Origin: a virus | Strand: one strand, 5' to 3' | IMG/VR virus record: IMGVR_UViG_3300011008_000022 | Length of the DNA stretch: 64,000 nucleotides | In this document: positions 1 through 64,000 of the stretch, piece by piece | Layout of the letters: each line of letters begins with the position of its first letter | Position numbering within the stretch: position 1 is the first letter of the stretch | Translations under genes and position numbers: made by a program | The notes under the pieces: generated by a model | The model's database searches: none | What the model saw: only the letters and a program-made list of their open reading frames with translations | What the model was told of the DNA's origin: nothing

Positions 1-1452
1 CGTGGCTTCTGGCATAATATGGATGGTACCAAGAATGCGGTTGCTAACAGCGACGACCGCCGAGGTAACATCAACCGTGCGGGATTCCAGTCTATTTATG
101 CCCGTGCCATTGCCGTGGCCAACGTCATTGAACGTGTGGTGGATGATGTAACCTACTATATCGCTCAGGATAGCGAATATGTGCCACAACAGGGCGACCG
201 CATACTGGAGAATGGTCTTGTTACCGTACAGATGCGTCAGTTCAATACTTCGCCGGCTACTTATTCGCCTGCTCCTGAGAAATGGTCGGTACTCTCTGTA
301 TCTGGTTACTTTGGTACGGATCATCCAGAACGTCAGAAGTTCTTTGTATATACCACGTCCTACATGGCTCGTTTCGAGGGTGTCAATACATGGGAATGGG
401 GCGAACATACCTTTATGGGTGGCTGGGGCGACCTCACGGGCTTCACGATGCTGGAAGACCACGACGGCCAAATCACTCGCAAGGAGTTTACGGGCGAAGG
501 CTTCGTAACCAAGGATGCACACATCTATGGTGTCGTCGATATGTTTACGCGCTTCTCCGACCGTATCGACATCCAACTGTCTCGACCTGATGGCACCATT
601 GCCGATGGTGAACAGCAACGGGCGGACTTCATCTTACGTGACGTGGAGGGTAGCATTATCTCCGGCAACTACACCTTGCAGATCACCCGTCAGTCGGGTA
701 ACGCTGCAGCAGATACAGCATGGAATGCGGCTATCGCTCAGAGATACCCTTCCGGCATACCGTCAGCGTTATATTTCCAGTTCTCTGATGTGCCGGAGAA
801 AGGGGCCGTATTCGTAGTGGCTGCTTCACGTCAGGTGACAACAGACACTACCACTGACACCTATACGACATCGGCATCATTCGTGCTCTCTCGTGCTTAT
901 CCACAAGAAACATTCCTCGGCCCTTGGGACTCTACAACGGAATATGAGCGCACACCACGTCAGTACCCCACCGTCACGCATGGTGGCTGTAAGTGGTATC
1001 TGAAGGTGGCTACAAGCCTGGGCGAAGAGCCACATCCTCTCAGTACATCATGGGGCATGGTATATGGTGCTAACGACCTATCCATTGCTTTCTACAATGA
1101 GAGCGGACAGCGCATCACATCGGCTGTGCAATATCCTGGCAGCGTCAACCTCTTCCTCGATCCGCATCTGCTGTGTGGCAACTTCGATATTACTAACGAA
1201 CTATCGGCTTCTGATTGGGTATGGTCACGCTATACGGGCAACTATGGCGAAGAGATTGATACTCGTACTCCTGCTGACCGTCAGGCTGACCAGGGATGGC
1301 CTAACGCTCACTGGCCGTCAACACCACAGACGCGCACCATCCGCATCAACAACGACGACATGCCGCCGTCATGGGGTAACGGTCCTATCGTCAACTTCAT
1401 CATCACGGCATCCTATAATGGTATCTCCATTCCAAATATAGTCCAGATGTAA
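1..1452 (+). CDS. hypothetical virion-block protein (5' end may lie upstream of window; first ATG at 19)
   Basis: Frame open from base 1 to stop at 1450-1452; 477 aa from ATG 19; no motif recognised; lies in + strand structural block. Confidence 0.6.
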   Translation, partial: RGFWHNMDGTKNAVANSDDRRGNINRAGFQSIYARAIAVANVIERVVDDVTYYIAQDSEYVPQQGDRILENGLVTVQMRQFNTSPATYSPAPEKWSVLSVSGYFGTDHPERQKFFVYTTSYMARFEGVNTWEWGEHTFMGGWGDLTGFTMLEDHDGQITRKEFTGEGFVTKDAHIYGVVDMFTRFSDRIDIQLSRPDGTIADGEQQRADFILRDVEGSIISGNYTLQITRQSGNAAADTAWNAAIAQRYPSGIPSALYFQFSDVPEKGAVFVVAASRQVTTDTTTDTYTTSASFVLSRAYPQETFLGPWDSTTEYERTPRQYPTVTHGGCKWYLKVATSLGEEPHPLSTSWGMVYGANDLSIAFYNESGQRITSAVQYPGSVNLFLDPHLLCGNFDITNELSASDWVWSRYTGNYGEEIDTRTPADRQADQGWPNAHWPSTPQTRTIRINNDDMPPSWGNGPIVNFIITASYNGISIPNIVQM

Positions 1453-1483
1453 CCACCGTGCCCAGCCGTTCTCGGCTGGGTCC
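1453..1483 (+). repeat. family-A hairpin, abuts stop codon
   Basis: ccaccgtgCCCAGCCGttctCGGCTGGGtcc. Confidence 0.9.
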
Positions 1484-1496
1484 TAAACAAAAGAAT

Positions 1497-2267
1497 ATGA
1501 AACAAGACAAATATTTCTTACGCTTTCAGCAGCTCTGCATTGGCATCCTGGCTCAGTCTGACAACTGCATGGAGTCACAACAGCAGTTCAAGTCTGCTCG
1601 CTCCGTTCCTGAACTGGTGACGGCATGGCAGCGATTTTGGGCGGGTGTCCTACACGAAGTACCTGAACAGGTCATCAAGGCTTTTGCTGACCTCTACCCC
1701 GTCTATCGTGATGACATTATTCGTGCCGGTGTCTATTATAACGAGGCTCCGCCTGTCGGCATCTATCCTGAAAACCCTATATCTCCCGTCTCACCCTCCG
1801 ATGCAGCCACCGTGCCCAGCGCTTCTCCGTTGGGTCCTACCACCAACGCCATGATACTCATCGGCGATGCTCCCGCCACCGTTCCCGATGATTCTCCATC
1901 GGGTGAAACAGCTTCTCCATCGGATCTCGTAATTCATGGCCGTAATCGTGTCTATGTCCTCGGCAACCTCCCCGTGACTGTCACCGACAATTCCAGCGTC
2001 CATGTCAACAGCGACCGTGCCGTAGTGACCGTATGTGGTTCTGCTCGTGCTAACATCGAACGGGGAACACTCATCGCTCGTGACCGTGCCGTAGTCAATG
2101 GCAAGGGTCTCATAACCTGCTACGACTCTACGACGATATATGTCTCTGGTGGTGTCCTGCACGATAAAGGACACCTCGATATCATCGCCTATAACGATGC
2201 GGTCATCAACAGCTTCACCAACCGTCGCATCAAACTCAACGACCAGGCAATCCTGAACATCGAATAA
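1497..2267 (+). CDS. hypothetical protein carrying two in-frame family-A hairpins
   Basis: ATG 1497 after A-rich leader; ORF-track start 1458 is a GTG inside the upstream hairpin (MPSRSRLGPK artefact); ATVPSASPLGPT and ATVPDDSPSGET are encoded by hairpins at 1807-1836 and 1876-1905. Confidence 0.7.
   Translation: MKQDKYFLRFQQLCIGILAQSDNCMESQQQFKSARSVPELVTAWQRFWAGVLHEVPEQVIKAFADLYPVYRDDIIRAGVYYNEAPPVGIYPENPISPVSPSDAATVPSASPLGPTTNAMILIGDAPATVPDDSPSGETASPSDLVIHGRNRVYVLGNLPVTVTDNSSVHVNSDRAVVTVCGSARANIERGTLIARDRAVVNGKGLITCYDSTTIYVSGGVLHDKGHLDIIAYNDAVINSFTNRRIKLNDQAILNIE
1807..1836 (+). repeat. family-A hairpin, in frame in CDS 1497..2267
   Basis: ccaccgtgCCCAGCGcttctcCGTTGGGtc (one G-T pair). 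Confidence 0.85.
1876..1905 (+). repeat. family-A hairpin, in frame in CDS 1497..2267
   Basis: ccaccgttCCCGATGattctcCATCGGGtg; a half copy (agcttctccatcgg) follows at 1910-1925. Confidence 0.85.
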
Positions 2268-2275
2268 TAGTCTCT

Positions 2276-2305
2276 CCACCGTGCCCAGTCGTTCTCGGCT
2301 GGGTC
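2276..2305 (+). repeat. family-A hairpin, intergenic
   Basis: ccaccgtgCCCAGTCGttctCGGCTGGGtc (one T-G pair). Confidence 0.9.
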
Positions 2306-2319
2306 CTAAAAGTAAAAGT

Positions 2320-4941
2320 ATGAATAGCCACATTGCCATAACAGCTCAGAAGAACGGCAAGCAGATTCCACTCAATCTGCCGGATGATTTTAGCATCGAC
2401 ATCGACGATCAAAATCCGCTCTTCAACGATAACGAAATGTTCTCATACCCCTGTAGGATGCCTATGGAGGGTAATCGTTTCTTGCTGGGCAATATCGATG
2501 ACCCGCTGAACATCGATCGCCCAGTAGGTCTCGAACATACGAAAATGCGTATCGTGGTGGATAACCAGCCGTTCCGTTCTGGTACGCTCGTCACCGCAGA
2601 GGATGAGGAGATAGACGGTGCGCTGACTATGAATATTTCGGCTTCTGACCATTCTATCGACGATCTGATTGGCGACTTGAAATGTCAGGACATCCCTCTG
2701 AAAGATAAAATCCTGATTGGCGAAAAGATTGGTGCTGTCACAGCTGCTATCAATTACCAGTATCACGTACATATCACATGGGATGGTAAGAAAGCGGACA
2801 CGGACACATGGCCGTCAGCAACGGATTCGTCTGAGGTGGTCTTCACACCACAGGCTTTGGGTTTCTCCTGCCCTGCAGAGTGTAACACCACAGGAAGTAA
2901 GGAGGAAGCGATTGTGGCTTCTGTCATCAACTATGACGATGGCAAGAAACGTAATAAGCCGTCCATCCGTCAGAGCTTTATCAATGTTAGCGAACCGTAC
3001 CCCAACGCGAAGTATTGCAATGCGCGAGTGGCTTACTATCACTATGGACTGGATGAGGAGGGCAAGAAGACCTCTAACAAAATCAATCCGCTCACGAAAA
3101 GGGGTGGACCAGAGAATAAATGGCCATACTGGGTGCTGGATGCTGACCGTCAGCAGTCGGGCATCTGCTTCTATGTCCTGTACTTCCTCGATTGTCTTTT
3201 CTCTTATCTGGGCGTGTCTTTCGATAACAGCGAACTGCTCCAGGTGGAGGATATGCGTCACCTGTGCTTCTTCACAACACACTGCAAGTACGATGAGGAA
3301 TATAAGTACCCGAACCAGGTGCCTTATTTTACCACCATCGAACAGATCAACGCCTGGCTGACATCGCGTGGCACAGGTGCTCACTTCGAGTTCCATGACG
3401 GTGGCAACCGCATGGTCAACAACGTGGACTATATCGACTCTAACGGTACTCGCCACCATGCAGAGGTGGGTAAGGATGGTGTCAACACGATTATGGTGGA
3501 GTCTATCGTCAACAGCCGCTCTGTATCGGGTAATATCATGCGCATGTATGCCAACAGCGAGAACTTCCCTGAAGAGTCGGTAAAAACGGTGCTGGATAGC
3601 CTATGGGCTTCTTTCGGTATTCGTTTTGAATATGACTACGAGAAAAAGCATGTACGTGCTTACTACGTCCGCGAGGTGTTCCGTGATACACAGGATCCTA
3701 TCGACTTCCCTGGACGGGTAATCTCCATGCACAAGATTGCTGAGAAGATTACGGGTGTACGCATGTGCTACTCGGCTGAAAGCAGCAGCAAGGAACAACA
3801 GGGTAATGTGCGCTCCGGCAAAAAGGACTATGATACGTCCTACGATTATATCGACTACCCCCAGAATGCTACCATCACGGATAAGCATTATGAAGAGATA
3901 TTCCGTACTCCTCAGCAGAATAATGCCAGTGGTAACACGAATGTCTATGTGGATAGGGCAACGGGTAACAAGTACCGTATCAAGGTGAATAGCGATGCGG
4001 AAACGGCTATGGACTTGAAGCCGGTGCTCTTTGAGGTAGGACAGTATAAGGGCGTGGAACTGGGCGACTGCTCAGAACTTAACGAGGACTTCATAGAGGA
4101 GATAAAATCGGACTTCGTGCCGATGGTCTTCAATGATGTAAACTATCAGAATGAGGTCAATTCTGCTGCTGGCTCCATGAAGTCGGATGGCTATCAGATC
4201 ATCCTGAATGCTGACCAGGAACAGCCTATCCTTGCGGCTTTCGTCGATGAGGAAATGGAACATGAGTTCCTGGAGCAACGCATCCGTCAGACATTGGCAT
4301 CTAATGTGGCTGAGTTCTATTTCGACGAGGTACTGGATGGCATGATAGAGAACTATGACCCGTCATCCTCTGATGATGGTAATAGTCCGCTGCAGACGGT
4401 CGATTGGGGACTGGCTATCGCTATCATGCGTGGTGGTGGTACGGATGCAACCATACAGACGTATGATCACAACTACGATGGCTTTGGTAACTCGAAATGG
4501 CGCACAGTGGCTGGTCTCTATGCGCTTACGTCTGACAGCCTCGATATGTGGGGCAATGAATACGACTATAACGGTGTATCTCCTGGCATCGGTGGTGGCG
4601 AACGCTTCTCATTGAAGATTCGCTCATGGGTACAGCCGGAATGGGCCAATGCTCCGCTGGTGGATGCTGACGTGGTGGATAGTCAGGGAAACATCGAGAA
4701 GAAAATCAAATCGCGTGGCCTCTTTGACACCTTCATGTCGGAATATGCGAACTTTATCCTAAAACGTCGTAAATACCGCGTCCGCATAGAGTGCTCTGCT
4801 GCTCAGGTGGCAGACGTGCCAAACCATTGGACGCGTCGATTCCGCATCAACGGCATGGTGGGCTTCATTAACAAATTGTCTTATAACGTCTCTGCAAAAG
4901 ATGGTCTTAACGGCCTCGAAGTGGAGTTCTATGTTCTATAA
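2320..4941 (+). CDS. large hypothetical virion-associated protein (873 aa)
   Basis: ATG 2320; track start 2281 is again a GTG inside a hairpin; long uninterrupted ORF; no catalytic motif recognised. Confidence 0.75.
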   Translation: MNSHIAITAQKNGKQIPLNLPDDFSIDIDDQNPLFNDNEMFSYPCRMPMEGNRFLLGNIDDPLNIDRPVGLEHTKMRIVVDNQPFRSGTLVTAEDEEIDGALTMNISASDHSIDDLIGDLKCQDIPLKDKILIGEKIGAVTAAINYQYHVHITWDGKKADTDTWPSATDSSEVVFTPQALGFSCPAECNTTGSKEEAIVASVINYDDGKKRNKPSIRQSFINVSEPYPNAKYCNARVAYYHYGLDEEGKKTSNKINPLTKRGGPENKWPYWVLDADRQQSGICFYVLYFLDCLFSYLGVSFDNSELLQVEDMRHLCFFTTHCKYDEEYKYPNQVPYFTTIEQINAWLTSRGTGAHFEFHDGGNRMVNNVDYIDSNGTRHHAEVGKDGVNTIMVESIVNSRSVSGNIMRMYANSENFPEESVKTVLDSLWASFGIRFEYDYEKKHVRAYYVREVFRDTQDPIDFPGRVISMHKIAEKITGVRMCYSAESSSKEQQGNVRSGKKDYDTSYDYIDYPQNATITDKHYEEIFRTPQQNNASGNTNVYVDRATGNKYRIKVNSDAETAMDLKPVLFEVGQYKGVELGDCSELNEDFIEEIKSDFVPMVFNDVNYQNEVNSAAGSMKSDGYQIILNADQEQPILAAFVDEEMEHEFLEQRIRQTLASNVAEFYFDEVLDGMIENYDPSSSDDGNSPLQTVDWGLAIAIMRGGGTDATIQTYDHNYDGFGNSKWRTVAGLYALTSDSLDMWGNEYDYNGVSPGIGGGERFSLKIRSWVQPEWANAPLVDADVVDSQGNIEKKIKSRGLFDTFMSEYANFILKRRKYRVRIECSAAQVADVPNHWTRRFRINGMVGFINKLSYNVSAKDGLNGLEVEFYVL

Positions 4942-4942
4942 T

Positions 4943-4972
4943 CACAGTGCCCGCTGATTCCGTCAGCGGGTC
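4943..4972 (+). repeat. family-A hairpin variant, 1 nt after the stop codon
   Basis: cacagtgCCCGCTGAttccgTCAGCGGGtc; fully compensated alternative stem. Confidence 0.85.
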
Positions 4973-4989
4973 TCTAAAACGTATAAAAA

Positions 4990-6108
4990 ATGCCTAAAAT
5001 TGAATTGTCCCTTCCCCGCTCCTGGAACCAGTGTACGCTACCTGCGCTCCGTGCTATTGCTGCCGTGCTGACTGACTGCTCGGCACGTATCGATCGCTTC
5101 CATCCTTTTGACATGATGGAGGTAAAGGTGGGGGTATTACTACGTTTAACGAATATCGAAGTGCTGGAACCAATCAACCCGCGAGTAGCGGTCGAAGAGC
5201 AATACTATACCTGCCGCCTACGTCCCTGGACTATCGATGAAGAATATAGTCGTTGGTTCCGTATGCTGCGATACTATCGCAGCTTCTGTGCTTGGTTCCG
5301 TCGCTCTGTCCTCGGACATGATGACACTTTCTCGCTATACGTGTGGCAAATCAATTACTGGCTCACTCCTCACAAAGATCAGGCAACAGGACGCATGGTG
5401 CCTGGTATGCTCGACTGGATGAATAGCGATAGTAAGAGCTTCCTTCAGCGCTTCCCGTTCCCGTCTGTCCGTCGTCGCTCTGGTAAGTGCTCTCGTAAGG
5501 TGACATTCAAGGGACCTAACACGTTTATGGATGGCTTCTCATGGCGACGCTACCGATTCGCTCAGGACTATATGCAGATGTATATCGAACAGCAAAACCA
5601 TTTGCTCGAACTGCAACAGTCTGGCAAGGTGTCGGCAAAGGACTTGCTGAAAGCAACAAAGGCCATGGATCTGTCTAAGGCGCTTTTCCTGGCTACTGTC
5701 TTCAATCGTAAGATAACATTTGTCAACGAGGAAACAGGACAGACTATCACCGATTATCATTACCAGTTTAATCAGCATTCAGATAACAGTCCTTTCTTCC
5801 GTAATTTCGACGATAAGGATTGGCAACTGGTGTGCCTATGGTGGGCGGGCATGATGCACTATTTGCATCAGACTTATCCCAAGGTGTTCAAGGTACAGAA
5901 GGTGAAAGGTAACAAGAAACCTGTCAACCCGCTCATGTTATATGCGCGTACAACGGCAACACTGGAGAAGTACCTCCACTCTACTGCAACGGACATAGAA
6001 AGGGAACCTTACTCCACCATCCTTCAGCAACTCGAAGACATCACACGTCGTAACGAGGAGATAGAAGCTGCAAACCGCAAAATGAGGGCACAATCCCGCC
6101 GTAAGTAG
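4990..6108 (+). CDS. hypothetical protein (372 aa)
   Basis: ATG 4990 after A-rich leader; stop 6106-6108 directly followed by a tandem pair of family-A hairpins. Confidence 0.75.
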   Translation: MPKIELSLPRSWNQCTLPALRAIAAVLTDCSARIDRFHPFDMMEVKVGVLLRLTNIEVLEPINPRVAVEEQYYTCRLRPWTIDEEYSRWFRMLRYYRSFCAWFRRSVLGHDDTFSLYVWQINYWLTPHKDQATGRMVPGMLDWMNSDSKSFLQRFPFPSVRRRSGKCSRKVTFKGPNTFMDGFSWRRYRFAQDYMQMYIEQQNHLLELQQSGKVSAKDLLKATKAMDLSKALFLATVFNRKITFVNEETGQTITDYHYQFNQHSDNSPFFRNFDDKDWQLVCLWWAGMMHYLHQTYPKVFKVQKVKGNKKPVNPLMLYARTTATLEKYLHSTATDIEREPYSTILQQLEDITRRNEEIEAANRKMRAQSRRK

Positions 6109-6175
6109 CCACCGTGCCCAGCGCTTTTTCGCTGGGTTTTCTTCGTCACCGTGCCCAGCCGTTCTCGGCTGGGTC
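6109..6175 (+). repeat. tandem pair of family-A hairpins, first abuts stop codon
   Basis: ccaccgtgCCCAGCGctttttCGCTGGGtt ... tcaccgtgCCCAGCCGttctCGGCTGGGtc. Confidence 0.9.
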
Positions 6176-6214
6176 TTCAAATCACTTTGTCCCGTCCTCG
6201 TCACTCGCATTCTG

Positions 6215-6222
6215 TATCTTTG
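6215..6222 (+). promoter_or_regulatory. Bacteroidota-type -7 promoter box TAnnTTTG
   Basis: tatctttg, about 60 nt upstream of ATG 6284. Confidence 0.6.
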
Positions 6223-6235
6223 CAATATAAAAATA

Positions 6236-6263
6236 GTTCTGTATGTCGCTATGTCTTAGCGAC
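6236..6263 (+). repeat. family-B hairpin in the 5' leader of 6284 gene
   Basis: gttctgtatGTCGCTAtgtctTAGCGAC. Confidence 0.85.
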
Positions 6264-6283
6264 TTTAAAAAGGAAATAAGATT

Positions 6284-8119
6284 ATGGCAAAAAAGACTTC
6301 TGCTCCCGTCACCCGCGTAAAGGCCAGCAACTTCATAAAAAAGGCTGCTGACCTGCATCGCCGTAACTACTCGGTACTCCTGCCAGGCGACCGCTCTTAC
6401 TATAATTTGGATGGCCCCAGCAGCGATATTTCTTGGGGCGACTTCATCGGCTCACAGCTTCGTGCCGGTGCAACCGAAAATGGTAAGTCTCAGCGTAAGT
6501 CTATACCTACGCTCTATTTCTCGTCAGGAAACGAAAGCCAACAGGGAGCTGAGAAGATTGGTACGCCTAACTTGGGATGGATAGAATGGGGCTATGGCAA
6601 CAACCTGCCTAACATCGTGGCATTGCTCACACACATGCTGCCATATACGGCTGCCGGTCTTAAATTCAACACGGATCTCTGTGCTGGACTCGGACCTCAG
6701 CCGATGTACGACTGTACGCAGTATGTGGGTGGTAACATCACACAGAAACTCATCCGCTATAAGGATGCAGGACAATGGCTGCGCGGACGTATCATCGACC
6801 TGCAGACACAGCTGCTGAACCTCGAACAGAAAAACACCACTCCCGATGATTCATCATCGGGCGAAGGCATGGGTGCTGCTGTTGGCTCTGTAACAGGACG
6901 TGGCGCGAAAAAGTCTGAGGTGTACGATGCACTTGTGGATTCTATCAACGAACAGATAAAGGAATTACAAGAGGCACATAAGGTATGGAAGACTACAGAT
7001 GAGGAGGTACAGAAGTTCCTCGATAATAATAATATCGCTCAGACATGGCTTTCGCTGGTGCTCGATCAGGAACTGTTTGGTATCTCGTTCCCAGAACTGT
7101 TGCTGAACCAGCAAGACCTCGACGAGAATGGAAACCCTGTCAAAACGAAGACTTGGACTCCTCGCGTGACGGGTATCGCCCACCGTTCATGCCATACGAC
7201 CCGCATGGAGCGTATGGATGAAATGGGTAAGATTAACTTCGTGTACTGCTCTACAAGATGGCTTGATAAATACTTCATCGAACAGGGTGGAGAGAATAAC
7301 GCGCCTATCAATGCTATACCTGCCCTCCATGTGCCCTCTCCTCTTGCTTCACTGGAGGAGAAGGTACGTGAGGCTCGCCAGAAAAATGTATCTGTCAACA
7401 ACAGACCGACGCACTTTGTTTTGCCGACGGTCTATCCTACCGCTGGTCGCCCATATTACCCGACTCCTGCCTGGTACTCTATCTTTGGTGGTGATATCTA
7501 CGAATACATCACAACGATATTCTCAGACCGCCTCTCTCGTAAGCGTAACAGCAATGTCATCGGACGTGTCATCTATCTGCATAACGATTACATGCAGCAG
7601 TTGTTTGTGGCCAAAAAAGCACAGGCTGATGCTAACAAACAGGCTGAGATACGCGACAAACTCTATACGCAGATCAACCAGTGGCTCGCCAATCGCAACA
7701 ATGCCGGACAGTCATTGCTGGCTTTCACATTCATGGGCACGGATGGTAAGGAGCATAAGAGCTTCGAGATTGTAGAGATCGAAAGCAACAATAAGGATGT
7801 GGTGGCAGCCAACGAGAAAGAGACGGCTGAACTGTCATCAGTGGTATTCATGGCTCTGGGTCTTGATGGTCGTCTGCTGGGTTCTTCGCCGCTGTCTCTC
7901 GTAGGTAGCAACGGTGGTACTGACATCCGCGAACGCTTCCTGCTTCGCTTGATCCTGAAATCACCGCAAATCAACATCATGCTTAAACCGCTGGAAGTGC
8001 TCTCTCGCTTCAACAAGTGGGACCGCCACCTGGTATGGCAGGTGCAAAAGCAGGCAATGACAACACTTGACCGCTCTAAATCGGGCGTGACAACACAATC
8101 TGACGACGAAGGTAAATAG
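6284..8119 (+). CDS. hypothetical virion-block protein (611 aa)
   Basis: Preceded by -7 box 6215-6222 and family-B leader hairpin 6236-6263; long ORF; function not recognisable by eye. Confidence 0.75.
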   Translation: MAKKTSAPVTRVKASNFIKKAADLHRRNYSVLLPGDRSYYNLDGPSSDISWGDFIGSQLRAGATENGKSQRKSIPTLYFSSGNESQQGAEKIGTPNLGWIEWGYGNNLPNIVALLTHMLPYTAAGLKFNTDLCAGLGPQPMYDCTQYVGGNITQKLIRYKDAGQWLRGRIIDLQTQLLNLEQKNTTPDDSSSGEGMGAAVGSVTGRGAKKSEVYDALVDSINEQIKELQEAHKVWKTTDEEVQKFLDNNNIAQTWLSLVLDQELFGISFPELLLNQQDLDENGNPVKTKTWTPRVTGIAHRSCHTTRMERMDEMGKINFVYCSTRWLDKYFIEQGGENNAPINAIPALHVPSPLASLEEKVREARQKNVSVNNRPTHFVLPTVYPTAGRPYYPTPAWYSIFGGDIYEYITTIFSDRLSRKRNSNVIGRVIYLHNDYMQQLFVAKKAQADANKQAEIRDKLYTQINQWLANRNNAGQSLLAFTFMGTDGKEHKSFEIVEIESNNKDVVAANEKETAELSSVVFMALGLDGRLLGSSPLSLVGSNGGTDIRERFLLRLILKSPQINIMLKPLEVLSRFNKWDRHLVWQVQKQAMTTLDRSKSGVTTQSDDEGK

Positions 8120-8146
8120 TTCTGTATGTCGCTATGTCATAGCGAC
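8119..8146 (+). repeat. family-B hairpin between 6284 and 8167 genes
   Basis: gttctgtatGTCGCTATGtCATAGCGAC. Confidence 0.9.
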
Positions 8147-8166
8147 CTCAAAATAAAAGAAAAGAT

Positions 8167-9204
8167 ATGGCACAAGGATTACTCATACAAGGTGCATCAC
8201 CACTCGTAGGCAGCCCTATCACTTATCAGGTGACAGCAGCGGTCATCAGTGGCGATTGCGCTTTTCATCGTGTCAAACTGACGGTATCGGCATTCCTCGA
8301 AGGTGTCGATATCAACTTTGCCGACCTCACGCTGTCCTCTCCGGCTGAGTCGGGAGAAATCCTGAAGTTCGACATCAGCAGCGCACTACGTGCTGTCGCA
8401 GATAAGTATGAGTACACTGTCAACCCGCCTGCCAACTATCCGCGTATCGGATATAGACTGTCTGCCTGCGATGAGTACATGCAGAACGGAGAGGTACACG
8501 ATAACGTGGGCGTGGTGACGATTGACACCATTCAGTATTGCATCATGGGTGCCTACTCGGATATGGAACGTCTGCTATCTGCTGGCAGCAAGTCGGCACA
8601 GCACTTTACACGCAAGCCGAACACGATGCCGGAGGTGGTGGCCGTAGGAGAGAGCATGGTATGCCCTCAGTCCTATGCTCAACCCGTCAGCAGTGGAAAT
8701 ATTACCGTAGGACCTACATCATCGGTGGTAAACATCGTCAACGAGGGATTGCAGACGGTCAATGGCCGTCAGGTGTATGCACTGCCTGCAGGACAGAAAG
8801 ACCGTTACGAGTTCCGCTTTGTCAATGGCCTGGGATGCCTCGAAAGCATCAGCGTAAAGGCTTTGCGTACCTCTGAAACGAACGTTACCCAGGAGTCTTT
8901 CATTCGCTCGGTGCAAGAGACGTTCAACTCATTCTCGCGAGGACTCGTGACTAAGAAAAACGATTACGAGACTTGGAAGATGTGTAGTGGACCGCTCGAC
9001 GAAGCATGGCATTCGTGGTTCATGCACGAGTTCATCATGGCTAAGTTCGCCTGGATAAAAATCAACGGACATTGGATAGGGTGCCACATCGTTCCTGAAG
9101 AAACAGTAGATGGCATCGATCGTACCAGCGGCAACTTCATGCAGGTGGAGTTCTCAGTACAACTTGACATCAATGGCAGCCCACTCGCTGCTTTGGCCAT
9201 ATAG
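8167..9204 (+). CDS. hypothetical virion-block protein (345 aa)
   Basis: Preceded by family-B hairpin 8119-8146; stop abutted by family-A hairpin 9205-9233. Confidence 0.75.
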   Translation: MAQGLLIQGASPLVGSPITYQVTAAVISGDCAFHRVKLTVSAFLEGVDINFADLTLSSPAESGEILKFDISSALRAVADKYEYTVNPPANYPRIGYRLSACDEYMQNGEVHDNVGVVTIDTIQYCIMGAYSDMERLLSAGSKSAQHFTRKPNTMPEVVAVGESMVCPQSYAQPVSSGNITVGPTSSVVNIVNEGLQTVNGRQVYALPAGQKDRYEFRFVNGLGCLESISVKALRTSETNVTQESFIRSVQETFNSFSRGLVTKKNDYETWKMCSGPLDEAWHSWFMHEFIMAKFAWIKINGHWIGCHIVPEETVDGIDRTSGNFMQVEFSVQLDINGSPLAALAI

Positions 9205-9233
9205 CCACCAATCCCAGCCGTTCTCGGCTGGAC
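9205..9233 (+). repeat. family-A hairpin, abuts stop codon
   Basis: ccaccaatCCCAGCCGttctCGGCTGGac. Confidence 0.85.
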
Positions 9234-9266
9234 CTCGAAAAGAAACAACATAATAATAAAATAAAA

Positions 9267-9776
9267 ATGAATAGTATCGTATCATTCTTCCAGAGCTTCT
9301 TCAGCTCAGTACCGCGACAGATTGCTGTCGGACTGGGAATTGTTTGGGCATGGCTGGAGCCAACACTCCCCTATGCCGCTATGTGTTTGTTTGCTGTTGT
9401 CATCGATTGCCTCACGGCATGGCGATTAAATCGGCGTGTGAAGGCTAAATATCCGAACGCAGGAGCCGATGGCAAACTGAAATCCTCACACATGTCGAAG
9501 ATGATATCAGACCTGGCTATCGTTTGGCTCTGCATCCTACTGGCAGACGGTGTGGATGATAATTTGCTCGAACACCTTGGAGGTCTCCACCTCGGCCAGT
9601 ATGTAGCAGCTATCTTTGTCCTCTGCACGGCTGTCTCGATACTCGAAAATGAGTCTTCATGCAATGGCGCTGCATGGGCAAGAGCCGTCCAGAAGATTGT
9701 CACCTCGAAAGTCGCTCGCCATATCGACATCGACGAGAAAGAATTGGAGGAGATCATACACGAGAAAAAAGAATAG
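9267..9776 (+). CDS. holin-like membrane protein (Phage_holin_4_1-like)
   Basis: 169 aa with several hydrophobic helices; VVIDCLTAW...KLKSSHMSK...SILENESSCNG resembles the D..TG / K..SS / SILEN pattern of the holin_4_1 family. Confidence 0.55.
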   Translation: MNSIVSFFQSFFSSVPRQIAVGLGIVWAWLEPTLPYAAMCLFAVVIDCLTAWRLNRRVKAKYPNAGADGKLKSSHMSKMISDLAIVWLCILLADGVDDNLLEHLGGLHLGQYVAAIFVLCTAVSILENESSCNGAAWARAVQKIVTSKVARHIDIDEKELEEIIHEKKE

Positions 9777-9806
9777 TCACCGTGCCCAGCCGCTCTCGGC
9801 TGGGTC
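9777..9806 (+). repeat. family-A hairpin, abuts stop codon
   Basis: tcaccgtgCCCAGCCGctctCGGCTGGGtc. Confidence 0.9.
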
Positions 9807-9820
9807 TCAATCTATAAGGT

Positions 9821-10384
9821 ATGAAAGCAAATATCAGCAAAATCCTCGAAAAATGGGCGGAATTGTACGAGCCTATCAGCCATGACCCCAAGAAAGGGTC
9901 TAAGGATAAGGCATACTATGAGATTCGTACCATCAATGACAATTCTGGCTTCATGCGCAATCAGAATGCGGCTAAGTCACCGTGTATGGCATATTCTATC
10001 CTGATTGATGCTCAGGGCACGAATAACCACGTCGTCAACTATGCTCATGCCATCTACTTCCTCGTCAGGGCTAAATCCTACTCGCTGGCGAAAAATGCAC
10101 GTCAGGATGACGAACTGGGTGCCGACATTCAGATGACGATGGATGATTACGTCCAGGATCTGCTGGCATACCTGCGTGAACTGAAACGGACAGGGATATG
10201 TCCTATCACGGGTGCTACCTACGACCGTCCTACAATGGATGCACTAAGAGGAATGCAACTGGAGAGCGCTGAATGGGCTTCTGCGCCTGTCAAGTACGCT
10301 GAATGGCATGTAATGGGATTGAACATCGAACAAAACGCACCGCGACAACTGTGCGTGAATAAAGAACTCTATAAAAACGAATAG
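9821..10384 (+). CDS. hypothetical protein (187 aa)
   Basis: ORF with ATG in A-rich context; follows holin-like gene. Confidence 0.7.
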   Translation: MKANISKILEKWAELYEPISHDPKKGSKDKAYYEIRTINDNSGFMRNQNAAKSPCMAYSILIDAQGTNNHVVNYAHAIYFLVRAKSYSLAKNARQDDELGADIQMTMDDYVQDLLAYLRELKRTGICPITGATYDRPTMDALRGMQLESAEWASAPVKYAEWHVMGLNIEQNAPRQLCVNKELYKNE

Positions 10385-10388
10385 CATT

Positions 10389-11066
10389 ATGGAAAAATTT
10401 AACTATCAACAACCGTGCTGCATCGAGAGCACACTGCCACAGCTGCTGAAGAAATACGACTGGCTGCCATTCCAGACAAGTGGCGATGTGACAGTAGAGA
10501 AAATCCTGAAGGCTGTAAGCTACCTCGCTGGCAACAACCTCGACATCACTATCTGCCTGCCGGCTATCGACGTAACAATCCTGCGCCTATTCGCTTGGTA
10601 CCATAGACGTGGATGGCTGAAAGCGTTTACCGTCTTAACGGCAACAGACCAAAGCGAACTGATCCGTAACGAATTGCCAAAGGAACTGCCACTAACCATC
10701 GTGGATAGTGCCGACATCCCCGAAAACTATGGTATGTTGGTCATCAAAGGTGAACTGAGCAATGTCATCGTCAATGGTCCGATCTTCTCAGTCGTCACAC
10801 CAGGCATCTGTTCCTATACGGCATACTATGGCAAAGACCCAGAGCGTATCGCTCAACTGACCGACACCATCAATGCCCGCATCCGCGTCGCTGATGCCAA
10901 AAAGAAAAGGGCTGCAAGGAAAACAACCCCAAAGAAAAAAGGCACCACCACTCCCGCCTCCGAAGCTCCTGCTCCCGCTGATGGTTCCACTGTGCTCGGC
11001 GATTCTGTCGTCGAGGAAAAAGACTCCACCTCTCCCGCTGCTTCTCCAGCGGGCACTGATGAATAA
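10389..11066 (+). CDS. hypothetical protein with K/T/P-rich C-terminus
   Basis: 225 aa; 4-nt gap from previous gene; C-terminal low-complexity tail contains two in-frame hairpins (10987-11056). Confidence 0.7.
   Translation: MEKFNYQQPCCIESTLPQLLKKYDWLPFQTSGDVTVEKILKAVSYLAGNNLDITICLPAIDVTILRLFAWYHRRGWLKAFTVLTATDQSELIRNELPKELPLTIVDSADIPENYGMLVIKGELSNVIVNGPIFSVVTPGICSYTAYYGKDPERIAQLTDTINARIRVADAKKKRAARKTTPKKKGTTTPASEAPAPADGSTVLGDSVVEEKDSTSPAASPAGTDE
10987..11056 (+). repeat. two family-A-type hairpins in frame in CDS 10389..11066
   Basis: ccactgtgCTCGGCGAttctgTCGTCGAG and ccacctctCCCGCTGcttctcCAGCGGGcac. Confidence 0.75.
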
Positions 11067-11109
11067 CCATACCGCTGCACCGCAACGGTAAATTCGCGTT
11101 ACTCCTGCA

Positions 11110-11186
11110 CCCAGCCGCCCGTTATCGGCTGGGTGTTTTCTTTTCCAGCGCTTCCGCCACTGTGCCCAGCCGTTCTCGGCTGGGTT
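11110..11186 (+). repeat. two family-A hairpins between convergent genes
   Basis: CCCAGCCGcccgttatCGGCTGGGtgttttctttt and ccactgtgCCCAGCCGttctCGGCTGGGtt. Confidence 0.85.
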
Positions 11187-11753
11187 TTATCCTTCTTTCT
11201 GCTGAATGTTGGCCACGGCATCCTTAACCTCCTCCCATGCCACCATTTCCAATTTGCGAGTATCAGGATCATACTCACCAACAAAGGCAATGGCCTCATG
11301 CAAGGCATCATCGGTGCGGTCGGCAATCACAAAGAACTCGAACGGCTCAATAGGAGGCACCTGAACGGAACCAGGCACAAGACCGGCACGGACAGCACGA
11401 CGGATGCGGTCGGCTTCTGCCTTCGGCAATACAACCACCTGAGCCTTGCGCTCACGGATGGCTGCCTGCTCCAACTCACGGGCATGTTCCTCCCACTTCT
11501 CATTCTGCAACTTCCACACCATATAAAGATAGGCGTTATTCAGGAAATTACGCCAGCGCTCCCACCCTTGACCAATAAACACAACTGCCAAAGGCTCGGC
11601 AATATACAAACGACGCTCACGGGCATTCCACATCAGCATGTTCGACTCAAACAGCTGCTCTAAGTAACCAAACACGCGACTGGTTTTCACCATTTCCTTA
11701 CGCTTCTTCTTTGCGGCTCTCTTCTTACGCCACTCCTTAAAAAATCCAAACAT
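11187..11753 (-). CDS. hypothetical protein (188 aa)
   Basis: Natural-looking basic N-terminus; converges on 10389..11066 with hairpins between them; preferred over overlapping + ORF 11133..11663, which starts inside the hairpins. Confidence 0.7.
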   Translation of the reverse strand: MFGFFKEWRKKRAAKKKRKEMVKTSRVFGYLEQLFESNMLMWNARERRLYIAEPLAVVFIGQGWERWRNFLNNAYLYMVWKLQNEKWEEHARELEQAAIRERKAQVVVLPKAEADRIRRAVRAGLVPGSVQVPPIEPFEFFVIADRTDDALHEAIAFVGEYDPDTRKLEMVAWEEVKDAVANIQQKEG

Positions 11754-11778
11754 ATTCTAAAAGTATTAAGTGAAAAAT

Positions 11779-11905
11779 GTTTCGTCTATTGTTCGGCGAT
11801 TGCATCGCCGCTTTTCGTTCTGTGCCCAGCGCTTTTCCGCTGGTCCTGTATGTCGCTATGTCATAGCGACCTTAGCCATCGTGCCCAGCCGTTCTCGGCT
11901 GGGTC
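11779..11905 (+). repeat. composite C-A-B-A hairpin cluster between two minus-strand genes, all in + orientation
   Basis: gtttcgtctattgttcGGCGATtgcATCGCC; tgtgCCCAGCGcttttcCGCTGGtcc; ctgtatGTCGCTATGtCATAGCGAC; ccatcgtgCCCAGCCGttctCGGCTGGGtc. Confidence 0.9.
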
Positions 11906-12220
11906 TTATCCATAGATCTTCGTCCCGTCTATATCCACAATCAGGAAGTCCCACACATACCTGATAGCCCCAGAGTCCACAAACTGCACCCTGCGCAAAT
12001 GCTTACGACGGTCAACATCCAACGAAATCACCATGCCGCTCTCCAGTCGCCCGCTCTTCGTCACAAAACGGACGAAAAACGGCACTCTGGCCAACTTCTG
12101 TACGCCAGGAGGGGGATTGTACCCTACAGTCATCAGTCCCGTGCGTTTATCCTGCCACGTCCACTTCTCTGCGAACATGCGCACCTTCTGCCAGTGCTCA
12201 CTTGGTTGTCTTTTTGGCAT
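11906..12220 (-). CDS. hypothetical protein (104 aa)
   Basis: ATG 12220 (MPKRQPSEHW) lies about 30 nt downstream of a minus-strand -7 box (TATCTTTG, + coords about 12248-12262); track start 12250 would sit inside the promoter. Confidence 0.6.
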   Translation of the reverse strand: MPKRQPSEHWQKVRMFAEKWTWQDKRTGLMTVGYNPPPGVQKLARVPFFVRFVTKSGRLESGMVISLDVDRRKHLRRVQFVDSGAIRYVWDFLIVDIDGTKIYG

Positions 12221-12279
12221 AATGCTCCTTTTTTGATGATTACTTCGCAAAGATAGTTATTCTCCCCTACTCCACCGTG

Positions 12280-12343
12280 ACAAATTTTTCCCCTATTTTT
12301 GAACCAATTTTAGTCAGAATGAAAAATTTTCCCCCTATTTCTT
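12280..12343. promoter_or_regulatory. two direct repeats AAATTTTTCCCCTATTT in a divergent promoter region (candidate operators)
   Basis: caaatttttcccctatttttg and aaaaattttccccctatttcttg between genes 11906..12220(-) and 12402(+). Confidence 0.55.
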
Positions 12344-12364
12344 GTAAATATCAAAATATATTCG

Positions 12365-12372
12365 TATCTTTG
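12365..12372 (+). promoter_or_regulatory. -7 promoter box
   Basis: attcgTATCTTTGcacc upstream of the XRE gene. Confidence 0.65.
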
Positions 12373-12401
12373 CACCAAAAATAACAAAATAAAATAAGAT
12401 T

Positions 12402-12728
12402 ATGACCTCAAAATTAGACCTTAATCGTGCTTTTAGTGAGCACGGAGTTACTTCTAAGACCGTTGCAGAGCGCATCGGACTGACACCACAGACCATCAGC
12501 GCTTATGTCAACGGCAACCCCACCGTCAAGAGCCTCTATCAGATAGCAGATGCACTTGAATGTGATGTGCGCGACCTGTTCTATCCCGTCGAGGATGCCA
12601 CAGAGGAAACCACCACTCCCGATGCCTCTCCATCGGGCACAAACGGCCCTCGTGCCTCTGCTCTGATTACATGTCCGCATTGCGGCACAGTCCTCTCAGC
12701 ATCCCTTTCGGTCTTCAACAAATCATAA
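12402..12728 (+). CDS. XRE/Cro-CI family HTH transcriptional regulator
   Basis: KTVAERIGLTPQTISAYVNG helix-turn-helix; C-terminal CPHCG; in-frame hairpin 12610-12640 (TTTPDASPSGT). Confidence 0.8.
   Translation: MTSKLDLNRAFSEHGVTSKTVAERIGLTPQTISAYVNGNPTVKSLYQIADALECDVRDLFYPVEDATEETTTPDASPSGTNGPRASALITCPHCGTVLSASLSVFNKS
12610..12640 (+). repeat. family-A hairpin, in frame in the XRE regulator gene
   Basis: ccaccactCCCGATGcctctcCATCGGGcac. Confidence 0.85.
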
Positions 12729-12745
12729 ATTCATAAATTCATCAA
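12722..12745 (+). repeat. TTCATMA heptamer array before a start codon
   Basis: atcataaattcataaattcatcaa, ATG at 12749. Confidence 0.75.
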
Positions 12746-12748
12746 ACA

Positions 12749-13276
12749 ATGAAAAAGCAATTATTTTCTTCCCTCCTGTTTTGTTTGGTGTGTTGCTGTG
12801 TTGCAGCAACTTTCCCCCAGTCTGCTAACGCTCAGGTGGAGTTCTCGAAGTTCAAACTCAGTAAGGATGAGCCTTTCGGTGCTTTCCCTGGACGTAAGAT
12901 GCTCAATACCAAATTCAAGGTGACTGCCGACCGCGACCTGAAATATATCCTCGTGGACTATTACATCGTCAATGCCGTTGGCGATGTTATCTCCGGCTAC
13001 ACACAGGCCATCAAGAATGATACCCTGGAGTTCATCAAACCCAAACGCATGGAATGTACTGGTCCATACAACGCAGGCAAGTCCTACTCCCCTTGGGTCA
13101 GCGGTGTAATCACCTACCCTAACAAAGACATCACCGCCTTCCCGTTCCAAATACAAGTCATGTATATGGGCACCGATGATTGGGTCACAATCCCTATCAC
13201 CAAAGATAACCTCACCACCTATTTTCCCTCCCTCAAATGGATTGAATATAGTCGAAAGAATAAGAAAATCCTATAA
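12749..13276 (+). CDS. secreted hypothetical protein (moron candidate)
   Basis: Signal peptide MKKQLFSSLLFCLVCCCVAATFPQSANA; followed by its own terminator at 13285-13313. Confidence 0.75.
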   Translation: MKKQLFSSLLFCLVCCCVAATFPQSANAQVEFSKFKLSKDEPFGAFPGRKMLNTKFKVTADRDLKYILVDYYIVNAVGDVISGYTQAIKNDTLEFIKPKRMECTGPYNAGKSYSPWVSGVITYPNKDITAFPFQIQVMYMGTDDWVTIPITKDNLTTYFPSLKWIEYSRKNKKIL

Positions 13277-13284
13277 TTATTACT

Positions 13285-13313
13285 CCCCGCCGATTTCGGT
13301 GGGGTTTCTTTTT
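13285..13313 (+). terminator. intrinsic terminator (family-A-like stem plus T-run)
   Basis: CCCCGCCGAttTCGGTGGGGtttcttttt. Confidence 0.8.
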
Positions 13314-13341
13314 GCGATGGCATCGCTACAACAATAACAAC

Positions 13342-14475
13342 ATGAATTACAAATCATATCTACCATTGAGCATGGCACTCGCCATGCTTTTCTCTTGCGA
13401 GAAACCTATATTGAATGAAGAGGATGCCAACGACACCCCCAAAACCATCACCTTTCAACTATTCTCCCCTGCACAGACACGTTCCACGAGATCAGCAGCA
13501 GCTATCACCGACTTCAAGAAAATCTATATCTATGACAGTAAAGGTGGCTATCAAGAGCAGCTGCTGGAGCAGTCTGCAGATGACCCCGATTTCGGCTCAC
13601 CAACCATCACCCTCACGGGTGGCCATCACCAACTGACCTTCGCCGCCATCGATAATGCGGATGCCTACCTCGATGGTAGCGTACTCAGACAGGAAACTAT
13701 GGGCGACACGTTCCTGAAAACCATCGACATCAACACTCAGAATGCACCCGCCAACCAGCGCATCGTGCTCAAACGTGTGGTAGCCGGCATCCTCTATAAG
13801 GGAGAGGGCACCGTGACACTCAGCGGACTGCGCAACGGTCTCTCGCTGTCCTCCGCGAAACCCGCTAAGGCAACAACCACAAAGACACTCTCAACGGGAC
13901 AACAGCTCTATACCCTTGTGCCCGATGACGAGACGGTGGTCATGGATGGTAAACGTAACATCCATATCCTCCAGAATGCCTTTACCGTCATCTACGACAA
14001 CGACGGCACACATACCGACCCAGAAGACCCTACCAACGGCGAATATCTCCTGACAGAAAATGATACCGCACAGATCTATGTCGCACGGATGGAACTTACC
14101 GACATCACACTGGAGAATACACCCGACCCGCAAGCCGCCTATGCAGCACAGATGTACCCCAATCGTATGCCTACCCGACGCGAAGCATACGGCTTCGTCA
14201 AAAAGGAACTGCCGGAAGACTTCTGGACGGGTGCCCGATGCCTCGCCTACGACCGACCCGAAGACAAAGGCTTCCTCGGTGCTACTGGTTGGGGCAGTGG
14301 CGACTACTACACCTTCACATGGGGACCTAACGGCACCTCCAACAAAGCAGGCACCAAAACCGCCTACTCTATCAAACCTATCCGCGTAGTCCCCATAGTC
14401 CCAATCTCCCAGTCCTTCACCCTCGACGGCGACTTCACCTGGTCCACTGACACCACCACCGTCGTCAAATTCTGA
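13342..14475 (+). CDS. lipoprotein, possible fimbrillin-like N-terminus and DUF1566-like C-terminus
   Basis: ATG 13342 (track start 13312 is a TTG inside a hairpin); lipobox AMLFS-C; C-terminal WGSGDYYTF...YSIKPIRVV resembles DUF1566-type endings; own terminator 14687-14714. Confidence 0.7.
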   Translation: MNYKSYLPLSMALAMLFSCEKPILNEEDANDTPKTITFQLFSPAQTRSTRSAAAITDFKKIYIYDSKGGYQEQLLEQSADDPDFGSPTITLTGGHHQLTFAAIDNADAYLDGSVLRQETMGDTFLKTIDINTQNAPANQRIVLKRVVAGILYKGEGTVTLSGLRNGLSLSSAKPAKATTTKTLSTGQQLYTLVPDDETVVMDGKRNIHILQNAFTVIYDNDGTHTDPEDPTNGEYLLTENDTAQIYVARMELTDITLENTPDPQAAYAAQMYPNRMPTRREAYGFVKKELPEDFWTGARCLAYDRPEDKGFLGATGWGSGDYYTFTWGPNGTSNKAGTKTAYSIKPIRVVPIVPISQSFTLDGDFTWSTDTTTVVKF

Positions 14476-14496
14476 CTCCGAGATCTACGACACTCA

Positions 14497-14612
14497 CTAC
14501 AACGTAGTCCCAGCGCTCCAAGTAGCATCTGACCTCTACAACGTAGTATCAGTGCTTCAAAGAGTAATCTGAACTCCTACAACGTAGTAAATAGCGTCGT
14601 AACGTAGTAAAA
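14497..14612 (+). repeat. three tandem ~40-bp units starting CTACAACGTAGT, plus a half unit
   Basis: ctacaacgtagt at 14499, 14537 and 14578; cgtaacgtagt at 14599. Confidence 0.8.
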
Positions 14613-14686
14613 TCAAATTTTAATCTAAAATTTTTAGAAACATTTAGTAAACAACATTAAGTTTAACCCAGCGATGCCACCGCAGC

Positions 14687-14714
14687 CCCACCGAACTCAT
14701 CGGTGGGGTTTTTG
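14687..14714 (+). terminator. intrinsic terminator (family-A-like stem plus T-run)
   Basis: CCCCACCGAactcaTCGGTGGGGttttt. Confidence 0.8.
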
Positions 14715-14745
14715 TTTCGTCATTTGCAAGGCGATTGTATCGCCC
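14715..14745 (+). repeat. family-C motif
   Basis: gtttcgtcatttgcaaGGCGATtgtATCGCC directly after terminator 14687-14714. Confidence 0.85.
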
Positions 14746-14761
14746 TAATCTCCGCCCTGCC

Positions 14762-14908
14762 GCACAAAACATCCGCCATGTCGCACAAAACACCCGCCAT
14801 GTCGCACAAAACACCCGCTCAGTCGAACGAAGTACCCGCTCCATCGAACGAAGTACCCGCTCCATCGAACGAAGTACCCGCCATGTCGAACGAAATCACC
14901 GATCTATA
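14762..14908 (+). repeat. seven tandem 21-bp repeats in two subfamilies
   Basis: 3 x cgcacaaaacacccgccatgt-like, then 4 x cgaacgaagtacccgctccat-like, head to tail without spacers. Confidence 0.9.
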
Positions 14909-15012
14909 CCTTTCTACACCGCATTTCTACACCTTTCTATACCTCTCTATACCATTTTCCTCTAACTACATACAACACTTTTCTCTAACTCCATCATTTT
15001 TCCTCTAACTGT
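14905..15012 (+). repeat. short phased repeats (about 10-11 nt TA(C/T)ACCTTTC x5, then TTTTCCTCTAAC x3)
   Basis: ctatacctttc tacaccgcatttc tacacctttc tatacctctc tataccatttt; ttttcctctaac at about 14956, 14981 and 15000. Confidence 0.75.
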
Positions 15013-15019
15013 TCGCCCA

Positions 15020-15115
15020 GGTTGGTACAAACCTTAGTACAACACAGTACAAACCTCTGATTAGGTTAGTACAAACCTTAGTATAACAAAATACTAACCC
15101 CGCTCAGGTTAGTAT
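15020..15115. repeat. palindromic 16-mers AGGTTnGTACAAACCT (x2) plus hairpin TACTAACC/GGTTAGTA
   Basis: aggttggtacaaacct 15020-15035; aggttagtacaaacct 15064-15079; tactaaccccgctcaggttagta 15093-15115. Confidence 0.8.
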
Positions 15116-15121
15116 TTTCTA

Positions 15122-15156
15122 TTCATAAATCCATTATTTCATCAATTCATAATTCA
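15122..15156 (+). repeat. TTCATMA array, orphan (only a 5-codon ORF follows)
   Basis: attcataaatccattatttcatcaattcataattc. Confidence 0.65.
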
Positions 15157-15339
15157 ATGGGATATACAAAATAATTCTTTTATCTTCTAAAAATGAATTA
15201 TTTTGCACACCCCAAAGTTAGTGTGCAGTGCGTGTCAAAAATTGCCACCGATTTGAGGGGTGCGGTGGTAGAGTGCTGCCCAAAATCGCTTGTAACTTAT
15301 TGAAAATCAGAGTAACCACCTCGAAAAAACAGTCCCATT

Positions 15340-15650
15340 CTCGCCCTCGACCGCCGCCTCACTGGATGGGCACCCCCTCCCCCTTCCCCCTGAATTGCTG
15401 CAAATATGCCGCCGGCCCTCCTGGATGGGTGCCTGATGCCCTCGAAGAGGTGCCGAGGGTGTCCGGCTGGCTCAGATCATCACCCAGAACGCCGCCCAGG
15501 GTGCCTCTCTGCTGCCCGTCATCGGTGGCCGGTGGTGGTGCTCTGCTGACATCCTGAAGAGGTGCCCGCGCTGCTGGTGGTGCTCTGCCGGTGCTCATGG
15601 ATGCCAGAACCGCCGCCCAGGGTGCCGAGGTGGTGCCGGTGGTGGTGTGT
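15340..15650. repeat. GC-rich non-coding block with internal direct repeats and about 7 RGGTGCC motifs
   Basis: gaagaggtgcc x2 (15445, 15557); ccgcccagggtgcc x2 (15492, 15611); ggtggtgctctgc x2 (15535, 15578); ctggatggg x2 (15362, 15422); flanked by AT-rich DNA. Confidence 0.7.
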
Positions 15651-15740
15651 GCTTTTATATATATAATAAGGTAAAACAAAGTATAATTTGTTTATAAGTG
15701 TTAAAAATTCGATTAAATACGAATTTATTTTGTTTTTTGT

Positions 15741-15772
15741 TTGGTGGTATCAAATTTTATTTTTACCTTTGC
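15741..15772 (+). promoter_or_regulatory. -33 TTTG / -7 TACCTTTG promoter
   Basis: tttgg...(20 nt)...tacctttg upstream of the 15826 gene. Confidence 0.6.
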
Positions 15773-15825
15773 AGCAGATTTAAAAAGTTATTCACCGCGC
15801 CACCGGCGCACAAAATTAAAAAATT

Positions 15826-16176
15826 ATGAAAAATTCCGCTTTTGTTCTCGCTTTGATGCAGATTGCAACCGCTAACCCTGAAGGATTCACCGTTAACGCT
15901 CAGACCTTGCAACCAATTACAAAAGGCTACGCCGTAGCCCTGGCAGATACTCAGAACAGCCACGACACCGCCGGCCTTCTCTCTGTTATAGACTACGCCC
16001 AGAACCACGCCGACACCGTGAACGCGATCGGCGGATGGCTCGACACTGAAAGTAACAAATTTTATTTTGATGCTACAGTAATTTGTGACGATCTCGAAGC
16101 CGCGTTAATACTGGGCCGCCGTAATAATCAGATCGCAATTTTTGACCTGGAGAAAATGGAAGAAATCAGGCTTTAA
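15826..16176 (+). CDS. hypothetical protein (116 aa), GC-richer island
   Basis: Preceded by -33/-7 promoter at 15741-15772; GCC-rich codon usage differs from neighbouring genes. Confidence 0.65.
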   Translation: MKNSAFVLALMQIATANPEGFTVNAQTLQPITKGYAVALADTQNSHDTAGLLSVIDYAQNHADTVNAIGGWLDTESNKFYFDATVICDDLEAALILGRRNNQIAIFDLEKMEEIRL

Positions 16177-16223
16177 AGCCTGGTTTCTCTCCTCATGTTA
16201 TAACCGTTTAATATTATTATATT

Positions 16224-16430
16224 ATGACTAATTATGCCCGCATCTATCGCGCCGAACTTCAGGAACTGAAGCCCGCACCCGCTTTTTATCGTTTCGCGCT
16301 GCGTCTCGTCATCGCTGCCGCCCGTATCGCTGACCGCTACCCGCGCACCGTTTCCGCTATCCTCTGGGCCGGCTCTCTCTGGGCTGTCGTTTATATCTTT
16401 TTAAATTATCGTTTTACTACTTATTTATAA
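16224..16430 (+). CDS. small membrane protein (68 aa)
   Basis: Two hydrophobic segments; tightly spaced with flanking genes. Confidence 0.55.
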   Translation: MTNYARIYRAELQELKPAPAFYRFALRLVIAAARIADRYPRTVSAILWAGSLWAVVYIFLNYRFTTYL

Positions 16431-16434
16431 AACT

Positions 16435-16770
16435 ATGAACACCACAAAGAACACCACCACCGCCGCCCCTGTTGCTGATTCTGAGGGCCGCCGCTGTTAT
16501 ACTTATATTATCGCCGTTTCTGGCCGTCTCTGGAGCCTGTGCGCTTCTGAATGGTGGGGAACCCCTGACGAAATGAGAACGAACGCCGCGAGCATGGCAA
16601 CCGCCGCCCGCATTTTCCGACACTCTGCCGCCGTTGCTGTCTATGAGCTGCGAAACGATGACTATTTATATTTTGTGCATGGTTGCGAGCTGCCAGGAAC
16701 CAACGACGCACCGGCCACCTTCCACCGCTACGCCCCGCCAGTGATCCGCCGCCAGTGTGCCAACAAATAA
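16435..16770 (+). CDS. hypothetical protein (111 aa)
   Basis: ATG 4 nt after previous stop. Confidence 0.6.
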   Translation: MNTTKNTTTAAPVADSEGRRCYTYIIAVSGRLWSLCASEWWGTPDEMRTNAASMATAARIFRHSAAVAVYELRNDDYLYFVHGCELPGTNDAPATFHRYAPPVIRRQCANK

Positions 16771-16822
16771 CCCCTATTTATAGTCCGTTTTATTATTCAC
16801 AGATTTTTAAAATTTTCCGATT

Positions 16823-19129
16823 ATGAAATACTTTGTAAATTTCCCCTATACTGCCGAGAGTTTAAAAAATGAGTTCCGCACCCTGTCTTTGAAGTTGCAC
16901 CCAGACACGGGAGGCGATGCCGAGGAGTTCGCCGCCATGATGAACGAATACGAGCAGATCGCCCGCAACCTGTCAGGAACTAAACAACACGCCCAGAGCG
17001 AAGCAGAACGCCAGGCAGAAGAAGCCCGCCGCCGTGAGGAGGAGGAAGAGCGCCGAGAGTGGGAAGCCTACCAGGAGCGCCAGCGCCAGGAACGGGAAGC
17101 AGAGCGCAAAGCAGAGGAAGAGCGCAAAGCTAAGGCCCGCCCCATCTACGAAAAGCGCTGCAAGAAATGGGCGCACCTCATGGAAGATTTAACCCCATTT
17201 ATAGAGGCTGAAAATAATGCCTATAAAAACGAGCGCCAGGCTGCCGAGACTTTCGGCTATCGTTCTGCAGAATATAAGGAGGCAGGCAAAGCCACGAAAG
17301 CCGCCAGAACTGCCACACATGCAGCCCGCCGCCGTAATCTCTTGAAGATGGCGCAAACAGCTTTCAAGGGTGTTAAATTCTCCCTTCGTTACGATAACGG
17401 CTGGGGCGGTGGTTTTATTATCGCATGGACTGACGGCCCAAGCCTGGAAGAGTTCAAGGCTGCAACCGATTACGATCTGTTTGTTTCAGTCTGGGACACC
17501 TTCGACGGTATGACAGACTGTGCCGACTATGAGCGGGCAGATTTTACAGACTTTGCCGATAAGTACAGCGGCCATCATGGAGAGGTGGAATTTGACCGTA
17601 CAATTAGCGACGAGAACAGGCAGAAAATGGCCGACGTTTTAAAGCGTCTTAATCCTGACTTTACAGACCCAGAGGCCCGCGAGCGTTACGACTGCAACAG
17701 CTGGGAAGATATCGCCGTCTTTATAGACGAGGAAAAAATCAGAGAATTTTTCCGTATCTTTGGCGCTGACTTTGACAGCGTGACCGATGAGCAGAAGAGA
17801 GCACAGCGCACAAGCCGCCACAACTTCCGCGACTATATGGACAGCCGCAAGACCTTAGCCGGTTGGATCAACGCCCTGGCCGACTTCATCACATTTAAAA
17901 CGGATGACGAGAAGAAGGCCGAGAAGCCCGCAGAGTTTGCCCCCCGTTATGGTGCCACCCTTCGCGCACTGTTTAAGCTCGTAGGCGGTCAGTCTGCCGC
18001 ATTCTGGCAGCGCGACCCCAAAACCCGCAAGAGTTCCCCGCTGTCATTGTCTGAACTCATCGAGGCCCTGGAACGTGGCGAGGCCGTAGCCTATGGAAAA
18101 AAACATGAGTACACCGACGCAGAAGGTAATATCGAGTCCGTAATTTATTGGGGTGTAAATAATGGCGGATATAAGGTACAAAAAGCCCGTGCCGAGAAGT
18201 TCGCCGCCGCTGGTTATACTCTCAGCAGTTCCGGCCATTCTTCCACCTATGCCGACGTAGAAATTACCGGCATAACTCCAGAGACTGCCGCCGCTCTTCG
18301 TGCTGAACTCGCAGACATCGAGAGACAGCGCCAGCAGTGGGAGACCAAACAGACCGCACAGAAGCCCCAGAACAGCGCCGAGACTGCCGAGCAGTCCAAC
18401 ACACAGCCCACCGACTCCGAGGCCGTCAGCGCTCCGCAAACAGTCGTAGCAGATGCCCCCGCCGATGGCTTGCAGCTCATCGACACCGCCGAGGGTGTGG
18501 CCGTCGTCTCTGAGGACTGGAAAACGACGTATTTTAATAAAAAGCACATCAAGGCCCACGGCTGCCACTGGAACAAGGAGGCGAAACGATGGGAAGCCAC
18601 CGACCCCGACGACGTGGCAAAGGTTCGCGCATGGTTTGCTCTTCGCACAGAAGAGCAGACCACCCCAGAGGCCGACACGTTAGAGGATGCCCAGAATATC
18701 ACAGAAAACGCCCAGGACAGCGCCGAGACTGTCGAGCAGTCCAACACACAGCCCACAGACTCCGAGGCCGTCAGCGAGGACGCACAGCAGCCCGCCAGCG
18801 TTTCCCCACTCTTCGAGGCAGTGGCCGACCTCTTCCGCACCTTTGCCGACATCATCCAGCAGGCCAAACGGTGGGAGGGCGTGACCATTCCAGCCGCCAC
18901 CCTCGAACGATGCGCACAGAACACCGCCGCCCGCCTCTCTGAGGTGTGCGCCTGTCTGGGCAGTCTCACGCCTGACAGCCGCGAACAGTTCGACGCGCTG
19001 GGTGTCATCTTCTGGACGCTCTCCGACAAGATCAAGACTGGCACCGACCCCGACACCCTCCAGAGTGCCACCGACTACGCCCGCGCCCAGCTCTTCGACC
19101 TCATCGAGCGCACACAAACAGAGAACTAG
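16823..19129 (+). CDS. J-domain (DnaJ-like) protein with charged coiled coil and large C-terminal extension
   Basis: N-terminus LKNEFRTLSLKLHPDTGGDAEEFAAMMNEYEQI carries the HPD signature of J domains; E/R/K-rich helix follows; 55-nt in-frame direct repeat (AETAEQSNTQPTDSEAVS twice). Confidence 0.8.
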   Translation: MKYFVNFPYTAESLKNEFRTLSLKLHPDTGGDAEEFAAMMNEYEQIARNLSGTKQHAQSEAERQAEEARRREEEEERREWEAYQERQRQEREAERKAEEERKAKARPIYEKRCKKWAHLMEDLTPFIEAENNAYKNERQAAETFGYRSAEYKEAGKATKAARTATHAARRRNLLKMAQTAFKGVKFSLRYDNGWGGGFIIAWTDGPSLEEFKAATDYDLFVSVWDTFDGMTDCADYERADFTDFADKYSGHHGEVEFDRTISDENRQKMADVLKRLNPDFTDPEARERYDCNSWEDIAVFIDEEKIREFFRIFGADFDSVTDEQKRAQRTSRHNFRDYMDSRKTLAGWINALADFITFKTDDEKKAEKPAEFAPRYGATLRALFKLVGGQSAAFWQRDPKTRKSSPLSLSELIEALERGEAVAYGKKHEYTDAEGNIESVIYWGVNNGGYKVQKARAEKFAAAGYTLSSSGHSSTYADVEITGITPETAAALRAELADIERQRQQWETKQTAQKPQNSAETAEQSNTQPTDSEAVSAPQTVVADAPADGLQLIDTAEGVAVVSEDWKTTYFNKKHIKAHGCHWNKEAKRWEATDPDDVAKVRAWFALRTEEQTTPEADTLEDAQNITENAQDSAETVEQSNTQPTDSEAVSEDAQQPASVSPLFEAVADLFRTFADIIQQAKRWEGVTIPAATLERCAQNTAARLSEVCACLGSLTPDSREQFDALGVIFWTLSDKIKTGTDPDTLQSATDYARAQLFDLIERTQTEN

Positions 19130-19270
19130 GCGCGAGCAGTCCGCGAGGCTGTCAGCTCTGACGACTCCGACCCACTGGAGAAGGCCGCTTGATATAGCGG
19201 CCTCCCCTTCCCCTCTCTTAATGTTATAGCACATCCCAAAAATCAGAAAATTTTAAAAATCTACAAAATC

Positions 19271-19522
19271 ATGGTTACAATTTCACAGAATGCCATCGCC
19301 ACCGTTAAACAGCTTAACGACCAACTTTTTGAAGCTGAGTGTGAACTGGAAGCCCAGCAGCGGGCAGTCTCTAAGTATCGCTATTATCTGGCAGCAGAAG
19401 CCAATCAGGAAACAGTCATGGATCTACGTGGTGCCATAAAGAACCTGCAGGGCTGTCAGCAGCGCGTCGATCATCTGCGCCAGCGTCTCACCGACACCCT
19501 CGAAAATATCTGGTCATTATAG
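19271..19522 (+). CDS. hypothetical protein (83 aa)
   Basis: Helical/coiled-coil-like sequence; ATG in A-rich context. Confidence 0.6.
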   Translation: MVTISQNAIATVKQLNDQLFEAECELEAQQRAVSKYRYYLAAEANQETVMDLRGAIKNLQGCQQRVDHLRQRLTDTLENIWSL

Positions 19523-19542
19523 ACCATCTCAAAAATCCCCGT

Positions 19543-19574
19543 TTTCATCATTTCATCGTTTCATCAATTCATTA
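19543..19574 (+). repeat. TTCATMA array before ATG 19579
   Basis: tttcatcatttcatcgtttcatcaattcatta. Confidence 0.8.
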
Positions 19575-19578
19575 AATT

Positions 19579-19827
19579 ATGGTCATCATCAACGGTCACA
19601 AGTTCTACGAGGTCCCTACCTCTTGCGGCACCTGTCCTTTCCTCCTCACTGGTAACACCTCCACCCCTGGCGTATCTACCGGCTACAGCAAAGGTCTGTG
19701 CGTCCAGTGGAACGAAACCCACCACACCTGGGCCAACATTCCCCGCCGCTGTTCTAAGCTCTTCCGCCGTGCTTTTGACCTCTACAATGACACCGGCGAG
19801 AATTTAGTTATCACTAAAAAAGAGTAA
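19579..19827 (+). CDS. hypothetical Cys-containing protein (82 aa)
   Basis: Start preceded by TTCATCA array 19543-19574. Confidence 0.6.
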   Translation: MVIINGHKFYEVPTSCGTCPFLLTGNTSTPGVSTGYSKGLCVQWNETHHTWANIPRRCSKLFRRAFDLYNDTGENLVITKKE

Positions 19828-19872
19828 AAAACCAACAAATTTCGATTTTATTTTAATTTTCCTGCAAAATTA

Positions 19873-19904
19873 TTTGGCAGTATCAAAATATATTCGTATC
19901 TTTG
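19873..19904 (+). promoter_or_regulatory. early promoter cassette copy 1 (-33 TTTG, -7 TATCTTTG)
   Basis: atatttggcagtatcaaaatatattcgtatctttgcacc. Confidence 0.7.
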
Positions 19905-19923
19905 CACCGACAAATAAAAGTTT

Positions 19924-19946
19924 AACCGAGCCACGAGGCTCACAAA
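19924..19946 (+). promoter_or_regulatory. conserved 5' leader hairpin (L1)
   Basis: aaccGAGCCacgaGGCTCacaaaa. Confidence 0.75.
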
Positions 19947-19959
19947 AAAGTATTTCATC

Positions 19960-20790
19960 ATGTTACAGACAGCAACAACTCAGGCACCATTTGCCGCAAT
20001 CAACATTCAGAACATCGCTAAACAGCGAGAGAACAAACAGGCTACCTTCTCTGCTATCATTCAGAACAACTGGGAAGCATGTAAGAACCGCTTTCGTGTT
20101 ACGTTCACCAATGGCACCACCGAGATCAAGCGCCTCTTTACTAACAGCGGAATGGTCTGCGAGTATGGCAAAGGCCGCCGTACCTATGGCCATTATGCCT
20201 ATATCGACAACTGGCAGAAGGTAGAACCTGTGAAGCCAGCCCCCAAATATAGTTATAGCATGTTCCACCGCAATACCACCAAGGCCGCCGCTCTCCTGGC
20301 TGCCTCTGGCTTGTGGCCCGAAATGCAGAAGCGCATGGCTGTTATGTCCCAGTTCTCCCAGTCTGAATATAACGAGATTATGGATATCTATCAGAAGAGC
20401 TGGGACTGCGACTATCGCGACACAGAGAAGCGTCAGGAACTGGAAAAGTCCTTCAACGACTTCTTCACCTCTCGTGGCACTACTCCCGACTACTACCACT
20501 TCAAGCAACTCAGCGAGAAGTCACAGATCATCAGCATCCCCTTCGGCAAAGATGGGAGTTATGAGCGCCGCATGGTTGCCAACCATTTAGAGCAGGCCCA
20601 GCAGTCCGCTGCCGACTATGACGATGGCTTTGGCGTTCGTTGGTATGGCAGCTATGATTACAGCGTCTCTGTCAGCAAGAAAGATGGTGTACTTCGTGGC
20701 TGGTACTCTGCCGAGTACAAAGGTTGTGGCAATGGCCATTATTACCTCCTACTCGATGCTACTCATGCCATCTATTGCGAAGACGATTGA
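19960..20790 (+). CDS. hypothetical early protein (276 aa)
   Basis: Downstream of promoter cassette (-7 box 19897-19904) and leader hairpin 19924-19946. Confidence 0.75.
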   Translation: MLQTATTQAPFAAINIQNIAKQRENKQATFSAIIQNNWEACKNRFRVTFTNGTTEIKRLFTNSGMVCEYGKGRRTYGHYAYIDNWQKVEPVKPAPKYSYSMFHRNTTKAAALLAASGLWPEMQKRMAVMSQFSQSEYNEIMDIYQKSWDCDYRDTEKRQELEKSFNDFFTSRGTTPDYYHFKQLSEKSQIISIPFGKDGSYERRMVANHLEQAQQSAADYDDGFGVRWYGSYDYSVSVSKKDGVLRGWYSAEYKGCGNGHYYLLLDATHAIYCEDD

Positions 20791-20791
20791 C

Positions 20792-20822
20792 CCACCGTGC
20801 CCAGCCTTTCTCGGCTGGGTCC
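20792..20822 (+). repeat. family-A hairpin, 1 nt after the stop codon
   Basis: ccaccgtgCCCAGCCtttctcGGCTGGGtcc. Confidence 0.9.
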
Positions 20823-20826
20823 CTCT

Positions 20827-20858
20827 TTTCATTCATTCATCAATTCATCAAATCATTA
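20827..20858 (+). repeat. TTCATMA array
   Basis: tttcattcattcatcaattcatcaaatcatta. Confidence 0.8.
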
Positions 20859-20880
20859 ACCGAGCTTTCAGGCTCACGAA
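20858..20880 (+). promoter_or_regulatory. conserved 5' leader hairpin (L2)
   Basis: aaccGAGCtttcagGCTCacgaaaa. Confidence 0.7.
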
Positions 20881-20893
20881 AAAAATCAAACTT

Positions 20894-21139
20894 ATGGATA
20901 TCAAAATCAAGAAAATTGTTTCCTGGATTTTCCCTTATTTCGGGAACGACCACATCATGCCCTATGGCTCTCTTCTCGTTACTGACGGAAAGACTGAGCG
21001 CGTATGCCATACCAAGGGCGACCGCTATCACGATAACGATGGCTATCAGTACATCACCTTCAATCGTCGCCGTTATGAAGTTCTCGCCTCTGGCAATCCA
21101 GCACGAGGCATGAAAATCTCTCTGCGCCCTGTTGCTTAA
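20894..21139 (+). CDS. hypothetical protein (81 aa)
   Basis: ATG 20894 (MDIKIKK) downstream of leader hairpin 20858-20880; the longer track ORF from 20618 overlaps the previous gene. Confidence 0.6.
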   Translation: MDIKIKKIVSWIFPYFGNDHIMPYGSLLVTDGKTERVCHTKGDRYHDNDGYQYITFNRRRYEVLASGNPARGMKISLRPVA

Positions 21140-21170
21140 TTCATCATTTCATCAATTCATCAATTCATCA
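21139..21170 (+). repeat. TTCATMA array before ATG 21175
   Basis: aattcatcatttcatcaattcatcaattcatca. Confidence 0.8.
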
Positions 21171-21174
21171 TATT

Positions 21175-21291
21175 ATGGCAAAGAATTATAAAGTCGAGAA
21201 TGGCAAGCATTTGAAAGCCATTAGAAGCCCTTATGATGGCCGTGTAGTCGGCTGGATAGATATAACTGAAAGTTCAACGAAAAACTCATAA
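21175..21291 (+). CDS. small hypothetical protein (38 aa)
   Basis: MAKNYKVENGKHLKAIRSPYDGRVVGWIDITESSTKNS; below the ORF-track cutoff; start preceded by TTCATCA array as for neighbouring genes. Confidence 0.4.
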   Translation: MAKNYKVENGKHLKAIRSPYDGRVVGWIDITESSTKNS

Positions 21292-21303
21292 ATTCGTCAA
21301 GTT

Positions 21304-21570
21304 ATGAAAGCAATGGAATCCTATCATTCTGGTACTGTCGGCTTCGATATTCTACACACAGATGTTGTCGAGGTAGAACGTCGTACAATTACGATTAAAA
21401 CCTATAATGGTAATATCACCAGACCAGGCAACAGAGTCATGCGCTGCCGTCACTGTGGAAATGAATGGGTGGAGTCTATCACAAGCCCCCAGGTTCTTTC
21501 TCAGGATGTGCTAAACGAACTCCATGAGTATTTCAGCGATTATACAGAATGTAAACAGAAAAAAGCATAA
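21304..21570 (+). CDS. hypothetical protein (88 aa)
   Basis: Contains CRHCG; ATG in A-rich context. Confidence 0.6.
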   Translation: MKAMESYHSGTVGFDILHTDVVEVERRTITIKTYNGNITRPGNRVMRCRHCGNEWVESITSPQVLSQDVLNELHEYFSDYTECKQKKA

Positions 21571-21587
21571 GTAAACCCGCCACAACT

Positions 21588-23096
21588 ATGAACATGTTTT
21601 CTTATAACTCCGATTTCTACCCCACCCCGAAAGAAGTTATTGCCCAGATGATGATGGGCGAAGATATAGTAGGCAAAACCATTCTCGAACCCTCTGCCGG
21701 TTCTGGCAATATCGTTGACTGGCTCAAAGAGAATGGAGTCAAGGAGGTCATCGCCTGCGAGAATGACCCTACCCTACTCCGCATTCTACGCGGAAAGTGT
21801 GACATCCTGGCTGAAGACTTCCTGACAGTCACCTCCGAACAGGTCAGCCACTGCGACTATATCGTAATGAACCCGCCCTTCTCTCATGGTGCCGAGCACA
21901 TTCTTCACGCCTTCGATATTGCCCCCGCTGGCTGCACCGTCGTGGCCCTCTGTAATAGCAGCAACTTTGACTCTTTCTACCGCAACAAGACCAAACAGCG
22001 CCTCGCCGAGACTATCGACCTCTACGGACAGCGCGAGTCGCTGGGTAATGTCTTCCACACTGCCGACCGTCAGACAGATGTCAACATCGAACTTATCAAG
22101 CTATACAAGGAGGGTGCCGGTGCCAGTGAGTTCGACGGTTATATCTTTGAGCAGTACGACTCAGACACTGCTGGCACTCAGGAAGGACTCATGCAATACA
22201 ACTTCGTGCGCGATATTGTGAACCGTTACGTCTCTGCTGTTCGCATGTTCGATGAAGTTATGGCTATGTCAAAGCGCATCAATGAGGTGGCCGACTTCTA
22301 CGACTTCCGCACCGTCACCGACCCTAAGACCGGCGAAACTCGCCAGGAGCCACAATACTATGGCGGACTGCCTATCACCTTTGGCGCTCAGACCAAGGGC
22401 GAACACCCCACCGCTATCAGTCACCAGCGCTATAAGCGAGAACTGCAGAAGCACTACTGGCACATCATTTTCCAGAAGCTCAACATGGAGAAGTATGCCA
22501 CCCGCGAACTCCGTGAGCAGATCAACCGCTTCATCGAGTCCCAGAAGTGCGCACCATTCACCATGAAGAATGTCTATCGCGTCATCGATATGGTCATCCA
22601 GACTAACGGACAGCGAATGCTTACCGCCCTGGAAGAAGCCTTCGACCTCATTTGCTCACTATCTGCCGAGAACTCCACCGCTGGCGAGAAATGGAAGACC
22701 AACGCTAACTATATGGTCAATCGCCGCTTCATCGTTGACTACATCACAGAGGGTTATTTCTATGGCTCCACCCGTCCAACTGTTGACTTCCCTTGTGGTG
22801 GCCGTACCGACCGCATGGAGGATGTCTGCAAGGCACTGTGCTACCTCACTGGACGCAATTACGACGAGATAGGCCGCCTAACTCAGGTAGGCCGTGGCCA
22901 ACAGTGGGGACAGTGGTTTGAGTGGGGCTTCTTCCGCTGCCGTGGCTATAAAAAGGGCACCATGCACTTTGAGTTCCTGGACGAAGACGTGTGGGCACGT
23001 TTCAATTACGAGGTAGCCGTCCAGAAGTCCAAGACAAAAGGCTGGGACCTCCCAAAGGTCACACCTAAAAAGTCGAAAAAAACAAAAGCCGCCTAA
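21588..23096 (+). CDS. N6-adenine DNA methyltransferase with DUF4942-like C-terminal domain
   Basis: FYPTP...ILEPSAGSGNI (SAM motif I) and IVMNPPF (motif IV, NPPF). Confidence 0.8.
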   Translation: MNMFSYNSDFYPTPKEVIAQMMMGEDIVGKTILEPSAGSGNIVDWLKENGVKEVIACENDPTLLRILRGKCDILAEDFLTVTSEQVSHCDYIVMNPPFSHGAEHILHAFDIAPAGCTVVALCNSSNFDSFYRNKTKQRLAETIDLYGQRESLGNVFHTADRQTDVNIELIKLYKEGAGASEFDGYIFEQYDSDTAGTQEGLMQYNFVRDIVNRYVSAVRMFDEVMAMSKRINEVADFYDFRTVTDPKTGETRQEPQYYGGLPITFGAQTKGEHPTAISHQRYKRELQKHYWHIIFQKLNMEKYATRELREQINRFIESQKCAPFTMKNVYRVIDMVIQTNGQRMLTALEEAFDLICSLSAENSTAGEKWKTNANYMVNRRFIVDYITEGYFYGSTRPTVDFPCGGRTDRMEDVCKALCYLTGRNYDEIGRLTQVGRGQQWGQWFEWGFFRCRGYKKGTMHFEFLDEDVWARFNYEVAVQKSKTKGWDLPKVTPKKSKKTKAA

Positions 23097-23107
23097 CCCC
23101 TACCCGC

Positions 23108-23130
23108 CCCCACTGGTTCCCCCAGTGGGG
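23108..23130 (+). repeat. family-A-like hairpin variant after the methyltransferase gene
   Basis: CCCCACTGGttcccCCAGTGGGG. Confidence 0.7.
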
Positions 23131-23136
23131 TGCTCT

Positions 23137-23167
23137 GTTTCGTTTATTGTCAGGCGATTTTATCGCC
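23137..23167 (+). repeat. family-C motif
   Basis: gtttcgtttattgtcaGGCGATtttATCGCC. Confidence 0.85.
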
Positions 23168-23212
23168 AAAACAAAAAAAAATCACTAAAAATCAAAATTT
23201 TATCGAAAAATA

Positions 23213-23244
23213 TTTGGTAATATCAAATTATATTCGTATCTTTG
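23213..23244 (+). promoter_or_regulatory. early promoter cassette copy 2
   Basis: atatttggtaatatcaaattatattcgtatctttgcacc. Confidence 0.7.
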
Positions 23245-23263
23245 CACCGACAAATAAAAGTTT

Positions 23264-23286
23264 AACCGAGGGAATCCCTCACAAAA
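23264..23286 (+). promoter_or_regulatory. conserved 5' leader hairpin (L3)
   Basis: aaccGAGGGaatCCCTCacaaaa. Confidence 0.75.
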
Positions 23287-23300
23287 AACATTTTCAGCGT

Positions 23301-23735
23301 ATGACAATCCAAGAATTTAAGAACGAAGCCGCCCGCCGAGGTCACACCTTCGACAATAGCGACAATGCCTCTCGTGCATGGTCTCGCTCATGGGGCCTTA
23401 CCTGGTGGCGCAATGTATGGTTCTATCGTGAGTACCGTCTGGGTGCTTTCACCTATCGTACTGGTCGCGTCCGCCATCGCCATCACTCTTACACTAACAC
23501 CGAGTATCGTATTAACGACTCTGAGGTTTCACAACGTGAGTTCCTAAAGGCTCTCGACACCTTTCAGGCTCCCGCCCTCTCTGCCGATGAGCAGTCCTAC
23601 ATCCAGCAGCAAGAGCAGCTTGCGCGTCAGGCTGCAGCCCGTCGTGCTGCATGGCACCGCTCCCACCCTTCACGCTCTCGCCGTCAGACCTCTTCCGATC
23701 ATGCCGTGCAACTCACATTCAATTTCGCTGCATGA
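23301..23735 (+). CDS. hypothetical early protein (144 aa)
   Basis: ATG 23301 downstream of promoter cassette (-7 box 23237-23244) and leader hairpin 23264-23286; the track start 23130 would span the promoter. Confidence 0.65.
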   Translation: MTIQEFKNEAARRGHTFDNSDNASRAWSRSWGLTWWRNVWFYREYRLGAFTYRTGRVRHRHHSYTNTEYRINDSEVSQREFLKALDTFQAPALSADEQSYIQQQEQLARQAAARRAAWHRSHPSRSRRQTSSDHAVQLTFNFAA

Positions 23736-23766
23736 TTTCATCAATTCATAAATTCATCTATTCACC
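23736..23766 (+). repeat. TTCATMA array
   Basis: tttcatcaattcataaattcatctattcacc. Confidence 0.8.
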
Positions 23767-23792
23767 GTTTCACTAAAAAACACTAAACAATT

Positions 23793-24359
23793 ATGGATAA
23801 ATTTAATTTTGGAGTTATCAGACCATATATGGTCGAAGAACAGCGCATGATAAATCGTTATGCTAACGAGAATGAGGGCACTCTGCCCATGCTGCATTCA
23901 CCTCATATCAAGTTGGGTCACTATGACACTCAGACTATCGCCTCTGTTGCTATGCGTGGTCTTACCCTGAATGGCTGGACGTGTAAGCAAACCTATAAGT
24001 GGTGGCAGGACTATCGCCGCCACCATTCTGCCCTCTATCCTGGCTCATGCTCTTCTGAGGTCTCTTGTGGTCCTAAGATTTTCGAGCGCGTATGGAACAC
24101 GCTGGCTGAATGGCTGCCATATCATCTGCCTAAGATTACCAACAGCCGGTGGTACTATATGAACATCACCGACTGGGACGGACGCAGACGCAAGTGGTAT
24201 TTCGACCGCCCAGACGATGCCACCGCCGTGCATTATTTCTTGCACCATAAAAAATCAGATCACGATATCAACGAATATCATTCCCTTTATTCTGTCACCT
24301 GGGACGGTCAGAATTTCGTCAACCCGAAACGCCTTTCAGTCTCACACAAAGCTGCATAA
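23793..24359 (+). CDS. hypothetical protein (188 aa)
   Basis: Preceded by TTCATCA array and a conserved leader TTCACCGTTTCACTAAAAAACA..CAATTATG. Confidence 0.7.
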   Translation: MDKFNFGVIRPYMVEEQRMINRYANENEGTLPMLHSPHIKLGHYDTQTIASVAMRGLTLNGWTCKQTYKWWQDYRRHHSALYPGSCSSEVSCGPKIFERVWNTLAEWLPYHLPKITNSRWYYMNITDWDGRRRKWYFDRPDDATAVHYFLHHKKSDHDINEYHSLYSVTWDGQNFVNPKRLSVSHKAA

Positions 24360-24395
24360 ATTCATTCATTCATTATTTCATCAATTCATCAATTC
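24358..24395 (+). repeat. TTCATMA array running into ATG 24396
   Basis: aaattcattcattcattatttcatcaattcatcaattc. Confidence 0.8.
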
Positions 24396-24740
24396 ATGTC
24401 ACACTATCTCTACACATTCACCCTCTCCACAGCCACCGGCGACCATGGCCACCAGTACCCGCTACTCACCGCCAACGAATACCCCTGGATGAACGTCCAG
24501 ATTATCCCCACACCCGACTCTCAGCGCTCCCTCATTCTCGAAGCGCTCAACAAGCGGGGTGGGGGAGTGGCCACCGTCTCAGGGCGCACCGACTTCGTGG
24601 CTATCCAGGCCGGTGGCGGTTCCGAAGAGCACCCCACCATCCCTATCACCCGCCAGAACTACCAACATGTCGCCGCCATTCTCCGCGACTGCCTCCAAGC
24701 AGCTGCCGACCACTGGGCCGCTACTCACCCCGTCGAGTAG
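24396..24740 (+). CDS. hypothetical protein (114 aa)
   Basis: ATG embedded in the last unit of TTCATCA array 24358-24395. Confidence 0.6.
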   Translation: MSHYLYTFTLSTATGDHGHQYPLLTANEYPWMNVQIIPTPDSQRSLILEALNKRGGGVATVSGRTDFVAIQAGGGSEEHPTIPITRQNYQHVAAILRDCLQAAADHWAATHPVE

Positions 24741-24744
24741 AGCG

Positions 24745-24764
24745 CCCAGCGGTTCCCTTGCTGG
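24745..24764 (+). repeat. degenerate family-A hairpin
   Basis: cCCAGCggttcccttGCTGG. Confidence 0.55.
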
Positions 24765-24770
24765 TCCTCT

Positions 24771-24801
24771 GTCCCGTCTCTTTTAGGGCGATTTTATCGC
24801 C
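24771..24801 (+). repeat. family-C motif
   Basis: gtcccgtctcttttagGGCGATtttATCGCC. Confidence 0.8.
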
Positions 24802-24845
24802 AAAACAAAAAAATTAGCCAAAAATCAAATTTTTCTCGAAAAATA

Positions 24846-24877
24846 TTTGGCAGTATCAAAATATATTCGTATCTTTG
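24846..24877 (+). promoter_or_regulatory. early promoter cassette copy 3
   Basis: atatttggcagtatcaaaatatattcgtatctttgcagc. Confidence 0.7.
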
Positions 24878-24903
24878 CAGCGTAAAACAATAAATAATAT
24901 GTT

Positions 24904-24927
24904 TCACCGAGGGTCAGCCCTCACAAA
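24904..24927 (+). promoter_or_regulatory. conserved 5' leader hairpin (L4)
   Basis: caccGAGGGtcagCCCTCacaaa. Confidence 0.75.
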
Positions 24928-24939
24928 TAAACAAAGAAT

Positions 24940-25356
24940 ATGAAAGTAACAATCGACAATTTCAACAACCAACTGGAAGTCACCGTTCAGGGCGACACCA
25001 TGACCGTAGCGTTAGAACGTGGCCACTTCGTGCTATCTGATGCAGTCAATACTGAGTGCTCTTTTGAGACAGAAGAAGACTACGCCAGACTGTTGCACGA
25101 TGCAGCTCTGTCGTTAGTAACGCTGGGTACAGACGTTACCAGTTTCGATGAGTGGGAGAACCTGTTTAGCTCATGGGCCGACGATGAGCCTGGCGACGAT
25201 GCAGATCCCGAAGACCTCGAAGCCTATCACAAGTGCCTGGCGAATGACCGTGCCGACTTTGAGCGCGAACAGGATGCCGCCCGCAACTGGCAGTCACTGA
25301 CTGACCTCGATGCAAAAGCCATCTGGGACTACCTCGAAAACCGCTGGCAAATCTAA
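24940..25356 (+). CDS. highly acidic hypothetical protein (138 aa)
   Basis: Downstream of promoter cassette (-7 box 24870-24877) and leader hairpin 24904-24927; D/E-rich throughout. Confidence 0.7.
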   Translation: MKVTIDNFNNQLEVTVQGDTMTVALERGHFVLSDAVNTECSFETEEDYARLLHDAALSLVTLGTDVTSFDEWENLFSSWADDEPGDDADPEDLEAYHKCLANDRADFEREQDAARNWQSLTDLDAKAIWDYLENRWQI

Positions 25357-25398
25357 TCATTCATCAATTCATACATTCATAAAATCATCAATTCATTA
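25356..25398 (+). repeat. TTCATMA array
   Basis: atcattcatcaattcatacattcataaaatcatcaattcatta. Confidence 0.8.
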
Positions 25399-25417
25399 AA
25401 TATAGGAGAAACAAATT

Positions 25418-25750
25418 ATGAATAAAGAGATTACAATGGAGTTCGTTGCCGGCACCGTTGCCGACTTCCTGAACGCAGTCAATGAGGGTGAACAGTTCGC
25501 CTACGAGAATGCCGTACATACTTTCAAGAATAGCACAGAGCTGAACGATGAGCAGGAAGCTATGTTGAGAAATTCCCTGTACCATTTGGAAATTATGGAA
25601 AACAATATCCCTGATGTTGAAACTATGAAGCCAATCGTAGCATGTGAGTGTCACATCATCTTCTGGACGCTTGCTGCAGACTGGCATTGCATCAATACTC
25701 GCACCCTGGGAGATAGTGACGAGTATATATCACAGAACCCGAAGAACTAA
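25418..25750 (+). CDS. acidic hypothetical protein (110 aa)
   Basis: Preceded by TTCATCA array 25356-25398. Confidence 0.65.
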   Translation: MNKEITMEFVAGTVADFLNAVNEGEQFAYENAVHTFKNSTELNDEQEAMLRNSLYHLEIMENNIPDVETMKPIVACECHIIFWTLAADWHCINTRTLGDSDEYISQNPKN

Positions 25751-25807
25751 CCTCCCGTTATAGCACCCCCAGTTATTCACCGTTTCACTAAAAAACAGAA
25801 AACAATT

Positions 25808-27442
25808 ATGACACATTCAGATTATATCAACGCCGTTGGCCGCGCCAACTACTACTCCCACATGTACTATGTCGCATCCGCTCCCGTTGTGAGCGATGCC
25901 GAGTTTGATGCCCTCGTCGCTCAGATCGAGCAGTACGAACGCCTCAATCCCTCACACATTCTCCCAGACAGTCCCACCCAGCAGGTAGGCTCCGACCTCA
26001 ATGGCAATGGCCGTATCGTCCACCGCACCCCTATGCTCTCCTGTCAGAAGGCTCAGGACATCCAGAAGGTTGCTTCGTGGATCAACAAGACCAACCAGCG
26101 CATGAACGCCCTCACCGGCGACAACCACACTGGCGGTTACAAGCTCGTAGCCATGTGGAAGTACGACGGCATTTCTTGCTCTCTCGTCTATCAGGATGGC
26201 CAACTCATCAGCGCTGCCACTCGTGGCGATGGTAGGGTAGGGCAGGACATCACCGCCCACGCCCTCTGCATCCCCTCCATCCCTCAGCAGCTCCGCGAGA
26301 CGGGTGCCACCTACTCCCTCGCCGGTCGTATTGAGGTCCGTGGCGAAATCGTCTGCAGCAAGCGCAACCTCCACCTACTTTCCACTCGTTACACCGATTG
26401 CCGCACAGCAGCTTCCGCTCTCTGCAACCAGTCAGTGCCCGACGCTATCGATCTCGCCATGCTCGACTTCATCCCCTGGGATGCCTATATCGACGACGCT
26501 ATCAGCAGTCAGATTCAGTTCTCTTGCACCCCGCTCGGCTACCCCTGGCATAAGTTCGACTTCCTCCATCGCCTTTGCTTCATCCACCGTCCTGACGTAT
26601 GGACCGCCCACACTCTCGACGATGTTCAGCAGCTGCTGGCGAAGCGTGAGGCAGAACGTGCCGCTTTCGACTTCCCCGTTGATGGTATCGTCCTCCGCAT
26701 CATGCACGATGACTATTTCCGCGCCCTGGGTGCCACCGCACACCATCCTCATGGCTCTATCGCCTACAAGTTCGCACCCGCTAAGGCCATCACCACATGC
26801 CGCCGTATAGAGGTGACTGTAGGTAAGACTGGCAAGCGCACCCCCGTCGCTTACTTCGACTTTGTGACCCTCCTCGACCGCGAAGTACATTCCGCCTCCC
26901 TCTATTCAGAGAAGACAGCCAACGACCTCGGCATCTATCCAGGTGCCACCATCGAGGTAGGTCTGTCAAACGACATCACCCCAAAGGTCTTTCGCGTTAT
27001 AGCCACTGCCGGCGCTTCTGTTTCCTCCGTAGGCGATGGCTCTGCCGTCGCTCCTTCCCAGCCGCTCTCGGCTGGGGTAGGGGACAATGTTACGGAAAAT
27101 AACCCCTTATCTCCCGCCTCTGACGAAGCTCCCGCCGATTGTCCCGTATGTGGCGACACTATTGCCACCGATGACGAAGAGGAAGAAGTCTGGCTCGCCC
27201 CCTCTCTCTTCTCCGACGAAGCTCCCGCCACCGCTGCCCCTGTCGCCTCTGACAAAGAAGCCGCTCCTACCACAGCGCTCGGTGGTTCTCCCACCGATGA
27301 ACCCGCCACCCCTCACCATAGCACCACCGCCGCAGTTCTCGCCACTGTCGCCTGTGCTGCAGTCCTCTGTTGCTTTGGTGCAGTAGTCCTGGGTGCTGCC
27401 GTCTTCTGTCTGCCCCTCATAGCCGGCACCCTCCGCGTATAG
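25808..27442 (+). CDS. NAD-dependent DNA ligase-like protein lacking HhH/BRCT, with hydrophobic C-terminal tail
   Basis: Domain Ia-like YYSHMYYVASAPVVSDAEFDAL...DSPTQQVGS; adenylation site WKYDGISCSL; ATRGDGRVGQDIT; IEVRGEI; SIAYKFAP; OB-like VGKTGKRTPVAYF. Only a CPVCG remnant of the Zn finger remains. The protein ends in about 35 hydrophobic residues. Confidence 0.8.
   Translation: MTHSDYINAVGRANYYSHMYYVASAPVVSDAEFDALVAQIEQYERLNPSHILPDSPTQQVGSDLNGNGRIVHRTPMLSCQKAQDIQKVASWINKTNQRMNALTGDNHTGGYKLVAMWKYDGISCSLVYQDGQLISAATRGDGRVGQDITAHALCIPSIPQQLRETGATYSLAGRIEVRGEIVCSKRNLHLLSTRYTDCRTAASALCNQSVPDAIDLAMLDFIPWDAYIDDAISSQIQFSCTPLGYPWHKFDFLHRLCFIHRPDVWTAHTLDDVQQLLAKREAERAAFDFPVDGIVLRIMHDDYFRALGATAHHPHGSIAYKFAPAKAITTCRRIEVTVGKTGKRTPVAYFDFVTLLDREVHSASLYSEKTANDLGIYPGATIEVGLSNDITPKVFRVIATAGASVSSVGDGSAVAPSQPLSAGVGDNVTENNPLSPASDEAPADCPVCGDTIATDDEEEEVWLAPSLFSDEAPATAAPVASDKEAAPTTALGGSPTDEPATPHHSTTAAVLATVACAAVLCCFGAVVLGAAVFCLPLIAGTLRV
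27057..27076 (+). repeat. family-A hairpin, in frame in the ligase gene
   Basis: CCCAGCCGctctCGGCTGGG (peptide PSQPLSAG). Confidence 0.85.
27279..27297 (+). repeat. family-A-type hairpin variant, in frame in the ligase gene
   Basis: TCGGTGGttctcCCACCGA (peptide LGGSPTD). Confidence 0.65.
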
Positions 27443-27457
27443 CGGATCTCCCGCTGG
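27441..27457 (+). repeat. short family-A-like hairpin overlapping the ligase stop codon
   Basis: AGCGGatctcCCGCTgg. Confidence 0.5.
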
Positions 27458-27468
27458 TCATCCGGCTC

Positions 27469-27496
27469 GTTCCGCATGTGGCTATGTTATAGCCAT
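27469..27496 (+). repeat. family-B hairpin, stem variant
   Basis: gttccgcatgTGGCTATgttATAGCCAt. Confidence 0.75.
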
Positions 27497-27511
27497 CCTC
27501 CCAAATCACAA

Positions 27512-27540
27512 ATTTCATCAATTCATCAAATCATCATTCA
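27512..27540 (+). repeat. TTCATMA array before ATG 27541
   Basis: atttcatcaattcatcaaatcatcattca. Confidence 0.8.
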
Positions 27541-28359
27541 ATGGAAAATCAATTCAACACCGTTCAGCCCAACCCCATCTGGGATGGCGAACTTTCACAG
27601 TATAGTCAGCACTTCATGTCGGGTATGCAGTTCCACGCACCCTTCATCGTCACCAAGTATCAGCAGCGTTCCGACCTCGGCGACTGCATCATCAGCACCC
27701 GTCCGCCTTATCTCGTTTGCAAGATCCACGGCTTCAAGACAGCAGCTGCTGCCGGACGCACCGACAATCCCAAGCTGGTGGCCATGGCCGAACGTGAGGA
27801 ACAGGCTCGTGTCGAATACCTCCAGCAGCGCCAGCAGGCGTTCCGCAATCGTATTGAAGCCGACCGTCATGGCATCACCATCCGCCAGCTCATTGAACAG
27901 CAGGGACGTGTCTATGACGAAGAACTCGATGAGCCGCGCATCGTCTGCAAGGTGCCTGGTCTTAATGTCTATCTCGAACTCGTAGGCTGCCTCCAGCCGC
28001 TTTCTGATGAAGACCCCGAATGGCTCGGCGACAATGGCATCCTCGCCACGCTCGACTCCATGATGCAGTGGGCACCAAACATCTACGACCGCGCCGATCG
28101 CCGTGCTCGTGCCTCTCAGTTCTCCGACATTCAGCCCCTCGACTCCTGGATTGACCCCTACAATCCTGACCTCCGCCCCTGGATGCCTCGCAAACGTGGC
28201 CTCGGTCATACTTTCATCGACCCCAGCCGCCGCCCTGATCTGCTTTACTCCAAGGCACCGCAAGGCGCTGCCGACTATGGCATGATACGCACCATCAAGG
28301 AGGCCACCGCCCACAATGCCGCCCAGGGCATAGCCCCCGAAGACTATGGCCACCGTTAG
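27541..28359 (+). CDS. hypothetical protein (272 aa)
   Basis: Preceded by TTCATCA array 27512-27540. Confidence 0.7.
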   Translation: MENQFNTVQPNPIWDGELSQYSQHFMSGMQFHAPFIVTKYQQRSDLGDCIISTRPPYLVCKIHGFKTAAAAGRTDNPKLVAMAEREEQARVEYLQQRQQAFRNRIEADRHGITIRQLIEQQGRVYDEELDEPRIVCKVPGLNVYLELVGCLQPLSDEDPEWLGDNGILATLDSMMQWAPNIYDRADRRARASQFSDIQPLDSWIDPYNPDLRPWMPRKRGLGHTFIDPSRRPDLLYSKAPQGAADYGMIRTIKEATAHNAAQGIAPEDYGHR

Positions 28360-28398
28360 CCCCTATATGTCGTTATAGCGCACCTCAAAAATCACAAA

Positions 28399-28449
28399 AT
28401 TTCATCATTTCATCAATTCATACATTCATATATTCATAAATTCATAAAA
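28399..28449 (+). repeat. TTCATMA array (longest, about 6 units) upstream of the parA promoter
   Basis: atttcatcatttcatcaattcatacattcatatattcataaattcataaaa. Confidence 0.8.
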
Positions 28450-28464
28450 TAAACATCATTTTAT

Positions 28465-28495
28465 TTTGTAAAATCAAAATTTATTTTTATCTTTG
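28465..28495 (+). promoter_or_regulatory. parA promoter (-33 TTTG, 19 nt spacer, -7 TATCTTTG)
   Basis: ttttgtaaaatcaaaatttatttttatctttgcacc. Confidence 0.65.
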
Positions 28496-28521
28496 CACCA
28501 AAATTATCAAATTATATCATT

Positions 28522-29385
28522 ATGGCACGTATTAAAGAAATCCTGGCATTCGCCAACAATAAGGGTGGGGTAGCCAAAACCACCACCGTCCAGAACGTCG
28601 CTGCCGGTCTTCTCCGGCGCAACAGTCGTCTGCGCATCCTCTGCATCGATCTCGACCCGCAGGGCAATCTTTCTTCCCTCCTCGGCTGGCGCGATAAGAT
28701 GAAGGAGTACCACGCTAAGAACCTCGCCACTCTCACCGTGGCCGATGCCCTCCGCGATGGCGACAACAACCACCTGCCTGTCTATCAGTCTCGCAAGGGT
28801 CTCTACTATGTCCCCGCCTCTGCCGGACTGTCCGACATCGACCCTGACCTCCATCGTCAGATGCAGTCCAAGCTGGTGCTTTCGTCACTCTTTGGCAATG
28901 ACATCTTCGACATGGACCACCTCTACCTCGGTGCAAAGGCACTCGATGGCGAATACATTGAAGACACCTTCGACTATGTGCTCATCGACTGTGCTCCTGC
29001 CCTCTCCGAACTAACCTTCAACGCGCTCGCTGCCGCCTCTGGTGTCATCATCCCCGTGCAGCTCGGCTCGCTTTCAGTCGATGGCATTGGCCGCATGGTC
29101 GAAGCCTACAAGAATGTCAAGCGCAAACTCAATGCCGACCTCGACATGCGGGGCTTGCTCATTGTCATGGCCGACGAGCGCACCCGACTGGCTCGTGAGA
29201 CTACCGACTACCTCCGCGACCAGTACGACACCACTATCTTTAAGACGCGCATCCGCCAGTGTGTTAAGGTGGGCGAAAGCCAGTTCCAGCATGAGGACAT
29301 CTTCACCTATGCCCCCGAATGCACCGCCTCTCACGACTACCGCGACTTCGTTTCCGAACTCATCAAAACCCAAAATCCTGAATAA
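28522..29385 (+). CDS. parA: ParA/Soj-family partition ATPase
   Basis: Deviant Walker A NNKGGVAKTTT near the N-terminus; DCAP Walker B-like region; own promoter (-33 at 28465-28468, -7 at 28488-28495). Confidence 0.85.
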   Translation: MARIKEILAFANNKGGVAKTTTVQNVAAGLLRRNSRLRILCIDLDPQGNLSSLLGWRDKMKEYHAKNLATLTVADALRDGDNNHLPVYQSRKGLYYVPASAGLSDIDPDLHRQMQSKLVLSSLFGNDIFDMDHLYLGAKALDGEYIEDTFDYVLIDCAPALSELTFNALAAASGVIIPVQLGSLSVDGIGRMVEAYKNVKRKLNADLDMRGLLIVMADERTRLARETTDYLRDQYDTTIFKTRIRQCVKVGESQFQHEDIFTYAPECTASHDYRDFVSELIKTQNPE

Positions 29386-29387
29386 TT

Positions 29388-29732
29388 ATGGCTGTCAAAT
29401 CATTCAAAAAGACTTCCAAAAAGTCCATCGTTGCCGGTTCCCCCGCTATTGAGGAACACGAGCAGATCATGTCCTCCGTCCGTGCTGAGTCTGCCGAACC
29501 TGCTCCAAGCGGTTCTCCCGCTGCCCCCGCTTCCGCTGCGTCAGCATCAGGCACCACCATCGGTGTCTTCTCCACGCTCAACACCGAACCGCTGAAGAAC
29601 GTCCAGACGCGCGTACCGCTCTCTATCTATGAGAAACTGAACCGCATGAAGTATTTTGCCGGACAGCGCACCTCTATCGGCGACATTGTGGCACAGGCCA
29701 TTCAGGAGTATTGCGACCGGCATCCCGTCTGA
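29388..29732 (+). CDS. ParG-like ribbon-helix-helix centromere-binding protein (candidate)
   Basis: Starts 3 nt after parA; disordered N-terminus; C-terminal TRVPLSIYEKLNRMKYFAGQRTSIGDIVAQAIQEY fits a strand-helix-helix pattern. Confidence 0.55.
   Translation: MAVKSFKKTSKKSIVAGSPAIEEHEQIMSSVRAESAEPAPSGSPAAPASAASASGTTIGVFSTLNTEPLKNVQTRVPLSIYEKLNRMKYFAGQRTSIGDIVAQAIQEYCDRHPV
29508..29522 (+). repeat. short family-A-like hairpin, in frame in the ParG-like gene
   Basis: AGCGGttctcCCGCT (peptide PSGSPAA). Confidence 0.55.
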
Positions 29733-29748
29733 TTGGGGTGGGGTATAG

Positions 29749-29809
29749 GTTACGCTTTTTTACCCCTAAATTACGTTCCTTATCCCCATAGGGTTACGCT
29801 TTTTACCCC
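29749..29809 (-). repeat. three inverted Rep iterons
   Basis: GTTACGcttttttACCCC, aTTACGttccttaTCCCC, GTTACGctttttACCCC; these are reverse complements of the GGGGTnnnnnnnCGTAAC units. Confidence 0.8.
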
Positions 29810-29814
29810 CTAAA

Positions 29815-29890
29815 CATGATATATATCTTTATTTATTATATAGTATTGATAAATTTTCTTTTATATGATTATAAGAATATATAATTACCT
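29815..29890. promoter_or_regulatory. AT-rich stretch between iteron sets (candidate DNA unwinding element of the plasmid-type origin)
   Basis: atgatatatatctttatttattatatagtattgataaattttcttttatatgattataagaatatataatt. Confidence 0.6.
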
Positions 29891-29944
29891 GCGCCCTCCA
29901 TTGGCTCACAACCCCCGTAAATACTGGCTTTCTGCCGTTTCGGT

Positions 29945-30190
29945 GGGGTATTTCTCCGTAGCCTTCGGTGGCATTCTCCGTAACCTTTGGGCTGTTCTTG
30001 GTAACGGTGGGGTGCATTTCCGGCCACTCTCTTCGTTAGGGGTCATTTTCCGTAACTCTCTCCCCGTTGTTCTCTATGTTGCTATACCATCGCAACTCTT
30101 CTATAAGGGGTCATTTTCCGTAACTCTCCCCCGTCCGTGCATGTGGCTATGCCATAGCCACCAGTCATTTAAGGGGTAAATCTTCGTAAC
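29945..30190 (+). repeat. seven direct Rep iterons (about 18 nt; first four spaced about 20-23 nt)
   Basis: GGGGTAtttctcCGTAGC 29945; GGTGGCattctcCGTAAC 29967; tGGGCTgttcttGGTAAC 29988; GGGGTGcatttcCGGCCA 30009; GGGGTCattttcCGTAAC 30039 and 30107; GGGGTAaatcttCGTAAC 30173, abutting the rep ATG. Confidence 0.85.
30133..30161 (+). repeat. family-B hairpin, stem variant, inside the iteron region
   Basis: gtccgtgcatGTGGCTATGcCATAGCCAC. Confidence 0.85.
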
Positions 30191-30191
30191 T

Positions 30192-31661
30192 ATGGCAAAG
30201 AAAACTGATAAGATGCAGCAGCTCATCAAGTCTGACAATAGCATCATCCGCGAACTCCGCGACCAGAAGTGGATCTACAATCCAAAAGTCTATGCTCAGG
30301 TGGCAGGCGACTTCTCCCTCATGCACCAGCGCGTCCTCATGGGTGTACTCGAAAAGTTGCAGGACCGCATCGCCTATTCTGCTTCCGAACATCAAAAGAA
30401 CCAGCAACTCTGGCTGCCGCTTTTCGCACCAGAGGAAATGAATACCTCCGTTGACTTCGAGATCGAGGCTCGTGACCTGGGTGTCACTCCTGGCCACTAT
30501 CCCGAACTGGCTCAGGCACTCGGCGACCTCGTAAGCATGAAGATAGGCTATCCGAAGAAAAAGGGCAATAAGACCGTCTATGTCTTCGCCTCGCTCTTCT
30601 CTCGCATTGAAATGCCTACCTCCGATAATGGCTGGCGCACCGGCAAAATCCGTGTCAAGATGGATAAGGAGAATGTCAACGACTTCCTCTCTATGGATCG
30701 TGGTTATACCGACCATATCGCCCGCATAGCCCAGTTCTCAAAGAAACAGCGCACACCGCGCATCTATATCTATCTCTCCACCTTCAAGTACAAAGGACGT
30801 AACGAGGTGGAGTACCCCGAACTCTGCGAATTTCTCGGCATCGACGATGCTACCTACGTCGCTACTCATAAGGCCGAGAAACCCGATGTCAAACCTACCG
30901 ACAATCCCTTCCACAAGTTCTCAAAGGTCAAGAAACTCATCCTCGACCCCTCTAAGGCCGAAATGGATGCTTTCTCTGCTGACCGCAAAATCGACTTCTC
31001 TTTCACCTACGAACCGCTCTATAAGGATGGACGCAAAAAGGGCAATCCTACCCATATCGAGTTTGTCATTGTCCCTGGTGCCCTCGGCATCGAACGCGAA
31101 CAGGAACGCAAGCGCCACAACCAGATACAGGCGCTCATCAATGCCCTCACCCGTCAGTGGTCCGACCTCCATGCCTACGACCTCCTCGAAGTCGCTAAGG
31201 ATGTTGCTGATGATTGGCTCGACGACTTCTGCAACTATGCCTATGATGATGTGCGCCGCCAGGTGGAGAAAACACAGCCCGACCATGTAGCCGAATACGT
31301 CCTCACCCTCCTGCAGACGTGGGTCAAGAATAAGACCAACGAGGCTCGCCGTTTGGAGGTAGAGCGCAAACGTCAGTACGACATCTTCGTCCAGCAGCAG
31401 GCAGAAAGCCGGTGGCGTTCGCTGATGCAGGAACTCGGCGCACAGACCCCTCTCCGTGCCCGTCAGATCAACATCGAGCGCTATGACGAAGAAACTCACA
31501 CCCTCACCATCGCCCTCGCCGGCAAGGATATCTACGACCAGATAGAACCTATCACCGACGACCAGGGCAACACCATCACCAAAGGCATCTATCAGGATAT
31601 CTGGTTTTCTCTTGTGCGCAAATACTTTCCCCGCTCCATAGTCCAGTACCGCATGTCCTGA
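30192..31661 (+). CDS. iteron-type plasmid replication initiator (Rep_3/RepB-like)
   Basis: N-terminal IKSDNSIIREL...DFSLMHQRVLMGVLEKL resembles initiator Rep N-termini; seven upstream iterons with the last abutting the ATG; inverted iterons on both sides. Confidence 0.7.
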   Translation: MAKKTDKMQQLIKSDNSIIRELRDQKWIYNPKVYAQVAGDFSLMHQRVLMGVLEKLQDRIAYSASEHQKNQQLWLPLFAPEEMNTSVDFEIEARDLGVTPGHYPELAQALGDLVSMKIGYPKKKGNKTVYVFASLFSRIEMPTSDNGWRTGKIRVKMDKENVNDFLSMDRGYTDHIARIAQFSKKQRTPRIYIYLSTFKYKGRNEVEYPELCEFLGIDDATYVATHKAEKPDVKPTDNPFHKFSKVKKLILDPSKAEMDAFSADRKIDFSFTYEPLYKDGRKKGNPTHIEFVIVPGALGIEREQERKRHNQIQALINALTRQWSDLHAYDLLEVAKDVADDWLDDFCNYAYDDVRRQVEKTQPDHVAEYVLTLLQTWVKNKTNEARRLEVERKRQYDIFVQQQAESRWRSLMQELGAQTPLRARQINIERYDEETHTLTIALAGKDIYDQIEPITDDQGNTITKGIYQDIWFSLVRKYFPRSIVQYRMS

Positions 31662-31662
31662 A

Positions 31663-31680
31663 GTTACGCTTTTTTACCCC
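31663..31680 (-). repeat. inverted iteron immediately after the rep stop
   Basis: GTTACGcttttttACCCC, identical to the copy at 29749. Confidence 0.8.
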
Positions 31681-31688
31681 TAACCGTT

Positions 31689-31715
31689 CCCAGCCTTTCT
31701 CGGCTGGGCTTTTTT
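31689..31715 (+). terminator. family-A hairpin with T-run after rep
   Basis: CCCAGCCtttctcGGCTGGGctttttt. Confidence 0.8.
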
Positions 31716-31741
31716 GTCCCTTTCCTCTCGCTGGTTCTTCA

Positions 31742-31749
31742 TATCTTTG
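31742..31749 (+). promoter_or_regulatory. -7 promoter box
   Basis: catatctttgcc upstream of the 31776 gene. Confidence 0.55.
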
Positions 31750-31775
31750 CCATTGTAATCAAAGATATTATAGCC

Positions 31776-32393
31776 ATGCAGAAAAAATCACTTATTCCCC
31801 GTTCCGTGTGCTGCTATCTCGTAGCAGCCTTATGTGCTTTCTCTGTGCTCTCTTGCACCACGTCTCGTACCGCCACCTCCACTGTCACCCATAGTGAGGG
31901 CGATAGCCTCCGTGCGCTCTCAGCTCAGTATGCTGCCGTCTCACAGCAGCTGTCTCGTTACGACTCCCTCTTTGCCCAGATGCAGGCTCGCATCACTGCC
32001 CAGCAGTCCACACAAGAGCAAAGCACTGAGCGTATCCAGGAGTCCGTCACCACCTATCTCGACTCCCTGGGGCGTGAGGTACGTCAGGAAAACCGCACCA
32101 TCGACCGCAACCTCTCTCGTCAGACAGAACTACGCTACGAGCAACAGATCTCCTCACTCCAACAGCAGCTGTCACAGGAAACGGCTCGTACCGACTCCCT
32201 CTCAGAAGCCCTCTACATGCTCCAACAGGTCAACTGGCTCGACTCCCTCAATCAGCAATCATATAAAGAACCAGCGCCCTCCCGCATTCAGTCGTGGTGG
32301 GATGGCTTAGTCCTCCATCTGGGCTATATCGCCCTCTTTGGCATCCTCGGTGTCCTCATCTTCCTCGTCGCCCGCTACTTCCTATGCAAATAA
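31776..32393 (+). CDS. lipoprotein with coiled-coil centre and C-terminal TM helix (u-spanin-like architecture)
   Basis: Lipobox FSVLS-C; Q/S/L-rich heptad-like middle; C-terminal LGYIALFGILGVLIFLVARYF; -7 box at 31742-31749. Confidence 0.7.
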   Translation: MQKKSLIPRSVCCYLVAALCAFSVLSCTTSRTATSTVTHSEGDSLRALSAQYAAVSQQLSRYDSLFAQMQARITAQQSTQEQSTERIQESVTTYLDSLGREVRQENRTIDRNLSRQTELRYEQQISSLQQQLSQETARTDSLSEALYMLQQVNWLDSLNQQSYKEPAPSRIQSWWDGLVLHLGYIALFGILGVLIFLVARYFLCK

Positions 32394-32399
32394 CAGAAG

Positions 32400-32419
32400 C
32401 CCAGCCGTTCTCGGCTGGG
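32400..32419 (+). repeat. family-A hairpin between convergent genes
   Basis: CCCAGCCGttctCGGCTGGG. Confidence 0.9.
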
Positions 32420-32429
32420 CCTCTCGTTA

Positions 32430-32460
32430 GTTTCGTCCATTGTCCGGCGATTCCATCGCC
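32430..32460 (+). repeat. family-C motif
   Basis: gtttcgtccattgtccGGCGATtccATCGCC. Confidence 0.85.
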
Positions 32461-32463
32461 GTC

Positions 32464-33078
32464 TTATTTCCTTTTCAGCATTTCCGCCAGCCGTGCCTGT
32501 TGCTCTTTCGTCACAACCATTTCCGCTGCCTGCTGCTTCATGTACTCCTGCATCTGCTTCGTCGTGCGTTCCTCCCATGCCTTGTGCAACTTCTTAAAGT
32601 GGCAGAAAGCCTTATTGACCCACTTCGTGCGCTTATAGCCATGCTTCATGCCCAGATAGCTGCTCATGGTAATCTTCACGTCGTTGGCACCCAGTTCCAC
32701 CTTTGGCTCCATGTCGCGGATAGTCATCTTCCTATATGCCTTCTTCAACTTCCTTGGCAACCGCTCCTTTTTAAAGAACATTCTCTTAATCCTCTTCTTA
32801 TCCGCTTTACTGAAGTAGTGCTTCACATTAACGCTTATGCTAAAAGGCTCCTTGGGCACCTCCACTTTCGGCGCTACCATTTCCGGCTCAATAAAGACAG
32901 AAGGAGTCACCTTGACGTTATGCTGCTCTATCACGTTCGACATCGGCACCGGCTGCCCAGGCACAATAGGGTGGTCTATTGACGGCTTAATCAGATACAC
33001 CTTTGTCGTATCAAATGCCGGCATTCCCGCTAAATCATACGTCAGCATACCAGGCTTTAAGTTCTTCAAATCATCCAT
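32464..33078 (-). CDS. hypothetical protein (204 aa)
   Basis: Lys-rich natural sequence; preferred over overlapping + ORF 32440..32982. Confidence 0.7.
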   Translation of the reverse strand: MDDLKNLKPGMLTYDLAGMPAFDTTKVYLIKPSIDHPIVPGQPVPMSNVIEQHNVKVTPSVFIEPEMVAPKVEVPKEPFSISVNVKHYFSKADKKRIKRMFFKKERLPRKLKKAYRKMTIRDMEPKVELGANDVKITMSSYLGMKHGYKRTKWVNKAFCHFKKLHKAWEERTTKQMQEYMKQQAAEMVVTKEQQARLAEMLKRK

Positions 33079-33093
33079 TGCTTTTCCTATGTT

Positions 33094-33720
33094 TTATTCA
33101 AGTGATTTCCATTGCGCTTGCGTCACATCTTTATCCTCTGCAGCGTCAAGTATCTCCTCTATGGATTTCTCGCCAACCACACCCACATAGATGCCAGCGG
33201 TAATGGTGCCGGTATCATCATCCAGATTGTCGTATCTCAGTTCTATCAACTCCGTTTTTTCAAGAGTCTCTAAAAGTTTCTGACGTGCCTCCAGTTCAAG
33301 ATGGTATTTCCTACGGCTCGTTTCCATTTCGTTATAGCCTTTTAGAAACGATGCCTTGTATCTATAAGTATGCTCAATGCGCTCCATGCGCACATTATGG
33401 GCCACCATGAGCACTTTGTCATAGGAAAACGGGTCGTTAATCTGACGCATGTGTTTCAGCAGGTCGTTATTCTTCTCTGTCAGTTTTGCGTTCTGCTCCA
33501 CCAGGACCTTGCTACCCTCACGCATCACCTCCATTTGCTCCTTCATCACTTCATTCTGTTTCCTGAATAGGATGTTAGAGGTTATCACCAGCATATACAG
33601 CAGATCGAGCACTCCATGAAAAGTGTCCCCCTTCATAAAGAAGTAAAAGGAGAAAAGTATTAGACCACACATCAGCAGCCCGTTAAATGCCCAAAAGCAA
33701 ATTGTCTTCAATGTCTTCAT
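33094..33720 (-). CDS. membrane-anchored coiled-coil protein (208 aa)
   Basis: Two N-terminal hydrophobic helices followed by a charged helical region. Confidence 0.7.
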   Translation of the reverse strand: MKTLKTICFWAFNGLLMCGLILFSFYFFMKGDTFHGVLDLLYMLVITSNILFRKQNEVMKEQMEVMREGSKVLVEQNAKLTEKNNDLLKHMRQINDPFSYDKVLMVAHNVRMERIEHTYRYKASFLKGYNEMETSRRKYHLELEARQKLLETLEKTELIELRYDNLDDDTGTITAGIYVGVVGEKSIEEILDAAEDKDVTQAQWKSLE

Positions 33721-33724
33721 GTCT

Positions 33725-34222
33725 TTATAGCTTTTTGTTCATACTAACTGTAAATCCCTGCTGTCCTTCAGGGTTCTCATCGTATATCTCAAATCCCAAC
33801 TTTCTATACCAGGGAATGAGGAAAGTCCCTTTGCGGGCACTCAGGTATATCTGTTCCAGCCCCTGCTCTCTCGCCACTCTCTCAACGCGCTTCATTAGCT
33901 GGGTACCAACACCCTTCTGTCGCTCTTCCTCCAACACCTGTAACGATGTAATGGCACCGGCATCTGTGCGCTCGTTTTCGATAGACAGCATCACCATTCC
34001 TCGGCCACCATCGACGATGATAGTAAACGATTTACCCCACCACCACAGGTTTTCGTGGATAATCTCTTTACACTGCCTTCTTTCCCATACAGAACCATGA
34101 TGAAAAAACTGCTGTGCCACACGCTTCTCTTCAGGAGAAAAGCGACTACGATATTGCTCTTCCTCTACGATGGCCTCTTGCACAGCCTGTTTCAGTTTCA
34201 TTAGCTTTTTGAAATCTACCAT
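33725..34222 (-). CDS. GNAT-family N-acetyltransferase
   Basis: LQVLEEERQKGVGTQLM (Q/RxxGxG/A acetyl-CoA motif A) and YRKLGFE motif B-like. Confidence 0.75.
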   Translation of the reverse strand: MVDFKKLMKLKQAVQEAIVEEEQYRSRFSPEEKRVAQQFFHHGSVWERRQCKEIIHENLWWWGKSFTIIVDGGRGMVMLSIENERTDAGAITSLQVLEEERQKGVGTQLMKRVERVAREQGLEQIYLSARKGTFLIPWYRKLGFEIYDENPEGQQGFTVSMNKKL

Positions 34223-34225
34223 AAC

Positions 34226-34591
34226 TCAATCTTTTTTTATCAGTTCGTGTGCATCATAACCGCACCAGGTATTGATACCGCTGACAGCCTGCATCAGCTC
34301 GTGCCAATGAGAATACGCCCCCTCTATCCACAGCATCTTTCCGCTGGTATAGATGTATATCTTTTGAATGTTTTTATAGTGGATGCGAAGTCTGTCAACG
34401 ATGGATATCAATTCCTCTCTCAGCAGATAGAACGGGTCGCCACCAGTGAGGCATACCGTATGAGCTTGTTTCAGGTCCTCTACTGTTATCACAGGCAGTT
34501 TGTCTATGTCATAGAGTCTGTTGCAACATAGCGGGCAGTTGTGGCCGCATTTGTGCGTGATGTAAAGATGATATATCTGTTCCATAATCAT
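34226..34591 (-). CDS. small radical-SAM activase-like protein (NrdG/QueE COG0602-like)
   Basis: HKCGHNCPLCCN (CX3CX2C cluster motif), VCLTGGDPF (GGEP-like SAM motif), IYIYTSG; only 121 aa. Confidence 0.6.
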   Translation of the reverse strand: MIMEQIYHLYITHKCGHNCPLCCNRLYDIDKLPVITVEDLKQAHTVCLTGGDPFYLLREELISIVDRLRIHYKNIQKIYIYTSGKMLWIEGAYSHWHELMQAVSGINTWCGYDAHELIKKD

Positions 34592-34605
34592 ATAATTAAA
34601 ATGAT

Positions 34606-34998
34606 TTATTTAACTTCAGTAAATATGGTATGACGTTCCACGAAATATGCCTCACACCTAATCAATTTACCCTTTTTATCCCGCTCGTGGTTACGGTATC
34701 TTATATCCGTGCCGTCGAGGAACAGCTGACAGTTACGCTTCGACGACATAAACAGTCGCCATTCCGCTTCCAGATACACCCACTCTTCACCCTTGGGCTT
34801 AGAGTCAGTCATCAGTCGCTCCATCAACTTCTGCCCCATGTCACGGGCACCCTGGTAGTAGGAGGCATACATGGCCAGTCGTTGCACACTGATTTTTACC
34901 TCGTGCTCAACGGCAAACAGCTTCGCCCGTTCATCCTGCCGACGCTCTAAAATCTGCCTCGCCTGCTCAATGATTTTGTCCTCTTGCTTCGTATTCAT
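34606..34998 (-). CDS. hypothetical protein (130 aa)
   Basis: Start preceded on the minus strand by a TTCATCA-type array (34999-35020). Confidence 0.7.
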   Translation of the reverse strand: MNTKQEDKIIEQARQILERRQDERAKLFAVEHEVKISVQRLAMYASYYQGARDMGQKLMERLMTDSKPKGEEWVYLEAEWRLFMSSKRNCQLFLDGTDIRYRNHERDKKGKLIRCEAYFVERHTIFTEVK

Positions 34999-35020
34999 AA
35001 ATTTATGAATTGATGATTTG
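34999..35020 (-). repeat. TTCATMA array on the minus strand before ATG 34998
   Basis: Minus strand caaatcatcaattcataaatttATG; orientation follows the gene. Confidence 0.7.
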
Positions 35021-35857
35021 TTAGAAAAATAAGTCTATCATTTTCTGGCTCATGTAGTAGGGAGGCTTATGCTTGTGCGCCTTGTTATATTCACGAGCCT
35101 TTGCTATATGCTCCTTAGTATGTTCGCTATCCACAATCCAGAAGTCATCATGCGACTTCCATGCGATAGAGTATTCAATGTTTCCATCTTTATCCAGGAC
35201 ATAGACGGAAATATCTCTGTAAGTGCGACATTCACGCCCAGTAATATGACCATAGAGCGTAGCATAGTCACCTTCCACGATACACGTTTGCCCAGTCTCT
35301 TTGTGACGTATCAGATAACCAGGCATAAAGCGCACGAAGTTCGCATTATACTCCAGCATCTTATTGATGGCCGGAATAAAGTATTGCTCCCATTGCTCAT
35401 CGGTATATACATGCTTCTCTATATACAGTCGTGCATCATCCAACATCTGCTCAGAACTCTTGATGTCGTTGCCGTCGTGAGTCATTTCGTAAGTAAGATA
35501 TTCCACCTCGTCGCCACCCATGGCCATGCGGTTCTGCATCGCACAGATGTTTCCGTGCCACAACTCCATTGTGCGCTCAAACATTTCCACCGTCTCAGGA
35601 TTGATTGGTCTCGCTTTCAACTGTTCAAGTGTTATGGTGTTCTTTTCCTGGGATTTCTCCTTTTTCTTCTCCATCAGTTCCTGTGCTAAACCGATGATAT
35701 AATTACACGTCCCCGTCAGCTCTTCTAAATTCTCAAAATGGAATTTAATACTGTTAGGCTCTCGCATGTTGATGCACTTCAACTCCATAAAGAAGCTGTC
35801 ACCAGTCGCTTCACTCACGGTGCAACAAATCTCCGCTCTTTTAAATACCTTTTCCAT
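35021..35857 (-). CDS. hypothetical protein (278 aa)
   Basis: Long ORF tightly packed in the minus-strand operon. Confidence 0.7.
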   Translation of the reverse strand: MEKVFKRAEICCTVSEATGDSFFMELKCINMREPNSIKFHFENLEELTGTCNYIIGLAQELMEKKKEKSQEKNTITLEQLKARPINPETVEMFERTMELWHGNICAMQNRMAMGGDEVEYLTYEMTHDGNDIKSSEQMLDDARLYIEKHVYTDEQWEQYFIPAINKMLEYNANFVRFMPGYLIRHKETGQTCIVEGDYATLYGHITGRECRTYRDISVYVLDKDGNIEYSIAWKSHDDFWIVDSEHTKEHIAKAREYNKAHKHKPPYYMSQKMIDLFF

Positions 35858-36142
35858 CTATTTATATCTAAAACTTTTACTGATTCTAAATTTGTTGTCA
35901 GCAGCTTTTCTTCCGAAAAATATGGCAAACCTGAATTGAATGCAGAGGAATGAAAGTTCTGTGGCAATATACCATCGTCTGCCCCATCCTTTATAATATT
36001 TCATGTAAGGAAATTGCACGATTAAAGAGGGGATGAGGTGCAAGTAGGCTCCATTGATTCCGTAACCAATGGAGAAACCAAATTGTAGCAATATTATTTT
36101 GAGTCTGATATTTAACTCTTGTCTGTATTCTGGTATCTTCAT
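35858..36142 (-). CDS. hypothetical small protein (94 aa), possibly membrane
   Basis: Abuts the downstream ATG and overlaps the upstream stop by ATGA. Confidence 0.5.
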   Translation of the reverse strand: MKIPEYRQELNIRLKIILLQFGFSIGYGINGAYLHLIPSLIVQFPYMKYYKGWGRRWYIATELSFLCIQFRFAIFFGRKAADNKFRISKSFRYK

Positions 36143-36489
36143 TTCTCTTCAAATAAATTATTCAACTTCCACTCAAAATCTTTATCACTCTTAATCACAT
36201 GGTCAAAGGGCGTTTCTATCTTTTCGATGATGGCGATGTATATCAGACATGCCAAAACGTTAAACCCGTAGTCAGCATCTGTATGGTTCCCTGAGTAGTA
36301 TGCCTGTGCGCGTATGCGTAACATATACCTCACGAAGTCGCTCTGCTCAGTTACTAATGTAATAGCCGTATGAAGAAAACAGGAGTATTTAGGCTTATAC
36401 TGATAGTCCCAAGCCTTGTATATCGCCATTAACTCATCAGGAGTCTTGCGGCTTAATCTGATCAGAGCGAGTATTTCTTCTTTTTTCAT
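36139..36489 (-). CDS. hypothetical protein (116 aa)
   Basis: 4-nt overlaps at both ends (translational coupling). Confidence 0.65.
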   Translation of the reverse strand: MKKEEILALIRLSRKTPDELMAIYKAWDYQYKPKYSCFLHTAITLVTEQSDFVRYMLRIRAQAYYSGNHTDADYGFNVLACLIYIAIIEKIETPFDHVIKSDKDFEWKLNNLFEEK

Positions 36490-37304
36490 CGAGTAGTATA
36501 TGTCATGTTATCACTCTTCACACTCACGCTCACCAGTCTCAGCCGATTGTCACCGTCACTCAGGTTCGCATTCAGCCACTCCTGAACACTCTCTTTCAGG
36601 AACTCTGCAGCATCGTTAGCAGGGTAGTGGTCACACCAAGGGTACGTCAGTTCCACCTCTATCTTCATCGTCTTAGGCATCTTCTGGCGGTCCTCTTTCC
36701 ACAGTTCAATGGCTTGCTGCATCAGATCGTCATCGTTCACCTCCTTTTTAGGATTTGCCATTACCAGGCTCTCCCATCTTCTCATATCCTTTGCCCACTC
36801 TTTCCGCAGAGCTTCCGGCACTTCTATCACCCTGTCGTGAATTTGGCCTAAAGTACCTATTGCCGACGGCCCTGCATACGGATTGCCACTGATACCACTG
36901 CTCAGATAGCCAAAACCATGATGGAAGTCCCACATCCTTCCCCAGAACGGGAAAAACGGCTTATCGTTAGGCTTTGCAGGTCGCCACCAGTCCTCTTCCT
37001 TAAAGGTGATGTCATCGGTAGTCTTTCCCAGCTTCTCAGGATGCTTCTCGAAGTCCTTAAACTTTGTTTTCACGTAGTCTATCTGCTTCTCGATCTCCTC
37101 TTTCGATGGTCCTGTCATGTTGGGCCATATCTTCTTTGTCTGGGCGAAGCTATCCACCGTCAGTTTCTCCACTTTCGGTTTCAGCGTCTCGTATTCCTCC
37201 ACAGTGAGACCCCTGATAGGACCAAAGTCAGACTCCTGGCATAGCAATCTCCATACCAGGCCGTCCACCCACCATAAGTGACAATAAACAAACTCTTCTT
37301 TCAT
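36486..37304 (-). CDS. hypothetical protein (272 aa)
   Basis: Long ORF; family-B hairpin upstream at 37322-37349. Confidence 0.7.
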   Translation of the reverse strand: MKEEFVYCHLWWVDGLVWRLLCQESDFGPIRGLTVEEYETLKPKVEKLTVDSFAQTKKIWPNMTGPSKEEIEKQIDYVKTKFKDFEKHPEKLGKTTDDITFKEEDWWRPAKPNDKPFFPFWGRMWDFHHGFGYLSSGISGNPYAGPSAIGTLGQIHDRVIEVPEALRKEWAKDMRRWESLVMANPKKEVNDDDLMQQAIELWKEDRQKMPKTMKIEVELTYPWCDHYPANDAAEFLKESVQEWLNANLSDGDNRLRLVSVSVKSDNMTYTTR

Positions 37305-37321
37305 GTCTCTTCTATTTTTTT

Positions 37322-37349
37322 GTTCTGTATGTCGCTATGCCATAGCGAC
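37322..37349 (+). repeat. family-B hairpin between minus-strand genes, + orientation
   Basis: gttctgtatGTCGCTATGcCATAGCGAC. Confidence 0.9.
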
Positions 37350-37357
37350 TCATTCTT

Positions 37358-38166
37358 TCACTCCTCAAAGTCCAGCGTCATCTGCCTGCCAGCCTCTTTG
37401 ATGCGTTTCTCGGCGATGGCGAAATACTTGGGGTCTTTCTCGATGCCTATATATTGCCGCTTCTCAATCACAGCAGCCACACAGGTAGTGCCGCTCCCCA
37501 TCGTATTGTCAAGAATTACCCCCCCGAATTGGTATAAGTCCTAATCAGATAGCGAAGCAGATCCACGGGCTTTTGTGTCGGATGGTACACCGTCGTCTCG
37601 TGCTCCTTCTGAATATGGATAATCGACTGAGGGAATTTCTCGTTAGGTCGGGTAGGGGCCACTTTCTTGATCTGCTTATCGTAGTCATACGTCCTGCCCG
37701 TCTTGAACTGTCCGTAACAGTTGTTAGTCCTCGGATGCTCCAACTTCCCTTGCGAGTGGTTCGGCTCACCAATGCCCATCTGAGGGTTATACACTGGCAG
37801 CTGCTTATAGAACACACAGATGTCCTCATGGCAGCGCATTGGCATCCTGTTCGCATTCAGGAACCCTGTTCCACGTCCTTTGTCCCATATCAGGTTATAT
37901 CGCCACAGTTTCCTGTTACTCTGCATCAGGTCGCTGGTAAACATCCCCTGACCAAACAGAGCAATCACACCTCTCGGCTTGATGATGCGCTCATAGTGCG
38001 CCCAAAGAGGCTCAAAGGGTATCATCCTATCCCATTGCGCATTCGGGTTATCCTTATGTAGCACCTGGTATGGCAAATCACAGATAATCGCATCTATGCT
38101 CTTATCTGCTATCCCTGCCATCAGTTCCAGACAGTCGCCCTGGTATATGTGGTTTGCTTCTAACAT
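37358..38166 (-). CDS. N4/N6 DNA methyltransferase (PF01555-like), reading frame broken at a G7 tract
   Basis: N-terminal part 37516..38166 has DAIICDLPY (motif IV) and HPTQKP and ends ..YTNSGG-stop. With one extra G at 37519-37525 it continues [40 protein letters not shown] (motif I) to a stop at 37358-37360. Confidence 0.8.
37519..37525 (-). repeat. homopolymer G7 (minus strand) interrupting methyltransferase 37358..38166
   Basis: Minus strand aattcGGGGGGGtaattc; 8 G would restore the frame. Confidence 0.9.
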
Positions 38167-38178
38167 ATCTCTATCTTT

Positions 38179-38206
38179 GTTCTGTCTGCAGCTATGTCAT
38201 AGCGAC
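38179..38206 (+). repeat. family-B hairpin between minus-strand genes, + orientation
   Basis: gttctgtctgcaGCTATGtCATAGCgac. Confidence 0.8.
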
Positions 38207-38211
38207 TCCAT

Positions 38212-38388
38212 CTATCCCTTTTTCTGATGTATCTCTTTTTGCATAGCCCTGGCTATTTGCTGGTAGCGCACCTTGTGAATGTCGCTCGTGGTTGAAACCA
38301 TCTGCAGGTCCCTCATATATAGCTGTCCTGCCATCGTTGCCAACCTCGCCAGCCGTTTCACCCTCGGCTCATGTATGTTTATACTCAT
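38212..38388 (-). CDS. small hypothetical protein (58 aa)
   Basis: MSINIHEPRVKRLARLATMAGQLYMRDLQM...; below track cutoff; fills the gap between two family-B hairpins. Confidence 0.4.
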   Translation of the reverse strand: MSINIHEPRVKRLARLATMAGQLYMRDLQMVSTTSDIHKVRYQQIARAMQKEIHQKKG

Positions 38389-38396
38389 TCCTTTTC

Positions 38397-38424
38397 GTTC
38401 TGTATGTGGCTATGTCATAGCCAC
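38397..38424 (+). repeat. family-B hairpin, stem variant, + orientation
   Basis: gttctgtatGTGGCTATGtCATAGCCAC. Confidence 0.9.
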
Positions 38425-39553
38425 CCGTCAAATTCCAATTCATACTGGAGGAACTTCTCGGCATACCATTTCTTGTAGGCTTTTCCACTGATCCACCAGT
38501 CGAAGATGTTTCCGGCTATTTCCTGCTCTTGCTCATCAGTCAAGCCGTCAGGCGATGAGCAATCTGAAAACCCGCTTTCCAGTGGTTCGGGTCTGGGTGT
38601 TGGATGAACCCGTAATCGTCGGTCTTTCCCCCAGCGTATCGGCTTCCAGTCTTTTCCAATACCGTACCACAGGGTTTGTTGTGGTAAGCGTTCTTTGCAA
38701 TACCCCCCCCGAACGGATGGCTATGATAGCCTTTATCCAGTTTCTTCTTACGTGAGGCCATCGCTCGTTTTCAACCGTTTTCTGTCTGGGTGGCGACATC
38801 GGACAGCAGATGCAACCTATGCGGGTAAATCCTTGGTCGTAGAGTTCGCAGTGTGGCACCTGTACCACCTTATTCAGAAATTCCCATACATCCCTTTCAG
38901 TCCAGTGGATGATAGGCGATATCAACAGTGTTTCTTTACCACTGATGCAGCCTATGGTCTTCTCTTCTTTGGCATTGGTGATATTCACCTCACCCTTCTT
39001 TCGTGTGCTCGGCGATTTGGTCGCCGATAGCTTTTCTTTCCTGAACTTCTCAAAGGCTTTCAGATCACCGCTGAATGAGTAGTTGCTAATCTCCACCTCA
39101 TTACGTTTGGCCCTGTTCCGACTCTCCTGGTGTCTGATGCCGATGAGTGTCACTTTGCCCGCACCGGCTTTCTCCTTGAACTCTTCGCAGCACCATCTTA
39201 CTTTCTTGGTAGGTAGCAGCTGCTTTCTCAGAGCAACATGGTAGATGCTATCCTTGGGTTTGATGAGTTCCACTTCTGGATATTCCCGTTTCACAAAACG
39301 GATCACCTCTGGCGGGTCCACAGAAGTCAAATTCATGTGTCCCTCGAATTGTACGCCGGCCAACTGTGCAATATGGATGAGCGCCTGACTGTCTTTGCCT
39401 CCGCTGAAAGCAAGGTAATACCCCCCCCCTCGTATCGTAGGCCAGTGCCAACTTCTCAGCCTTACGCAGTAGGCTGATGGAGTATTCCATCTTCCTGCGT
39501 AGCCGTTTGCTGGCTCTTCCATACGCTTGTGCCAATGTCATGTTTATCTTCAT
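38415..39553 (-). CDS. PAPS-reductase/DndC-like PP-loop protein, frame broken at G9 and G8 tracts
   Basis: Core YYLAFSGGKDSQALIHIA (PP-loop SGGKDS) and RIGCICCP. The natural-looking N-terminus MKINMTLAQAYG...LALAYDTRGG is in another frame and joins if tract 39421-39429 has 8 G. After tract 38703-38710 all three frames stay open, and the longest ends at 38415. Confidence 0.7.
38703..38710 (-). repeat. homopolymer G8 (minus strand) in the PAPS-reductase-like gene
   Basis: Minus strand ccgttcGGGGGGGGtattgc; all three frames are open downstream. Confidence 0.9.
39421..39429 (-). repeat. homopolymer G9 (minus strand) in the PAPS-reductase-like gene
   Basis: Minus strand gatacgaGGGGGGGGGtattac; 8 G would join the N-terminus to the PP-loop core. 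Confidence 0.9.
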
Positions 39554-39656
39554 TATATGTCTCTTATTTCCAATATTCCGAAAAAATAAGCCCCTTTTTC
39601 GTGACTTTTTCTCTTATTCTCTATTTAAATGGCAAATTAAGCAGTTTTTGACCGCC

Positions 39657-39848
39657 TTATTTTGTCAAATATAACTCCCGCTCCTCTTCATCGCAGTGGT
39701 CAATAATCGTTGGCTCCTCGCCCTTTGCTCTTTGCGGACAGAATGCTGTCGTCTGCTGGAAGCGCTCACAGCTCTGCTTCAACAGACAGCGCTCCCCATG
39801 ACAGAGTAACATCAAATGTTTTCCCATAGCTCTTAATGTTTCGTTCAT
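39657..39848 (-). CDS. small Cys-rich hypothetical protein (63 aa)
   Basis: Six Cys residues; start codon lies inside the flank of family-C motif 39838-39868. Confidence 0.5.
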   Translation of the reverse strand: MNETLRAMGKHLMLLCHGERCLLKQSCERFQQTTAFCPQRAKGEEPTIIDHCDEEERELYLTK

Positions 39849-39868
39849 TGTAAGGCGATTGCATCGCC
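39838..39868 (+). repeat. family-C motif, + orientation in the minus-strand block
   Basis: gtttcgttcattgtaaGGCGATtgcATCGCC. Confidence 0.85.
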
Positions 39869-39872
39869 GTCC

Positions 39873-40471
39873 TCAGTTAAACCATTTAATCACCGTGTCG
39901 CCCTGATAGCCTTTCACCCACACAAACCAGGCATAGGCCGTCGCGCTCCCGCTGATCTTATCAAACTCACCATTCATGGCACATAGCAGTCTCGATGAAC
40001 TGACCCATACTCGTGCCGGAGGCTGTGTCCTGAACAGGTGCTTTCTCCCTCGCCCTTCCAAAAAGGTAAGTTTGAGAAACATGCACACCTTTTTCCCCTC
40101 TGGAATAATCTGCAGCGCTTTCTCCACAAACTCTTGTGCATAGGCATAAGGCGGGTTTGTAATGATGTCCCCGTCCCATTGTAGATTGTCGATAGCCAGA
40201 AAGTCGGCCACTTCTCCATAACCTCGATCGATGATATCTCGCGAAGTAACGGAATACCCCCCCTAATAAGCACCTTACTGATGTGACCCTCGCCACAGGC
40301 AGGTTCCAGGATGGGACCGTCAAACTTTTCCAGACGTAGCAGCCACTCCGTCGCCTTTGGCTCAGTGGCATAGTAGTCACCCCAAGCCCGCTCATGGTCG
40401 GTATGGTTACTGGCACCCAGCGTCTTAAACACCGATGCCCTGCCTCCTACCCAGTCTTTCTTCTCGCTCAT
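39873..40471 (-). CDS. N6-adenine DNA methyltransferase, reading frame broken at a G7 tract
   Basis: N-terminal part has ILEPACGEGHI (motif I) and ends in frame ..VLIRGG. With one extra G at 40257-40263 it continues YSVTSRDIIDRGYGEVADFLAIDNLQWDGDIITNPPY (motif IV). Probable ATG at 40471 overlaps the upstream stop (TGATG). Confidence 0.8.
40257..40263 (-). repeat. homopolymer G7 (minus strand) interrupting methyltransferase 39873..40471
   Basis: Minus strand cttattaGGGGGGGtattcc; 8 G would restore the frame. Confidence 0.9.
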
Positions 40472-40605
40472 CACATCAAAAGGTTTTTCTCTCTCAATAT
40501 ACTTTTCACTCGTGCCGGCTTCACCTTGGCAATGCTGGCAATGTTCTGTATCTGCCATCCCTCTTGATGCAGAGCGATGATCTGTTGTTCAATAGTCTTA
40601 TTCAT
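40471..40605 (-). CDS. small HTH protein (44 aa, resolvase/Hin-type HTH-like)
   Basis: MNKTIEQQIIALHQEGWQIQNIASIAKVKPARVKSILREKNLLM; below track cutoff; stop overlaps the methyltransferase start. Confidence 0.5.
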   Translation of the reverse strand: MNKTIEQQIIALHQEGWQIQNIASIAKVKPARVKSILREKNLLM

Positions 40606-40607
40606 AG

Positions 40608-41672
40608 TTATAGTGTAATTTTTACTTCTACATTATCGATAGTCAGTACCACGCCGCCTCGCCAGCCACGCCTCTGTATCTCGTCTATCAGCTCCTTATC
40701 CGTGAAGTATTCAAGAGTAGTTGGCACAGCGGTCTTTCCTGGTTGCACTTGGCCATGACCAAAGCCACCGATAAAGTCATCTATGCCTCTTTCTATATGC
40801 TCATTCAGCTCCTCTTCAGCAGGGGCATGGTTGTTTTCCTCTTGCTCCTCTTCTCCCGCCACCGTGCCCTGCCGTTCTTGGCTGGGTTCTTCCACTACTC
40901 CCAGCGTATCTCCGCTGGGTCTCTCCACTGTGTCCGCTGTTTCTCCAACGGGTATTTTAGGCACTAAGCCTTTTCTTCCCTGTCGGCTCTCTCGTGGTTC
41001 AAAAGAGGAAAGATCTTTCTCATCACACCAGTAGAAACCACCAGCCAACCGTTTCTTATCGATGGCCCTGCTGATGTTCTTAATGCCCAGCCCATGTTCG
41101 GCTGCACCCATCGACTCCCACACCCTGACAACCTTCAGCGTCGAGGGGTCTATTTGTGCAACCTTGCGCTTGGCTCGGTTCTTACTTCTTCCCAACGTGT
41201 CCCGTTCACCCTGATAGGGATTTTTCGGCGTCACCCGTGTTTGCTTCCTTTGTTCCATAACTGGCGTATTTTGTTCTGATTTTAACACTTTTCGTTCCAA
41301 TTTCGGCTCTTTCCGTTCCAATTTTAACGCTTTCCGTTCTTTCTGCTCCTTTTCCGCAGGCAGAGGCATCGCCTCTGCACCATCCAGGATGGCTCTGTAG
41401 TCAAACGTCGGCATCGGGCATTCCTCTGGCGCTTCATCATGCGCAAAGTTCAGCACATGCACCATCACACTGGCAGCGCGTGTCTTATCCTCCACGAACA
41501 CAGGGCCACGCTTTTTCATCGCCTCTGTCAACACCGATAGCGTCAGCATTTTGCAGGGCGTGTCAAAGTCTAACTTCCTCCACACCTGCATAAAGGCACT
41601 GCGCGTCTTGATATATAGCGTCTGCCTCTGTTTCTGCTTACCCCATTTTTCGTATGCTTCTTTCAGTGTCAT
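40608..41672 (-). CDS. DNA-binding protein with NUMOD-like motif; no catalytic domain recognised
   Basis: VAQIDPSTLKVVRVWESMGAAEHGLGIKNISRAIDKKRLAGGFYW resembles NUMOD1-type modules of homing endonucleases. Probable start MTLKEAYEKW at 41672. Two + oriented family-A hairpins sit in frame at 40858-40920. Confidence 0.6.
   Translation of the reverse strand: MTLKEAYEKWGKQKQRQTLYIKTRSAFMQVWRKLDFDTPCKMLTLSVLTEAMKKRGPVFVEDKTRAASVMVHVLNFAHDEAPEECPMPTFDYRAILDGAEAMPLPAEKEQKERKALKLERKEPKLERKVLKSEQNTPVMEQRKQTRVTPKNPYQGERDTLGRSKNRAKRKVAQIDPSTLKVVRVWESMGAAEHGLGIKNISRAIDKKRLAGGFYWCDEKDLSSFEPRESRQGRKGLVPKIPVGETADTVERPSGDTLGVVEEPSQERQGTVAGEEEQEENNHAPAEEELNEHIERGIDDFIGGFGHGQVQPGKTAVPTTLEYFTDKELIDEIQRRGWRGGVVLTIDNVEVKITL
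40858..40920 (+). repeat. two family-A hairpins inside minus-strand CDS 40608..41672, still in + orientation
   Basis: ccaccgtgCCCTGCCGttctTGGCTGGGtt and ccactactCCCAGCGtatctcCGCTGGGtc. Confidence 0.85.
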
Positions 41673-41678
41673 CTTTTT

Positions 41679-41709
41679 GCTTCGTTCTTTGTCAGGCGAT
41701 TGCATCGCC
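41679..41709 (+). repeat. family-C motif, + orientation in the minus-strand block
   Basis: gcttcgttctttgtcaGGCGATtgcATCGCC. Confidence 0.85.
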
Positions 41710-41722
41710 GTCCTTATATGCT

Positions 41723-42160
41723 TTATCTATTTCTTTTATACCCCAGCGCCCGCATCATGGCAGCAGTTTCCTTGATGCCAGGCACCATCGAAAATTCGGT
41801 GGTCGATGCAATCACCTTCACCTTGGCCAATGAATAGCGGGTACAACAATATTCCGTTTTCGTGATATGGGGAACTTCATCCAGACTGGTAGGCAATAAG
41901 TCAATCTCCTTATCGCTCTTATGGTCCCGATAGATGGCCTTCGTCTTGCGAAGCATTCCCTCCGGCACCTCCATCGTTACACAGACATCAGTATCTACAT
42001 TGCCACTCAGGTAATGGATGGCCTCTTTCGGATCATCAGTCGTAAAACAAAAACCGCGACTCTCAGAACGAAAGCCTCTATGCTTACTCTCGTTCACCAG
42101 CAGCTGACCGGCTTGCAGCCGCCGCCACTCTTCTGCGCTCATAAATCTGTGTACTACCAT
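41723..42160 (-). CDS. hypothetical protein (145 aa)
   Basis: ORF between a family-C motif and family-A hairpin 42174-42199. Confidence 0.65.
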   Translation of the reverse strand: MVVHRFMSAEEWRRLQAGQLLVNESKHRGFRSESRGFCFTTDDPKEAIHYLSGNVDTDVCVTMEVPEGMLRKTKAIYRDHKSDKEIDLLPTSLDEVPHITKTEYCCTRYSLAKVKVIASTTEFSMVPGIKETAAMMRALGYKRNR

Positions 42161-42173
42161 CTGTCTTCGTTAG

Positions 42174-42199
42174 TGTGCCCAGCCGTTCTCGGCTGGGTC
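42174..42199 (+). repeat. family-A hairpin between two minus-strand genes, + orientation
   Basis: tgtgCCCAGCCGttctCGGCTGGGtc. Confidence 0.9.
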
Positions 42200-42220
42200 T
42201 CTACACCTTATTATTATATA

Positions 42221-42547
42221 TTATATAGAGTCAATGAGTGTCATGCCACCCACAGCTCGCTCCGTCACAAAGATGGCAGGCTCATTCATCATGCCAACCT
42301 TCATCACAAAGCCCTTATCTTCCAGTCTGCTCAGGTATATCGTCAGAGGATCGCCCAACTTCGTGGGATATGCCTTGAAGAATGTGCGCAACTTCGTCTC
42401 GTCGAAAAACAAAGTCGCTGCCGATTCTCCCTCTACTGGTTGGAAGGCATCTACGAACGCATCTATCTTTTGGGGAATAACGAAATCCTCCAGCGACGCG
42501 CCCTCTTCTTTGGCTTCCTCAAAAACGTCTTTCTTTTTATGACCCAT
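42221..42547 (-). CDS. hypothetical protein (108 aa)
   Basis: Minus-strand -7 box (TACCTTTG, + coords 42576-42583) about 30 nt upstream of the ATG. Confidence 0.65.
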   Translation of the reverse strand: MGHKKKDVFEEAKEEGASLEDFVIPQKIDAFVDAFQPVEGESAATLFFDETKLRTFFKAYPTKLGDPLTIYLSRLEDKGFVMKVGMMNEPAIFVTERAVGGMTLIDSI

Positions 42548-42679
42548 GACCGTAAAAATTATAGTTTATCTTTGGCAAAGGTACAAATAATTTTATAATT
42601 ACAAATTAAAACTAAGATTTATTTTGTAATTTTTATGAAAATCCCAAATATAAAATCTGTTTTTCTCAAATATTTTATG

Positions 42680-42687
42680 TAACTTTG
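42680..42687 (+). promoter_or_regulatory. -7 promoter box
   Basis: tgtaactttgcc upstream of the 42757 gene. Confidence 0.55.
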
Positions 42688-42723
42688 CCCCCGAAATCGA
42701 TAAAATAATCTCGTTCCACTCTC

Positions 42724-42741
42724 TCCTGCGATAAATCGCAG
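42724..42741 (+). repeat. C-like hairpin in the 5' leader of 42757 gene
   Basis: CCTGCGATaaATCGCAGG. Confidence 0.7.
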
Positions 42742-42756
42742 GACCTAAAAACTAAG

Positions 42757-43656
42757 ATGATGTCTAAAATCAAACATTACTACCAGTGCGACATGTATAG
42801 CACCATCGGCAAGCAGCTCCAAAAATATTGGGACAGCATTATCCGTGCCGCATCCCGTGCCGATGACTATGCCCGTAAGTATGGCGCTTCCAGCTACGAA
42901 GCCCCAGTACAATACTTCGAGGGTGGGGTAGATTACCTCATTTTCGACCACACTCCCGACCTCAAAGTGTGGCGTAAGAAAATTACGGATGCCGAGGGTA
43001 CCGACCTCTACGAACCTAACTGCATGTATCGTTCTGATGTGCTCGTCATGCCTGATGACCGCTTCCATCCCTCCGACACATGGGATAAGACATACTCCAA
43101 GGAACACCTCGCCTGGAAGGATGCCAAACAGCTGAAGACCTTTGACCAGTGGGCTGCCATTGCCAAACTGAAACGGACTGATGACCGTGAGGCCGACATG
43201 AAGGCGCTCGATCAACTGATGTCTCGCTATACATTCGTCACCTTCCTCCATTTCTATGGCGACGAAGCCACCACCGTGCCTGATGCTTCTCCATCGGGTA
43301 GCCGTTTCCCGCAGGGACGTGCCGCCGGTCGCACAGCAGCTGCTCGTGCTCGTGCTGCTGCCAGTGGCAAGAATGCTCCCGACTGCCCTCAATGGCTCCG
43401 CAAAGCCATCCGTGCCGAGAAAGACCGTCAGGCGCTTCCCGTTGTCGAGATCTATCCGCTCATGGCGATGCTTGATATGCGTCCATCCACCACAGGTCGC
43501 AGCGTCACGCTCAATGTTACGCCGCAGTTCTTCCTTTATGGAGAGACATTTTTCATCGGTACTGAGTACCCATGCCATGCAGAGGGATTGCACCCCACCA
43601 CAGAGGGCAATTTCATCTGCAACATGAATGCCGCCAAACGTCAGCGCAACAATTAG
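42757..43656 (+). CDS. hypothetical protein (299 aa)
   Basis: -7 box at 42680-42687 and leader hairpin at 42724-42741; in-frame hairpin 43271-43300 (TTVPDASPSGS). Confidence 0.7.
   Translation: MMSKIKHYYQCDMYSTIGKQLQKYWDSIIRAASRADDYARKYGASSYEAPVQYFEGGVDYLIFDHTPDLKVWRKKITDAEGTDLYEPNCMYRSDVLVMPDDRFHPSDTWDKTYSKEHLAWKDAKQLKTFDQWAAIAKLKRTDDREADMKALDQLMSRYTFVTFLHFYGDEATTVPDASPSGSRFPQGRAAGRTAAARARAAASGKNAPDCPQWLRKAIRAEKDRQALPVVEIYPLMAMLDMRPSTTGRSVTLNVTPQFFLYGETFFIGTEYPCHAEGLHPTTEGNFICNMNAAKRQRNN
43271..43300 (+). repeat. family-A hairpin, in frame in CDS 42757..43656
   Basis: ccaccgtgCCTGATGcttctcCATCGGGta (one T-G pair). Confidence 0.85.
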
Positions 43657-43835
43657 ACCTCATACGATTAAAAATAGTTATTAAGTAATGATTTGTTTTA
43701 GTAGATTAGTAGTTTGGACCGAAACATAGTCAAGTGTGACTTTGTGACATAAGGTTAAATATCGAATGTAATTCATGGTATTAGATTTTAAGGTTGCCGC
43801 CTGCCCTGTCGCGATGACACAGCAGGCGGTTTTTC

Positions 43836-44621
43836 CTACGTCTCTTCTGGCCCGTCGTCTGCAGCTATTCCTGACATGAACGAACCACGCTGGCTCCGTT
43901 GGTAGAACTTCGTCAACTCGGCATTCTGCCGCTCAATGATATCCATTAGCCGATTGCGCTCCGCATCAAATCCTGCTTGACAGTCTCGCCTGATGTGGTC
44001 CTCGCGCTCATGGTGCTCACGCTCCAGTTTGATAATCTCCTTTGTGTGCTCCAACCGCAATCGCAGTATAGTTTCACTCTCACACTCCCCACCGACTGCC
44101 TCAATGGGTCTGTCCGTGTGCACAGTGGTTTCCCCACTGGGAATGTTGCCACCACTCCCAGCCGTTTTCGGCTGGGTAATATCCCGTTCCTTTGCCGCCG
44201 CTTCCTCCTCGGCATCGCGCATCTTCAATAACTGTTCTTTGCGTTCCAGTCCAGCCGTCACCGCTGCTGCCTGTGCCCTGCTGCTCACCTGGCGCTCCCT
44301 AACCTGTGTCTCGATGATACTCTTTCCGGCACCATTGCCGATGCCGTAACCGTCCGTTGGCATGGTCTGACTGTCTTCAGTGGGTCTTTCGATAGTCAGC
44401 GTACTCTTACCGTCACCGTCGAAGAAGAAACCGCTTATCGGTATGTTATAGTAGTTACACAACCTTAGCATAGCCGTGACATGGATGGGGGTCTTCCCGT
44501 CAAGCCAACGGTTAATGCCAGTATAATCTGAACTCCCTAACGCCTCTAACAGGTCTTTCTTCGATAACTTGTTGGCCTCTTTGAACTCTCGCAGAAAACC
44601 ATAATTGAAACTGTAGTCCAT
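43836..44621 (-). CDS. CI-like repressor candidate (XRE-type HTH N-terminus)
   Basis: LSKKDLLEALGSSDYTGINRWLDGKTPIHVTAMLRLCNYYNIPISGFF; divergent from the 44828 gene; carries a + oriented family-A hairpin at 44149-44178. Confidence 0.65.
   Translation of the reverse strand: MDYSFNYGFLREFKEANKLSKKDLLEALGSSDYTGINRWLDGKTPIHVTAMLRLCNYYNIPISGFFFDGDGKSTLTIERPTEDSQTMPTDGYGIGNGAGKSIIETQVRERQVSSRAQAAAVTAGLERKEQLLKMRDAEEEAAAKERDITQPKTAGSGGNIPSGETTVHTDRPIEAVGGECESETILRLRLEHTKEIIKLEREHHEREDHIRRDCQAGFDAERNRLMDIIERQNAELTKFYQRSQRGSFMSGIAADDGPEET
44149..44178 (+). repeat. family-A hairpin inside the minus-strand repressor gene, + orientation
   Basis: ccaccactCCCAGCCGttttCGGCTGGGta. Confidence 0.85.
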
Positions 44622-44762
44622 AACTAATTATTTATATATATTTAACAATAAAGGTTGTATATCGCATAGTTTCCACCTTATATTATCTTTAATTATTAAA
44701 CGCCAAAATCTGACATTAAATTTTATCTAAATGTTAAATTTCCAACAAAAACTAATATAATC

Positions 44763-44794
44763 TTTGATTTTTCAAATTAAAATTCGTATCTTTG
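44763..44794 (+). promoter_or_regulatory. -33 TTTG / -7 TATCTTTG promoter facing the CI-like repressor gene
   Basis: tctttgatttttcaaattaaaattcgtatctttgcac. Confidence 0.65.
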
Positions 44795-44827
44795 CACAAA
44801 ATTACAAAAATATTTTTATATATCAAC

Positions 44828-45298
44828 ATGATTATTGAGAAGTTACAACAGCCAGAGGTACACTTCCAGTGTGATGATCTGACTCCAAATCAGAAAAAAC
44901 TGTTAGCAGAGGTCATGCTTCGCCACGAAATGAAGTGGGGACTGGCCTACAACCGTTTCTTCCGATTTGGATTCAAAGAATGGGAATTGAAAGGCATCGA
45001 CCAGATCAAACGCGACTTCCTCTCTCAACATCAGGAGGAGATTTTTCCGCCTAACCTGGATATGTCGCAGCCTACACCCGACGACATGGTTAGTGGCAAA
45101 GGCGTGTTCTACCGTATGCTCGGCATGACCATCGGCATGAAAAAACTGTTCATGGAACACATGAACACACTCGGTATGGGTTCCAACTCCGTTATCAATA
45201 AGTTCTCCAACGATGATTGGGCGGACTACGAAAAGGTGGGAATACTCACCATCCTAAAGGAGTTTGAACGTGAGGCTGCAGCTCTAAGCGAAACATAA
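44828..45298 (+). CDS. hypothetical early protein (156 aa)
   Basis: ATG 44828 about 35 nt downstream of the -7 box 44787-44794; track start 44792 lies inside the promoter. Confidence 0.65.
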   Translation: MIIEKLQQPEVHFQCDDLTPNQKKLLAEVMLRHEMKWGLAYNRFFRFGFKEWELKGIDQIKRDFLSQHQEEIFPPNLDMSQPTPDDMVSGKGVFYRMLGMTIGMKKLFMEHMNTLGMGSNSVINKFSNDDWADYEKVGILTILKEFEREAAALSET

Positions 45299-45687
45299 TG
45301 AGACAGCCATGTCGAAGAAAACCAGGAAGACCGCTGAAAGACCGTCGCAGACATCTTCTTATAGCGGCTACAACAGACTTTCGAGGACCCGATGAAGACC
45401 AACTCTTCTTCCTCTTTCGCGGTGCCTCGCATCGTCTGCTATCTGATGTGTTCCGTTTTCTCATCGGCAATGGTAATGGTATCGCTCGTCAGGTGGTCAT
45501 CACCGAAGAGCACGACACCATCAAACGTAATGGTAAGGGGTATTGGCGCATGGCAGTGAAACTCTGTGAACCAAACTACCACTTCTGCAGCCTGGAAGAT
45601 ATGCGCATACTCATCGATGCAGCGTTCCATCGTCATCATCCCTGCTCAGTCCATTGGCTCACCATTGATAAGTTCCTAAACGTATAG
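45298..45687 (+). CDS. hypothetical basic protein (129 aa)
   Basis: TAATG overlap with the previous gene; N-terminal RKPGRPLKDRRR. Confidence 0.5.
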   Translation: MRQPCRRKPGRPLKDRRRHLLIAATTDFRGPDEDQLFFLFRGASHRLLSDVFRFLIGNGNGIARQVVITEEHDTIKRNGKGYWRMAVKLCEPNYHFCSLEDMRILIDAAFHRHHPCSVHWLTIDKFLNV

Positions 45688-45688
45688 C

Positions 45689-45716
45689 AACCGTCCCAGC
45701 CGTTCTCGGCTGGGTA
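45689..45716 (+). repeat. family-A hairpin, intergenic
   Basis: caaccgtCCCAGCCGttctCGGCTGGGta. Confidence 0.9.
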
Positions 45717-45730
45717 CTAAAAGCAAAAAT

Positions 45731-46369
45731 ATGAAACTGATTGATATTACATTCGACCTTGAAAGCCTATCGCTGGCTTCTAATGCTGCCATCGTACAGA
45801 TAGCTGCTGTTGTTTTCAATCGTCATGCGTCCTCTGCTGACGAGTTGTTTCCCATCAATATCCCGCCGTTCGAGTGCAAGGTGGATATCCGATCTTGCGT
45901 AGCCGACGGGTTCGATTTCTCACCATCTACCGTGAAGTGGTGGGCTGAAAAGCCGGAAGAGGTAAAGACCGAAGTGCTCTCTGGCGATTGCTATCCGCTG
46001 CAGGAGGTATTCGCTAACTTCATCGAATGGCTCAACGAGGTAAAAACGGCCACACAGTCTGACATGCTCTGCCTCTGGGCACAAGGCTCTGACTTCGACA
46101 TCAGCGTTTTGCGCACCATACTGCGCACCTACAACCTCGAAGAGCGCTTCCCTGTGCCGTACCATAACTATCGCGATGCTCGTACATTCATTGCCGAGAT
46201 AGGTAGCCATTTCGCTGCCAACGAAGAGGCATTGGCCGACCATGCTAAGATCTACGAGGCCCTGCCTAAATATACGGGCGATGGCAACGTCCATAATGCC
46301 GTTTACGACTGCCTCCGCACCTCCTGGTCTGTATGGCAGTGCTTCTCTCTTCTCCCTGACCCTGCATAA
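45731..46369 (+). CDS. DEDDh 3'-5' exonuclease (DnaQ-like)
   Basis: ITFDLESL (Exo I), LWAQGSDFDISVL (Exo II), HNAVYDC (Exo III). Confidence 0.75.
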   Translation: MKLIDITFDLESLSLASNAAIVQIAAVVFNRHASSADELFPINIPPFECKVDIRSCVADGFDFSPSTVKWWAEKPEEVKTEVLSGDCYPLQEVFANFIEWLNEVKTATQSDMLCLWAQGSDFDISVLRTILRTYNLEERFPVPYHNYRDARTFIAEIGSHFAANEEALADHAKIYEALPKYTGDGNVHNAVYDCLRTSWSVWQCFSLLPDPA

Positions 46370-46377
46370 TATTTGGT

Positions 46378-49300
46378 ATGATCTACGACCCACTCATAGA
46401 CGAACTTGCAGCATTACCGCTGAACCTCCTCATACAACCTGCCGACCAGCAGACAGAAGAGGGACAGACGGCATGTTGGTGTCCGTTCTGTAAGGGTAAT
46501 GCCAGTGCGTCCGCTGGTTCTGCTGGCGGGAAAAGCACTCCGCATTTCATCATCTACCACCGTCGTCGTGGTGGTCTCTATGGCAAACCTGTCGAATATT
46601 GGTTCTGTACCAAGACGCGACGGGGTGGCTATGGAGCCATCGAACTGTATGCGGCAATGATGGGGCTGGGCTATTGGTGGCGTAAGGATGCACACGCTCC
46701 GCAGACATTCATCTGTGTGGGAGAGGATCTGCGACATGCCTGCCTCGGATTGGCCGAGAAGATGGGACATACCCGTGAGGAAATCAAAGAGAAGTGGCCA
46801 CAGCTGCTGGCTCGTGACTACCGAGAGACTGCCGTGCGACCACAAGAGGTGCTGACATTCGAGCCTAAGACGGACTTTACACCGCAGGATCTCGCAGCAC
46901 TCGGATGCACCACATGGCTCTCACGCGATGGCATCGAACAGTATGGCTTCGATACGGCCAACAAAGAGGCTGACTGGCATTTCCACCCGTCCATGATTCA
47001 AAAGGACTTTCACGTTTATGCGGTTGGTAAGGTGACGCTGCCTGCTGTCTCTCGCCAGGGCGAACCTCAGTCTGAGGTGCTGGTATCTACGCCTTGGAAC
47101 CCTATCTTTGTCGCGCTCGCCGATGATGAGAACGAGGATTGTGGCTCTATCTTCCGTCCGGCCATCGAGGAACAGCCCCCTATGGTATTCTCTACAACCG
47201 AGGAGCATACCACTACCAAGGTAAGCCGTTGGCTGGCGGGCGATAAGGTCTTCTTACGCGCTGTCGAACTGCGCACATCCGACACGACGGGTGTACGCAA
47301 GGCCATTCAGGAACTCGACCCAGAGGAACGGGTGACTGAGGTAAAACAGGAATGGCAGGAGTCTTCCGATAAAAACGGCAACCCGAAAATGGAACTGATA
47401 GACGTGCCCATCCGTGATAAGGATATCAAGGCTCGTGCTGTTATCTATTGCACCTCGGCTCAGGATGCCATAGCCACCTACTACCACCTGAAGGCACTGC
47501 GACACACATACCCCAAGCAGTTCGGCAACCGCTGGTATCATGTGTGCTTCCCTTATGGCGATGTGCCTTTCTCGAATATTCATTATAATAAGATGCACCG
47601 CTTTGCGGATAACATCTACACCCTTTTCGCCTCTGACACGAAACAGACACTCCGTGCCCGTGACATCAGCTGCCGCTATCGTGACGTGCTACGTGCCCAA
47701 CTGCCAGAGACAATGACAGACAGGGCACACCTTTATTTCCCACGTCTCTTCTGTCACCCCTCACAGACGGTACGCGACTTCTTCCTGGCTTACCACATGC
47801 TGCCGCGTGAGGCGTTCCAGAACGATGAGGACATCAACCGCCTCTTCTCATCATGTATCACGTCGGCTCTCAGCAGCGACCCCTTCGAGCGAAAAGAGAA
47901 AAGGGATAAGAATGGCATGGTGAAGGAGGTGTATTATACCATCAATCCAGCTACCCTTTGGGAGTTTATGGCCAGTGCGGGCTATGCTCGCGACGTGCGT
48001 CCCGATGAGCCGGATAAGATAGGACGTTATGTGCATATCGATGGCCCTTTTGCCGACGAACTGGAACCGCAGTCTATGGTGCAGGCCACCATCGAACACC
48101 TGAAGGCGTATGCACGTCAACTCAACGACGCTCGCCCTGGCCTTCCCGATGAATATGAGCTGATGGTGCAGTCTGTGCTTCGTGCAAATAAGGAGATCAA
48201 CGAGAAGACGATAGCCTCGCTCCCCGCTGTCAAGATGAACTATAACGAGGGCTATGGTCGCCACATCGAACATTTCTTCTACGAGAATGGTGCGCTTCGT
48301 ATCACCGACAACGAGATAACTTTGCTTCCCTACGATCAGATAGACTTCAACGTGGAACGTGGCGAGAAACTGCATTGGAACATCACGCCGCTAAAAGAAC
48401 TGCCGTTCGAGATTTCCGAAAACCCCGACTATCGTCGTCGTTTGGAGGCTATCAAGGCTAAAGAGGCTGAAAAGGATGACAACGGCAAACCGCTCTATAC
48501 GCTCTCCCAACTGGAACAGGATAAAAACGACCTGGCTCTCTGGGCACAGTCTCATCGCTGGCTCGTCGATTGGAAGGGTAAGCATGAGGATGAAATGTGG
48601 CCCACGCTCCGCGTCATTCGTGGCTTTGCGAATGAGGAGTGGGAACAGGAACAGCGCCTGATTCACGATGGCAAACAGTTTTCTTCTGAGGAACAGATGA
48701 AACTGGATTGTCGTTTTGCTAACCTGATATTCTGTTTGGGACGTATGCTCTGGCGCTACCGTGATAGCAAGTCCAACTGTATCAGTTATCTCATCGAAAA
48801 CGTGGTGTCTGCAGCCAACCGTGCTGAAGGTGGCTCAGGTAAATCTACATTCGTGCGTATCTTTGCCGGCTGTGCAGCGCATATCCTGAACATCAACGGA
48901 CGCGACCTTATTAGTAATAAGGAGTTCTCGGCTAACCTGGCTGAGTATCAGCACCACAAACACCGCATCGTACACTGGGAGGATGTGGATGCCTCACTCG
49001 ATTTCGGTAAGCTCTACAACCTCACCACCGGCGACTTCTCCGTCCGCTATATGTATAAGGACCGTATCACCATTCCTTTGTCTGAGGGTCCTGGTCATGT
49101 GGTCACGTCTAACTATCCGCTTCACGACCTCGACGACTCTACCATGCGTCGTGTCTGTCTGGGTGGTTTCTCTCATCGCTTCTGTGGCCAAAATATAATG
49201 AAGAACAAAGCGGCTCGCTATATTTCGGACATCATGCCCGACTTCAATGCCGTTTCTCCTGAAAAACTCTCCGCCACCTCTCGCAATCAGATTGCTATGA

Positions 49301-50046
49301 TATGCGCCCTCGCTGTGCAGTTTGTCATGCGCTACGATGAGAAGGTGGACGCTCAGAAGAAGTACATGGAACAGCGTACCCTCACACAGTCACTCGGAGA
49401 GGCGTTCCTGCGTTTCGCTCGTGTGTTCTTTGCTCAGGAACATGTCTATGGTGTTCCCGTCGATCTCGACTCTATGCTGGAAGAATATAAGTCCGACTTT
49501 GCCGAGGCATCGAAAAATAAGACTGACTCATTCTCTCCCAAGGCATTCAAACGCCGCATCCTCGATTACTGCGAGACTGCCGGCATTCTGATGAACCCGC
49601 CACAACTCTTCAAGAAAGCGGATGGTAAGGTGCTCAAAAAGGCTGAACAGACCAACTACTTCGCACACCAGGCTTGGTGTACGCGCCGTTACTTCGAGGG
49701 CCGTGAATGGGAGGAGGATGCAACGATTGCACCTAAGCAGATCCGTGAATTGGTACGCACCGAACATGCGGTATATTTCTATCGCTCCGGCAAAGATACC
49801 ATACCCGCTAACAACGATGAACTGATGAAGGCTTACGAGGCATTCCTGGCACAGCCCGATCCAGCACCAATCACTGATGATAATGGTCATATCGTAGCAC
49901 TCACCGAAGAGGAACAGCAACGCTGGCGCTCATACCTCGATGGCCGTCAGCGCAAAAGGGCTTCTGGCGCTGCTCCTGCCACGCCAACAGCAGCAACCGC
50001 CACACCTGCCTCTACTGCACCGCCCGAAGATGACCTCCCCTTCTAA
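46378..50046 (+). CDS. primase-helicase (CHC2-like zinc finger plus P-loop NTPase)
   Basis: CWCPFCKG...TPHFIIY...GGYGAIELYAAMMGL resembles a CHC2 primase finger; Walker A AEGGSGKSTF; 1222 aa; C-terminus ends EDDLPF. Confidence 0.7.
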   Translation: MIYDPLIDELAALPLNLLIQPADQQTEEGQTACWCPFCKGNASASAGSAGGKSTPHFIIYHRRRGGLYGKPVEYWFCTKTRRGGYGAIELYAAMMGLGYWWRKDAHAPQTFICVGEDLRHACLGLAEKMGHTREEIKEKWPQLLARDYRETAVRPQEVLTFEPKTDFTPQDLAALGCTTWLSRDGIEQYGFDTANKEADWHFHPSMIQKDFHVYAVGKVTLPAVSRQGEPQSEVLVSTPWNPIFVALADDENEDCGSIFRPAIEEQPPMVFSTTEEHTTTKVSRWLAGDKVFLRAVELRTSDTTGVRKAIQELDPEERVTEVKQEWQESSDKNGNPKMELIDVPIRDKDIKARAVIYCTSAQDAIATYYHLKALRHTYPKQFGNRWYHVCFPYGDVPFSNIHYNKMHRFADNIYTLFASDTKQTLRARDISCRYRDVLRAQLPETMTDRAHLYFPRLFCHPSQTVRDFFLAYHMLPREAFQNDEDINRLFSSCITSALSSDPFERKEKRDKNGMVKEVYYTINPATLWEFMASAGYARDVRPDEPDKIGRYVHIDGPFADELEPQSMVQATIEHLKAYARQLNDARPGLPDEYELMVQSVLRANKEINEKTIASLPAVKMNYNEGYGRHIEHFFYENGALRITDNEITLLPYDQIDFNVERGEKLHWNITPLKELPFEISENPDYRRRLEAIKAKEAEKDDNGKPLYTLSQLEQDKNDLALWAQSHRWLVDWKGKHEDEMWPTLRVIRGFANEEWEQEQRLIHDGKQFSSEEQMKLDCRFANLIFCLGRMLWRYRDSKSNCISYLIENVVSAANRAEGGSGKSTFVRIFAGCAAHILNINGRDLISNKEFSANLAEYQHHKHRIVHWEDVDASLDFGKLYNLTTGDFSVRYMYKDRITIPLSEGPGHVVTSNYPLHDLDDSTMRRVCLGGFSHRFCGQNIMKNKAARYISDIMPDFNAVSPEKLSATSRNQIAMICALAVQFVMRYDEKVDAQKKYMEQRTLTQSLGEAFLRFARVFFAQEHVYGVPVDLDSMLEEYKSDFAEASKNKTDSFSPKAFKRRILDYCETAGILMNPPQLFKKADGKVLKKAEQTNYFAHQAWCTRRYFEGREWEEDATIAPKQIRELVRTEHAVYFYRSGKDTIPANNDELMKAYEAFLAQPDPAPITDDNGHIVALTEEEQQRWRSYLDGRQRKRASGAAPATPTAATATPASTAPPEDDLPF

Positions 50047-50048
50047 GT

Positions 50049-50077
50049 CCCTGTGTCCAGCCGTTCTCGGCTGGGTC
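50049..50077 (+). repeat. family-A hairpin after the primase-helicase gene
   Basis: ccctgtgtCCAGCCGttctCGGCTGGgtc. Confidence 0.9.
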
Positions 50078-50129
50078 TCACTAAGGAAACAACGTAATAA
50101 CAATAAAAAATTAACTTAAAAGTAAAATT

Positions 50130-50729
50130 ATGGCACGTTACAGATTTTCTATCGACATCGGCACCTTTATCGGTGCCAGGTTCTTAAACCTCACACTCAC
50201 AGAGGGTGGTAAACCCATTCCTGGCATCTTCATCCCTGCTGGCATCAATGGCATAGAGATACAACAGGACACCCGCGATGAGGGTAAGCGCAACGCCTCC
50301 GGCTTCCGTGCATTCCTGAACTTCCTCCAGCGCTCGTGCAATGGTAAGTACATCGATGCAGTGAAACAGTCACTCATGCGCAAAGGCGAAGAAATCACAC
50401 TCTACAACGTCCCTGCCTATCAGGTGGCCTACACGCTGCCCGAAGAGAAACGTAACAAAATCCGTGCGGCTCTCAAAGCGCGTGTCATCGCTGATCATCC
50501 TGAATGGAAAGACCAGTCCGACACACAGGGAACCGACCTCTCACGCGCTATCTCTATGCTGGTTCCCTATCAGATGGGCGACTCCTACCTGGTGGAAGAC
50601 CAGAACACGCAGCAGCCACGTAACAGCTCCGCACCTGTCGCTCAGGGTGTAGCCGGCTATACTCAGCCTGCCTCTTCTGAATACGACCCGTTTGGCGGTG
50701 GCGAAGCCAACGACGACCTCCCATTCTAA
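50130..50729 (+). CDS. SSB-like protein (non-canonical N-terminus, canonical SSB C-terminal tip)
   Basis: Q/P/G/S-rich linker followed by a terminal DPFGGGEANDDLPF, which matches the SSB-Ct tip consensus DDD(I/L)PF; sits between the primase-helicase and the clamp. Confidence 0.45.
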   Translation: MARYRFSIDIGTFIGARFLNLTLTEGGKPIPGIFIPAGINGIEIQQDTRDEGKRNASGFRAFLNFLQRSCNGKYIDAVKQSLMRKGEEITLYNVPAYQVAYTLPEEKRNKIRAALKARVIADHPEWKDQSDTQGTDLSRAISMLVPYQMGDSYLVEDQNTQQPRNSSAPVAQGVAGYTQPASSEYDPFGGGEANDDLPF

Positions 50730-50730
50730 C

Positions 50731-50759
50731 CCCTGTGCCCAGCCGTTCTCGGCTGGGTC
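50731..50759 (+). repeat. family-A hairpin after the SSB-like gene
   Basis: ccctgtgCCCAGCCGttctCGGCTGGGtc. Confidence 0.9.
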
Positions 50760-50777
50760 CCTAAAAAAGCATTAACA

Positions 50778-51929
50778 ATGAAATTCAACGTATCATCCCG
50801 CGAACTGCTCCGTGTTCTGAAGGCCACCGGCGCAGTCATCCAACGCAAATGCAGCCTTCCCATCCTGACCAGCCACCTCTTTACGCAGGTAGGCGATAAG
50901 TTCTTCATCACTGGCTCGTCACTGGAGAACGCCCTCACCATGCCGGTGGGCATCCTCATGGATGCTGGCGACACATTCCAGCCGTTCTGCCTGCCTGCTG
51001 CCGACATCATCCCGCTACTTGGCTCTCTGCCTGAACAGCCAGTGACGTTCGATATCGACATGACCGCACATATCGCTCGTGTCATCTATCAGAGCGGACA
51101 GGTGTCTGTACCTATCGAAGACTCTGCCGAATATCCCAAGGTGGCTGATGTGGCCACACCTAAAACGGCTTTCACCGTTCCTGCCAATATATTCTTCCCT
51201 GCTGTCAAGGCTGCCAACGGCTGTACGGCTGTCGATGACACCCTGCGTCCGCAGATGTCTGCAGTAGCCCTCGACGTGAAAGATGAACAGGTTATCTTTG
51301 TGGGTACCGACGGCCATAGCCTCTATAAGTATGAGTATTTCCATGGTGCGCCGTTCCTGTCAGGCGAAAAGACGGTCATCCTCATTCCTAACACCATCGT
51401 AGGATCACTCCAGACACCATTCCTCGGTGTAGAAGCTATTGAAGTGCTGTACGACGGTAAGCATGTATGCCTCCGTGCTGGTGATATCTCTTTCACCATT
51501 CGTGACATCGAAAAGAAATATCCCAACTACAACAGCGTCATTCCAAAGAGTAACCCTTATCATGTGATACTGCCGGTGGCATCACTCCTCGGTGCCCTCA
51601 AACGTGTGCAGCTGATGGCCTCCGATGCCTCTAATATGGTCAAGCTCTCTAAGGATGGTATGTTTGTCAACCTCTCCGCTGCCGACATCGATTTCTCGAA
51701 GTCTGCCTCTGAGAACCTGACACTCGCCGAGGTGGATAAGCCGCTGACGCTGCCAGACGCTTTCGCCATCGGCTTCAAGGCGGTTACGCTCCTGAAACTG
51801 CTGGATAACATCAGTACCGACAATGTGCGTATCGAACTCTCTGACCCTGCTCATGCTATGCTGATTAAAGAGGATGCGGAAAACTCCGTCCTCACCGAAT
51901 TGTGTATGCCAATGAAACTCGAAGAATAA
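50778..51929 (+). CDS. dnaN: DNA polymerase III beta sliding clamp
   Basis: 383 aa; [46 protein letters not shown] match conserved DnaN blocks. Confidence 0.9.
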
Positions 51930-52363
51930 TGAAAATAGATATCATCAACAACTCCCACCACCCACTCCCTGAATATGCCACAGCTCAGTCTGCAGGCATG
52001 GATCTTCGTGCTAACCTCACAGAGCCTATCGTTCTGCAACCCATGGAGCGTGTATTAGTCCCCACCGGCCTGCATATCGCACTCCCCGCAGGCTACGAGG
52101 CTCAGGTGCGCCCACGCTCAGGACTCGCCCTGAAACATGGTATCACCGTGCTCAATGCACCAGGCACCATCGATGCCGACTACCGTGGCGAAATTGGTGT
52201 GTTGCTCATCAATCTTAGCAACATCCCCTTCGAGATCACCGATGGCGAACGCATCGCCCAACTGGTGATTGCTTCTTACGAACAGGCAGAGTGGAACCCA
52301 GTGACAGTCCTCGACGATACCGAACGTGGCGATGGCGGTTACGGACATACCGGCACAAAGTAA
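51929..52363 (+). CDS. dut: dUTP diphosphatase
   Basis: [40 protein letters not shown] (dUTPase motifs 1-5); TAATG overlap with dnaN. Confidence 0.9.
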
Positions 52364-52779
52364 TGGATAATATGTATAACTGTGATTTTATCGCAAAGTC
52401 ACTTGTTGCTGATGAGGGCTGTGCCACCAACTGTCCTGGTGTTACTCACCGTATAGAGGTGGCCTGCTTCTTCCGGCATGGCCGCACATCCTATTTCATT
52501 GCGAAAGATGGCCGTGTCCTATCAGCTCCTACAGCCACCGTGCTCGATGGTTCTCCATCGAGTCCTGGCGCTCTCTGTAAGGAGATAGCATCTTTCAACG
52601 GCAAGGGCTATCGCCGTGTCCGTCTCGCTGGTAAGAACTTTAAGGTGCATCGCCTCGTGGCAGAAGCCTTTGTCCCTAACCCAGACAACCTTCCCCACGT
52701 CATCCATATCGATGGCAACCGCACCAATAATCATTTCTCTAACCTCAAATGGTCCGCCACCCAGTCTAACCGCGAATGA
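52363..52779 (+). CDS. HNH homing-type endonuclease (HNH_3/NUMOD4-like)
   Basis: VHRLVAEAFVPNPDNLPHVIHIDGNRTNNHFSNLKW; TAATG overlap with dut; in-frame hairpin 52535-52564. Confidence 0.75.
   Translation: MDNMYNCDFIAKSLVADEGCATNCPGVTHRIEVACFFRHGRTSYFIAKDGRVLSAPTATVLDGSPSSPGALCKEIASFNGKGYRRVRLAGKNFKVHRLVAEAFVPNPDNLPHVIHIDGNRTNNHFSNLKWSATQSNRE
52535..52564 (+). repeat. family-A hairpin, in frame in the HNH gene
   Basis: ccaccgtgCTCGATGGttctCCATCGAGtc (both arms changed relative to CCCGATGG/CCATCGGG). Confidence 0.85.
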
Positions 52780-52967
52780 AGCATCAGAAGAAAAAGAACC
52801 ACGACCCACGACGGCTGGAGCGCATCGATCCCTACGATATCAAGCGCCCACTCCCGTCACCATCCAGAACTTCCACAAAGTCCTACATCCGTGGTGACAT
52901 CCGTCCCCGCCGTCGCCCTATCATTACAGCGCTGATAATCGTAATTCTTGTTTTAATTCCTATATGA
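52776..52967 (+). CDS. small basic protein with C-terminal TM helix (63 aa)
   Basis: ATGA overlaps at both ends. Confidence 0.45.
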   Translation: MKHQKKKNHDPRRLERIDPYDIKRPLPSPSRTSTKSYIRGDIRPRRRPIITALIIVILVLIPI

Positions 52968-54580
52968 AAGAGAATATTAAACTACTATATATAGATTTAT
53001 TTTGTGGTGCTGGAGGCACCTCTACTGGAGTGGAATATGCACGAGTGCATGGAGAAAAATGTGCTCGTGTTATTGCCTGTGTAAACCACGATGCTAACGC
53101 TATTCTATCACATCAGGCAAATCATCCTGATACGCTCCACTTTACTGAGGATATTCGTACTTTGGAACTGTCGCCATTGGTAGCACACCTGGAAAAGATG
53201 AAATTGCAATATCCTGATGCTCATGTGGTATTGTGGGCCAGTTTGGAATGCACGAATTTTAGCAGGGCAAAAGGTGGCCAGCCTCGTGACGCTGATTCAC
53301 GAACATTAGCTGAACATTTGTTCCGATATATTGAAGCCTTACGTCCTCATTATATTCAAATTGAGAATGTAGAAGAATTTATGTGCTGGGGCGAACTCGA
53401 TGAGCATGGAAAGCCTGTCAGCAAACATAAAGGCACATCATATCTCCGATGGGTACGTAATGTATGTCACTATGGTTATGATTTTGATTGGCGCATCCTG
53501 AATGCTGCAGATTTTGGCGCATATACTTCAAGAAAGCGTTTCTTTGGTCAGTTTGCTCTTCATGGCCTGCCTATTGTTTTCCCAATTTCAACTCACACAA
53601 AAGTGGTAGATGATAGTGGCATGTTCCATGACTATGAACAATGGAAACCTGTTAAGGAAGTTTTAGATTTGAATGACGAGGGGACCAGTATCTTTGGAAA
53701 GAAAAAGCCTTTATGTGAGCGTACTCTTGAACGTATCTATGCTGGTTTGGTCAAATTCGTTGCTGGTGGTAAAAAACAGCACGAGGCATGGATATTGAAG
53801 TACAACTCCATGAACAAAAACCACTATCATGTAGCGCCATCTATTGATGAGCCGTGTCCTACCGTGACAGTCCAAAACCGTCTTGGACTGGTTAAGTGTA
53901 ATTTTTTGTCAAAACAGTTTGGTGGCAGTCCTGAAGGTAAGAATATTCCTATTGATGGTCCTGCCGGTGCTATTACTACCAGGGATCATCATGCTTTCAT
54001 TACTGCCTATTACGGTAATGGTTTTAATCATTCAATAGAAGAACCTGCTCCGACTATTACAACCTCAGATAGGTTTGGTATTGTTAAAAGTGTCTTTATG
54101 GCGAACGAATATAGTGGTGGCGGCCAGATTTCTGATTTGGAAGCCCCCTGTCCTGCTGTGCTTACTACACCTAAACAGAAAATCGTTTCAGCGCAATATT
54201 TGATGAACCCCCAATACCAGAGTGAGGGAGGAAGTATAGATAGCCCCTGTTTTACTCTGATTGCCAGAATGGATAAGATGCCCCCTTATCTTATTAGTAC
54301 CGAGAAAGGACTGGGGATTGCTATTTATGAAGATGACAGCCCTATGACTAAAAAGGTTAAAGAGTTTATGGCTATGTATGGCATCGTTGATATAAAGATG
54401 CGTATGCTTAAAATTACTGAATTGAAAAAGATTATGGGTTTCCCAGAAGATTACGTGCTTATAGGAACTCAGGCAGAGCAAAAGAAATTTATCGGTAATG
54501 CTGTAGAGGTGAATATGAGCCGAGTGCTTTGTGAGGCATTATGTGCTCGTCTGGCAAAAGAAAATCGTATAGCAGTATAA
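52964..54580 (+). CDS. DNA (cytosine-5) methyltransferase
   Basis: DLFCGAGGTS (motif I), ECTNFS (motif IV variant), IENVEEF (VI), TSRKRFF (VIII), GNAVEV (X); visibly AT-richer than its neighbours. Confidence 0.85.
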   Translation: MKENIKLLYIDLFCGAGGTSTGVEYARVHGEKCARVIACVNHDANAILSHQANHPDTLHFTEDIRTLELSPLVAHLEKMKLQYPDAHVVLWASLECTNFSRAKGGQPRDADSRTLAEHLFRYIEALRPHYIQIENVEEFMCWGELDEHGKPVSKHKGTSYLRWVRNVCHYGYDFDWRILNAADFGAYTSRKRFFGQFALHGLPIVFPISTHTKVVDDSGMFHDYEQWKPVKEVLDLNDEGTSIFGKKKPLCERTLERIYAGLVKFVAGGKKQHEAWILKYNSMNKNHYHVAPSIDEPCPTVTVQNRLGLVKCNFLSKQFGGSPEGKNIPIDGPAGAITTRDHHAFITAYYGNGFNHSIEEPAPTITTSDRFGIVKSVFMANEYSGGGQISDLEAPCPAVLTTPKQKIVSAQYLMNPQYQSEGGSIDSPCFTLIARMDKMPPYLISTEKGLGIAIYEDDSPMTKKVKEFMAMYGIVDIKMRMLKITELKKIMGFPEDYVLIGTQAEQKKFIGNAVEVNMSRVLCEALCARLAKENRIAV

Positions 54581-54594
54581 TATCATTCTTCCCC

Positions 54595-54622
54595 GTTCCG
54601 TCTGTCGCTATGCCATAGCGAC
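54595..54622 (+). repeat. family-B hairpin after the C5-methyltransferase gene
   Basis: gttccgtctGTCGCTATGcCATAGCGAC. Confidence 0.9.
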
Positions 54623-54627
54623 ATTCT

Positions 54628-54695
54628 CCACTACTCCCAGCCGTTCTCGGCTGGGTTTTTCTTTTCCTCCCAGCGCTTCTCCGCTGGGTCTTTTT
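54628..54695 (+). terminator. two family-A hairpins, each with a T-run, after the C5-methyltransferase gene
   Basis: ccactactCCCAGCCGttctCGGCTGGGttttt and CCCAGCGcttctcCGCTGGGtcttttt. Confidence 0.8.
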
Positions 54696-54721
54696 GTCCC
54701 GTCCTCGCTGCCGCTTCTTCG

Positions 54722-54729
54722 TATCTTTG
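54722..54729 (+). promoter_or_regulatory. -7 promoter box for the tail operon
   Basis: cgtatctttgtgc upstream of ATG 54745. Confidence 0.6.
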
Positions 54730-54744
54730 TGCAAAATAAGAACA

Positions 54745-55269
54745 ATGGCAGCACAACTCGAAAAACCAATGCGTCGCCCGAATGTGGTCCTGCGCCGCTT
54801 CGCGATGGATGCCGTGCAAGCACTTCAGGCGAACATGCAGACACAGCATGTGTTCCCGACGGAGATCTACCCAGGCTTCCGTCAGGTCAACGAGTATCGT
54901 CACAGACATGGCTCCTGGTATGCCACTGGTAAAGGTGCCCGCTCTTTTACTTCCCGCATCGATGCCACTCCTGGGCATGAAGCTATCAGCCTCGGTTTCC
55001 GCGACTACCTGCGTTTCGTCGATATGGGTACTGTCGGTGGCCGACCGCTCGACGTGGTGCGCCGTGACCGTAAGGCCCGCCATAACCGCCGCTATGTCCG
55101 CCAGTGGATTGCCGTCATGGGCGAAAGCGCCCGACCATCGATAATGATGGAGGCTCGACATGTAGCCTCTCGTATGCAGCGCTATTACGAAGACTTCTAC
55201 GGACGCGAACTGTCAGTAGAGGTGTTCCGTGATATCGAAGACCTGCCACCACTCGTGTTCCAATTCTAA
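54745..55269 (+). CDS. hypothetical protein upstream of the tape measure (174 aa)
   Basis: ATG 54745 downstream of the -7 box 54722-54729; position typical of a tail assembly chaperone, but no slippery site seen. Confidence 0.6.
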   Translation: MAAQLEKPMRRPNVVLRRFAMDAVQALQANMQTQHVFPTEIYPGFRQVNEYRHRHGSWYATGKGARSFTSRIDATPGHEAISLGFRDYLRFVDMGTVGGRPLDVVRRDRKARHNRRYVRQWIAVMGESARPSIMMEARHVASRMQRYYEDFYGRELSVEVFRDIEDLPPLVFQF

Positions 55270-55281
55270 TATCTACCAATT

Positions 55282-58200
55282 ATGGCCGATAAACAGATAT
55301 ACATCAAAATCAGTGCGGATTCAGCACAACCAGTAGCAGCCGTAAAAGCCATGCGCAACGAACTGTCGCGCTTGCAGAAGGCGTATGATGCCATCAACAC
55401 GTCCACAGCTACTGGCGCTCAACGTGCCCAGAAACTGCAAAAGGAAATGGCCGACCTCCGTGCGCTCATCAAACAGCAGGAGGCTGACATGAATAAAGTG
55501 TCGAAGGTGATTACCAATCTGTCGAATGCGTCTTTGTCTCAGCTCAACCAGGCGCTTCGTCAGGTGAAAAAGGAAATCTCGCGCACCAGTGAGTCCAGCC
55601 CGAAACTGGAAGAGTTACGCCAGAAATACAAGGCTATTACCGACCAGATTAAGGTGATGAATGGCGAAATGATTAACATCAAAAAGCACATGGGCGAACT
55701 CTCCACGCAGACGGATTCCTGGCTGCAACGTGCCATCAATCAGCAGAAACAGCTGGTGGAGTCCACGCAGAAGACGAGTAGCGCTTATCAGGGACAGGTC
55801 AACATCCTACACCAACTCCAAAACGAACAGGCGCGTCGTGCTGTCTCTACCATCAGCGATGGGGGGGCTTCTGCCGATGCACTCCGCACCGCTCGTGCTA
55901 ACCTGGTGTCTTATCGCGACCAACTGGGTAAGGGTGGCATCCTGCCGGCATCGGGCAATGTGGCTACTGAGATCGAGCGCATCAATGCCGAACTGAAAAA
56001 GTGTGATGACCAACTGGACGCTATCGCTGGCAAGGAGAAACAGATTGAATTGACCACCGACCAACTCCAGCAAAAGGCTGATAATATCATCCTCGACCCC
56101 AAGAAATTCTCGCCAAAGGAGATAAAGGCTGCCATCGATGAGATTCAGAAGAAGTTGAACAACCTCGGCACGAATGATACTGCTCGTAAGAAACTCAACG
56201 AACAGATGAAGCAGCTGAAAAACATTCTCGATGGTGTCGATCACGAACTGGTGAATATCGGGGACCTCTTGAAGCCTGGCAACCTCCGCAAAGCACCACT
56301 CGAAACGCTCCAAAAGGCTGCAAAGCAGTTGGAGAATGAAATGGCAAAGCTCAACCGCGACCAACAGCAGTATATCGATAAGCAAAAACAACTCGCCGCT
56401 ATCCGTGGCGAGATAGAACGTACCACCGGCGCTATTAACCGTCAGGGGTCTGCATGGAAAACGACGTTTCGCAATATCTCTATGTACTTCGGTGTCTTCC
56501 AACTGTTTTCTATCGCTCAACAGAAACTGCAGGGGATGTTGCAAAGCAACCTGGCTTATTCTGACCAACTCGCCGACATCCGCAAGGTGACGGGTCTCGC
56601 CACCAAGGAGGTCAACGAACTATCTGACAGCCTGGCAACGCTCAACACGCGCTCTACGGTACAGGATTTGGCCGACCTCGCTTATCAAGGCGGTAAGATG
56701 GGATTCGGAAAGTACGGTGTAGAAGGCATGAGCGCATTCGTCCGCGCTGCCGACCAGGTAAAGGTGGCGCTGTCTGATGACCTCGGCGATGACAGCCTCT
56801 TGCAGATCTCCAAGCTCGTCGATACCATGGGACTGATACCTAAACTGGGTGTCGAACGTTCCATGCTTGCTGTCGGCTCATCCATCAACCAGCTTTCGGC
56901 CACTTCTACGGCATCAGGAACGCATATCGTGGACTTCGCGAAGCGCCTCACAGGTCTCTCGCGTATCACGGGTATCACAACGCCGGAACTACTGGCACTC
57001 GGCTCGGCTGCCGATGCACTTGGGCAGGCTCCTGAAGTCGCGGCCACGGCTTTCGGTAAACTCTTCACGTCGCTGCAAACCAACCACAACCTGATTGAAC
57101 AGCAGCTGAACATGGAAAAGGGCACCATCAACAACCTCTTCTCACAGGGTAAGGCGATGGAGGCTATTCTTCAAATCATGGAGAAGATGCGCGAAAAGGG
57201 TAATATGAATGCCCTCGGCAACATCTGGAAAGACCTCGGTTCTGAGGGACAGCGCCTGATAGGTGTCATGGCTACCATGTCTAAGAATGTCGATACCGTT
57301 CGTGCTCATGTCGAAGAGTCTAACGTCGCCTTTGAGGAAGCTACGTCTCTTACCAATGAGTACGCTCTGAAACAGGACACAGCCAATGCCATTCTCGAAA
57401 AGGGTAACAACCTCTGGGCAAAGGCTTTCACCAACCCTGAAGGGGTGGATATGGTCAAGCAGATGGCTCAGGCATGGTACGACCTCTCGAAGTCGATGAC
57501 TTCCAACGAGGCTTCCATGTGGATAATGAAAAATCTCCTCGGACTGATTGCTGCTGAATTGAAGATACTCCTCGCACTCCTGCCGGCAATCCTCACAGGT
57601 TTGCTCTTCAAGGGTGCCTCTGTCGCTATCATCGGCCTCGCATCGTCTATCGGACTCATGGGTAAGAATGCGGTACTCGCCACCCTGCAGACAAAGGGAT
57701 TGGTGGCTGCATGGCACGCCCTGAATACGGCTCAGAAGATGAACGTCATCGGCCTCTGTATCTCTCTTCTCACGGGTCTCGCTATCGCCATCGCTTCTGT
57801 CATCAAGAAAGGCAACGAGGCTACTACATGGATGCAGGGCTTCAATAGCACCATGTCCGACTTCAACCGTGAGTTTGCTATTGCTGACGACCGCCTGAAG
57901 CGCTTTAAGAAGGCTATCGATGATGCTGCTACTGGCTCACGTCAACGTGCAGCTGCCATCCGTAATTTCAACAAGGAATATGGGCAGTATCTCTCGAAGA
58001 TGCTCACCGAGAAATCTACGGCTGATGATATCGCCAAAGCCTATAAGGAGGTGGTGAAGCAACTCCGTGCGAAGATTGCCCTTCAGATGAAGGAAAAGGA
58101 TATCACCTCACAGGTGGCTCCTCGTGTCGGATGGTCTGCCGACCGCCTCACAGAATACGACAACGTGGCAGGTGGCTCTGCCTACAATGGCACATGGCTG

Positions 58201-61071
58201 AAAGCCTATGTCGATGACATGAGGGCTGCCGGAAAGTCTGTCGAAGATATCAATAAAGACCTGGCAAAGAAACTGGGTGTCGAAGGCAAGGTGGCTCGTG
58301 ATGCTTATAACCGCCGTTCTGATAAGACTTTGCGTACTACTTTCTTCGATCAAGAGAGTTATCGGGCACAGGCGCAATATGATATGGATGGTGGTTTTGC
58401 TGCCGCCAGAAATACGACCCGCGCCCTCACCCAAGCCGAACAGATGTTGTATGCCGCTACTCGTTATGCTACGCAGGCGTACTCCGCATCCAACGCCATG
58501 AACCGCGTCAATAAGAAGTGGAAGCCGTTTGAGGAGGACCTATCGACGGTCACTGATGAGACTCCTGGCACCCTCGACAACGATGCACCCGATAAGGAAG
58601 CCGAGAAGCGCCGCAAGGCTGAGGAAGCGGCTCGACGCAAGGCGCTCCGTGCGGAAATGAAGGAGGAACAGGCTAAGGCTCAGGCTATCGTCGATAATGT
58701 CAAGAACTACTACGAGCGTCAGATTGCTGCCATTACGGAAATGGCTACAAAGACGGGCATGGATTCTGAACTCCAGAAGAAACTCGTCGATGGTATGACC
58801 GTCCGCATGAATAATGCACTGGCTAATGTCCGTCAGGCTATCGCTGGCACTGAGAACGATTGGGCTGACTTCCGCCAGTCGATGATAAATGACCTCTACG
58901 AACCGCTGTCTGAGGATGGTACTAACCAGTCCACACAGTTGCTCGATAACATCATCCATAATGATATCGACAAACTGAAGGAAATGATTACGGTTCTCTC
59001 GAAAGAACTGGGACAGAATGGCTCTGTGCTTCTCGATCAGATATGGCGTAAGGCTACTGAGAATGAACTGAAAAACGCTAACCAACAGAACAAGGCATAC
59101 CAGGAGCGTCAGAGGGTGCTTCTGGAAAAGAACTATACGGGCAAGGTAAACCTCGACTACGAGAACCAGATGGAACAGTTTGGTGTCGCCGAACTGACCT
59201 CTGAACAGATTGCTCAGATGATGGGGTGGTCGCAGAAGGGTAACAACGAGGCTATCCAACAGTTTCTCGATGACCGTACCGAACAGTGGCAAAAGGCGTT
59301 TGCATCGGCCCGTAAGAATGTCGTTGACCTGCTCTCTGTCGATGCCAACAGTGAGGATGCACCTGATAAGGTGCTCACTATCCTCTTCGGTAAGGATTAC
59401 AAGTCTTATCTCGCCGGCACGGGCCTCTCGTCACTGCTCGATATGTCTGCCGACCAGTTCAAGGTGTTCTACCAGAAACTCATCGAATACTCTGATGCCT
59501 ATACTGATGCTCAGAAGAAAGCCTACGACGAGGCAAAACGTCGGGCGGATTTCATCTTTAATAACAATCCTACCATTCAGAGTATCGACCAGTCAACACA
59601 ACAGCTGTCAACCATCAACAGCGACCAGCAACGCTTCGAGTCTGATAAGAACATCGGACAGCAGATGGGTATGTCCTGGAACATCGATTCTGACCCCGAA
59701 ATTCTGCGCTATCGCCTGCTGGCTGAACGTGCCCGTCTCTACTATGAGGATATGGCGCGTCTGCGTGAACAGGATAAGATCTCTGAACAGCAGCTGACGG
59801 ATGCAAAGCGTCAGATGATGGAGGCTCAGTCTAACATGGCCGACCAGGTGGCTCGTAAGTTCCATGAGCGGGTGTCTCTGCTCCAGAACTTCTCCGAACC
59901 GCTGAACACCTTTGCCGAAGGGGTAGGGGAGTCGCTGGGTAACATGATCTACGACACCGAACAGTCGGATGTCAAGATGAAAGACTTGCTGAAAGACATG
60001 CTGAAGTCGTATGTGAAGATGTCGCTGCAACTTATTGCCCAGGACCTCACACGCCGTGTCACTAAGCAACTCTACTACCGTCAGGAGGAAATGGATGAGA
60101 CAATGCACCAGCAGACCATGCTGCAAATACAGCAGCTCTACCAGTCGCTGATGTTGACAGCTCAGACTACTGGCGATGCAGCGCGTCTTACACAACACGC
60201 CACATCGAATGCTACCGAACTGTCAGCAGAGGCGGGTGCTACCACTGGTAAGGTGGGCCTCGGTATTGCCGGTGGTGCAGCTAAGATCATCGGCACCCTG
60301 GGCTTCTGGGGTATTCCGCTGATTGGTGTGATTACGGCACTCTTGATGGGACTGCTCTCTTGGGCTATCGGATTGGCTTTCGGTGGCGATGACAGCGGTG
60401 CCAGTGCATCGGATGCTACGCCTAACGTCAAACTCGCCACAGGTATGTTGACGTATGACAGCGGTAACGTGCAGAGTGTGGGCAACGGTTCTCCCGTTGC
60501 TTCTCCCTCCGGCTATGCGCCCTCCGCCTCTCCTGGTGGTAGTGGTGCGCCCGCTGGTGCTGCCGGCGGGGATAGAACGCCTGTCCTCGGTTCTGATGGC
60601 TATGTCTATCAGGCTCGCCAGGTGCCACAACTGCAGACGGGTCTCGTCACGTCGCCTATCGCCACCATGGTCAACGGACAACCGTCACTGGTTGGCGAAC
60701 GTGGCCCTGAAATGGTGATTGGACGCGAGACAACAGCAGCAATGCAGATGGCACGTCCCGACCTCCTCGCGGCTATCGTGAAGTTTGATAAGAACTACTC
60801 CAATGGCCATGCCTATCGCACCTATGACGAAGGCAACCTCTCCGACTTCGCCACCGTGCCCGATGGATCTCCATCGGGTGAAGGCACTCTCACCAAAGAG
60901 GATATCGACGGACTCCGTTCTACGCTCTCCGAGTTTACAGCGGTCATGCTGGCTATCAAGCGCAACGGCCTCCATGTCAACAAGTACGGACGTGGTGGCA
61001 TCGCTCAGGAGTCGCAGGATGGCGCTAATTTCATGCGTCGTAACTCCGGCGACCGTCTCTGGAAAGGTTAG
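55282..61071 (+). CDS. tail tape measure protein
   Basis: 1929 aa; long coiled-coil regions; TP901-type core (ADLAYQGGKMGFG...SINQLSATSTASGTHIVDFAKRL...LGSAADALGQ); central hydrophobic segments; in-frame hairpin 60851-60880. Confidence 0.85.
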   Translation: MADKQIYIKISADSAQPVAAVKAMRNELSRLQKAYDAINTSTATGAQRAQKLQKEMADLRALIKQQEADMNKVSKVITNLSNASLSQLNQALRQVKKEISRTSESSPKLEELRQKYKAITDQIKVMNGEMINIKKHMGELSTQTDSWLQRAINQQKQLVESTQKTSSAYQGQVNILHQLQNEQARRAVSTISDGGASADALRTARANLVSYRDQLGKGGILPASGNVATEIERINAELKKCDDQLDAIAGKEKQIELTTDQLQQKADNIILDPKKFSPKEIKAAIDEIQKKLNNLGTNDTARKKLNEQMKQLKNILDGVDHELVNIGDLLKPGNLRKAPLETLQKAAKQLENEMAKLNRDQQQYIDKQKQLAAIRGEIERTTGAINRQGSAWKTTFRNISMYFGVFQLFSIAQQKLQGMLQSNLAYSDQLADIRKVTGLATKEVNELSDSLATLNTRSTVQDLADLAYQGGKMGFGKYGVEGMSAFVRAADQVKVALSDDLGDDSLLQISKLVDTMGLIPKLGVERSMLAVGSSINQLSATSTASGTHIVDFAKRLTGLSRITGITTPELLALGSAADALGQAPEVAATAFGKLFTSLQTNHNLIEQQLNMEKGTINNLFSQGKAMEAILQIMEKMREKGNMNALGNIWKDLGSEGQRLIGVMATMSKNVDTVRAHVEESNVAFEEATSLTNEYALKQDTANAILEKGNNLWAKAFTNPEGVDMVKQMAQAWYDLSKSMTSNEASMWIMKNLLGLIAAELKILLALLPAILTGLLFKGASVAIIGLASSIGLMGKNAVLATLQTKGLVAAWHALNTAQKMNVIGLCISLLTGLAIAIASVIKKGNEATTWMQGFNSTMSDFNREFAIADDRLKRFKKAIDDAATGSRQRAAAIRNFNKEYGQYLSKMLTEKSTADDIAKAYKEVVKQLRAKIALQMKEKDITSQVAPRVGWSADRLTEYDNVAGGSAYNGTWLKAYVDDMRAAGKSVEDINKDLAKKLGVEGKVARDAYNRRSDKTLRTTFFDQESYRAQAQYDMDGGFAAARNTTRALTQAEQMLYAATRYATQAYSASNAMNRVNKKWKPFEEDLSTVTDETPGTLDNDAPDKEAEKRRKAEEAARRKALRAEMKEEQAKAQAIVDNVKNYYERQIAAITEMATKTGMDSELQKKLVDGMTVRMNNALANVRQAIAGTENDWADFRQSMINDLYEPLSEDGTNQSTQLLDNIIHNDIDKLKEMITVLSKELGQNGSVLLDQIWRKATENELKNANQQNKAYQERQRVLLEKNYTGKVNLDYENQMEQFGVAELTSEQIAQMMGWSQKGNNEAIQQFLDDRTEQWQKAFASARKNVVDLLSVDANSEDAPDKVLTILFGKDYKSYLAGTGLSSLLDMSADQFKVFYQKLIEYSDAYTDAQKKAYDEAKRRADFIFNNNPTIQSIDQSTQQLSTINSDQQRFESDKNIGQQMGMSWNIDSDPEILRYRLLAERARLYYEDMARLREQDKISEQQLTDAKRQMMEAQSNMADQVARKFHERVSLLQNFSEPLNTFAEGVGESLGNMIYDTEQSDVKMKDLLKDMLKSYVKMSLQLIAQDLTRRVTKQLYYRQEEMDETMHQQTMLQIQQLYQSLMLTAQTTGDAARLTQHATSNATELSAEAGATTGKVGLGIAGGAAKIIGTLGFWGIPLIGVITALLMGLLSWAIGLAFGGDDSGASASDATPNVKLATGMLTYDSGNVQSVGNGSPVASPSGYAPSASPGGSGAPAGAAGGDRTPVLGSDGYVYQARQVPQLQTGLVTSPIATMVNGQPSLVGERGPEMVIGRETTAAMQMARPDLLAAIVKFDKNYSNGHAYRTYDEGNLSDFATVPDGSPSGEGTLTKEDIDGLRSTLSEFTAVMLAIKRNGLHVNKYGRGGIAQESQDGANFMRRNSGDRLWKG
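60851..60880 (+). repeat. family-A hairpin, in frame in the tape-measure gene
   Basis: ccaccgtgCCCGATGGatctCCATCGGGtg (peptide ATVPDGSPSG). Confidence 0.9.
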
Positions 61072-61101
61072 TCACCGTGCCCAGCAGTTTTCGGCTGGGT
61101 T
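61072..61101 (+). repeat. family-A hairpin, abuts the tape-measure stop codon
   Basis: tcaccgtgCCCAGCAGttttCGGCTGGGtt. Confidence 0.85.
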
Positions 61102-61102
61102 C

Positions 61103-61141
61103 TCATAAATTCATAAATTCATTAAATTATCAATTCATCAA
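61103..61141 (+). repeat. TTCATMA array before the ACP gene
   Basis: ctcataaattcataaattcattaaattatcaattcatca. Confidence 0.8.
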
Positions 61142-61144
61142 ATT

Positions 61145-61408
61145 ATGGAAGAAAAACTTTTCGCTCGTATCGTGGCGCTCCTCACCGCCCACTTCGACAA
61201 CATGCCTGCAGCCGAGGACATCCACCTCGACGACAATCTGCATGAAGACCTCAATCTCGATTCTATCGACATTGTGGACTTCATTATGATGTGTGAAACG
61301 AACTTCAACATTAAACTCGACATGACAGATGCGAAGAACACGCACACCCTGCGCGACCTCATCCGTTCTATCATCGAAGTAAAGCCCAGCCTATGCGACG
61401 CACAGTAA
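61145..61408 (+). CDS. acyl carrier protein
   Basis: 87 aa acidic four-helix pattern with the phosphopantetheine-site motif DLNLDSIDIVDFI (DSxD). Confidence 0.75.
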   Translation: MEEKLFARIVALLTAHFDNMPAAEDIHLDDNLHEDLNLDSIDIVDFIMMCETNFNIKLDMTDAKNTHTLRDLIRSIIEVKPSLCDAQ

Positions 61409-62625
61409 TCACGGGCATGGGCATCTGGTCCTGCATCGGTCAGTCCGTTCAGGAGGTGGCTCAGTCTCTCCGTCTTGGAAAGAGTGGCATCGGCATCGAT
61501 CCTGAGCGTACCGCCTACGGCTACCAATCACCCCTTACCGGCATCGTGCCGCGTCCCGACATCAAGGCTCAGGGATTGCGACGCTCTCAGCGCATCACAC
61601 TCTCCGAACCTGGTGAATATGGCTACATGGCCATGAAAGAGGCGCTGACGATGGCTCCTGTCAGCGACCTCTATCGCTGTGGCCTTATCGTCAGCAATGA
61701 CAGCACTGCTGGCGCTCTCGCTGAGACAGAGGCTATCATGGCGGAATACCATGACAGCCGACGACTGGGTGCCGGCATGGTGTTCCGCACCCTCAATAGC
61801 TCGGTATCTATGTCGCTGGCTTCCATCTTTGGCATCGGTGGCCTCACACTCTCCGTCTCTGCTGCCTGTGCCGGTGGTGGCCACGCTATCGGTCTCGCTC
61901 ATTCGCTCATTCAGTCCGGCCAACTGGACTGCTGCATTGTGGTAGGCGCTCAGGAGGTAGGACTACATGCCTATACATCCTTTGATGCACTCGGTCTCTT
62001 CAGCAAGCGTACCGACAACCCAGCAGCTGCCTCACGTCCGTTTGACACAGAGCGTGACGGCCTCGTGCCCTCTGGTGGCGCTGCCTGCGTTATCCTCGAA
62101 ACAGCCGGACATGCCGCTATGGGAAACAGAAAACCCTTGGCCATGGTCGATGGCTATGGCTTCTCCACCAGTCCCGATCTCGTTTCTCCCTCTTCCGATG
62201 CTATTTACCAGTCCATGACCGCCGCCCTATCTGCCGCCACTGTGCCCAGCGGTTCTCCGCTGGGTCCTGGTATCTCCGCTATCATGGCTCACGCTACCTC
62301 CACGCCCGATGGCGACCGTGCCGAGGCAGAAGCTATCCACCGCTTCTGTCTTGATAATGGTCTATCTCATCCTTTCGTCATCAGCACCAAGGCGCTCACA
62401 GGTCACGAGTGCTGGATGTCGGGTGTCTCTCAGATCGTCTATGCACTCATACAGATGCAAGGTGGTTTCATAGCACCAAACATCAACCTCCGCACCATCG
62501 ACCCAGCAGCAGCTACGCTACGCATTCCAACAGCGCCAACCGTCACCACGCTAACCACCGTTCTCTGCAACGCCTTCGGTTTCGGTGGCACCAACAGTAG
62601 CCTGGTAATCTCTCGCGCTGGCTAA
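61393..62625 (+). CDS. beta-ketoacyl-ACP synthase (KAS I/II, FabF/FabB-like)
   Basis: VITGMGIWS, active-site SAACAGGGHAIG (Cys), HATSTPDGDRAE (His), TGHECWMSG (His), NAFGFGGTNSSLVI; overlaps the ACP gene by 16 nt; in-frame hairpin 62237-62266. Confidence 0.85.
   Translation: MRRTVITGMGIWSCIGQSVQEVAQSLRLGKSGIGIDPERTAYGYQSPLTGIVPRPDIKAQGLRRSQRITLSEPGEYGYMAMKEALTMAPVSDLYRCGLIVSNDSTAGALAETEAIMAEYHDSRRLGAGMVFRTLNSSVSMSLASIFGIGGLTLSVSAACAGGGHAIGLAHSLIQSGQLDCCIVVGAQEVGLHAYTSFDALGLFSKRTDNPAAASRPFDTERDGLVPSGGAACVILETAGHAAMGNRKPLAMVDGYGFSTSPDLVSPSSDAIYQSMTAALSAATVPSGSPLGPGISAIMAHATSTPDGDRAEAEAIHRFCLDNGLSHPFVISTKALTGHECWMSGVSQIVYALIQMQGGFIAPNINLRTIDPAAATLRIPTAPTVTTLTTVLCNAFGFGGTNSSLVISRAG
62237..62266 (+). 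repeat. family-A hairpin, in frame in the ketoacyl synthase gene
   Basis: ccactgtgCCCAGCGGttctCCGCTGGGtc (peptide ATVPSGSPLG). Confidence 0.9.
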
Positions 62626-62655
62626 TCACCGTGCCCAGCGCCTCTCCGCTGGGCT
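62626..62655 (+). repeat. family-A hairpin, abuts the KAS stop codon
   Basis: tcaccgtgCCCAGCGcctctcCGCTGGGct. Confidence 0.9.
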
Positions 62656-62773
62656 TCGCTAACTATTCTTGTACTACCGCTCTGTCGGTAATGTCTTCAT
62701 TCGGTGGCTGTGCTGTGAAGCACGGCCACCGCCTTTCTATCATCCTCTCCATCGCTCGTCACTAATCAAAAAG

Positions 62774-62793
62774 CCCAGCCGTTATCGGCTGGG
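62774..62793 (+). repeat. family-A hairpin in a non-coding region
   Basis: CCCAGCCGttatCGGCTGGG. Confidence 0.85.
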
Positions 62794-63061
62794 TCTCTAT
62801 CTGTCTTCGTCTATTGTGTGGGACTGTATCGCCACCTCCGCGCTCATCGGTAATATCCAGCGCCGCAAGGCGCTGTGTCAGCGTCAGTGTCATTGGCTGG
62901 GGCACCTACGGTGGTATCATTCACAGCGGCAACGCCGCTGTCCTCTATATAGCGCAAATAGGCGCATATTACCCCAATTTAATACATGGTGCAAAGGTAA
63001 TCATTTTCCGCGACATCACCAAACTTTTTCGCCACTATTTTCTAATTATTTTCCCGCTCCC

Positions 63062-63089
63062 GTTCTGCATGTCGCTATGTCATAGCGAC
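63062..63089 (+). repeat. family-B hairpin in a non-coding region
   Basis: gttctgcatGTCGCTATGtCATAGCGAC. Confidence 0.9.
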
Positions 63090-63102
63090 CAGGACTCCTC
63101 TT

Positions 63103-63127
63103 CCACTCCCAGCCGTTCTTGGCTGGG
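63103..63127 (+). repeat. family-A hairpin in a non-coding region
   Basis: ccactCCCAGCCGttctTGGCTGGG. Confidence 0.8.
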
Positions 63128-63800
63128 CATATCTATCTACCCCGCGCCCCTCAGTGATGGCAAAAGTAATTTCGAGGATGGCATCTTTCTCCCTCTCTTT
63201 CCCCTATTTACCGCGCCTCTCCCTCATTTTTACCCTCCAAAAAGTAAAAATGACGTTATTTTGGCATACCTCATCCTAATTTTGCGAAAAATTCTTTTGA
63301 AGAAATGATAAAATCCCGTACCCTAAAAGTGATTGAGCAATAAAGCGAAAGCTCCGCTTTCTCCTTTGAGTATCAACGAGTTGTGGGGGAACGGGGTAAG
63401 CAGTTAAGCGGTGCGTTTTGCTACTTTTCAGTGTAATTTCTGAATTTCTATTTTTCTCCTGTATGCGCTAAAGTTTGTAGAGAAATGGGTAAAAATAACT
63501 TTTTACTATGATAATGTAATGAGTATCAACGACTTACACGAAAACAAAAACGTCTTTTTGATAACTTTTTCCAACTCTCCACAACTTTTACCCAGAATTT
63601 TCACCTTGCATGTTCCGATGGATGGGGCTGCAAAAAGTTATTTTGAAAGTTCAAGGAAGAAAATCTCCCCATTCAGGGAAAAATCTCCCTCGAAAGTGTT
63701 AAAACTTATATCAAATTAGAAAATAATTGGTATTTTATTTTGTAAATTCAAAGTTTATCTTTAATTTTACGGCAAAATAACAAATATAATCTCAGTTTAT

Positions 63801-64000
63801 ATGAAAACCTATCTTATTCTACTCAACTGGGTATTCATCGCCGCTATCATAGGCATCTGCCAGTGGCAACACCCGCTCATCGCTGGTTGGGCTTTCTTGG
63901 TCGGCTTCCTCATGGGGGCATTCTTAACAGTTGGTCTTGTTACCGTCCAGTTCGCTAAGGACCCGTCCAACGAGAAGGAATGGCGCTGGCGACATAGCTA
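63801..64000 (+). CDS. membrane protein, 3' end outside window
   Basis: ATG 63801 (MKTYLILLNWVFIAAIIGICQW...) open to the window end; two hydrophobic helices; AT-rich promoter-like region upstream. Confidence 0.45.
   Translation, partial: MKTYLILLNWVFIAAIIGICQWQHPLIAGWAFLVGFLMGAFLTVGLVTVQFAKDPSNEKEWRWRHS

Follow-up and report, generated by a model that had tools for sequence, protein, structure and literature searches.

Short hairpin units between and within the genes of a Prevotella-type phage

Architecture and orientation of the hairpin units

The DNA analysed here, a stretch of 64 kb hereafter called the window (IMG/VR record IMGVR_UViG_3300011008_000022), belongs to a Prevotella-type (Bacteroidota) phage with a genome of ~100 kb. 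It harbours ~45 copies of hairpin units of 33-37 nt, each with a coding capacity of 11 residues. Approximately 25 copies are non-coding, the majority of which begin where the upstream gene ends, on its stop codon; 13 others are found in frame and in sense orientation in nine + strand genes, and five are antisense to two - strand genes (Table 1). A first-pass annotation of this DNA had reported hairpin copies in frame in at least 11 genes without disruption of the ORFs, and our counts, with all ORFs intact, bear this out. The copy at 6831 was absent from its list, the copy in the ParG-like gene is doubtful, and the - strand gene 40608-41705 contains three antisense copies rather than two.

Table 1. 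Hairpin units of the window. F1 to F3, reading frames of the unit; L numbers, relatives.
Coordinates	Strand	Unit	Context and variants
1450..1485	+	intergenic type A	first three bases are the stop of gene 19-1452; next ATG 17 nt away
1804..1839	+	type A, F3	gene 1497-2267; ATVPSASPLG; stem AGCGC/CCGTT; also in L001, L018, L019
1873..1908	+	type A, F3	gene 1497-2267; ATVPDDSPSG; stem GATGA/CCATC
2273..2308	+	intergenic type A	type B hairpin instead in L001, L018, L019
4939..4975	+	intergenic variant TAA-TCACAGTG-CCCGCTGA..TCAGCGGG	begins on stop codon
5257..5290	+	type B, in frame	inside gene 4990-6108
6106..6178	+	two tandem intergenic copies	begin on TAG of gene 4990-6108; both missing in L001 (empty site)
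6237..6270	+	type B	just downstream of TAnnTTTG promoter
6831..6866	+	type A, F3	gene 6284-8119; NTTPDDSSSG; 8/8 stem GATGA/TCATC; retained in L001
8120..8152	+	type B	directly 3' of TAG of gene 6284-8119; type A in L001
9202..9237	+	intergenic copy	begins on TAG; missing in L004, doubled in L006
9774..9809	+	intergenic copy	begins on TAG; type B hairpin in L004
10984..11020	+	type A, F3	gene 10389-11066; 5-nt loop; STVLGDSVVE; 21 nt of it missing in L006
11023..11058	+	type A, F3	gene 10389-11066; STSPAASPAG; stem GCTGC/CCAGC; GATG/CATC in L011 (both arms changed)
11099..11189	+	two intergenic copies	T-rich tails, terminator-like; end of + operon
11814..11908	+	non-coding cluster: type A, type B, type A	
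12607..12642	+	type A, F3	linker of XRE HTH regulator 12402-12728; TTTPDASPSG
13274..13309	+	variant hairpin	begins on TAA; left border of 1.37-kb cassette
14674..14713	+	related terminator-like hairpin	right border of 1.37-kb cassette
20789..20824	+	intergenic type A	adjoins TGA of gene 19960-20790
27046..27081	+	type A, F2	NAD-dependent ligase 25808-27442; VAPSQPLSAG; canonical stem kept
27267..27303	+	second ligase copy, F3	5-nt loop; TTALGGSPTD
29494..29528	+	degenerate copy, doubtful	ParG-like gene 29388-29732; covariance model E=5.7 only
31678..31713	+	intergenic copy with T tract	upstream of TAnnTTTG promoter
32389..32424	+	copy between convergent genes	border of - strand block
37323..37356	+	type B	between - strand genes
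38180..38431 (38180-38212, 38398-38431)	+	two type B units	between - strand genes
40856..40957	+	three type A copies, head-to-tail, 33-nt period	antisense, in frame, - strand gene 40608-41705; starts 40856, 40889, 40922
42167..42202	+	non-coding type A	between - strand ORFs
43268..43303	+	type A, F3	gene 42757-43656; TTVPDASPSG
44110..44181	+	two adjoining copies	antisense, in frame, linker of CI-like HTH repressor, gene 43836-44621 (-); starts 44110, 44146
45685..45719	+	intergenic copy	begins on TAG
50045..50080	+	intergenic copy	adjoins TAA of gene 46378-50046
50727..50762	+	intergenic copy	begins on TAA
52532..52567	+	type A, F3	HNH endonuclease gene 52291-52779; ATVLDGSPSS; stem CTCGATGG/CCATCGAG
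54596..54693	+	non-coding cluster: type B, then two type A	33-nt period; T tracts
60470..60506	+	degenerate copy, F3	tape measure gene; VGNGSPVA; GGCGG/CCGCC in L003
60848..60883	+	type A, F3	tape measure gene 55282-61071; ATVPDGSPSG
61069..61104	+	intergenic copy	begins on TAG of tape measure gene
62234..62269	+	type A, F3	KAS 61393-62625, immediately before HATST block; ATVPSGSPLG
62623..62658	+	intergenic copy	begins on TAA of KAS
62763..62798	+	non-coding copy	loop inverted (AGAA) in L056 orthologue
63097..63132	+	non-coding copy	type B hairpin ahead at 63063-63095

Each type A unit combines a box of 8 nt (CCACCGTG) with a G+C-rich stem of 8 bp and a loop that reads TTCT. Type B units, made of TTCCGTATG and CTGCGAT..ATCGCAG, represent a second hairpin family. 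Loops are rich in pyrimidines throughout the family of units. Folding energies of the hairpins range from -10 to -19 kcal/mol, 94% of the stem cells are paired, and changes on both sides of the stem outnumber those in shuffles (130 vs 41). When up to 3 mismatches were allowed, a search of the window for the 14-mer AGCCGTTCTCGGCT yielded 29 matches, compared with 5.1±2.3 in shuffled sequences, and none of 100 shuffles reached 29. No Rfam family was detected in the window at gathering score.

The combination of a PWM and a covariance model identified 27 strong copies and a number of weaker ones, all of them on the + strand. A looser scan for hairpins with TTCT-type loops gave 47 occurrences on the + strand and 7 on the - strand, and relatives are equally biased (e.g. 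0 vs 13 and 12 vs 0). Nine copies located in regions transcribed from the - strand keep the + orientation, and tandem copies are arranged head-to-tail on one strand with a period of 33-37 nt. In L056, by contrast, one copy appears to be inverted. A genome-wide, strand-specific function of the DNA itself, such as priming or loading, packaging or ejection, or polar protection, might explain this arrangement, the coding copies being placed by a need for spacing. It would fit with an orientation that tracks the DNA strand rather than transcription, with a GC skew that is negative throughout both gene orientations while the AT skew flips, and with the distribution of the 7-mer CACCGTG, found 20 times on the + strand, seven of these outside hairpins, and once on the - strand. 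However, the spacing is very uneven. Some regions hold clusters or tandems, whereas from ~14 to 31 kb just a single strong non-coding copy accompanies those of the ligase gene, and type A is missing altogether from 32.5 to 40.5 kb. Copy number also varies freely in near-identical genomes, only the GTG of the box is conserved across other lineages, and the tight association with stop codons and start leaders suggests a link with gene expression instead. We regard a DNA-level function of this kind as quite improbable.

Hairpins between genes

Intergenic units follow a recurrent layout, with the hairpin on or directly after a stop codon and the next start codon ~17 nt downstream. From this position and architecture, they would most likely act as RNA hairpins separating cistrons, and the succession of stop codon, hairpin and A-rich leader provides a testable model of cistron separation in Bacteroidota phages. 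True terminator action would be expected only where a T tract follows. In a scan of 1-20 kb, T tracts were found only at operon-end copies (11107, 11164, 6116 and 13285), and further ones were read from the sequence at 31689 and 54636. Intercistronic and coding copies have no T tract and do not qualify as intrinsic terminators; terminator-like copies are a minority.

The intergenic units differ among relatives. Types A and B are exchanged at orthologous spacers, and the doublet found in L006 resembles that at 44110-44181, a likeness that speaks for conversion. The cassette at 13313-14686 has similar hairpins at its two borders; L004, which is devoid of the cassette, has a single chimeric hairpin left. 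The intergenic units may thus serve as homology patches for hairpin swaps and for the gain or loss of gene cassettes. In the variant P0087, the stop codon of KAS is lost and the copy at 62623..62658 is read through in frame F1.

Hairpins within genes and the pairing of their stems

The host ORFs all behave as real genes. Their substitutions relative to relatives concentrate at third codon positions (e.g. 23/18/74, 13/7/67 and 3/2/13), and Pfam domains flank the copy on both sides in KAS, the ligase, the XRE regulator, the HNH endonuclease and the tape measure protein. The coding copies are positioned in linkers, tails or loops of the host proteins; the ligase copy at 27046..27081, for instance, lies in the linker joining the OB domain and the Zn finger. 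In-frame gains and losses among relatives affect the XRE, HNH, tape measure, 4990-6108 and KAS genes, with extra in-frame copies in all of these but XRE. The two copies of gene 1497-2267 are identical across genomes even though their flanks diverge by ~15%, which could reflect constraint rather than neutrality.

Orthologous proteins without the segment exist, as the first-pass annotation had anticipated for insertions. The hairpin is missing from the XRE orthologues of L004 and L012, which have an 18-nt gap in its place. FabB structures have a gap of 8-9 residues at the KAS hairpin site, phage KAS orthologues (68-69% identity) have an ordinary loop, AIQDADINPEQ-L, without hairpin, and a sister lineage (69%) has neither the KAS segment nor the nearby copies. 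The KAS segment does lie just before the HATST block, as described earlier; rather than a simple insert, it replaces the ancestral loop, adding 5 residues relative to the phage orthologues, and some variants have further units at this site. Several of the coding 'insertions' are replacements flanked by diverged sequence.

Twelve of the 13 sense copies share frame F3 and code for (A/T)TVP(S/D)xSP(S/L)G, the peptide proposed in the first-pass annotation; the exception is the ligase copy at 27046, read in another frame. In F3 the canonical intergenic stem would read Ser-Arg-Ser-Arg-Leu, which would explain why the F3 copies are all re-paired and encode Pro, Asp, Gly and Ser. Accordingly, the canonical stem is present in 16 of 22 non-coding copies and in none of the 12 same-frame coding copies (Fisher p=3.7e-5). 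The recoded versions noted earlier, AGC GGT TCT CCG CTG and GAT GGn TCT CCA TCG, are indeed present, with one ligase copy remaining canonical. The flip from C-G to G-C is found in coding copies as described, and it also occurs in the intergenic copies at 6106, 54658 and 62623, so it is not confined to genes.

As the F3 coding stems are altered on both arms, pairing survives. When the synonymous codons of the 12 same-frame copies were resampled, 57.9±3.8 of the 96 positions were paired, and the highest value among 5000 trials was 72. The actual copies have 86, which upholds the earlier proposal that pairing exceeds what codon constraints require; because the copies are related by descent, these statistics overstate their independence. 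The same 20 bases are shaped both by pairing and by the encoded peptide.

Could the peptide be the sole object of selection, a linker motif such as ATVPDGSPSG with hairpin potential as a by-product? Its Pro/Ser/Gly-rich composition resembles that of linkers, and it recurs in many proteins. Nevertheless, ~25 copies of the DNA unit lie outside genes, synonymous sites pair far above the prediction from codon usage, and orthologues do without the peptide. In addition, the ligase copy read in F2, a copy in the HNH gene of L008 read in F1 and the antisense copies keep the hairpin and encode unrelated peptides, which excludes a purely peptide-level motif. With the frame, resampling and orthologue tests all contradicting it, we give the peptide-only reading next to no weight.

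The HNH gene provides a case of paired changes. The stem in L008 is CCCGCTGG/CCAGCGGG, with two pairs altered, each on both arms, and the gene of L008 also harbours the extra 33-nt in-frame copy read in F1. A unique T-A pair at the HNH site has arisen through two amino-acid changes. No donor copy for this pair was seen in the loci examined, and selection or self-templating therefore fits better than conversion at this site. In quasi-palindrome template switching, described in Escherichia coli and T4, an imperfect inverted repeat has one of its arms rewritten with the other as template, which creates paired changes without selection. Both the inverted loop of L056 and the orthologous sites with paired changes resemble its products, and self-templated repair of quasi-palindromes would also give paired flips. 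Template switching is a mechanism rather than an element family, however, and it accounts neither for the shared box nor for the association with stop codons or the arrival of units at new sites.

The joint selection on structure and peptide put forward in the first-pass annotation is therefore supported in that pairing exceeds the coding need; as for its cause, selection on the stems of coding copies would be one possibility, and gene conversion among copies explains the paired changes equally well. The L011 copy at 11034, for example, is now identical to the XRE-type copy. If the coding copies were functional cis-elements, such as signals for RNA pausing, processing or stability, the hairpin would be selected directly alongside the peptide. 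The pairing excess (86 vs a codon-aware expectation of 58±4, 0/5000), the changes of both arms at orthologous sites including the unique HNH pair, the retention of intact stems over ~15% divergence, the recurrence of frame and peptide in unrelated phages, and the excess of G-T over A-C among non-standard stem pairs (22 vs 11), expected if the + strand folds, are all in keeping with such signals. Yet near-identical genomes disagree on whether, and how often, a given gene contains the unit, a sister lineage does without these copies, and in five cases the unit runs antisense to its host gene, which leaves it backwards in the mRNA. Moreover, tolerance of insertions is the sole trait common to the host genes and positions, and conversion and template switching can mimic compensation. 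Functional cis-elements thus appear unlikely to account for the coding copies.

Relation to known elements and spread

Likeness to Rickettsia palindromic elements (RPEs), with smaller, phage-borne units, had been pointed out before and holds. RPEs are palindromic repeats found in frame in functional protein genes and also outside genes (PMC10969869; PMC3733652). They enter unrelated functional genes in frame and code for a conserved peptide at tolerant sites, and the 13 sense and 5 antisense copies described here similarly lie in 11 genes with coding-type substitutions. In contrast, elements of the RPE-1 type are ~100-150 bp long, coding for 30-50 residues, and are found in an intracellular bacterium, whereas units of 33-37 nt and 11 residues are found in phages. 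Unlike RPEs, the phage units are locked on one strand, tied to stop codons and have stems re-paired in a frame-dependent manner.

Tagged REPs of the GTAG and CGTC super-families are stem-loops that span 20-40 bp and end on one side in an unpaired tag; no transposase is known for CGTC REPs, whose stems measure 8-9 bp and whose loops measure 4-5 nt (PMC3733652). REPs are mostly found downstream of ORFs, sometimes provide the stop codon, and some are wholly within ORFs; the HUH tyrosine transposase RAYT is required for GTAG REPs only (PMC3733652). The phage units are similarly short stem-loops repeated many times in one genome, and since small intragenic REPs have already been described in bacteria (PMC3733652), elements of this kind are not new. 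However, REPs carry the GTAG or CGTC tag at the stem end and their stems begin with A-T, whereas the bases adjoining the phage stems are CGTG, TGTG or CACT, with TAG or TAA 8 nt upstream, and the stems begin with C-G pairs and have no CCA tail. REPs mostly form head-to-head dimers and occur on both strands of host chromosomes; the units described here are head-to-tail on a single strand of phage genomes.

PeSL cassettes of T4-type phages have stem-loops at gene borders that mark the edges of indels or replacements between closely related phages (PMC2839356, PMC4122927), reminiscent of the hairpin swaps at orthologous spacers and of the hairpin-edged cassette in the window. PeSLs combine an early promoter and a stem-loop and are not reported inside genes, whereas the units here are promoterless, with host-type TAnnTTTG promoters outside them, and enter ORFs in frame. 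MITEs, with 70-300 bp, terminal inverted repeats and target-site duplications, differ from our units, which are too short and show no duplication. Palindromes derived from IS200/IS605 elements insert in a strand-specific manner at a short target by means of a Y1 HUH transposase. The phage units are locked on one strand and often inserted right after TAG or TAA, but the ~80 proteins scanned with Pfam or PHROGs, many of which have no annotation, revealed neither a Y1 transposase nor a RAYT nor any other enzyme of mobilisation. Neither target-site duplications nor clean scars of insertion were observed, and the empty sites at 6108 and 9204 are without duplication.

Outside this phage, other viral contigs have a unit with the same F3 peptide in their Mu-like portal, Mu F-like and holin genes. 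These contigs have no other DNA in common with this phage, and the stop-codon and leader layout is repeated in unrelated contigs. A scan of 185,579 species, each represented by one genome, yielded single matches only, in keeping with units borne by phage genomes and not by the host chromosome.

On balance, we consider it probable that the units form a copy-and-paste hairpin family of REP/RPE type in a phage genome. They would multiply by copy-and-paste, in keeping with the ectopic conversion from existing copies documented above, through an insertion step presumably involving single-stranded DNA or replication and depositing them in one DNA orientation only. Survival within a gene would require a length change in multiples of three, a site in a linker, loop or tail, and a harmless peptide, the unit being tolerated there as a linker. 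The pairing of the stems could have three origins, acting singly or jointly: descent from donors that were already paired, conversion among copies, and self-templated quasi-palindrome repair; direct selection of the hairpin at coding sites is possible and would not be required.

More tentatively, and with less than even odds in our judgement, the units may represent an undescribed class of phage-borne elements in several Prevotella-type phage lineages, strand-locked, stop-codon-tagged and moving in a single-strand or replication-coupled manner without a recognisable transposase. A single unit might then provide the punctuation or termination of polycistronic RNA, in a host without Shine-Dalgarno signals, a joint for cassette swaps, and an in-frame 'hairpin linker' jointly constrained by DNA or RNA structure and by the peptide.

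These tiny palindromic repeats are able to colonise phage genes without destroying them, including those for a fatty-acid synthase catalytic domain, a DNA ligase, portal proteins and a tape measure protein. They constitute a compact natural test bed for resolving overlapping constraints on structure and coding, as hundreds of closely related public assemblies display gains, losses and paired changes in progress.

The strand lock, the stop-codon tag, the type B family and the spread into unrelated phages had escaped the first-pass annotation. The units also account for many small in-frame indels and for several spuriously extended ORFs, which is of relevance for genome annotation.

A strand-locked family of box-hairpin units

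The repeated hairpin reported in the first-pass annotation is real, its core 14-mer occurring 29 times in the window at up to 3 mismatches, compared with 5.1±2.3 times in shuffled sequences. In the units, hereafter called type A, an 8-nt box is followed by a hairpin with an 8-bp stem and a 4-nt loop, and the consensus including flanks is TAG-CCACCGTG-CCCAGCCG-TTCT-CGGCTGGG-TC. A covariance model trained on 27 copies recovered all 27 at E<1e-5 as well as weaker ones, on the + strand in every case; its apparent hits on the - strand were only palindromic stems read in reverse. A less stringent scan, accepting G+C-rich hairpins whose loop is of the TTCT type, yielded 47 on the + strand and 7 on the - strand. 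No Rfam family reached its gathering score in the window, a megablast search with 24 kb gave no match among GenBank phage records, and a tRNA search found none.

Orientation follows the DNA strand and not transcription, since nine copies located in - strand regions remain in the + orientation: five type A copies within - strand genes, one (42167) between - strand ORFs, and three copies of a second unit, type B, between - strand genes. In each of the relatives, copies are similarly confined to one strand, and the exact matches in a 101.9-kb contig share a single orientation. GC skew is negative (to -0.24) over blocks of + and - genes alike, while the sign of AT skew follows gene orientation; this pattern fits a replication-linked asymmetry without proving one. 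The 7-mer CACCGTG is present 20 times on the + strand, including 7 occurrences outside hairpins, and once on the - strand. At the site orthologous to 62774 in one relative (L056, 3014-3033), the stem and left flank are the same and the loop is AGAA instead of TTAT/TTCT, which points either to a loop inversion or to a copy that, unusually, is oriented the other way.

Units between genes and their turnover

Where a type A copy is the first to follow a + strand gene, it starts exactly on the TAA or TAG of that gene in 10 of ~14 cases, and the next ATG lies 16-21 nt past the end of many intergenic copies. T tracts are found only on copies at operon ends. The leaders ahead of start codons are A-rich and devoid of Shine-Dalgarno sequences. 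Bacteroidota-type promoters with -7 boxes (TAnnTTTG; TATCTTTG and the like) were also observed, and in several cases a small hairpin and then an A-rich leader separate the box from the ATG.

In type B units, the box is TTCYGTATG and the stem is GTCGCTATG/CATAGCGAC. Their layout is that of type A, they too are confined to the + strand and abut TAG, and the two types replace each other at orthologous spacers of relatives. Type B units also occur inside genes: the one at 5257 is in frame within gene 4990-6108, and another is in a variant of the ketoacyl synthase (KAS) gene from the relative L041.

Non-coding copies turn over among relatives, with empty sites at 6108 and 9204 and a doubled copy in L006, and at both sites the insertion point is directly 3' of the stop codon. 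A 1.37-kb cassette (13313-14686, with gene 13312-14475) has similar hairpins at its two borders, CCCCGCCGATTTCGGTGGGG and CCCCACCGAACTCATCGGTGGGG; the relative L004 is devoid of this cassette and retains one chimeric hairpin in its place. Hairpins of the family are also located near the reverse transcriptase gene of relatives.

Copies inside genes

The genes hosting coding copies (see the table) are real: Pfam domains flank the copy on either side in the KAS, ligase, XRE, HNH and tape measure proteins, and in every host, the two on the - strand included, most differences from relatives are at third codon positions (differences at positions 1/2/3 of 23/18/74, 13/7/67, 2/0/16, 3/2/13 and 5/2/12 in examples of host genes). 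The predicted folding energy of every coding hairpin is between -10 and -19 kcal/mol.

Coordinates of hairpin units, tandem arrays and putative promoters in the window
Feature	Position	Host gene or context	Strand
Type A, sense	1804, 1873	gene 1497-2267	+
Type A, sense	6831	gene 6284-8119	+
Type A, sense	10984, 11023	gene 10389-11066	+
Type A, sense	12607	XRE regulator	+
Type A, sense	27046, 27267	NAD ligase	+
Type A, sense	43268	gene 42757-43656	+
Type A, sense	52532	HNH gene	+
Type A, sense	60470, 60848	tape measure gene	+
Type A, sense	62234	KAS	+
Type A, sense, doubtful	29494		+
Type A, antisense, 3 copies		gene 40608-41705 (- strand)	+
Type A, antisense, 2 copies		CI-like repressor gene (- strand)	+
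Type B	5257, 6237, 8120, 11844, 30070, 37323, 38180, 38398, 54596, 63063		+
8-nt tandem arrays	12723-12742, 19543-19572, 21138-21170, 23737-23764, 24355-24397, 25359-25401, 27514-27540, 28401-28448, 61103-61146		
-7 box/TAnnTTTG promoters	near 6220, 12370, 15790, 19920, 24890, 28490, 31750, 42700, 44785	hairpin, leader and ATG follow, e.g., near 6220, 15790, 19920, 24890, 42700	

Of the 13 sense copies, 12 share one reading frame, F3 (GCC ACC GTG CCC ...), yielding the peptide (A/T)TVP(S/D)xSP(S/L)G; by our own arithmetic, the chance of this is ~5e-5 if the three frames are equiprobable. The canonical stem, which would give Ser-Arg-Ser-Arg-Leu in F3, is found in none of the 12 F3 copies, whereas among the 22 non-coding copies 16 have it (p=3.7e-5). 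F3 copies have stems such as AGCGG/CCGCT, GATGG/CCATC and GCTGC/CCAGC, in which both arms are altered. The single F2 copy, in the ligase, retains the canonical stem and reads Ala-Gln-Pro-Leu-Ser-Ala-Gly, and L008 alone has a second HNH copy, read in F1 and with a different paired stem, CCCAGTGG/CCACTGGG. The type of stem thus depends on the reading frame, as proposed in the first-pass annotation. The flipped stem is not confined to genes, however, as intergenic copies at 6106, 54658 and 62623 have it too.

That the shared feature might be a peptide motif was rejected because of the copies in other frames and the pairing of synonymous sites. In a set of 100 distinct copies drawn from relatives as well as the window, pairing extends to 94% of stem cells, and two-sided stem changes number 130 compared with 41±4 in shuffles (0/500), although these counts overstate the independence of the copies, because part of the set was selected for having 6 pairs or more out of 8 and the copies share common ancestry. 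Shifting the 3' partner by 1-3 columns reduces pairing to 23-49%. Four of the eight stem pairs display 2-4 Watson-Crick types, and the non-standard pairs comprise 22 G-T and 11 A-C. We also used a codon-aware control free of the selection problem, in which the F3 peptides were fixed and synonymous codons were resampled from phage usage. Of 96 possible pairs, it predicted 57.9±3.8 and, in 5000 trials, never more than 72; 86 were observed. Stem pairing therefore goes beyond the codon constraints that the first-pass annotation had asked to be modelled.

Paired changes were also identified at orthologous sites. The HNH stem is CTCGATGG/CCATCGAG in the window and L007 and CCCGCTGG/CCAGCGGG in L008, with two pairs differing; its T-A pair was found in no other copy examined. 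The copy at 11034 has GCTG/CAGC compared with GATG/CATC in L011, and that near 60480, in the tape measure gene, has CAACGG/CCGTTG compared with GGCGG/CCGCC in L003. At least one of these two-arm changes looks like a conversion, since the L011 copy is identical to the XRE-type copy over 31 nt.

The coding segments are lineage-specific, as the earlier reading had anticipated. Because the AlphaFold model of KAS, built from a shallow alignment, was poor (mean pLDDT of 33), we located the KAS insert by sequence alignments. It faces a gap of 8-9 residues in FabB structures, and phage orthologues with 68-69% identity, from ~101-kb genomes, harbour AIQDADINPEQ-L opposite ALSAATVPSGSPLGPGI of the window and have no hairpin at this site. 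All variants that are >93% identical have the segment; the L041 variant carries a 33-nt type B unit in frame immediately after it, and another has 66 additional nt ahead of it. Similarly, the XRE hairpin is absent from L004 and L012, HNH has 33 extra nt in frame in L008, relatives L003 and L001 harbour extra copies in the tape measure gene and gene 4990-6108, and 21 nt of the first copy in gene 10389-11066 are missing in L006. In the ligase, the spacer that joins the OB domain to the Zn finger contains the F2 copy and is ~30 residues longer than that of LigA.

Loss of a stop codon and fusion with a downstream unit was rejected as the origin of coding copies, as coding copies use F3, whereas the stop is in F1. 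A single KAS variant (P0087) has lost its TAA and reads in F1 through the downstream hairpin (window 62623-62700), which adds 22 residues, YSPCPAPLRWASLTILVLPLCR. Of note, the gene for an acyl carrier protein (PP-binding, 87 aa) overlaps the start of that of the FabB-like KAS (together 61145-62625), whose catalytic-His block is HATST and not HGTST.

Distribution, affinities and neighbouring features

The coding variant CCCGATGnTTCTCCATCGGG with its box is also carried by viral contigs in which nothing else can be aligned with DNA of this phage lineage. It is again read in F3 (ATVPDGSPSG) and is located in two Mu-like portal proteins, a Mu F-like protein and a holin, where it forms part of a linker or C-terminal tail. 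The same contigs harbour TAG-box-hairpin units behind stop codons, with lineage-specific stems (CCCTGCGG/CCGCAGGG and others). What units have in common across lineages is limited to the GTG tag, a C-rich beginning of the stem and a TTCT-like loop. Exact hairpin copies in genome collections were single matches, some of them in Prevotella or Bacteroidaceae bins, and these look like phage DNA. An origin as a host REP family was rejected, as exact scanning of one genome for each species turned up no more than single matches.

In-frame palindromic elements are already known in Rickettsia, small tagged REPs occur in many bacteria, where some are intragenic and some supply stop codons, and the CGTC super-family of REPs is devoid of a transposase (PMC3733652, PMC10969869). 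In T4-type phages, stem-loop cassettes (PeSLs) are found at indel borders (PMC2839356, PMC4122927). The present family belongs to none of these, since it lacks the defining tags and dimer arrangement of REPs, does not have the size of RPE-1 and is devoid of the promoter part of PeSLs. Our searches of the literature on such repeats in phages did not turn up any report of units like these in phage genes.

The simplest account, which we prefer, is that of a REP/RPE-like family that would multiply by copying of existing units; its members would be of use or neutral where they lie between genes, and inside genes only harmless forms would be tolerated. We infer a role as RNA for the units between genes and a single-strand or replication-coupled step for their insertion; any cause assigned to the stems staying paired in genes is likewise an inference.

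No Y1/HUH transposase, RAYT or integrase was detected by Pfam searches of ~70 proteins and PHROGs searches of 10. Relatives (L009, L014) encode a 448-residue reverse transcriptase, outside the window and upstream of its start. The enzyme belongs to a standard diversity-generating retroelement, with a 126-nt TR/VR pair (stored coordinates 11662-11787 and 12147-12272 of L009) whose mismatches are all at TR adenines, and no link with the spread of the hairpins was found. CRISPR-repeat mimics, integron attC sites and Chi-like sites are disfavoured by the size and copy number of the units, by their box being variable across lineages and by the lack of an integrase.

The - strand block 33725-39522 codes for a GNAT acetyltransferase, an N6/N4 DNA methylase, a PAPS-reductase-like protein and a protein with a weak radical-SAM/4Fe-4S match, below the Pfam cut-off. 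The absence of type A copies from this block suggests that it was acquired separately, as a module that may serve DNA modification. Arrays of 8-nt tandem repeats (AATTCATN, 2.5-6 copies) are present in leaders directly ahead of many start codons and may be unstructured A/T-rich translation leaders or binding sites. The non-coding segment 14475-15228 harbours iteron-like arrays of 39-nt (14492-14589), 21-nt (~6 units, 14752-14900) and 44-nt units (15018-15114), making it a candidate replication or partition region; a ParA gene is located at 28522-29385.

What the first reader, a model, noticed from the sequence alone, without database searches (positions are those of the whole stretch)
12722..61141. 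Tandem TTCATCA/TTCATAA heptamer arrays immediately upstream of at least 11 start codons
Twelve arrays of 2-6 units (TTCATCA, TTCATAA, TTCATTA) were found. Most end 0-15 nt before an ATG, and at 24396 the ATG is part of the last unit. The one array in the minus-strand block (34999-35020) is inverted together with its gene. This family therefore follows gene orientation, unlike hairpin families A-C. That points to an RNA or initiation-level role. Bacteroidota mRNAs largely lack Shine-Dalgarno pairing and rely on unstructured A/U-rich leaders, so a repeated C-containing heptamer is not explained by composition alone. It could be a translational enhancer, a binding array for a phage RNA- or DNA-binding protein, or an alternative early-promoter element. 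One array (15122-15156) is orphan, and the longest (28399-28449) precedes the parA promoter rather than a start codon.
Basis: seen in the sequence. Interest (0 to 1): 0.6.

Follow-up and report, generated by a model that had tools for sequence, protein, structure and literature searches.

The report
Octamer repeat arrays between phage genes
A ~100-kb phage (probably a phage-plasmid) of rumen Prevotella-type bacteria fills many gaps between its genes with 3-8 tandem copies of the 8-base unit TTCATHAA; these gaps are the Shine-Dalgarno-free ribosome start regions of the next gene and, most likely, also the binding arrays of the phage's own ParG/omega-like partition and regulator protein.

Summary
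The arrays are real and far beyond chance, but the unit is an octamer (TTCATHAA, period 8), not a heptamer. The window holds 13 arrays. Six related ~100-kb phage genomes hold 8-14 each, against 0 in reversed or shuffled controls and none beyond chance in 301 host-family genomes.

The arrays are intercistronic linkers. They run from the upstream stop codon to the next ATG and are co-oriented with it (58 vs 6). They are phase-locked: 46 of 62 have the ATG in the same register, TTCAT-N6-ATG. This phase puts A at -3, -12 and -13, and the arrays have almost no G, no AUG and little structure, which matches known Bacteroidota start-site rules. First cistrons behind the host-type promoters lack arrays.

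The same octad also forms the longest arrays at the parA promoter. In relatives these contain inverted units, and a lineage with a different ribbon sequence has CACGAAAN octads instead. The gene after parA encodes a small protein with a basic tail and a ribbon-helix-helix-like domain.

Best reading (about 0.5): ParG/omega-type binding arrays embedded in start regions.

The parts
12714..12745 (+). Octad array, 4 units. The upstream ORF stops inside it (TAA at 12726-12728). ATG at 12749, 3 nt after the last unit.
15122..15153 (+). Orphan octad array, 4 units, followed only by a 5-codon ORF. It directly adjoins the iteron-like repeats at 14492-15114 (a non-start-region array).
19544..19575 (+). 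Octad array, 4 units, then ATT ATG (gene 19579-19827). Homology to relative G001 ends at 19578.
20828..20859 (+). Octad array, 4 units, preceded by a GC hairpin. ATG 34 nt downstream.
21132..21171 (+). Octad array, 5 units. The upstream stop is in the first unit. Followed by ATT ATG of a conserved 38-codon ORF.
21285..21308 (+). Short degenerate array, 3 units. It holds the stop of the 38-codon ORF and precedes gene 21304-21570.
23729..23776 (+). Octad array, 6 units. The upstream stop is in the first unit. ATG 16 nt downstream (23793).
24353..24400 (+). Octad array, 6 units. The upstream stop is in the first unit. The ATG at 24396 is positions 4-6 of the last unit.
25360..25399 (+). Octad array, 5 units, starting 4 nt after the upstream stop. 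ATG 18 nt downstream (25418).
27514..27537 (+). Octad array, 3 units, then TCA ATG (gene 27541-28359). Preceded by a TTATAG hairpin and a CCCAAATCACAAAT flank.
28401..28448 (+). Longest array, 6 direct units, ending about 15 nt upstream of the -33 TTTG of the parA promoter. Proposed centromere/operator.
28465..28495 (+). Host-type (Bacteroidota) promoter of parA: TTTG ... TATCTTTG. One of 7 copies of a conserved promoter module.
28522..29385 (+). parA: small Walker-type partition ATPase (287 aa) with no N-terminal DNA-binding domain.
29388..29732 (+). Candidate octad-binding protein (114 aa). It has a basic N-terminal tail, a low-complexity linker and a C-terminal strand-helix-helix domain with an invariant KNVQTR strand (ParG/omega-like ribbon-helix-helix).
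30192..31661 (+). Possible plasmid-type replication initiator (weak Rep3_C hit, also seen as a faint hit in relatives' orthologues).
34994..35025 (-). Octad array on the minus strand, 4 units. The ATG of gene 34998-34606 is inside the last unit.
61102..61141 (+). Octad array, 5 units, after a GC hairpin, then ATT ATG of the acyl-carrier-protein gene (61145-61408).

Best explanation
The arrays are tandem 8-bp boxes (TTCAT core plus a 3-nt A/T-rich spacer) under two constraints at once.

(1) Shown: most arrays are the whole gap between two co-directional cistrons, so as RNA they are the translation-initiation region of the downstream gene. Orientation, register and spacer letters fit Bacteroidota Shine-Dalgarno-independent initiation. 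There is A at -3, -4, -5, -12 and -13, almost no G, no upstream AUG and little structure.

(2) Inferred: the invariant TTCAT core and the need for 3 or more contiguous units reflect cooperative binding to double-stranded DNA by a phage protein. The likely protein is the small ribbon-helix-helix-like protein encoded just after parA, with one dimer per box as in ParG, omega and MetJ. The arrays at the parA promoter and beside the iteron region would be the centromere/operator of a type Ib-like partition system. The 8-12 further arrays, clustered within about 18 kb upstream of parA, would be extra binding sites. They would enlarge the partition complex and/or let the partition protein damp expression of accessory operons, as omega or KorB do.

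Only the G-free, AUG-free orientation is tolerated inside start regions, which would explain why those arrays are all direct and co-oriented.
For: Unit and numbers:
- Period 8. Over 338 units the composition is T.90 T.97 C.95 A.99 T.96 H A.82 A.78.
- Between orthologous arrays, substitutions fall on position 6 (9 of 17).
- 8-14 arrays per genome against 0 in controls.
- Single units are not tied to ATGs.
- Arrays have 3-6 units, rarely up to 11.

Start-region role:
- 61 of 62 arrays have a co-directional upstream ORF, and in 33 of 62 its stop lies within -3..+8 of the array start.
- 46 of 62 share the register d mod 8 = 3. TTCAT peaks at -11, -19, -27 and -35.
- This register puts A at the positions that raise initiation in Flavobacterium johnsoniae (-3, -6, -12, -13, with AUG depleted; PMC6847099).
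- Mean folding energy is -3.8 kcal/mol for array start regions against -8.3 for other genes.

DNA-binding role:
- Every lineage has octads at parA, but in different layouts. There are 6 direct units upstream of the promoter, units abutting the ATG, 1 direct + 4 inverted, 3 direct + 3-4 inverted, and 11 mixed units downstream of the promoter.
- Mixed or orphan arrays lie beside iteron-like repeats.
- G is more frequent at position 6 outside start regions (0.125 against 0.054).
- A distant syntenic relative whose ribbon reads KGISVK has CACGAAAN octads at parA and no TTCAT arrays in 12 kb. A relative with INVQTR keeps TTCAT arrays.

Protein:
- The KNVQTR strand is invariant.
- AF2 gives an extended segment plus two helices, pLDDT 82.
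- About 24 of 28 Foldseek hits are ribbon-helix-helix proteins (Arc, NikR, ParD, HicB, CdbA and others).
- There are weak Pfam hits to RHH_1, ParG, DUF6290, Antitox_RHH and 56B_RHH.
- ParA is a small Soj/delta/ParF-like ATPase.

Precedent: ParG binds ACTC boxes spaced by 4-bp AT-rich spacers, direct or inverted, one dimer per box (PMC3130281). Omega binds 7-10 contiguous 7-bp repeats at six sites overlapping three promoters (PMC9499535).

Not a host signal: 5 matches against 7 control matches in 301 host-family genomes.

Clustering: 61 of 83 arrays lie within 18 kb upstream of parA.
Against:
- The ribbon-helix-helix assignment is statistically weak. Foldseek E-values are all 1.3 or higher, the best PDB sequence hit has E = 0.46, and the Pfam hits are below cut-off.
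- The phase lock is sharper than the start-region profile of non-array genes predicts. That profile favours d = 3 only mildly, and only for TTCATAAA. DNA binding gives no reason for it.
- Most arrays have no promoter within 100 nt, so a DNA-bound repressor there has no obvious target.
- Relative L328 has a changed ribbon (KNVGAK) but still TTCAT/ATGAA-type boxes, so covariation rests on one lineage.
- Another conserved small phage protein could be the binder.
Confidence: 0.5

Rival explanations
1. The arrays act only at the RNA level. They would be translational enhancers or standby sites for Shine-Dalgarno-less ribosomes, or binding arrays for an RNA-binding regulator (a RegA-like phage translational repressor or activator). 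The parA-proximal arrays would be derived copies.
For: - Strict co-orientation (58 vs 6).
- Nucleotide-exact phase lock (46 of 62).
- G and AUG avoidance.
- Low structure.
- Exact stop-to-ATG placement at internal cistrons while promoter-proximal cistrons lack arrays.
- Published analogue: TAACTGA direct repeats ending 1 nt before start codons (PMC4679880).
- In two lineages the parA array itself abuts the ATG.
Against: - It does not explain inverted or mixed octads at parA and beside iteron regions in four lineages.
- It does not explain the switch to CACGAAAN octads with a different ribbon.
- Host genomes do not use the unit.
- Single units at -11 are not enriched.
- There is no 16S complement.
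- No RNA-binding domain was found in the ORFs scanned.
Confidence: 0.25
2. There is no trans-acting factor. The arrays would be recombination linkers at gene boundaries (like PeSL cassettes of T4-type phages). They would spread with newly acquired ORFan genes and stay uniform through slippage and gene conversion.
For: - Many array-preceded genes are genome-specific ORFans, and arrays are gained and lost on orthologues.
- Homology breakpoints between relatives are 3.3-fold enriched at arrays (17 of 127 against 4.7 expected).
- Unit number varies between orthologous arrays.
- PeSL precedent: PMC2839356 and PMC4122927.
Against: - Homogenisation alone would not keep 7 of 8 positions while leaving position 6 free across lineages with 50-75% protein identity.
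- It would not produce inverted boxes at parA.
- Breakpoints are expected at any gene boundary of a mosaic phage, and no control against array-free boundaries was run.
Confidence: 0.12
3. The arrays are transcription- or RNA-processing signals: a phage-specific promoter, a Rho loading (rut-like) site, or an RNase cleavage site that separates cistrons.
For: - The arrays are C-containing, G-poor, unstructured and have periodic YC dinucleotides, as in rut sites.
- Several arrays follow a hairpin and a conserved CTCAAAAATCAC flank.
Against: - Arrays end 3 nt before the ATG and contain no TAnnTTTG box, and seven host-type promoter modules already drive the operons.
- No phage RNA polymerase or sigma factor was found in the ORFs scanned.
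- Rho and RNases do not need a conserved 7-of-8 unit.
Confidence: 0.08

Closest known systems
TP228 ParF-ParG with the parH centromere and OF operator (type Ib partition)
   Same: - Small Walker ParA followed by a small protein with a flexible basic N-tail and a C-terminal ribbon-helix-helix-like domain.
- Upstream arrays of short boxes with an 8-bp period (4-bp box + 4-bp AT-rich spacer), direct or inverted.
- One box alone is insufficient for binding (PMC3130281).
   Different: - The box is TTCAT, not ACTC, and there is no detectable sequence homology to ParG above thresholds.
- Arrays are not confined to the par locus: 8-14 are dispersed, mostly inside intercistronic start regions and phase-locked to ATGs.
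- The host is Bacteroidota and the replicon is a ~100-kb phage.
pSM19035 delta-omega, with 7-bp WATCACW repeat arrays serving as both parS and operators
   Same: - Several arrays (six parS sites) of contiguous short non-palindromic repeats, in direct or inverted order.
- The arrays are bound by a ribbon-helix-helix protein that is both centromere binder and global repressor.
- Four or more contiguous units are needed for full activity (PMC9499535).
   Different: - Period 7 there against 8 here.
- Omega sites overlap promoters, whereas most arrays here lie between cistrons with no promoter nearby.
- There are more arrays per genome here.
TAACTGA heptamer direct repeats of Beggiatoaceae, Cyanobacteria and some Bacteroidetes (MacGregor 2015)
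   Same: - Two to six tandem units, forward-oriented, ending within a few nt of start codons.
- They replace a Shine-Dalgarno site.
- The function is unknown and translational regulation was proposed (PMC4679880).
   Different: - Different unit and period (7 there, 8 here).
- Those repeats are chromosomal and number in the hundreds, whereas these are phage-only.
- No link to a partition locus or to inverted copies was reported.
Bacteroidota Shine-Dalgarno-independent start regions (Kozak-like A at -3, -6, -12, -13; AUG depletion)
   Same: The array register supplies A at these positions, lacks AUG and is unstructured. The phage's non-array genes show the same A-rich -14..-11 and A-3 profile.
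   Different: Host start regions are not repetitive and do not carry TTCAT. The conserved core is not explained by these rules.
MetJ operators (tandem 8-bp metboxes)
   Same: Two to five tandem 8-bp boxes, each bound by one ribbon-helix-helix dimer with cooperative contacts (my own knowledge, not tested here).
   Different: Metboxes are palindromic (AGACGTCT) and lie at promoters of a metabolic regulon. There is no partition role.
PeSL mobile regulatory cassettes of T4-type phages
   Same: Short conserved intergenic motifs that flank variable ORFan genes and coincide with insertion, deletion or replacement junctions (PMC2839356, PMC4122927).
   Different: PeSLs are an early promoter plus a stem-loop. 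These arrays are neither, and they are tandem octads.

Membership tests
Type Ib-like partition cassette (ParA + ribbon-helix-helix centromere binder + repeat centromere) | Small Walker-type ParA without an N-terminal DNA-binding domain | tested here: met
   287 aa. PHROG ParA-like hit at 2.4e-49. PDB hits to Soj at 1e-33, and also to delta and ParF.
Type Ib-like partition cassette (ParA + ribbon-helix-helix centromere binder + repeat centromere) | Small centromere-binding protein with a ribbon-helix-helix fold encoded directly after parA | tested here: inconclusive
   A 114-aa gene starts 3 nt after parA. AF2 shows an extended segment plus two helices, pLDDT 82. About 24 of 28 Foldseek hits are ribbon-helix-helix proteins, but all have E >= 1.3. 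Pfam hits to RHH_1, ParG, DUF6290 and Antitox_RHH are below cut-off. The best PDB sequence hit is the ribbon-helix-helix protein ORF56 of pRN1 at E = 0.46. A G-x-T turn motif is present.
Type Ib-like partition cassette (ParA + ribbon-helix-helix centromere binder + repeat centromere) | Flexible basic N-terminal tail on the binder (the ParA-stimulating peptide) | tested here: met
   The N-terminus is conserved (KSFKK..KKSIVAGSPAIQEHE), pLDDT is 50-59, and a low-complexity linker follows. Its function was not tested.
Type Ib-like partition cassette (ParA + ribbon-helix-helix centromere binder + repeat centromere) | Array of short repeats, direct and/or inverted, next to the par promoter | tested here: met
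   Present in all lineages examined, with a changing layout. A different box (CACGAAAN) occurs in the lineage with a different ribbon.
Type Ib-like partition cassette (ParA + ribbon-helix-helix centromere binder + repeat centromere) | The protein binds the repeats, and the cassette stabilises a plasmid | not testable with these tools
   Needs EMSA or footprinting and a plasmid-stability assay.
Bacteroidota Shine-Dalgarno-independent translation-initiation region | A at -3, -6, -12 and -13; A-rich -14..-11 | tested here: met
   The register TTCATHAA-RTT-ATG gives A at -3, -4, -5, -12 and -13, and H at -6 and -14. Rule taken from PMC6847099.
Bacteroidota Shine-Dalgarno-independent translation-initiation region | Low secondary structure and no nearby AUG | tested here: met
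   Folding energy -3.8 against -8.3 kcal/mol, p = 2e-10. G at position 6 is 5% in non-terminal units.
Bacteroidota Shine-Dalgarno-independent translation-initiation region | Raises translation of the downstream gene | not testable with these tools
   Needs reporter fusions or ribosome profiling.
TAACTGA-type heptamer repeats (MacGregor 2015) | Unit TAACTGA, period 7 | tested here: not met
   The unit is TTCATHAA with period 8.
TAACTGA-type heptamer repeats (MacGregor 2015) | Forward-oriented direct repeats ending a few nt before start codons | tested here: met
Shine-Dalgarno-like pairing element | Complementarity to an accessible 16S rRNA segment | tested here: not met
   Three 16S genes of the host-type family end in ...ACCUCCUUU. 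Only 6-mers or shorter (AAUGAA at nt 3, GAUGAA at nt 28) complement the unit, about as expected by chance.

The most novel reading that the evidence does not exclude
The arrays are a phage-private translation-initiation code. Each unit (UUC-AUH-AA) mimics the real start site (RUU-AUG-RA) with a near-cognate AUH codon in the same register. A run of decoy starts would then recruit Shine-Dalgarno-independent 30S subunits, or a phage factor that binds the RNA, and funnel them to the one AUG. This would give internal cistrons of phage accessory operons privileged or switchable translation. The partition protein would have secondarily adopted the same abundant, host-absent sequence as its centromere.
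Probability: 0.12. Interest if true: 0.85.

Novelty: new variant of a known kind. Interest (0 to 1): 0.6.

Why it matters
If the small protein after parA binds these octads, this would be a partition system of an uncultured Bacteroidota phage-plasmid family whose centromere/operator boxes are spread over a dozen intercistronic start regions. That would link plasmid-state maintenance to control of accessory (ORFan, probably host-interaction) genes.

It also gives a natural, compact and portable Shine-Dalgarno-free intercistronic linker for Prevotella/Bacteroides. Tools for polycistronic expression in these organisms are scarce.

It is a second, independent case of tandem short repeats phase-locked to start codons, after the TAACTGA repeats, whose function has stayed open since 2015. 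Unlike that case, it comes with a concrete candidate binding protein that can be tested.

Tried and rejected
- Heptamer model: 0 matches.
- Chance or composition: 0 arrays in reversed or shuffled genomes.
- Host signal: no enrichment in 5 rumen MAGs or in 301 genomes of the family of a Prevotella MAG.
- Wide distribution: scans of the viral and genome collections with TTCAT-N3 x4 returned mostly unrelated homogeneous microsatellites (TTCATTCC, TTCATTTA and others). Heterogeneous TTCATHAA arrays came only from this phage family.
- 16S pairing: negative.
- Single TTCAT as a Shine-Dalgarno substitute: not enriched at -11 outside arrays. An apparent ATG peak at +6 was a pattern artefact.
- Arrays as host promoters: no TAnnTTTG box in or just upstream of them.
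- Known RNA families: none in the window.
- Near-identical phage records: none in the GenBank phage collection.
- Full-length AF2 model against the PDB: no hits. Full-length profile against PDB sequences: nothing relevant.
- Several distant homologues sat on contigs too short to show context.
Full report
**Observation.** A heptamer pattern (TTCATHA twice) has no match in the window. Read in register, the window holds 13 arrays of 3-6 units with consensus TTCATCAA/TTCATAAA. Twelve are on the + strand between 12714 and 61141, and one is on the - strand at 35025-34994.
- the ATG at 24396 is inside the last unit;
- the minus-strand array is inverted with its gene;
- array 15122 has only a 5-codon ORF behind it;
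- the longest array (28401-28448) lies upstream of the parA promoter.

**What the DNA is.** The window is part of a ~100-kb phage.
- A record sharing 84-98% identity (G001, 101,861 bp) is colinear and circularly permuted relative to the window.
- Recognisable genes include a tape-measure protein, an NAD-dependent ligase, methyltransferases, a sliding-clamp-like protein, ParA and an acyl carrier protein. Most others are ORFans.
- Canonical Bacteroidota promoters (TTTG ... TAnnTTTG) are present. Seven copies of one conserved promoter module lie at 12365, 15764, 19897, 23237, 24870, 28488 and 44787.
- Upstream of 739 predicted starts in seven genomes, the sequence is A-rich at -14..-11, has A at -3 and is G-poor. 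This is the profile described for Flavobacterium johnsoniae (PMC6847099).
- Earlier notes of this scan call the host Prevotella-type.

**Significance and spread.**
- ParA relatives in IMG/VR gave 19 contigs (74-100% identity), and every one carries such arrays.
- In the window and six whole genomes there are 8-14 arrays each, 83 in all. There are none in the reversed sequences or in shuffles.
- Scans of the viral and genome collections for four TTCAT cores at 8-nt spacing returned mainly unrelated homogeneous microsatellites. The heterogeneous TTCATHAA type came only from this family.
- Five rumen Prevotellaceae/Bacteroidaceae MAGs gave 5 matches against 3 control matches.
- 301 genomes of the family of a Prevotella MAG gave 5 matches against 7 control matches.
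- The arrays are therefore a phage feature, not a host signal.

**Anatomy.**
- Over 338 units the composition is T .90, T .97, C .95, A .99, T .96, then position 6 with A, C and T about one third each and G 6%, then A .82 and A .78.
- Between orthologous arrays of close genomes, 9 of 17 substitutions fall on position 6.
- Arrays have 3 (27 arrays), 4 (29), 5 (12) or 6 (11) units, and rarely more.
- With an independent ORF set, the gene leaving the array is co-oriented in 58 cases and anti-oriented in 6, p = 9e-12.
- Of 62 arrays with an ORF start within 34 nt, 32 have the ATG exactly 3 nt after the last unit and 7 have it at positions 4-6 of the last unit. Seven more are offset by whole units, so 46 of 62 share one register. 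TTCAT peaks at -11, -19, -27 and -35.
- 61 of 62 arrays have a co-directional ORF ending just upstream. In 33 of them the stop lies within -3..+8 of the array start.
- The first cistron behind each promoter module has no array, and few arrays have a promoter box within 100 nt upstream (5 of 83).
- The typical array is therefore the complete linker between two cistrons of an operon: stop, (TTCATHAA)n, RTT, ATG.

**Start-region reading.**
- In this register A falls at -3, -4, -5, -12 and -13, and H falls at -6 and -14. Adenines at -3, -6, -12 and -13 are the positive determinants in F. johnsoniae, and AUG is depleted near starts in Bacteroidetes.
- 'Not G' at position 6 is exactly what avoids ATG.
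- Array start regions fold much less than others: -3.8 against -8.3 kcal/mol for -40..+30, p = 2e-10.
- So the arrays are start regions by position, and they fit the rules.
- Those rules do not explain a 7-of-8 conserved unit. A profile from 664 non-array genes favours the observed register only mildly. Single units are not used at -11. Three 16S genes of the host-type family offer no complement beyond 6-mers and have a normal CCUCC 3' end.

**DNA-binding reading.** All lineages have octads at parA, but the layout changes:
- six direct units upstream of the promoter (window, G001, G002);
- units abutting the parA ATG (G003, G004);
- one direct plus four inverted units (L030);
- three direct plus three or four inverted units (L032, L033);
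- eleven mixed units downstream of the promoter (L034).

Non-start-region arrays also lie beside iteron-like repeats. These are the window's orphan array next to the 21- and 44-bp repeats at 14492-15114, and a mixed array in G005. Units outside start regions tolerate G at position 6 (0.125 against 0.054). Orientation-free short boxes with a fixed 8-bp period next to a par promoter are the known signature of ribbon-helix-helix centromere binders. ParG binds ACTC boxes with 4-bp AT-rich spacers, direct or inverted, one dimer per box (PMC3130281). Omega binds 7-10 contiguous 7-bp repeats at six sites that overlap three promoters (PMC9499535).

**Candidate protein.** The gene starting 3 nt after parA encodes 114 residues. 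It has a conserved basic N-terminus, a low-complexity linker, and a C-terminal KNVQTR(V/I)P segment followed by two helices with a G-x-T turn.
- The family is small: 34 hits among 1.84 billion representative proteins.
- AF2 on the C-terminal 50 residues gives pLDDT 82 with an extended segment and two helices.
- About 24 of its 28 Foldseek hits are ribbon-helix-helix proteins (Arc, NikR, ParD, HicB, KacA, CdbA, AtaR, Reg576), all with non-significant E-values.
- Pfam gives scattered sub-threshold hits to RHH_1, ParG, DUF6290, Antitox_RHH and 56B_RHH.
- The best PDB sequence hit is the ribbon-helix-helix protein ORF56 of pRN1 at E = 0.46.
- ParA is a small Soj/delta/ParF-type ATPase. The next large ORF has a weak Rep3_C hit, seen also in relatives. 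This suggests a plasmid-maintenance module.

**Distant syntenic relatives** (ligase, parA, small protein, Rep3-like):
- one with ribbon INVQTR keeps TTCAT arrays at parA and at start regions;
- one with ribbon KGISVK has four to five CACGAAAN octads (same 8-bp period) between promoter and parA, and no TTCAT arrays in 12 kb;
- one with ribbon KNVGAK still has mixed TTCAT/ATGAA boxes in a 450-bp AT-rich region.

Covariation is therefore suggestive but rests on one lineage.

**Synthesis.** I read the arrays as boxes under two constraints.
- The core and the need for contiguous units come from a phage DNA-binding protein, most likely the ParG/omega-like protein.
- The orientation, register and HAA spacer come from lying inside start regions of a Shine-Dalgarno-less host.
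- 61 of 83 arrays lie within 18 kb upstream of parA. This would fit an enlarged partition complex or an omega/KorB-like regulon of accessory operons.
- What is shown: the anatomy, the statistics, the family-wide conservation, the absence from host genomes and the fit to start-site rules.
- What is inferred: the binder, the binding, and any effect on partition or expression.

**Dynamics.**
- Many array-preceded genes are genome-specific ORFans.
- Orthologues gain and lose arrays. The acyl-carrier-protein gene has one in four genomes and none in two.
- Homology breakpoints between relatives are 3.3-fold enriched at arrays (examples at 19578, 24380 and 27539).
- This resembles PeSL cassettes of T4-type phages and may explain how arrays spread. 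I did not control against array-free gene boundaries.

**Limits.** The host is inferred. Gene calls are simple ORF calls. Four earlier follow-up reports overlapping this stretch were withheld, and the notes I could see did not mention these arrays.

Noticed in passing
window 12333-12376, 15732-15775, 19865-19908, 23205-23248, 24838-24881, 28456-28499, 44755-44798: Seven copies of one conserved host-type promoter module (..TTTGGnAnTATCAAAATATATTCG TATCTTTG CACC..) head the operons of the accessory region. It looks like a repeated, possibly mobile, promoter cassette. In the window's lineage a copy lies between the array and parA, whereas in G003/G004 the array abuts parA directly.
   Followed up: partly
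window 14492-15114: An ORF-free stretch with 39-, 21/42- and 44-bp tandem repeats (for example CCGCCATGTCGCACAAAACAC x6 and GGTTAGTACAAACCTTAGTACAAC). It looks like an iteron-type replication origin. The orphan octad array adjoins it.
   Followed up: partly
window 30192-31661: A 489-aa ORF after the par genes has a weak Rep3_C (initiator WH2) hit, repeated as faint hits in orthologues of distant relatives. Together with parA this suggests a phage-plasmid lifestyle.
   Followed up: partly
window 19510-19543, 27478-27513, 28366-28400; also G001, G002, G005: About 9-12 of 83 arrays, including the parA-proximal ones, are preceded by a short hairpin with a TTATAG loop and a conserved flank CCTCAAAAATCAC(AAA). 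This is a composite 5' flank of unknown role.
   Followed up: partly
window 21175-21291: A 38-codon ORF (MAKNYKVENGKHLKAIRSPYDGRVVGWIDITESSTKNS) is flanked by arrays on both sides. It is conserved with its array in G001, G002 and other relatives. It may be a small conserved protein worth testing as an alternative array binder.
   Followed up: no
L328 1-545 (distant relative): A ~450-bp AT-rich region upstream of parA holds two kinds of 8-bp-period boxes: mixed TTCAT/ATGAA units and GATAT units. It may be an unusually long centromere-like region.
   Followed up: no
L036-L153 (genome-contig scan): Many Bacteroidales, Saprospiraceae and other genomes carry unrelated homogeneous octamer microsatellites starting with TTCAT (TTCATTCC, TTCATCTT, TTCATTGG), some tens of units long.
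   Followed up: no
window 12749-13276: The gene behind array 12714 starts with a signal-peptide/lipoprotein-like sequence (MKKQLFSSLLFCLVCCCVAATF...). It diverges from G001 right after the first ~10 codons.
   Followed up: no

Follow-up and report, generated by a model that had tools for sequence, protein, structure and literature searches.

What a phage might do with a 768-aa protein that opens with a J domain and runs on into a long extension is the question raised by the genes at 15826–19129 of the window, the whole 64,000-nt stretch of viral DNA that was analysed (Table 1). To our knowledge, of the phage-encoded J-domain proteins known so far Rki alone has been characterised in detail, and surveys assign no function to most class-C forms. 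A sequence-only reading of this locus had described it as a GC-rich compositional island, devoid of the repeats of the phage and lying next to a candidate origin. The ORFs were found where that reading had placed them, with the motif LHPDTGGD at residues 25–32 of the product of the largest gene (hereafter the J gene and J protein).

The N-terminus of the 768-aa protein is a true J domain, as had been proposed. Residues H26, P27 and D28 are invariant across an alignment of 49 family sequences, and the HPD motif is kept in 158 of 159 J-bearing relatives. The Pfam DnaJ model (PF00226) matched 46 of the 49 members at E<0.01 (best 2.7e-6) and precomputed PF00226 matches are present for some relatives, while the window protein itself scored 19.5 bits, which is below the gathering cut-off of 27.8. 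A search of the PDB with the family profile found only J domains, among them those of DNAJA1 (5e-6), SV40 large T (9e-6) and small t (2e-5). The spacing of the loop is T-antigen-like, HPDxGG(D/N), and F18, R19, K24 and F36 are present in the region. The AF2 model places helices at residues 11–25 and 33–117, showing helices II and III only of the canonical four-helix J domain with separate helices I and IV not modelled. Foldseek aligned it locally with Tim14 (2guz_A; probability 0.96, rmsd 0.8 Å, 41 columns), and it also superposes locally on phage J proteins. No Hsp70 gene was found in the nearest phage genome (96% complete), so if the J domain is functional its partner must be the host DnaK. 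The J domain probably acts by recruiting DnaK.

The J protein is modular, with seven to eight modules delimited: the J domain is followed by an ER/K helix, LPD29, a helical region, an alpha/beta domain, a DUF5710-like module and a helical bundle. The charged coiled coil anticipated after the J domain was found as a charged helix, residues 57–118 being 61% E/R/K, and AF2 modelled the whole of 33–117 as one unbroken helix (pLDDT 82–92). Against PF18847 the LPD29 region of the window protein scored 24.7 bits (cut-off 27), with relatives scoring up to 47 bits; R171, N172, W202, G205, P206 and D232 are invariant in this region and its dN/dS is 0.09–0.15. The helical linker was found in 98 of 261 relatives with its own domain HMM. 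The alpha/beta domain (dN/dS 0.11–0.16) gave no significant Foldseek match. The WKTTYFNKKHIKAHGCHWNKEAKRWEA segment pointed out previously is present and sits within the DUF5710-like module. This module is named DUF5710-like only, since its score against DUF5710 (PF18974) is below the gathering score of 26.5: the window protein reaches 13.3 bits (E 0.07) and the relatives ~20 bits at best, with 9 of the 49 at E<0.01. It was found with its own HMM in 224 of 261 relatives and is under the strongest constraint within the gene (dN/dS 0.03–0.06). On its two sides lie the copies of a 92-nt direct repeat (84% identity, spacing 345 nt or 115 codons), the second copy being diverged in the related loci L006–L008. 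Conservation across the family is highest in the C-terminal helical bundle, which gave no fold match.

The J gene would be transcribed as gene four of a six-gene unit, from a host-type promoter. The promoter-like site that heads the unit is followed by the next site of the same type at 19873–19904, and matches to TTTGN{17,23}TANNTTTG number nine in the window where 0.83 were expected. The product of g1 has an identity of 90–94% in L006–L008 and L010 and of 67% in L004, with the same position in each, and a phmmer search against the PDB gave chance matches only; for g2 the values are 90–97% in close relatives and 53% in L004. The g3-like unit is placed after the DUF5710-like module in the J-family proteins into which it is fused, namely P0077 (residues 659–749; 36% identity over 91 residues, E 3e-17), P0002, P0015, P0081, P0114 and P0122. 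Neither g2 nor g3 had a match in Pfam, PHROGs or NCBIfam. The gene g5, with its ATG at 19271, is kept in close relatives, and g6, which is preceded by a TTCATCA array, is absent from all loci compared. The J gene is flanked by a 22-nt inverted repeat, both arms of which are kept in L006–L008 and L010 and are not conserved in distant relatives. Downstream of it lie a DUF4942 adenine methylase, an NAD ligase and ParA, and it is located outside the head and tail modules. An Rfam search of 14000–20000 returned no RNA family, and the GC-rich stretch at 15228–15680 has no consistently conserved frame. An intergenic motif, CCCCTATTTATAG, occurs around the gene in relatives; with five loose matches in the window it was rejected as a repeat family there.

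Table 1. Positions of the features at and around the J gene (window coordinates).
Feature	Position	Strand	Basis or remark
Bacteroidota-type promoter-like site TTTG-N20-TAccTTTG	15740–15771	+	heads transcription unit; repeat family D6
g1, 116 aa	15826–16176	+	without Pfam, PHROG or NCBIfam match
g2, 68 aa, small hydrophobic protein	16224–16430	+	sequence inspection
g3, 111 aa	16435–16770	+	fold unit fused into J-family protein of six relatives
Inverted repeat I1 (22 nt, 21/22), left arm	16801–16822	.	abuts J gene ATG
J gene	16823–19129	+	768-aa ORF
J domain, residues 1–60 (helix II, HPD loop, helix III)	16823–17002	+	profiles, alignment, AF2, Foldseek
ER/K-rich single long helix or coiled-coil spacer, residues 61–118	17003–17176	+	composition, AF2
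LPD29 (large polyvalent-protein-associated domain 29) region, residues 119–275	17177–17647	+	Pfam PF18847
Helical linker region, residues 276–368	17648–17926	+	AF2 model
Alpha/beta domain, residues 369–485, motifs FAPRYG and GGYK	17927–18277	+	AF2 pLDDT 84–92
In-frame direct repeat D4, copy 1, acidic linker SAETAEQSNTQPTDSEAVS	18340–18431	+	5' side of DUF5710-like module
DUF5710-like module, residues 545–610	18455–18652	+	weak Pfam match, AF2 pLDDT 86–93
In-frame direct repeat D4, copy 2	18685–18776	+	3' side of DUF5710-like module
C-terminal helical bundle, residues 660–768, motifs EGVTIP, EVCACL, FDALGxIFW	18800–19126	+	25 invariant columns
Premature TAG	19127–19129	+	CAG (Gln) in all five close relatives
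Orphaned in-frame tail ARAVREAVSSDDSDPLEKAA and natural family stop TGA	19130–19192	+	carries Ala-Ala tip
Inverted repeat I1, right arm	19241–19262	.	just 5' of g5 ATG
g5 (83 aa) and g6 (82 aa)	19271–19827	+	final genes before next promoter-like site
DUF4942 adenine methylase	21588–23096		separate gene from J gene

Conserved and syntenic, the J gene belongs to the core genes of a group of tailed phages (~95–137 kb) of rumen or gut Prevotellaceae. Four close relatives preserve the gene order g1, g2, g3, J gene, g5, g8, DUF4942 methylase, with protein identities of 81–99% (87–92% for the J protein). One further relative has g1, g2, the J gene, g8 and the methylase at 51–67% identity, and the J protein alone was found in six more distant contigs at 30–67% best-segment identity. 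It is also present, at 36% identity, in L018, which is a contig of 98 kb from a Prevotellaceae MAG. A word-indexed search gave more than 196 homologues at E<=1e-3, and in a profile search 3610 representatives passed E<1e-3 and 106 passed E<1e-30, the homologue-bearing contigs being 95–137 kb in length; the INPHARED phage collection yielded no match at either the DNA or the protein level. The J domain is replaced by another N-terminal domain in 53 relatives, and modules of the J protein recur in LPD5/LPD1 proteins and in LPD29-DUF5710L-MutS_I proteins. The J gene is under purifying selection, and its central part is replaced in the nearest phage. Three more distant long contigs (L014–L016) have few or no neighbours in common with the window, and the establishment context is therefore shown for the closer relatives only.

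It is considered probable that the J protein is a class-C J-domain adaptor, similar to a small polyvalent protein and expressed from a host-type promoter, which couples the host DnaK to DNA entry or establishment. The J domain would dock on ATP-bound DnaK and trigger ATP hydrolysis, and DnaK may then clamp onto the cargo of the downstream modules. No fold or function match in the PDB was obtained for any of the non-J modules, so the client is a guess; most likely it would be a protein–DNA complex arising at entry or establishment of the phage genome. The central modules could serve as exchangeable specificity parts, with the J domain and the C-terminal part as a constant chassis. The J gene is presumably expressed early. 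LPD domains have been placed among the facilitators of the early invasion phase (Iyer et al., 2017, PMC5512222).

It is also possible, with a distinctly lower probability, that the J protein is an anti-defence effector, its modules attaching to an immune protein of the host or protecting the entering DNA, with DnaK recruited to unfold or sequester the target. LPD domains have been predicted to be counter-defence factors or invasion facilitators (PMC5512222) and LPD29 genes have been found in Aca-regulated operons (PMC13551039). The nearby self-methylase is of a type common in polyvalent proteins, and MutS-I is carried by relatives, if only by the more distant ones. The central region is exchanged between phages, 1.36 kb of the J gene being replaced in the nearest phage between flanks of 87–91% identity, and such swapped modules would reflect an arms race if the protein were an effector of this kind. 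However, the modules that are retained are under strong purifying and not diversifying selection (dN/dS 0.18–0.20 for the J gene overall and 0.03–0.16 in the folded modules), no known anti-defence protein was matched and the PHROGs matched were only of 'unknown function'.

A role as an adaptor for replication or plasmid establishment, in which the J protein brings DnaK to the phage initiator or replisome, is unlikely. Such a role has precedents in the action of host DnaJ and DnaK on P1 RepA, mini-F RepE and the lambda O-P-DnaB complex (PMC8215388), and ParA and the NAD ligase, in the same orientation as the J gene, together with the iteron-like repeat block immediately upstream are in its favour. 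This tandem-repeat block (14684–15335) is, however, missing in the nearest relative, which has ~2.7 kb of other sequence instead, and a replication role is thus just one among several readings. Some 11 kb also separate the J gene from the putative Rep, nothing in the protein resembles a domain for origin binding or helicase loading, and in distant relatives the J protein is retained where these replication neighbours are not.

The allele in the window is without the translated, conserved C-terminal tip of the family, owing to a stop codon. There is a minor chance that the J gene is decaying in this genome, or that an assembly or consensus error is present, and that the truncated, deleted allele is non-functional. 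Besides the change of CAG to TAG at 19127, seen against CAG in five of five close relatives, there is a 7-residue deletion at 18911–18916 relative to L006–L008 and L010, which removes a near-invariant Trp, and the tail is kept in 126 of the 128 relatives having the C-terminal domain. As both this Trp and the conserved tail are missing, the allele may be impaired. Nonetheless, 768 codons are still open, the remaining gene has a dN/dS of ~0.2 against close relatives and the lesions are confined to the last domain. Recoding of TAG to Gln was rejected, with TAG ending 15 of 61 genes with non-coding read-through and no tRNA gene found in the window.

The tip itself, an Ala-Ala C-terminal end, is found in 143 of 159 J-bearing relatives, is retained even where the C-terminal domain is swapped and, in this lineage, is also carried by the neighbouring methylase and by two further genes in the region. 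It is conceivable, though rather doubtful, that the family represents a self-limiting DnaK hijacker with swappable specificity modules and this tip as a common short signal. The constant J domain and ER/K spacer would then aim the host DnaK at clients chosen by the swappable modules (LPD29, g3-like, DUF5710-like and MutS-I), and the Ala-Ala tip, acting for instance as a ClpX degron of the ssrA type or as a tag for docking or packaging, could time or route a whole set of entry-phase proteins. If this were so, the TAG allele of the window would be a natural tip-less variant.

It is improbable that the J protein is a modulator of DnaK in the manner of Rki, which would titrate or redirect DnaK and so reprogram host proteostasis with no specific client delivered. 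The sigma-32 circuit targeted by Rki is, as far as is known, proteobacterial. Rki is also small, whereas the J domain here is followed by ~700 residues of conserved modules under selection, and this points to specific partners. In favour of such modulation stands Rki of phage RB43 itself, an early phage J-domain protein that acts via DnaK and is no generic co-chaperone (PMC3486835).

That the stretch is a horizontally acquired compositional island, or moron, adjoining an origin is very improbable, for although its GC is raised and the 3' third of the J gene is locally GC-rich, its composition is no outlier, its genes are collinear in relatives with the J protein the most widely conserved, and repeat-free stretches of such size are common. 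The observation of a higher GC stands in a modest form, 0.542 against a mean of 0.502 (SD 0.025) over 3304-bp windows; 5.4% of equal-sized windows have a GC of 0.542 or more, other high-GC regions (up to 0.564) have window starts at ~24.9–26.7 kb and ~59–60.2 kb, and the first two genes, g1 (0.476) and g2 (0.512), are at or below average. The GC of the J gene (0.563; GC3 0.648) is equalled or exceeded by that of the ligase (0.588), 27541–28359 (0.584), ParA (0.565) and 61393–62625 (0.579), and its excess is limited to codons 501–768 (GC 0.61–0.64, GC3 0.73–0.84). The codon usage proved not to be distinctive, the J gene ranking 11th of 25 genes (of ~260 aa or more) in synonymous-codon distance. 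Of the repeat families definable in this analysis, which may differ from the A, B and C motifs of the sequence-only reading, 15826–19129 contains no TTCATCA array, TTCT-loop GC hairpin or TTTG..TAnnTTTG promoter-like site, and is free of repeats save for one TTCATCA (17885) and one copy in reverse complement (16938). This is not exceptional: 13% of equal-sized windows contain none of the 47 repeat elements counted, and the element-free gap at 15771–19544, which ranks fourth-largest, is explained by the presence of a single ORF of 2.3 kb in a compact operon. Neither the deviant composition nor the patchy presence of a genomic island or moron was found. The sequence-only reading had itself named core, syntenic genes in relatives as grounds for refuting the island, and this is what the relatives show.

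With the island interpretation corrected and the allele of this genome recognised as truncated, the J protein represents a large family (106 representatives at E<1e-30, and thousands with modules in common) that abundant Prevotellaceae phages of ~100 kb conserve. In this family a handle for recruiting a chaperone is linked to modules of the polyvalent-protein type, with putative roles in the entry phase. This makes the protein tractable: the J domain lends itself to assays with DnaK, and partners of the rest of the protein would give the LPD29 and DUF5710-like modules a first function.

Polyvalent proteins combine two to fifteen distinct domains, including those of LPD type, in a single polypeptide encoded by a phage or conjugative element (PMC5512222). 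Like these, the J protein is a multi-module phage polypeptide with an LPD29 region, which was detected in the family. Its modules are common to LPD1/LPD5 and MutS-I proteins and are shuffled among relatives and split from or fused to neighbour genes, and its gene lies near an adenine methylase. Unlike them, it is without ArdC-N and the hallmark enzymatic domains, with no Pfam match to a methylase, SNF2 helicase, MPTase or ArdC-N in the window protein or 49 close relatives; it is also small at 768 aa, and its delivery with the DNA is only putative. The terms 'DnaJ' and 'J domain' have 0 occurrences each in the main text of PMC5512222, no description of the J-LPD29-DUF5710-like-helical bundle architecture was found in the searchable literature, and a UniProt/BFVD relative carries the mere label 'LPD29'. 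Rki (ORF 057w of the T4-like phage RB43; PMC3486835) is likewise a phage-encoded J-domain protein, is HPD- and host DnaK-dependent and is expressed early from a host-type promoter (Perrody et al., 2012). It has, however, no sequence relation to the J protein beyond the J domain and is without the long modular extension, and its known effect, stabilisation of sigma-32, belongs to enterobacterial physiology. The polyomavirus T antigens resemble the J protein in having an N-terminal J domain with the same short loop (HPDKGGD as against HPDTGGD/HPDRGGN) followed by effector modules, and the likeness is limited to this domain and this logic; the J protein is without an origin-binding or helicase domain. 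Like bacterial class-C J-domain proteins such as DjlA, and like the phage and bacterial class-C forms surveyed by Barriot et al. (2020; as cited in PMC8215388 and PMC10410713), the J protein has only the J domain in common with DnaJ; in that class the other domains, often of unknown function, are what gives specificity.

The window is a portion of a tailed phage genome. The nearest virus record, G001 (101,861 bp, 96% complete), contains 64% of the 31-letter words sampled from the window. A relative of the large J-domain protein of the window (J protein) is encoded on a 98-kb contig that was assigned to a MAG of uncultured rumen Prevotellaceae.

The J gene region was found to be core and not an island. 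In the close relatives L006-L008 and in G001, the small genes g1, g2 and g3, the J gene, g5 (3' of the J gene), g8 and the methylase gene are collinear, with protein identities of 81-99% (87-92% for the J protein). The sequence-only reading had proposed a compositional island and had itself named core, syntenic genes in relatives as a refutation. Among further related loci, L004 also has g1, g2, the J gene, g8 and the methylase gene at 51-67% identity, L016 retains the order J gene, methylase, ligase, and L011-L015 have the J protein as the sole shared gene. A profile search for the J protein gave 3610 representatives at E<1e-3, 106 of them at E<1e-30.

Nor does 15826-19129 stand out as a compositional island, as had been suggested. 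Its GC content is 0.542 against a window mean of 0.502 (SD 0.025, equal-sized windows), a value reached or exceeded in 5.4% of equal-sized windows, with two other regions being higher. GC content is 0.476 for g1, 0.512 for g2 and 0.563 for the large gene (GC3 0.648), whose GC content is equalled or surpassed by the ligase gene, the 27541-28359 gene, ParA and 61393-62625. The large gene ranks 11th of 25 genes in synonymous-codon distance from the rest, and its GC excess lies only in codons 501-768 (GC3 0.73-0.84), the segment common to the window and G001 at 87%. The four ORFs and quoted motifs were all located where claimed, and the region is indeed free of the repeats, but this is not remarkable, as 13% of equal-sized windows are also element-free and three element-free gaps in the window are longer. 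Among the elements counted, GC hairpins looped by TTC(T) numbered 25, (TTCATCAA)n arrays 12 and promoter-like sites 10. None falls within 15826-19129, which consists of one 2.3-kb ORF and three closely packed small genes with a single promoter-like site upstream (15740-15771). The pattern TTTG-N17-23-TAnnTTTG has nine matches in the window against 0.83 expected.

The N-terminal J domain, also noticed from the sequence, is strongly supported at the level of the family. Pfam DnaJ matches residues 10-44 of the window protein with 19.5 bits, under the cut-off of 27.8; 46 of 49 family members give a DnaJ match at E<0.01, and M1-K2-Y3-F4, H26-P27-D28, G30-G31, F36 and M39 are invariant in the 49-sequence alignment. 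HPD is kept in 158 of the 159 J-bearing relatives, and the J domain is N-terminal in 156. In the PDB the family profile retrieved J domains and nothing else (DNAJA1, 5e-6; SV40 large T, 9e-6; small t, 2e-5). The AF2 model (mean pLDDT 71) superposed locally on Tim14, with a probability of 0.96 and an rmsd of 0.8 A, as well as on phage J proteins from BFVD. The HPDxGG(D/N)xEEF loop spacing of the family is that of the T antigens. Genevaux et al. in 2002 reportedly found DnaJ residues Y25, K26, H33, P34, D35 and F47 to be essential in vivo; the corresponding residues of the window protein are F18, R19, H26, P27, D28 and F36. No Hsp70 is encoded in G001, and its only J domain is that of the J protein.

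The layout beyond the J domain was derived from the AF2 model and custom domain HMMs (see table). No non-J module had a significant PDB fold match; the top BFVD match was a gut-virome protein labelled 'LPD29' (large polyvalent-protein-associated domain 29; E 1e-17). The full architecture is present in 80 of 261 collected relatives and a J-LPD29-DUF5710L-Cterm architecture in 30, while in 53 another domain of ~230 aa takes the place of the J domain before LPD29-DUF5710L (DUF5710-like module). This domain, without a Pfam match, carries the motifs CGWCG..MSP.SR and LIDxEGYxYARY (P0017, P0122, P0160 and others). In the G001 protein (L010 7001-9616) this same domain does not replace the J domain but follows it as an insertion, ahead of the ER/K helix. 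Compared with three close relatives, the J gene as a whole has a dN/dS of 0.18-0.20; the value falls to 0.03-0.06 in the DUF5710-like module and to 0.09-0.16 in LPD29 and the alpha/beta domain, and rises to 0.36-0.51 in the linkers.

Positions of genes, J protein modules and repeats in the window
Feature	Position	Strand	Remark
Holin	9267-9776		
g1	15826-16176	+	
g2	16224-16430	+	
g3	16435-16770	+	
J gene	16823-19129	+	768 aa
DUF4942 adenine methylase	21588-23096		
NAD ligase	25808-27442		
ParA	28522-29385		
DUF5906 primase-helicase	46378-50046		
Tape-measure-like protein	55282-61071		
J domain	residues 1-60		
ER/K single helix	residues 61-118		61% E/R/K over 57-118
LPD29	residues 119-275		
Helical region	residues 276-368		
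Alpha/beta domain	residues 369-485		
Coiled coil	residues 486-512		
Acidic linker	residues 513-544		
DUF5710-like module	residues 545-610		
Acidic linker	residues 611-659		
Helical bundle	residues 660-768		
92-nt in-frame direct repeat	18340-18431, 18685-18776		either side of DUF5710-like module
(TTCATCAA)n arrays	12722-12745, 19544-19575, 21140-21171, 23737-23760, 24369-24392	+	
(TTCATCAA)n arrays	25376-25399, 27514-27537, 28401-28448, 61110-61125	+	

Exchange of modules is seen between the window and G001, where 15822-16981 aligns at 91% and 18346-19578 at 87%, and the intervening 1.36 kb of the window is replaced in G001 by 1.6 kb encoding a different module set. One breakpoint falls where the J domain ends, the other at the first copy of the 92-nt repeat. 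The g3 protein matches, at 36% identity (E 3e-17), a module that six family members carry fused behind the DUF5710-like module, a link by gene fusion between g3 and the large protein.

The window allele carries two lesions, whereas an intact allele, such as those of L006-L008, encodes 796 aa. At 19127-19129 it has TAG where all of L006-L010 have CAG, the frame beyond being open for 20 codons (ARAVREAVSSDDSDPLEKAA) until the natural family stop at 19190-19192, and a 7-residue deletion at 18911-18916 removes a near-invariant Trp of the C-terminal bundle. Recoding of TAG is not indicated, since 15 of 61 window genes end normally in TAG. The natural end (tail 19130-19192) has an Ala-Ala tip, as do 126 of the 128 relatives that carry the C-terminal bundle and 143 of 159 J-bearing relatives, including ones with a swapped C-terminal domain. 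In the window the methylase (..KTKAA) and the next two genes, 23130-23735 (..NFAA) and 23793-24359 (..HKAA), also end in this way, and none of 57 other genes do; among 113 ORFs of G001 only the J protein and methylase do (0.75 expected), and in L004 5 of 23. The methylase homologues end in Ala-Ala in 22 of 120 cases, others in TLFG or TSLF, which resemble clamp-binding tips. The tip may serve as a short linear signal; one candidate would be an ssrA-like ClpX degron.

Tandem 8-nt (TTCATCAA)n arrays lie 5' of start codons, four stopping 3-4 nt short of ATG (e.g., 12749, 19579, 24396, 27541); their appearance suggests a leader or translation signal specific to the phage. A 22-nt inverted repeat (21/22; 16801-16822 and 19241-19262) exactly brackets the J gene, each arm directly 5' of a start codon. 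Its conservation is restricted to close relatives, and it may be a recombination site or a pair of operators. Three adjacent tandem-repeat families (39-nt x2.4, 21-nt x about 7, 22/44-nt x2-3) lie in the stretch 14490-15115, after a terminator-like hairpin (14684-14710); in G001 their place is taken by unrelated sequence of about 2.7 kb. At 15228-15680 the sequence is GC-rich (0.60) and of low complexity, with a decayed 121-nt duplication and no Rfam match; the open frame differs from relative to relative, so that no coding or RNA function is evident. An 82-aa gene at 19579-19827, with a TTCATCA array 5' of it, was found in none of the related loci examined, both neighbours being conserved, and is a small strain-specific insertion.

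These facts fit a class-C J-domain adaptor, which would be made from a host-type promoter and would recruit host DnaK to whatever client its modules hold. This client may belong to replication or plasmid establishment, for which P1 RepA, RepE and lambda O-P-DnaB are precedents (PMC8215388), or to counter-defence, or the protein may be a general modulator of DnaK, as is Rki (PMC3486835). LPD5/LPD1 proteins also carry the DUF5710-like module, and in other proteins MutS domain I follows LPD29-DUF5710L (<=100 bits); MutS-I and LPD domains are components of polyvalent proteins acting early in invasion (Iyer et al., 2017; PMC5512222), a study whose main text does not include J domains. No description of a J domain combined with a polyvalent-type module was found in the searchable literature. 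The protein is of a known kind, that of phage class-C J-domain proteins and polyvalent-type LPD proteins.
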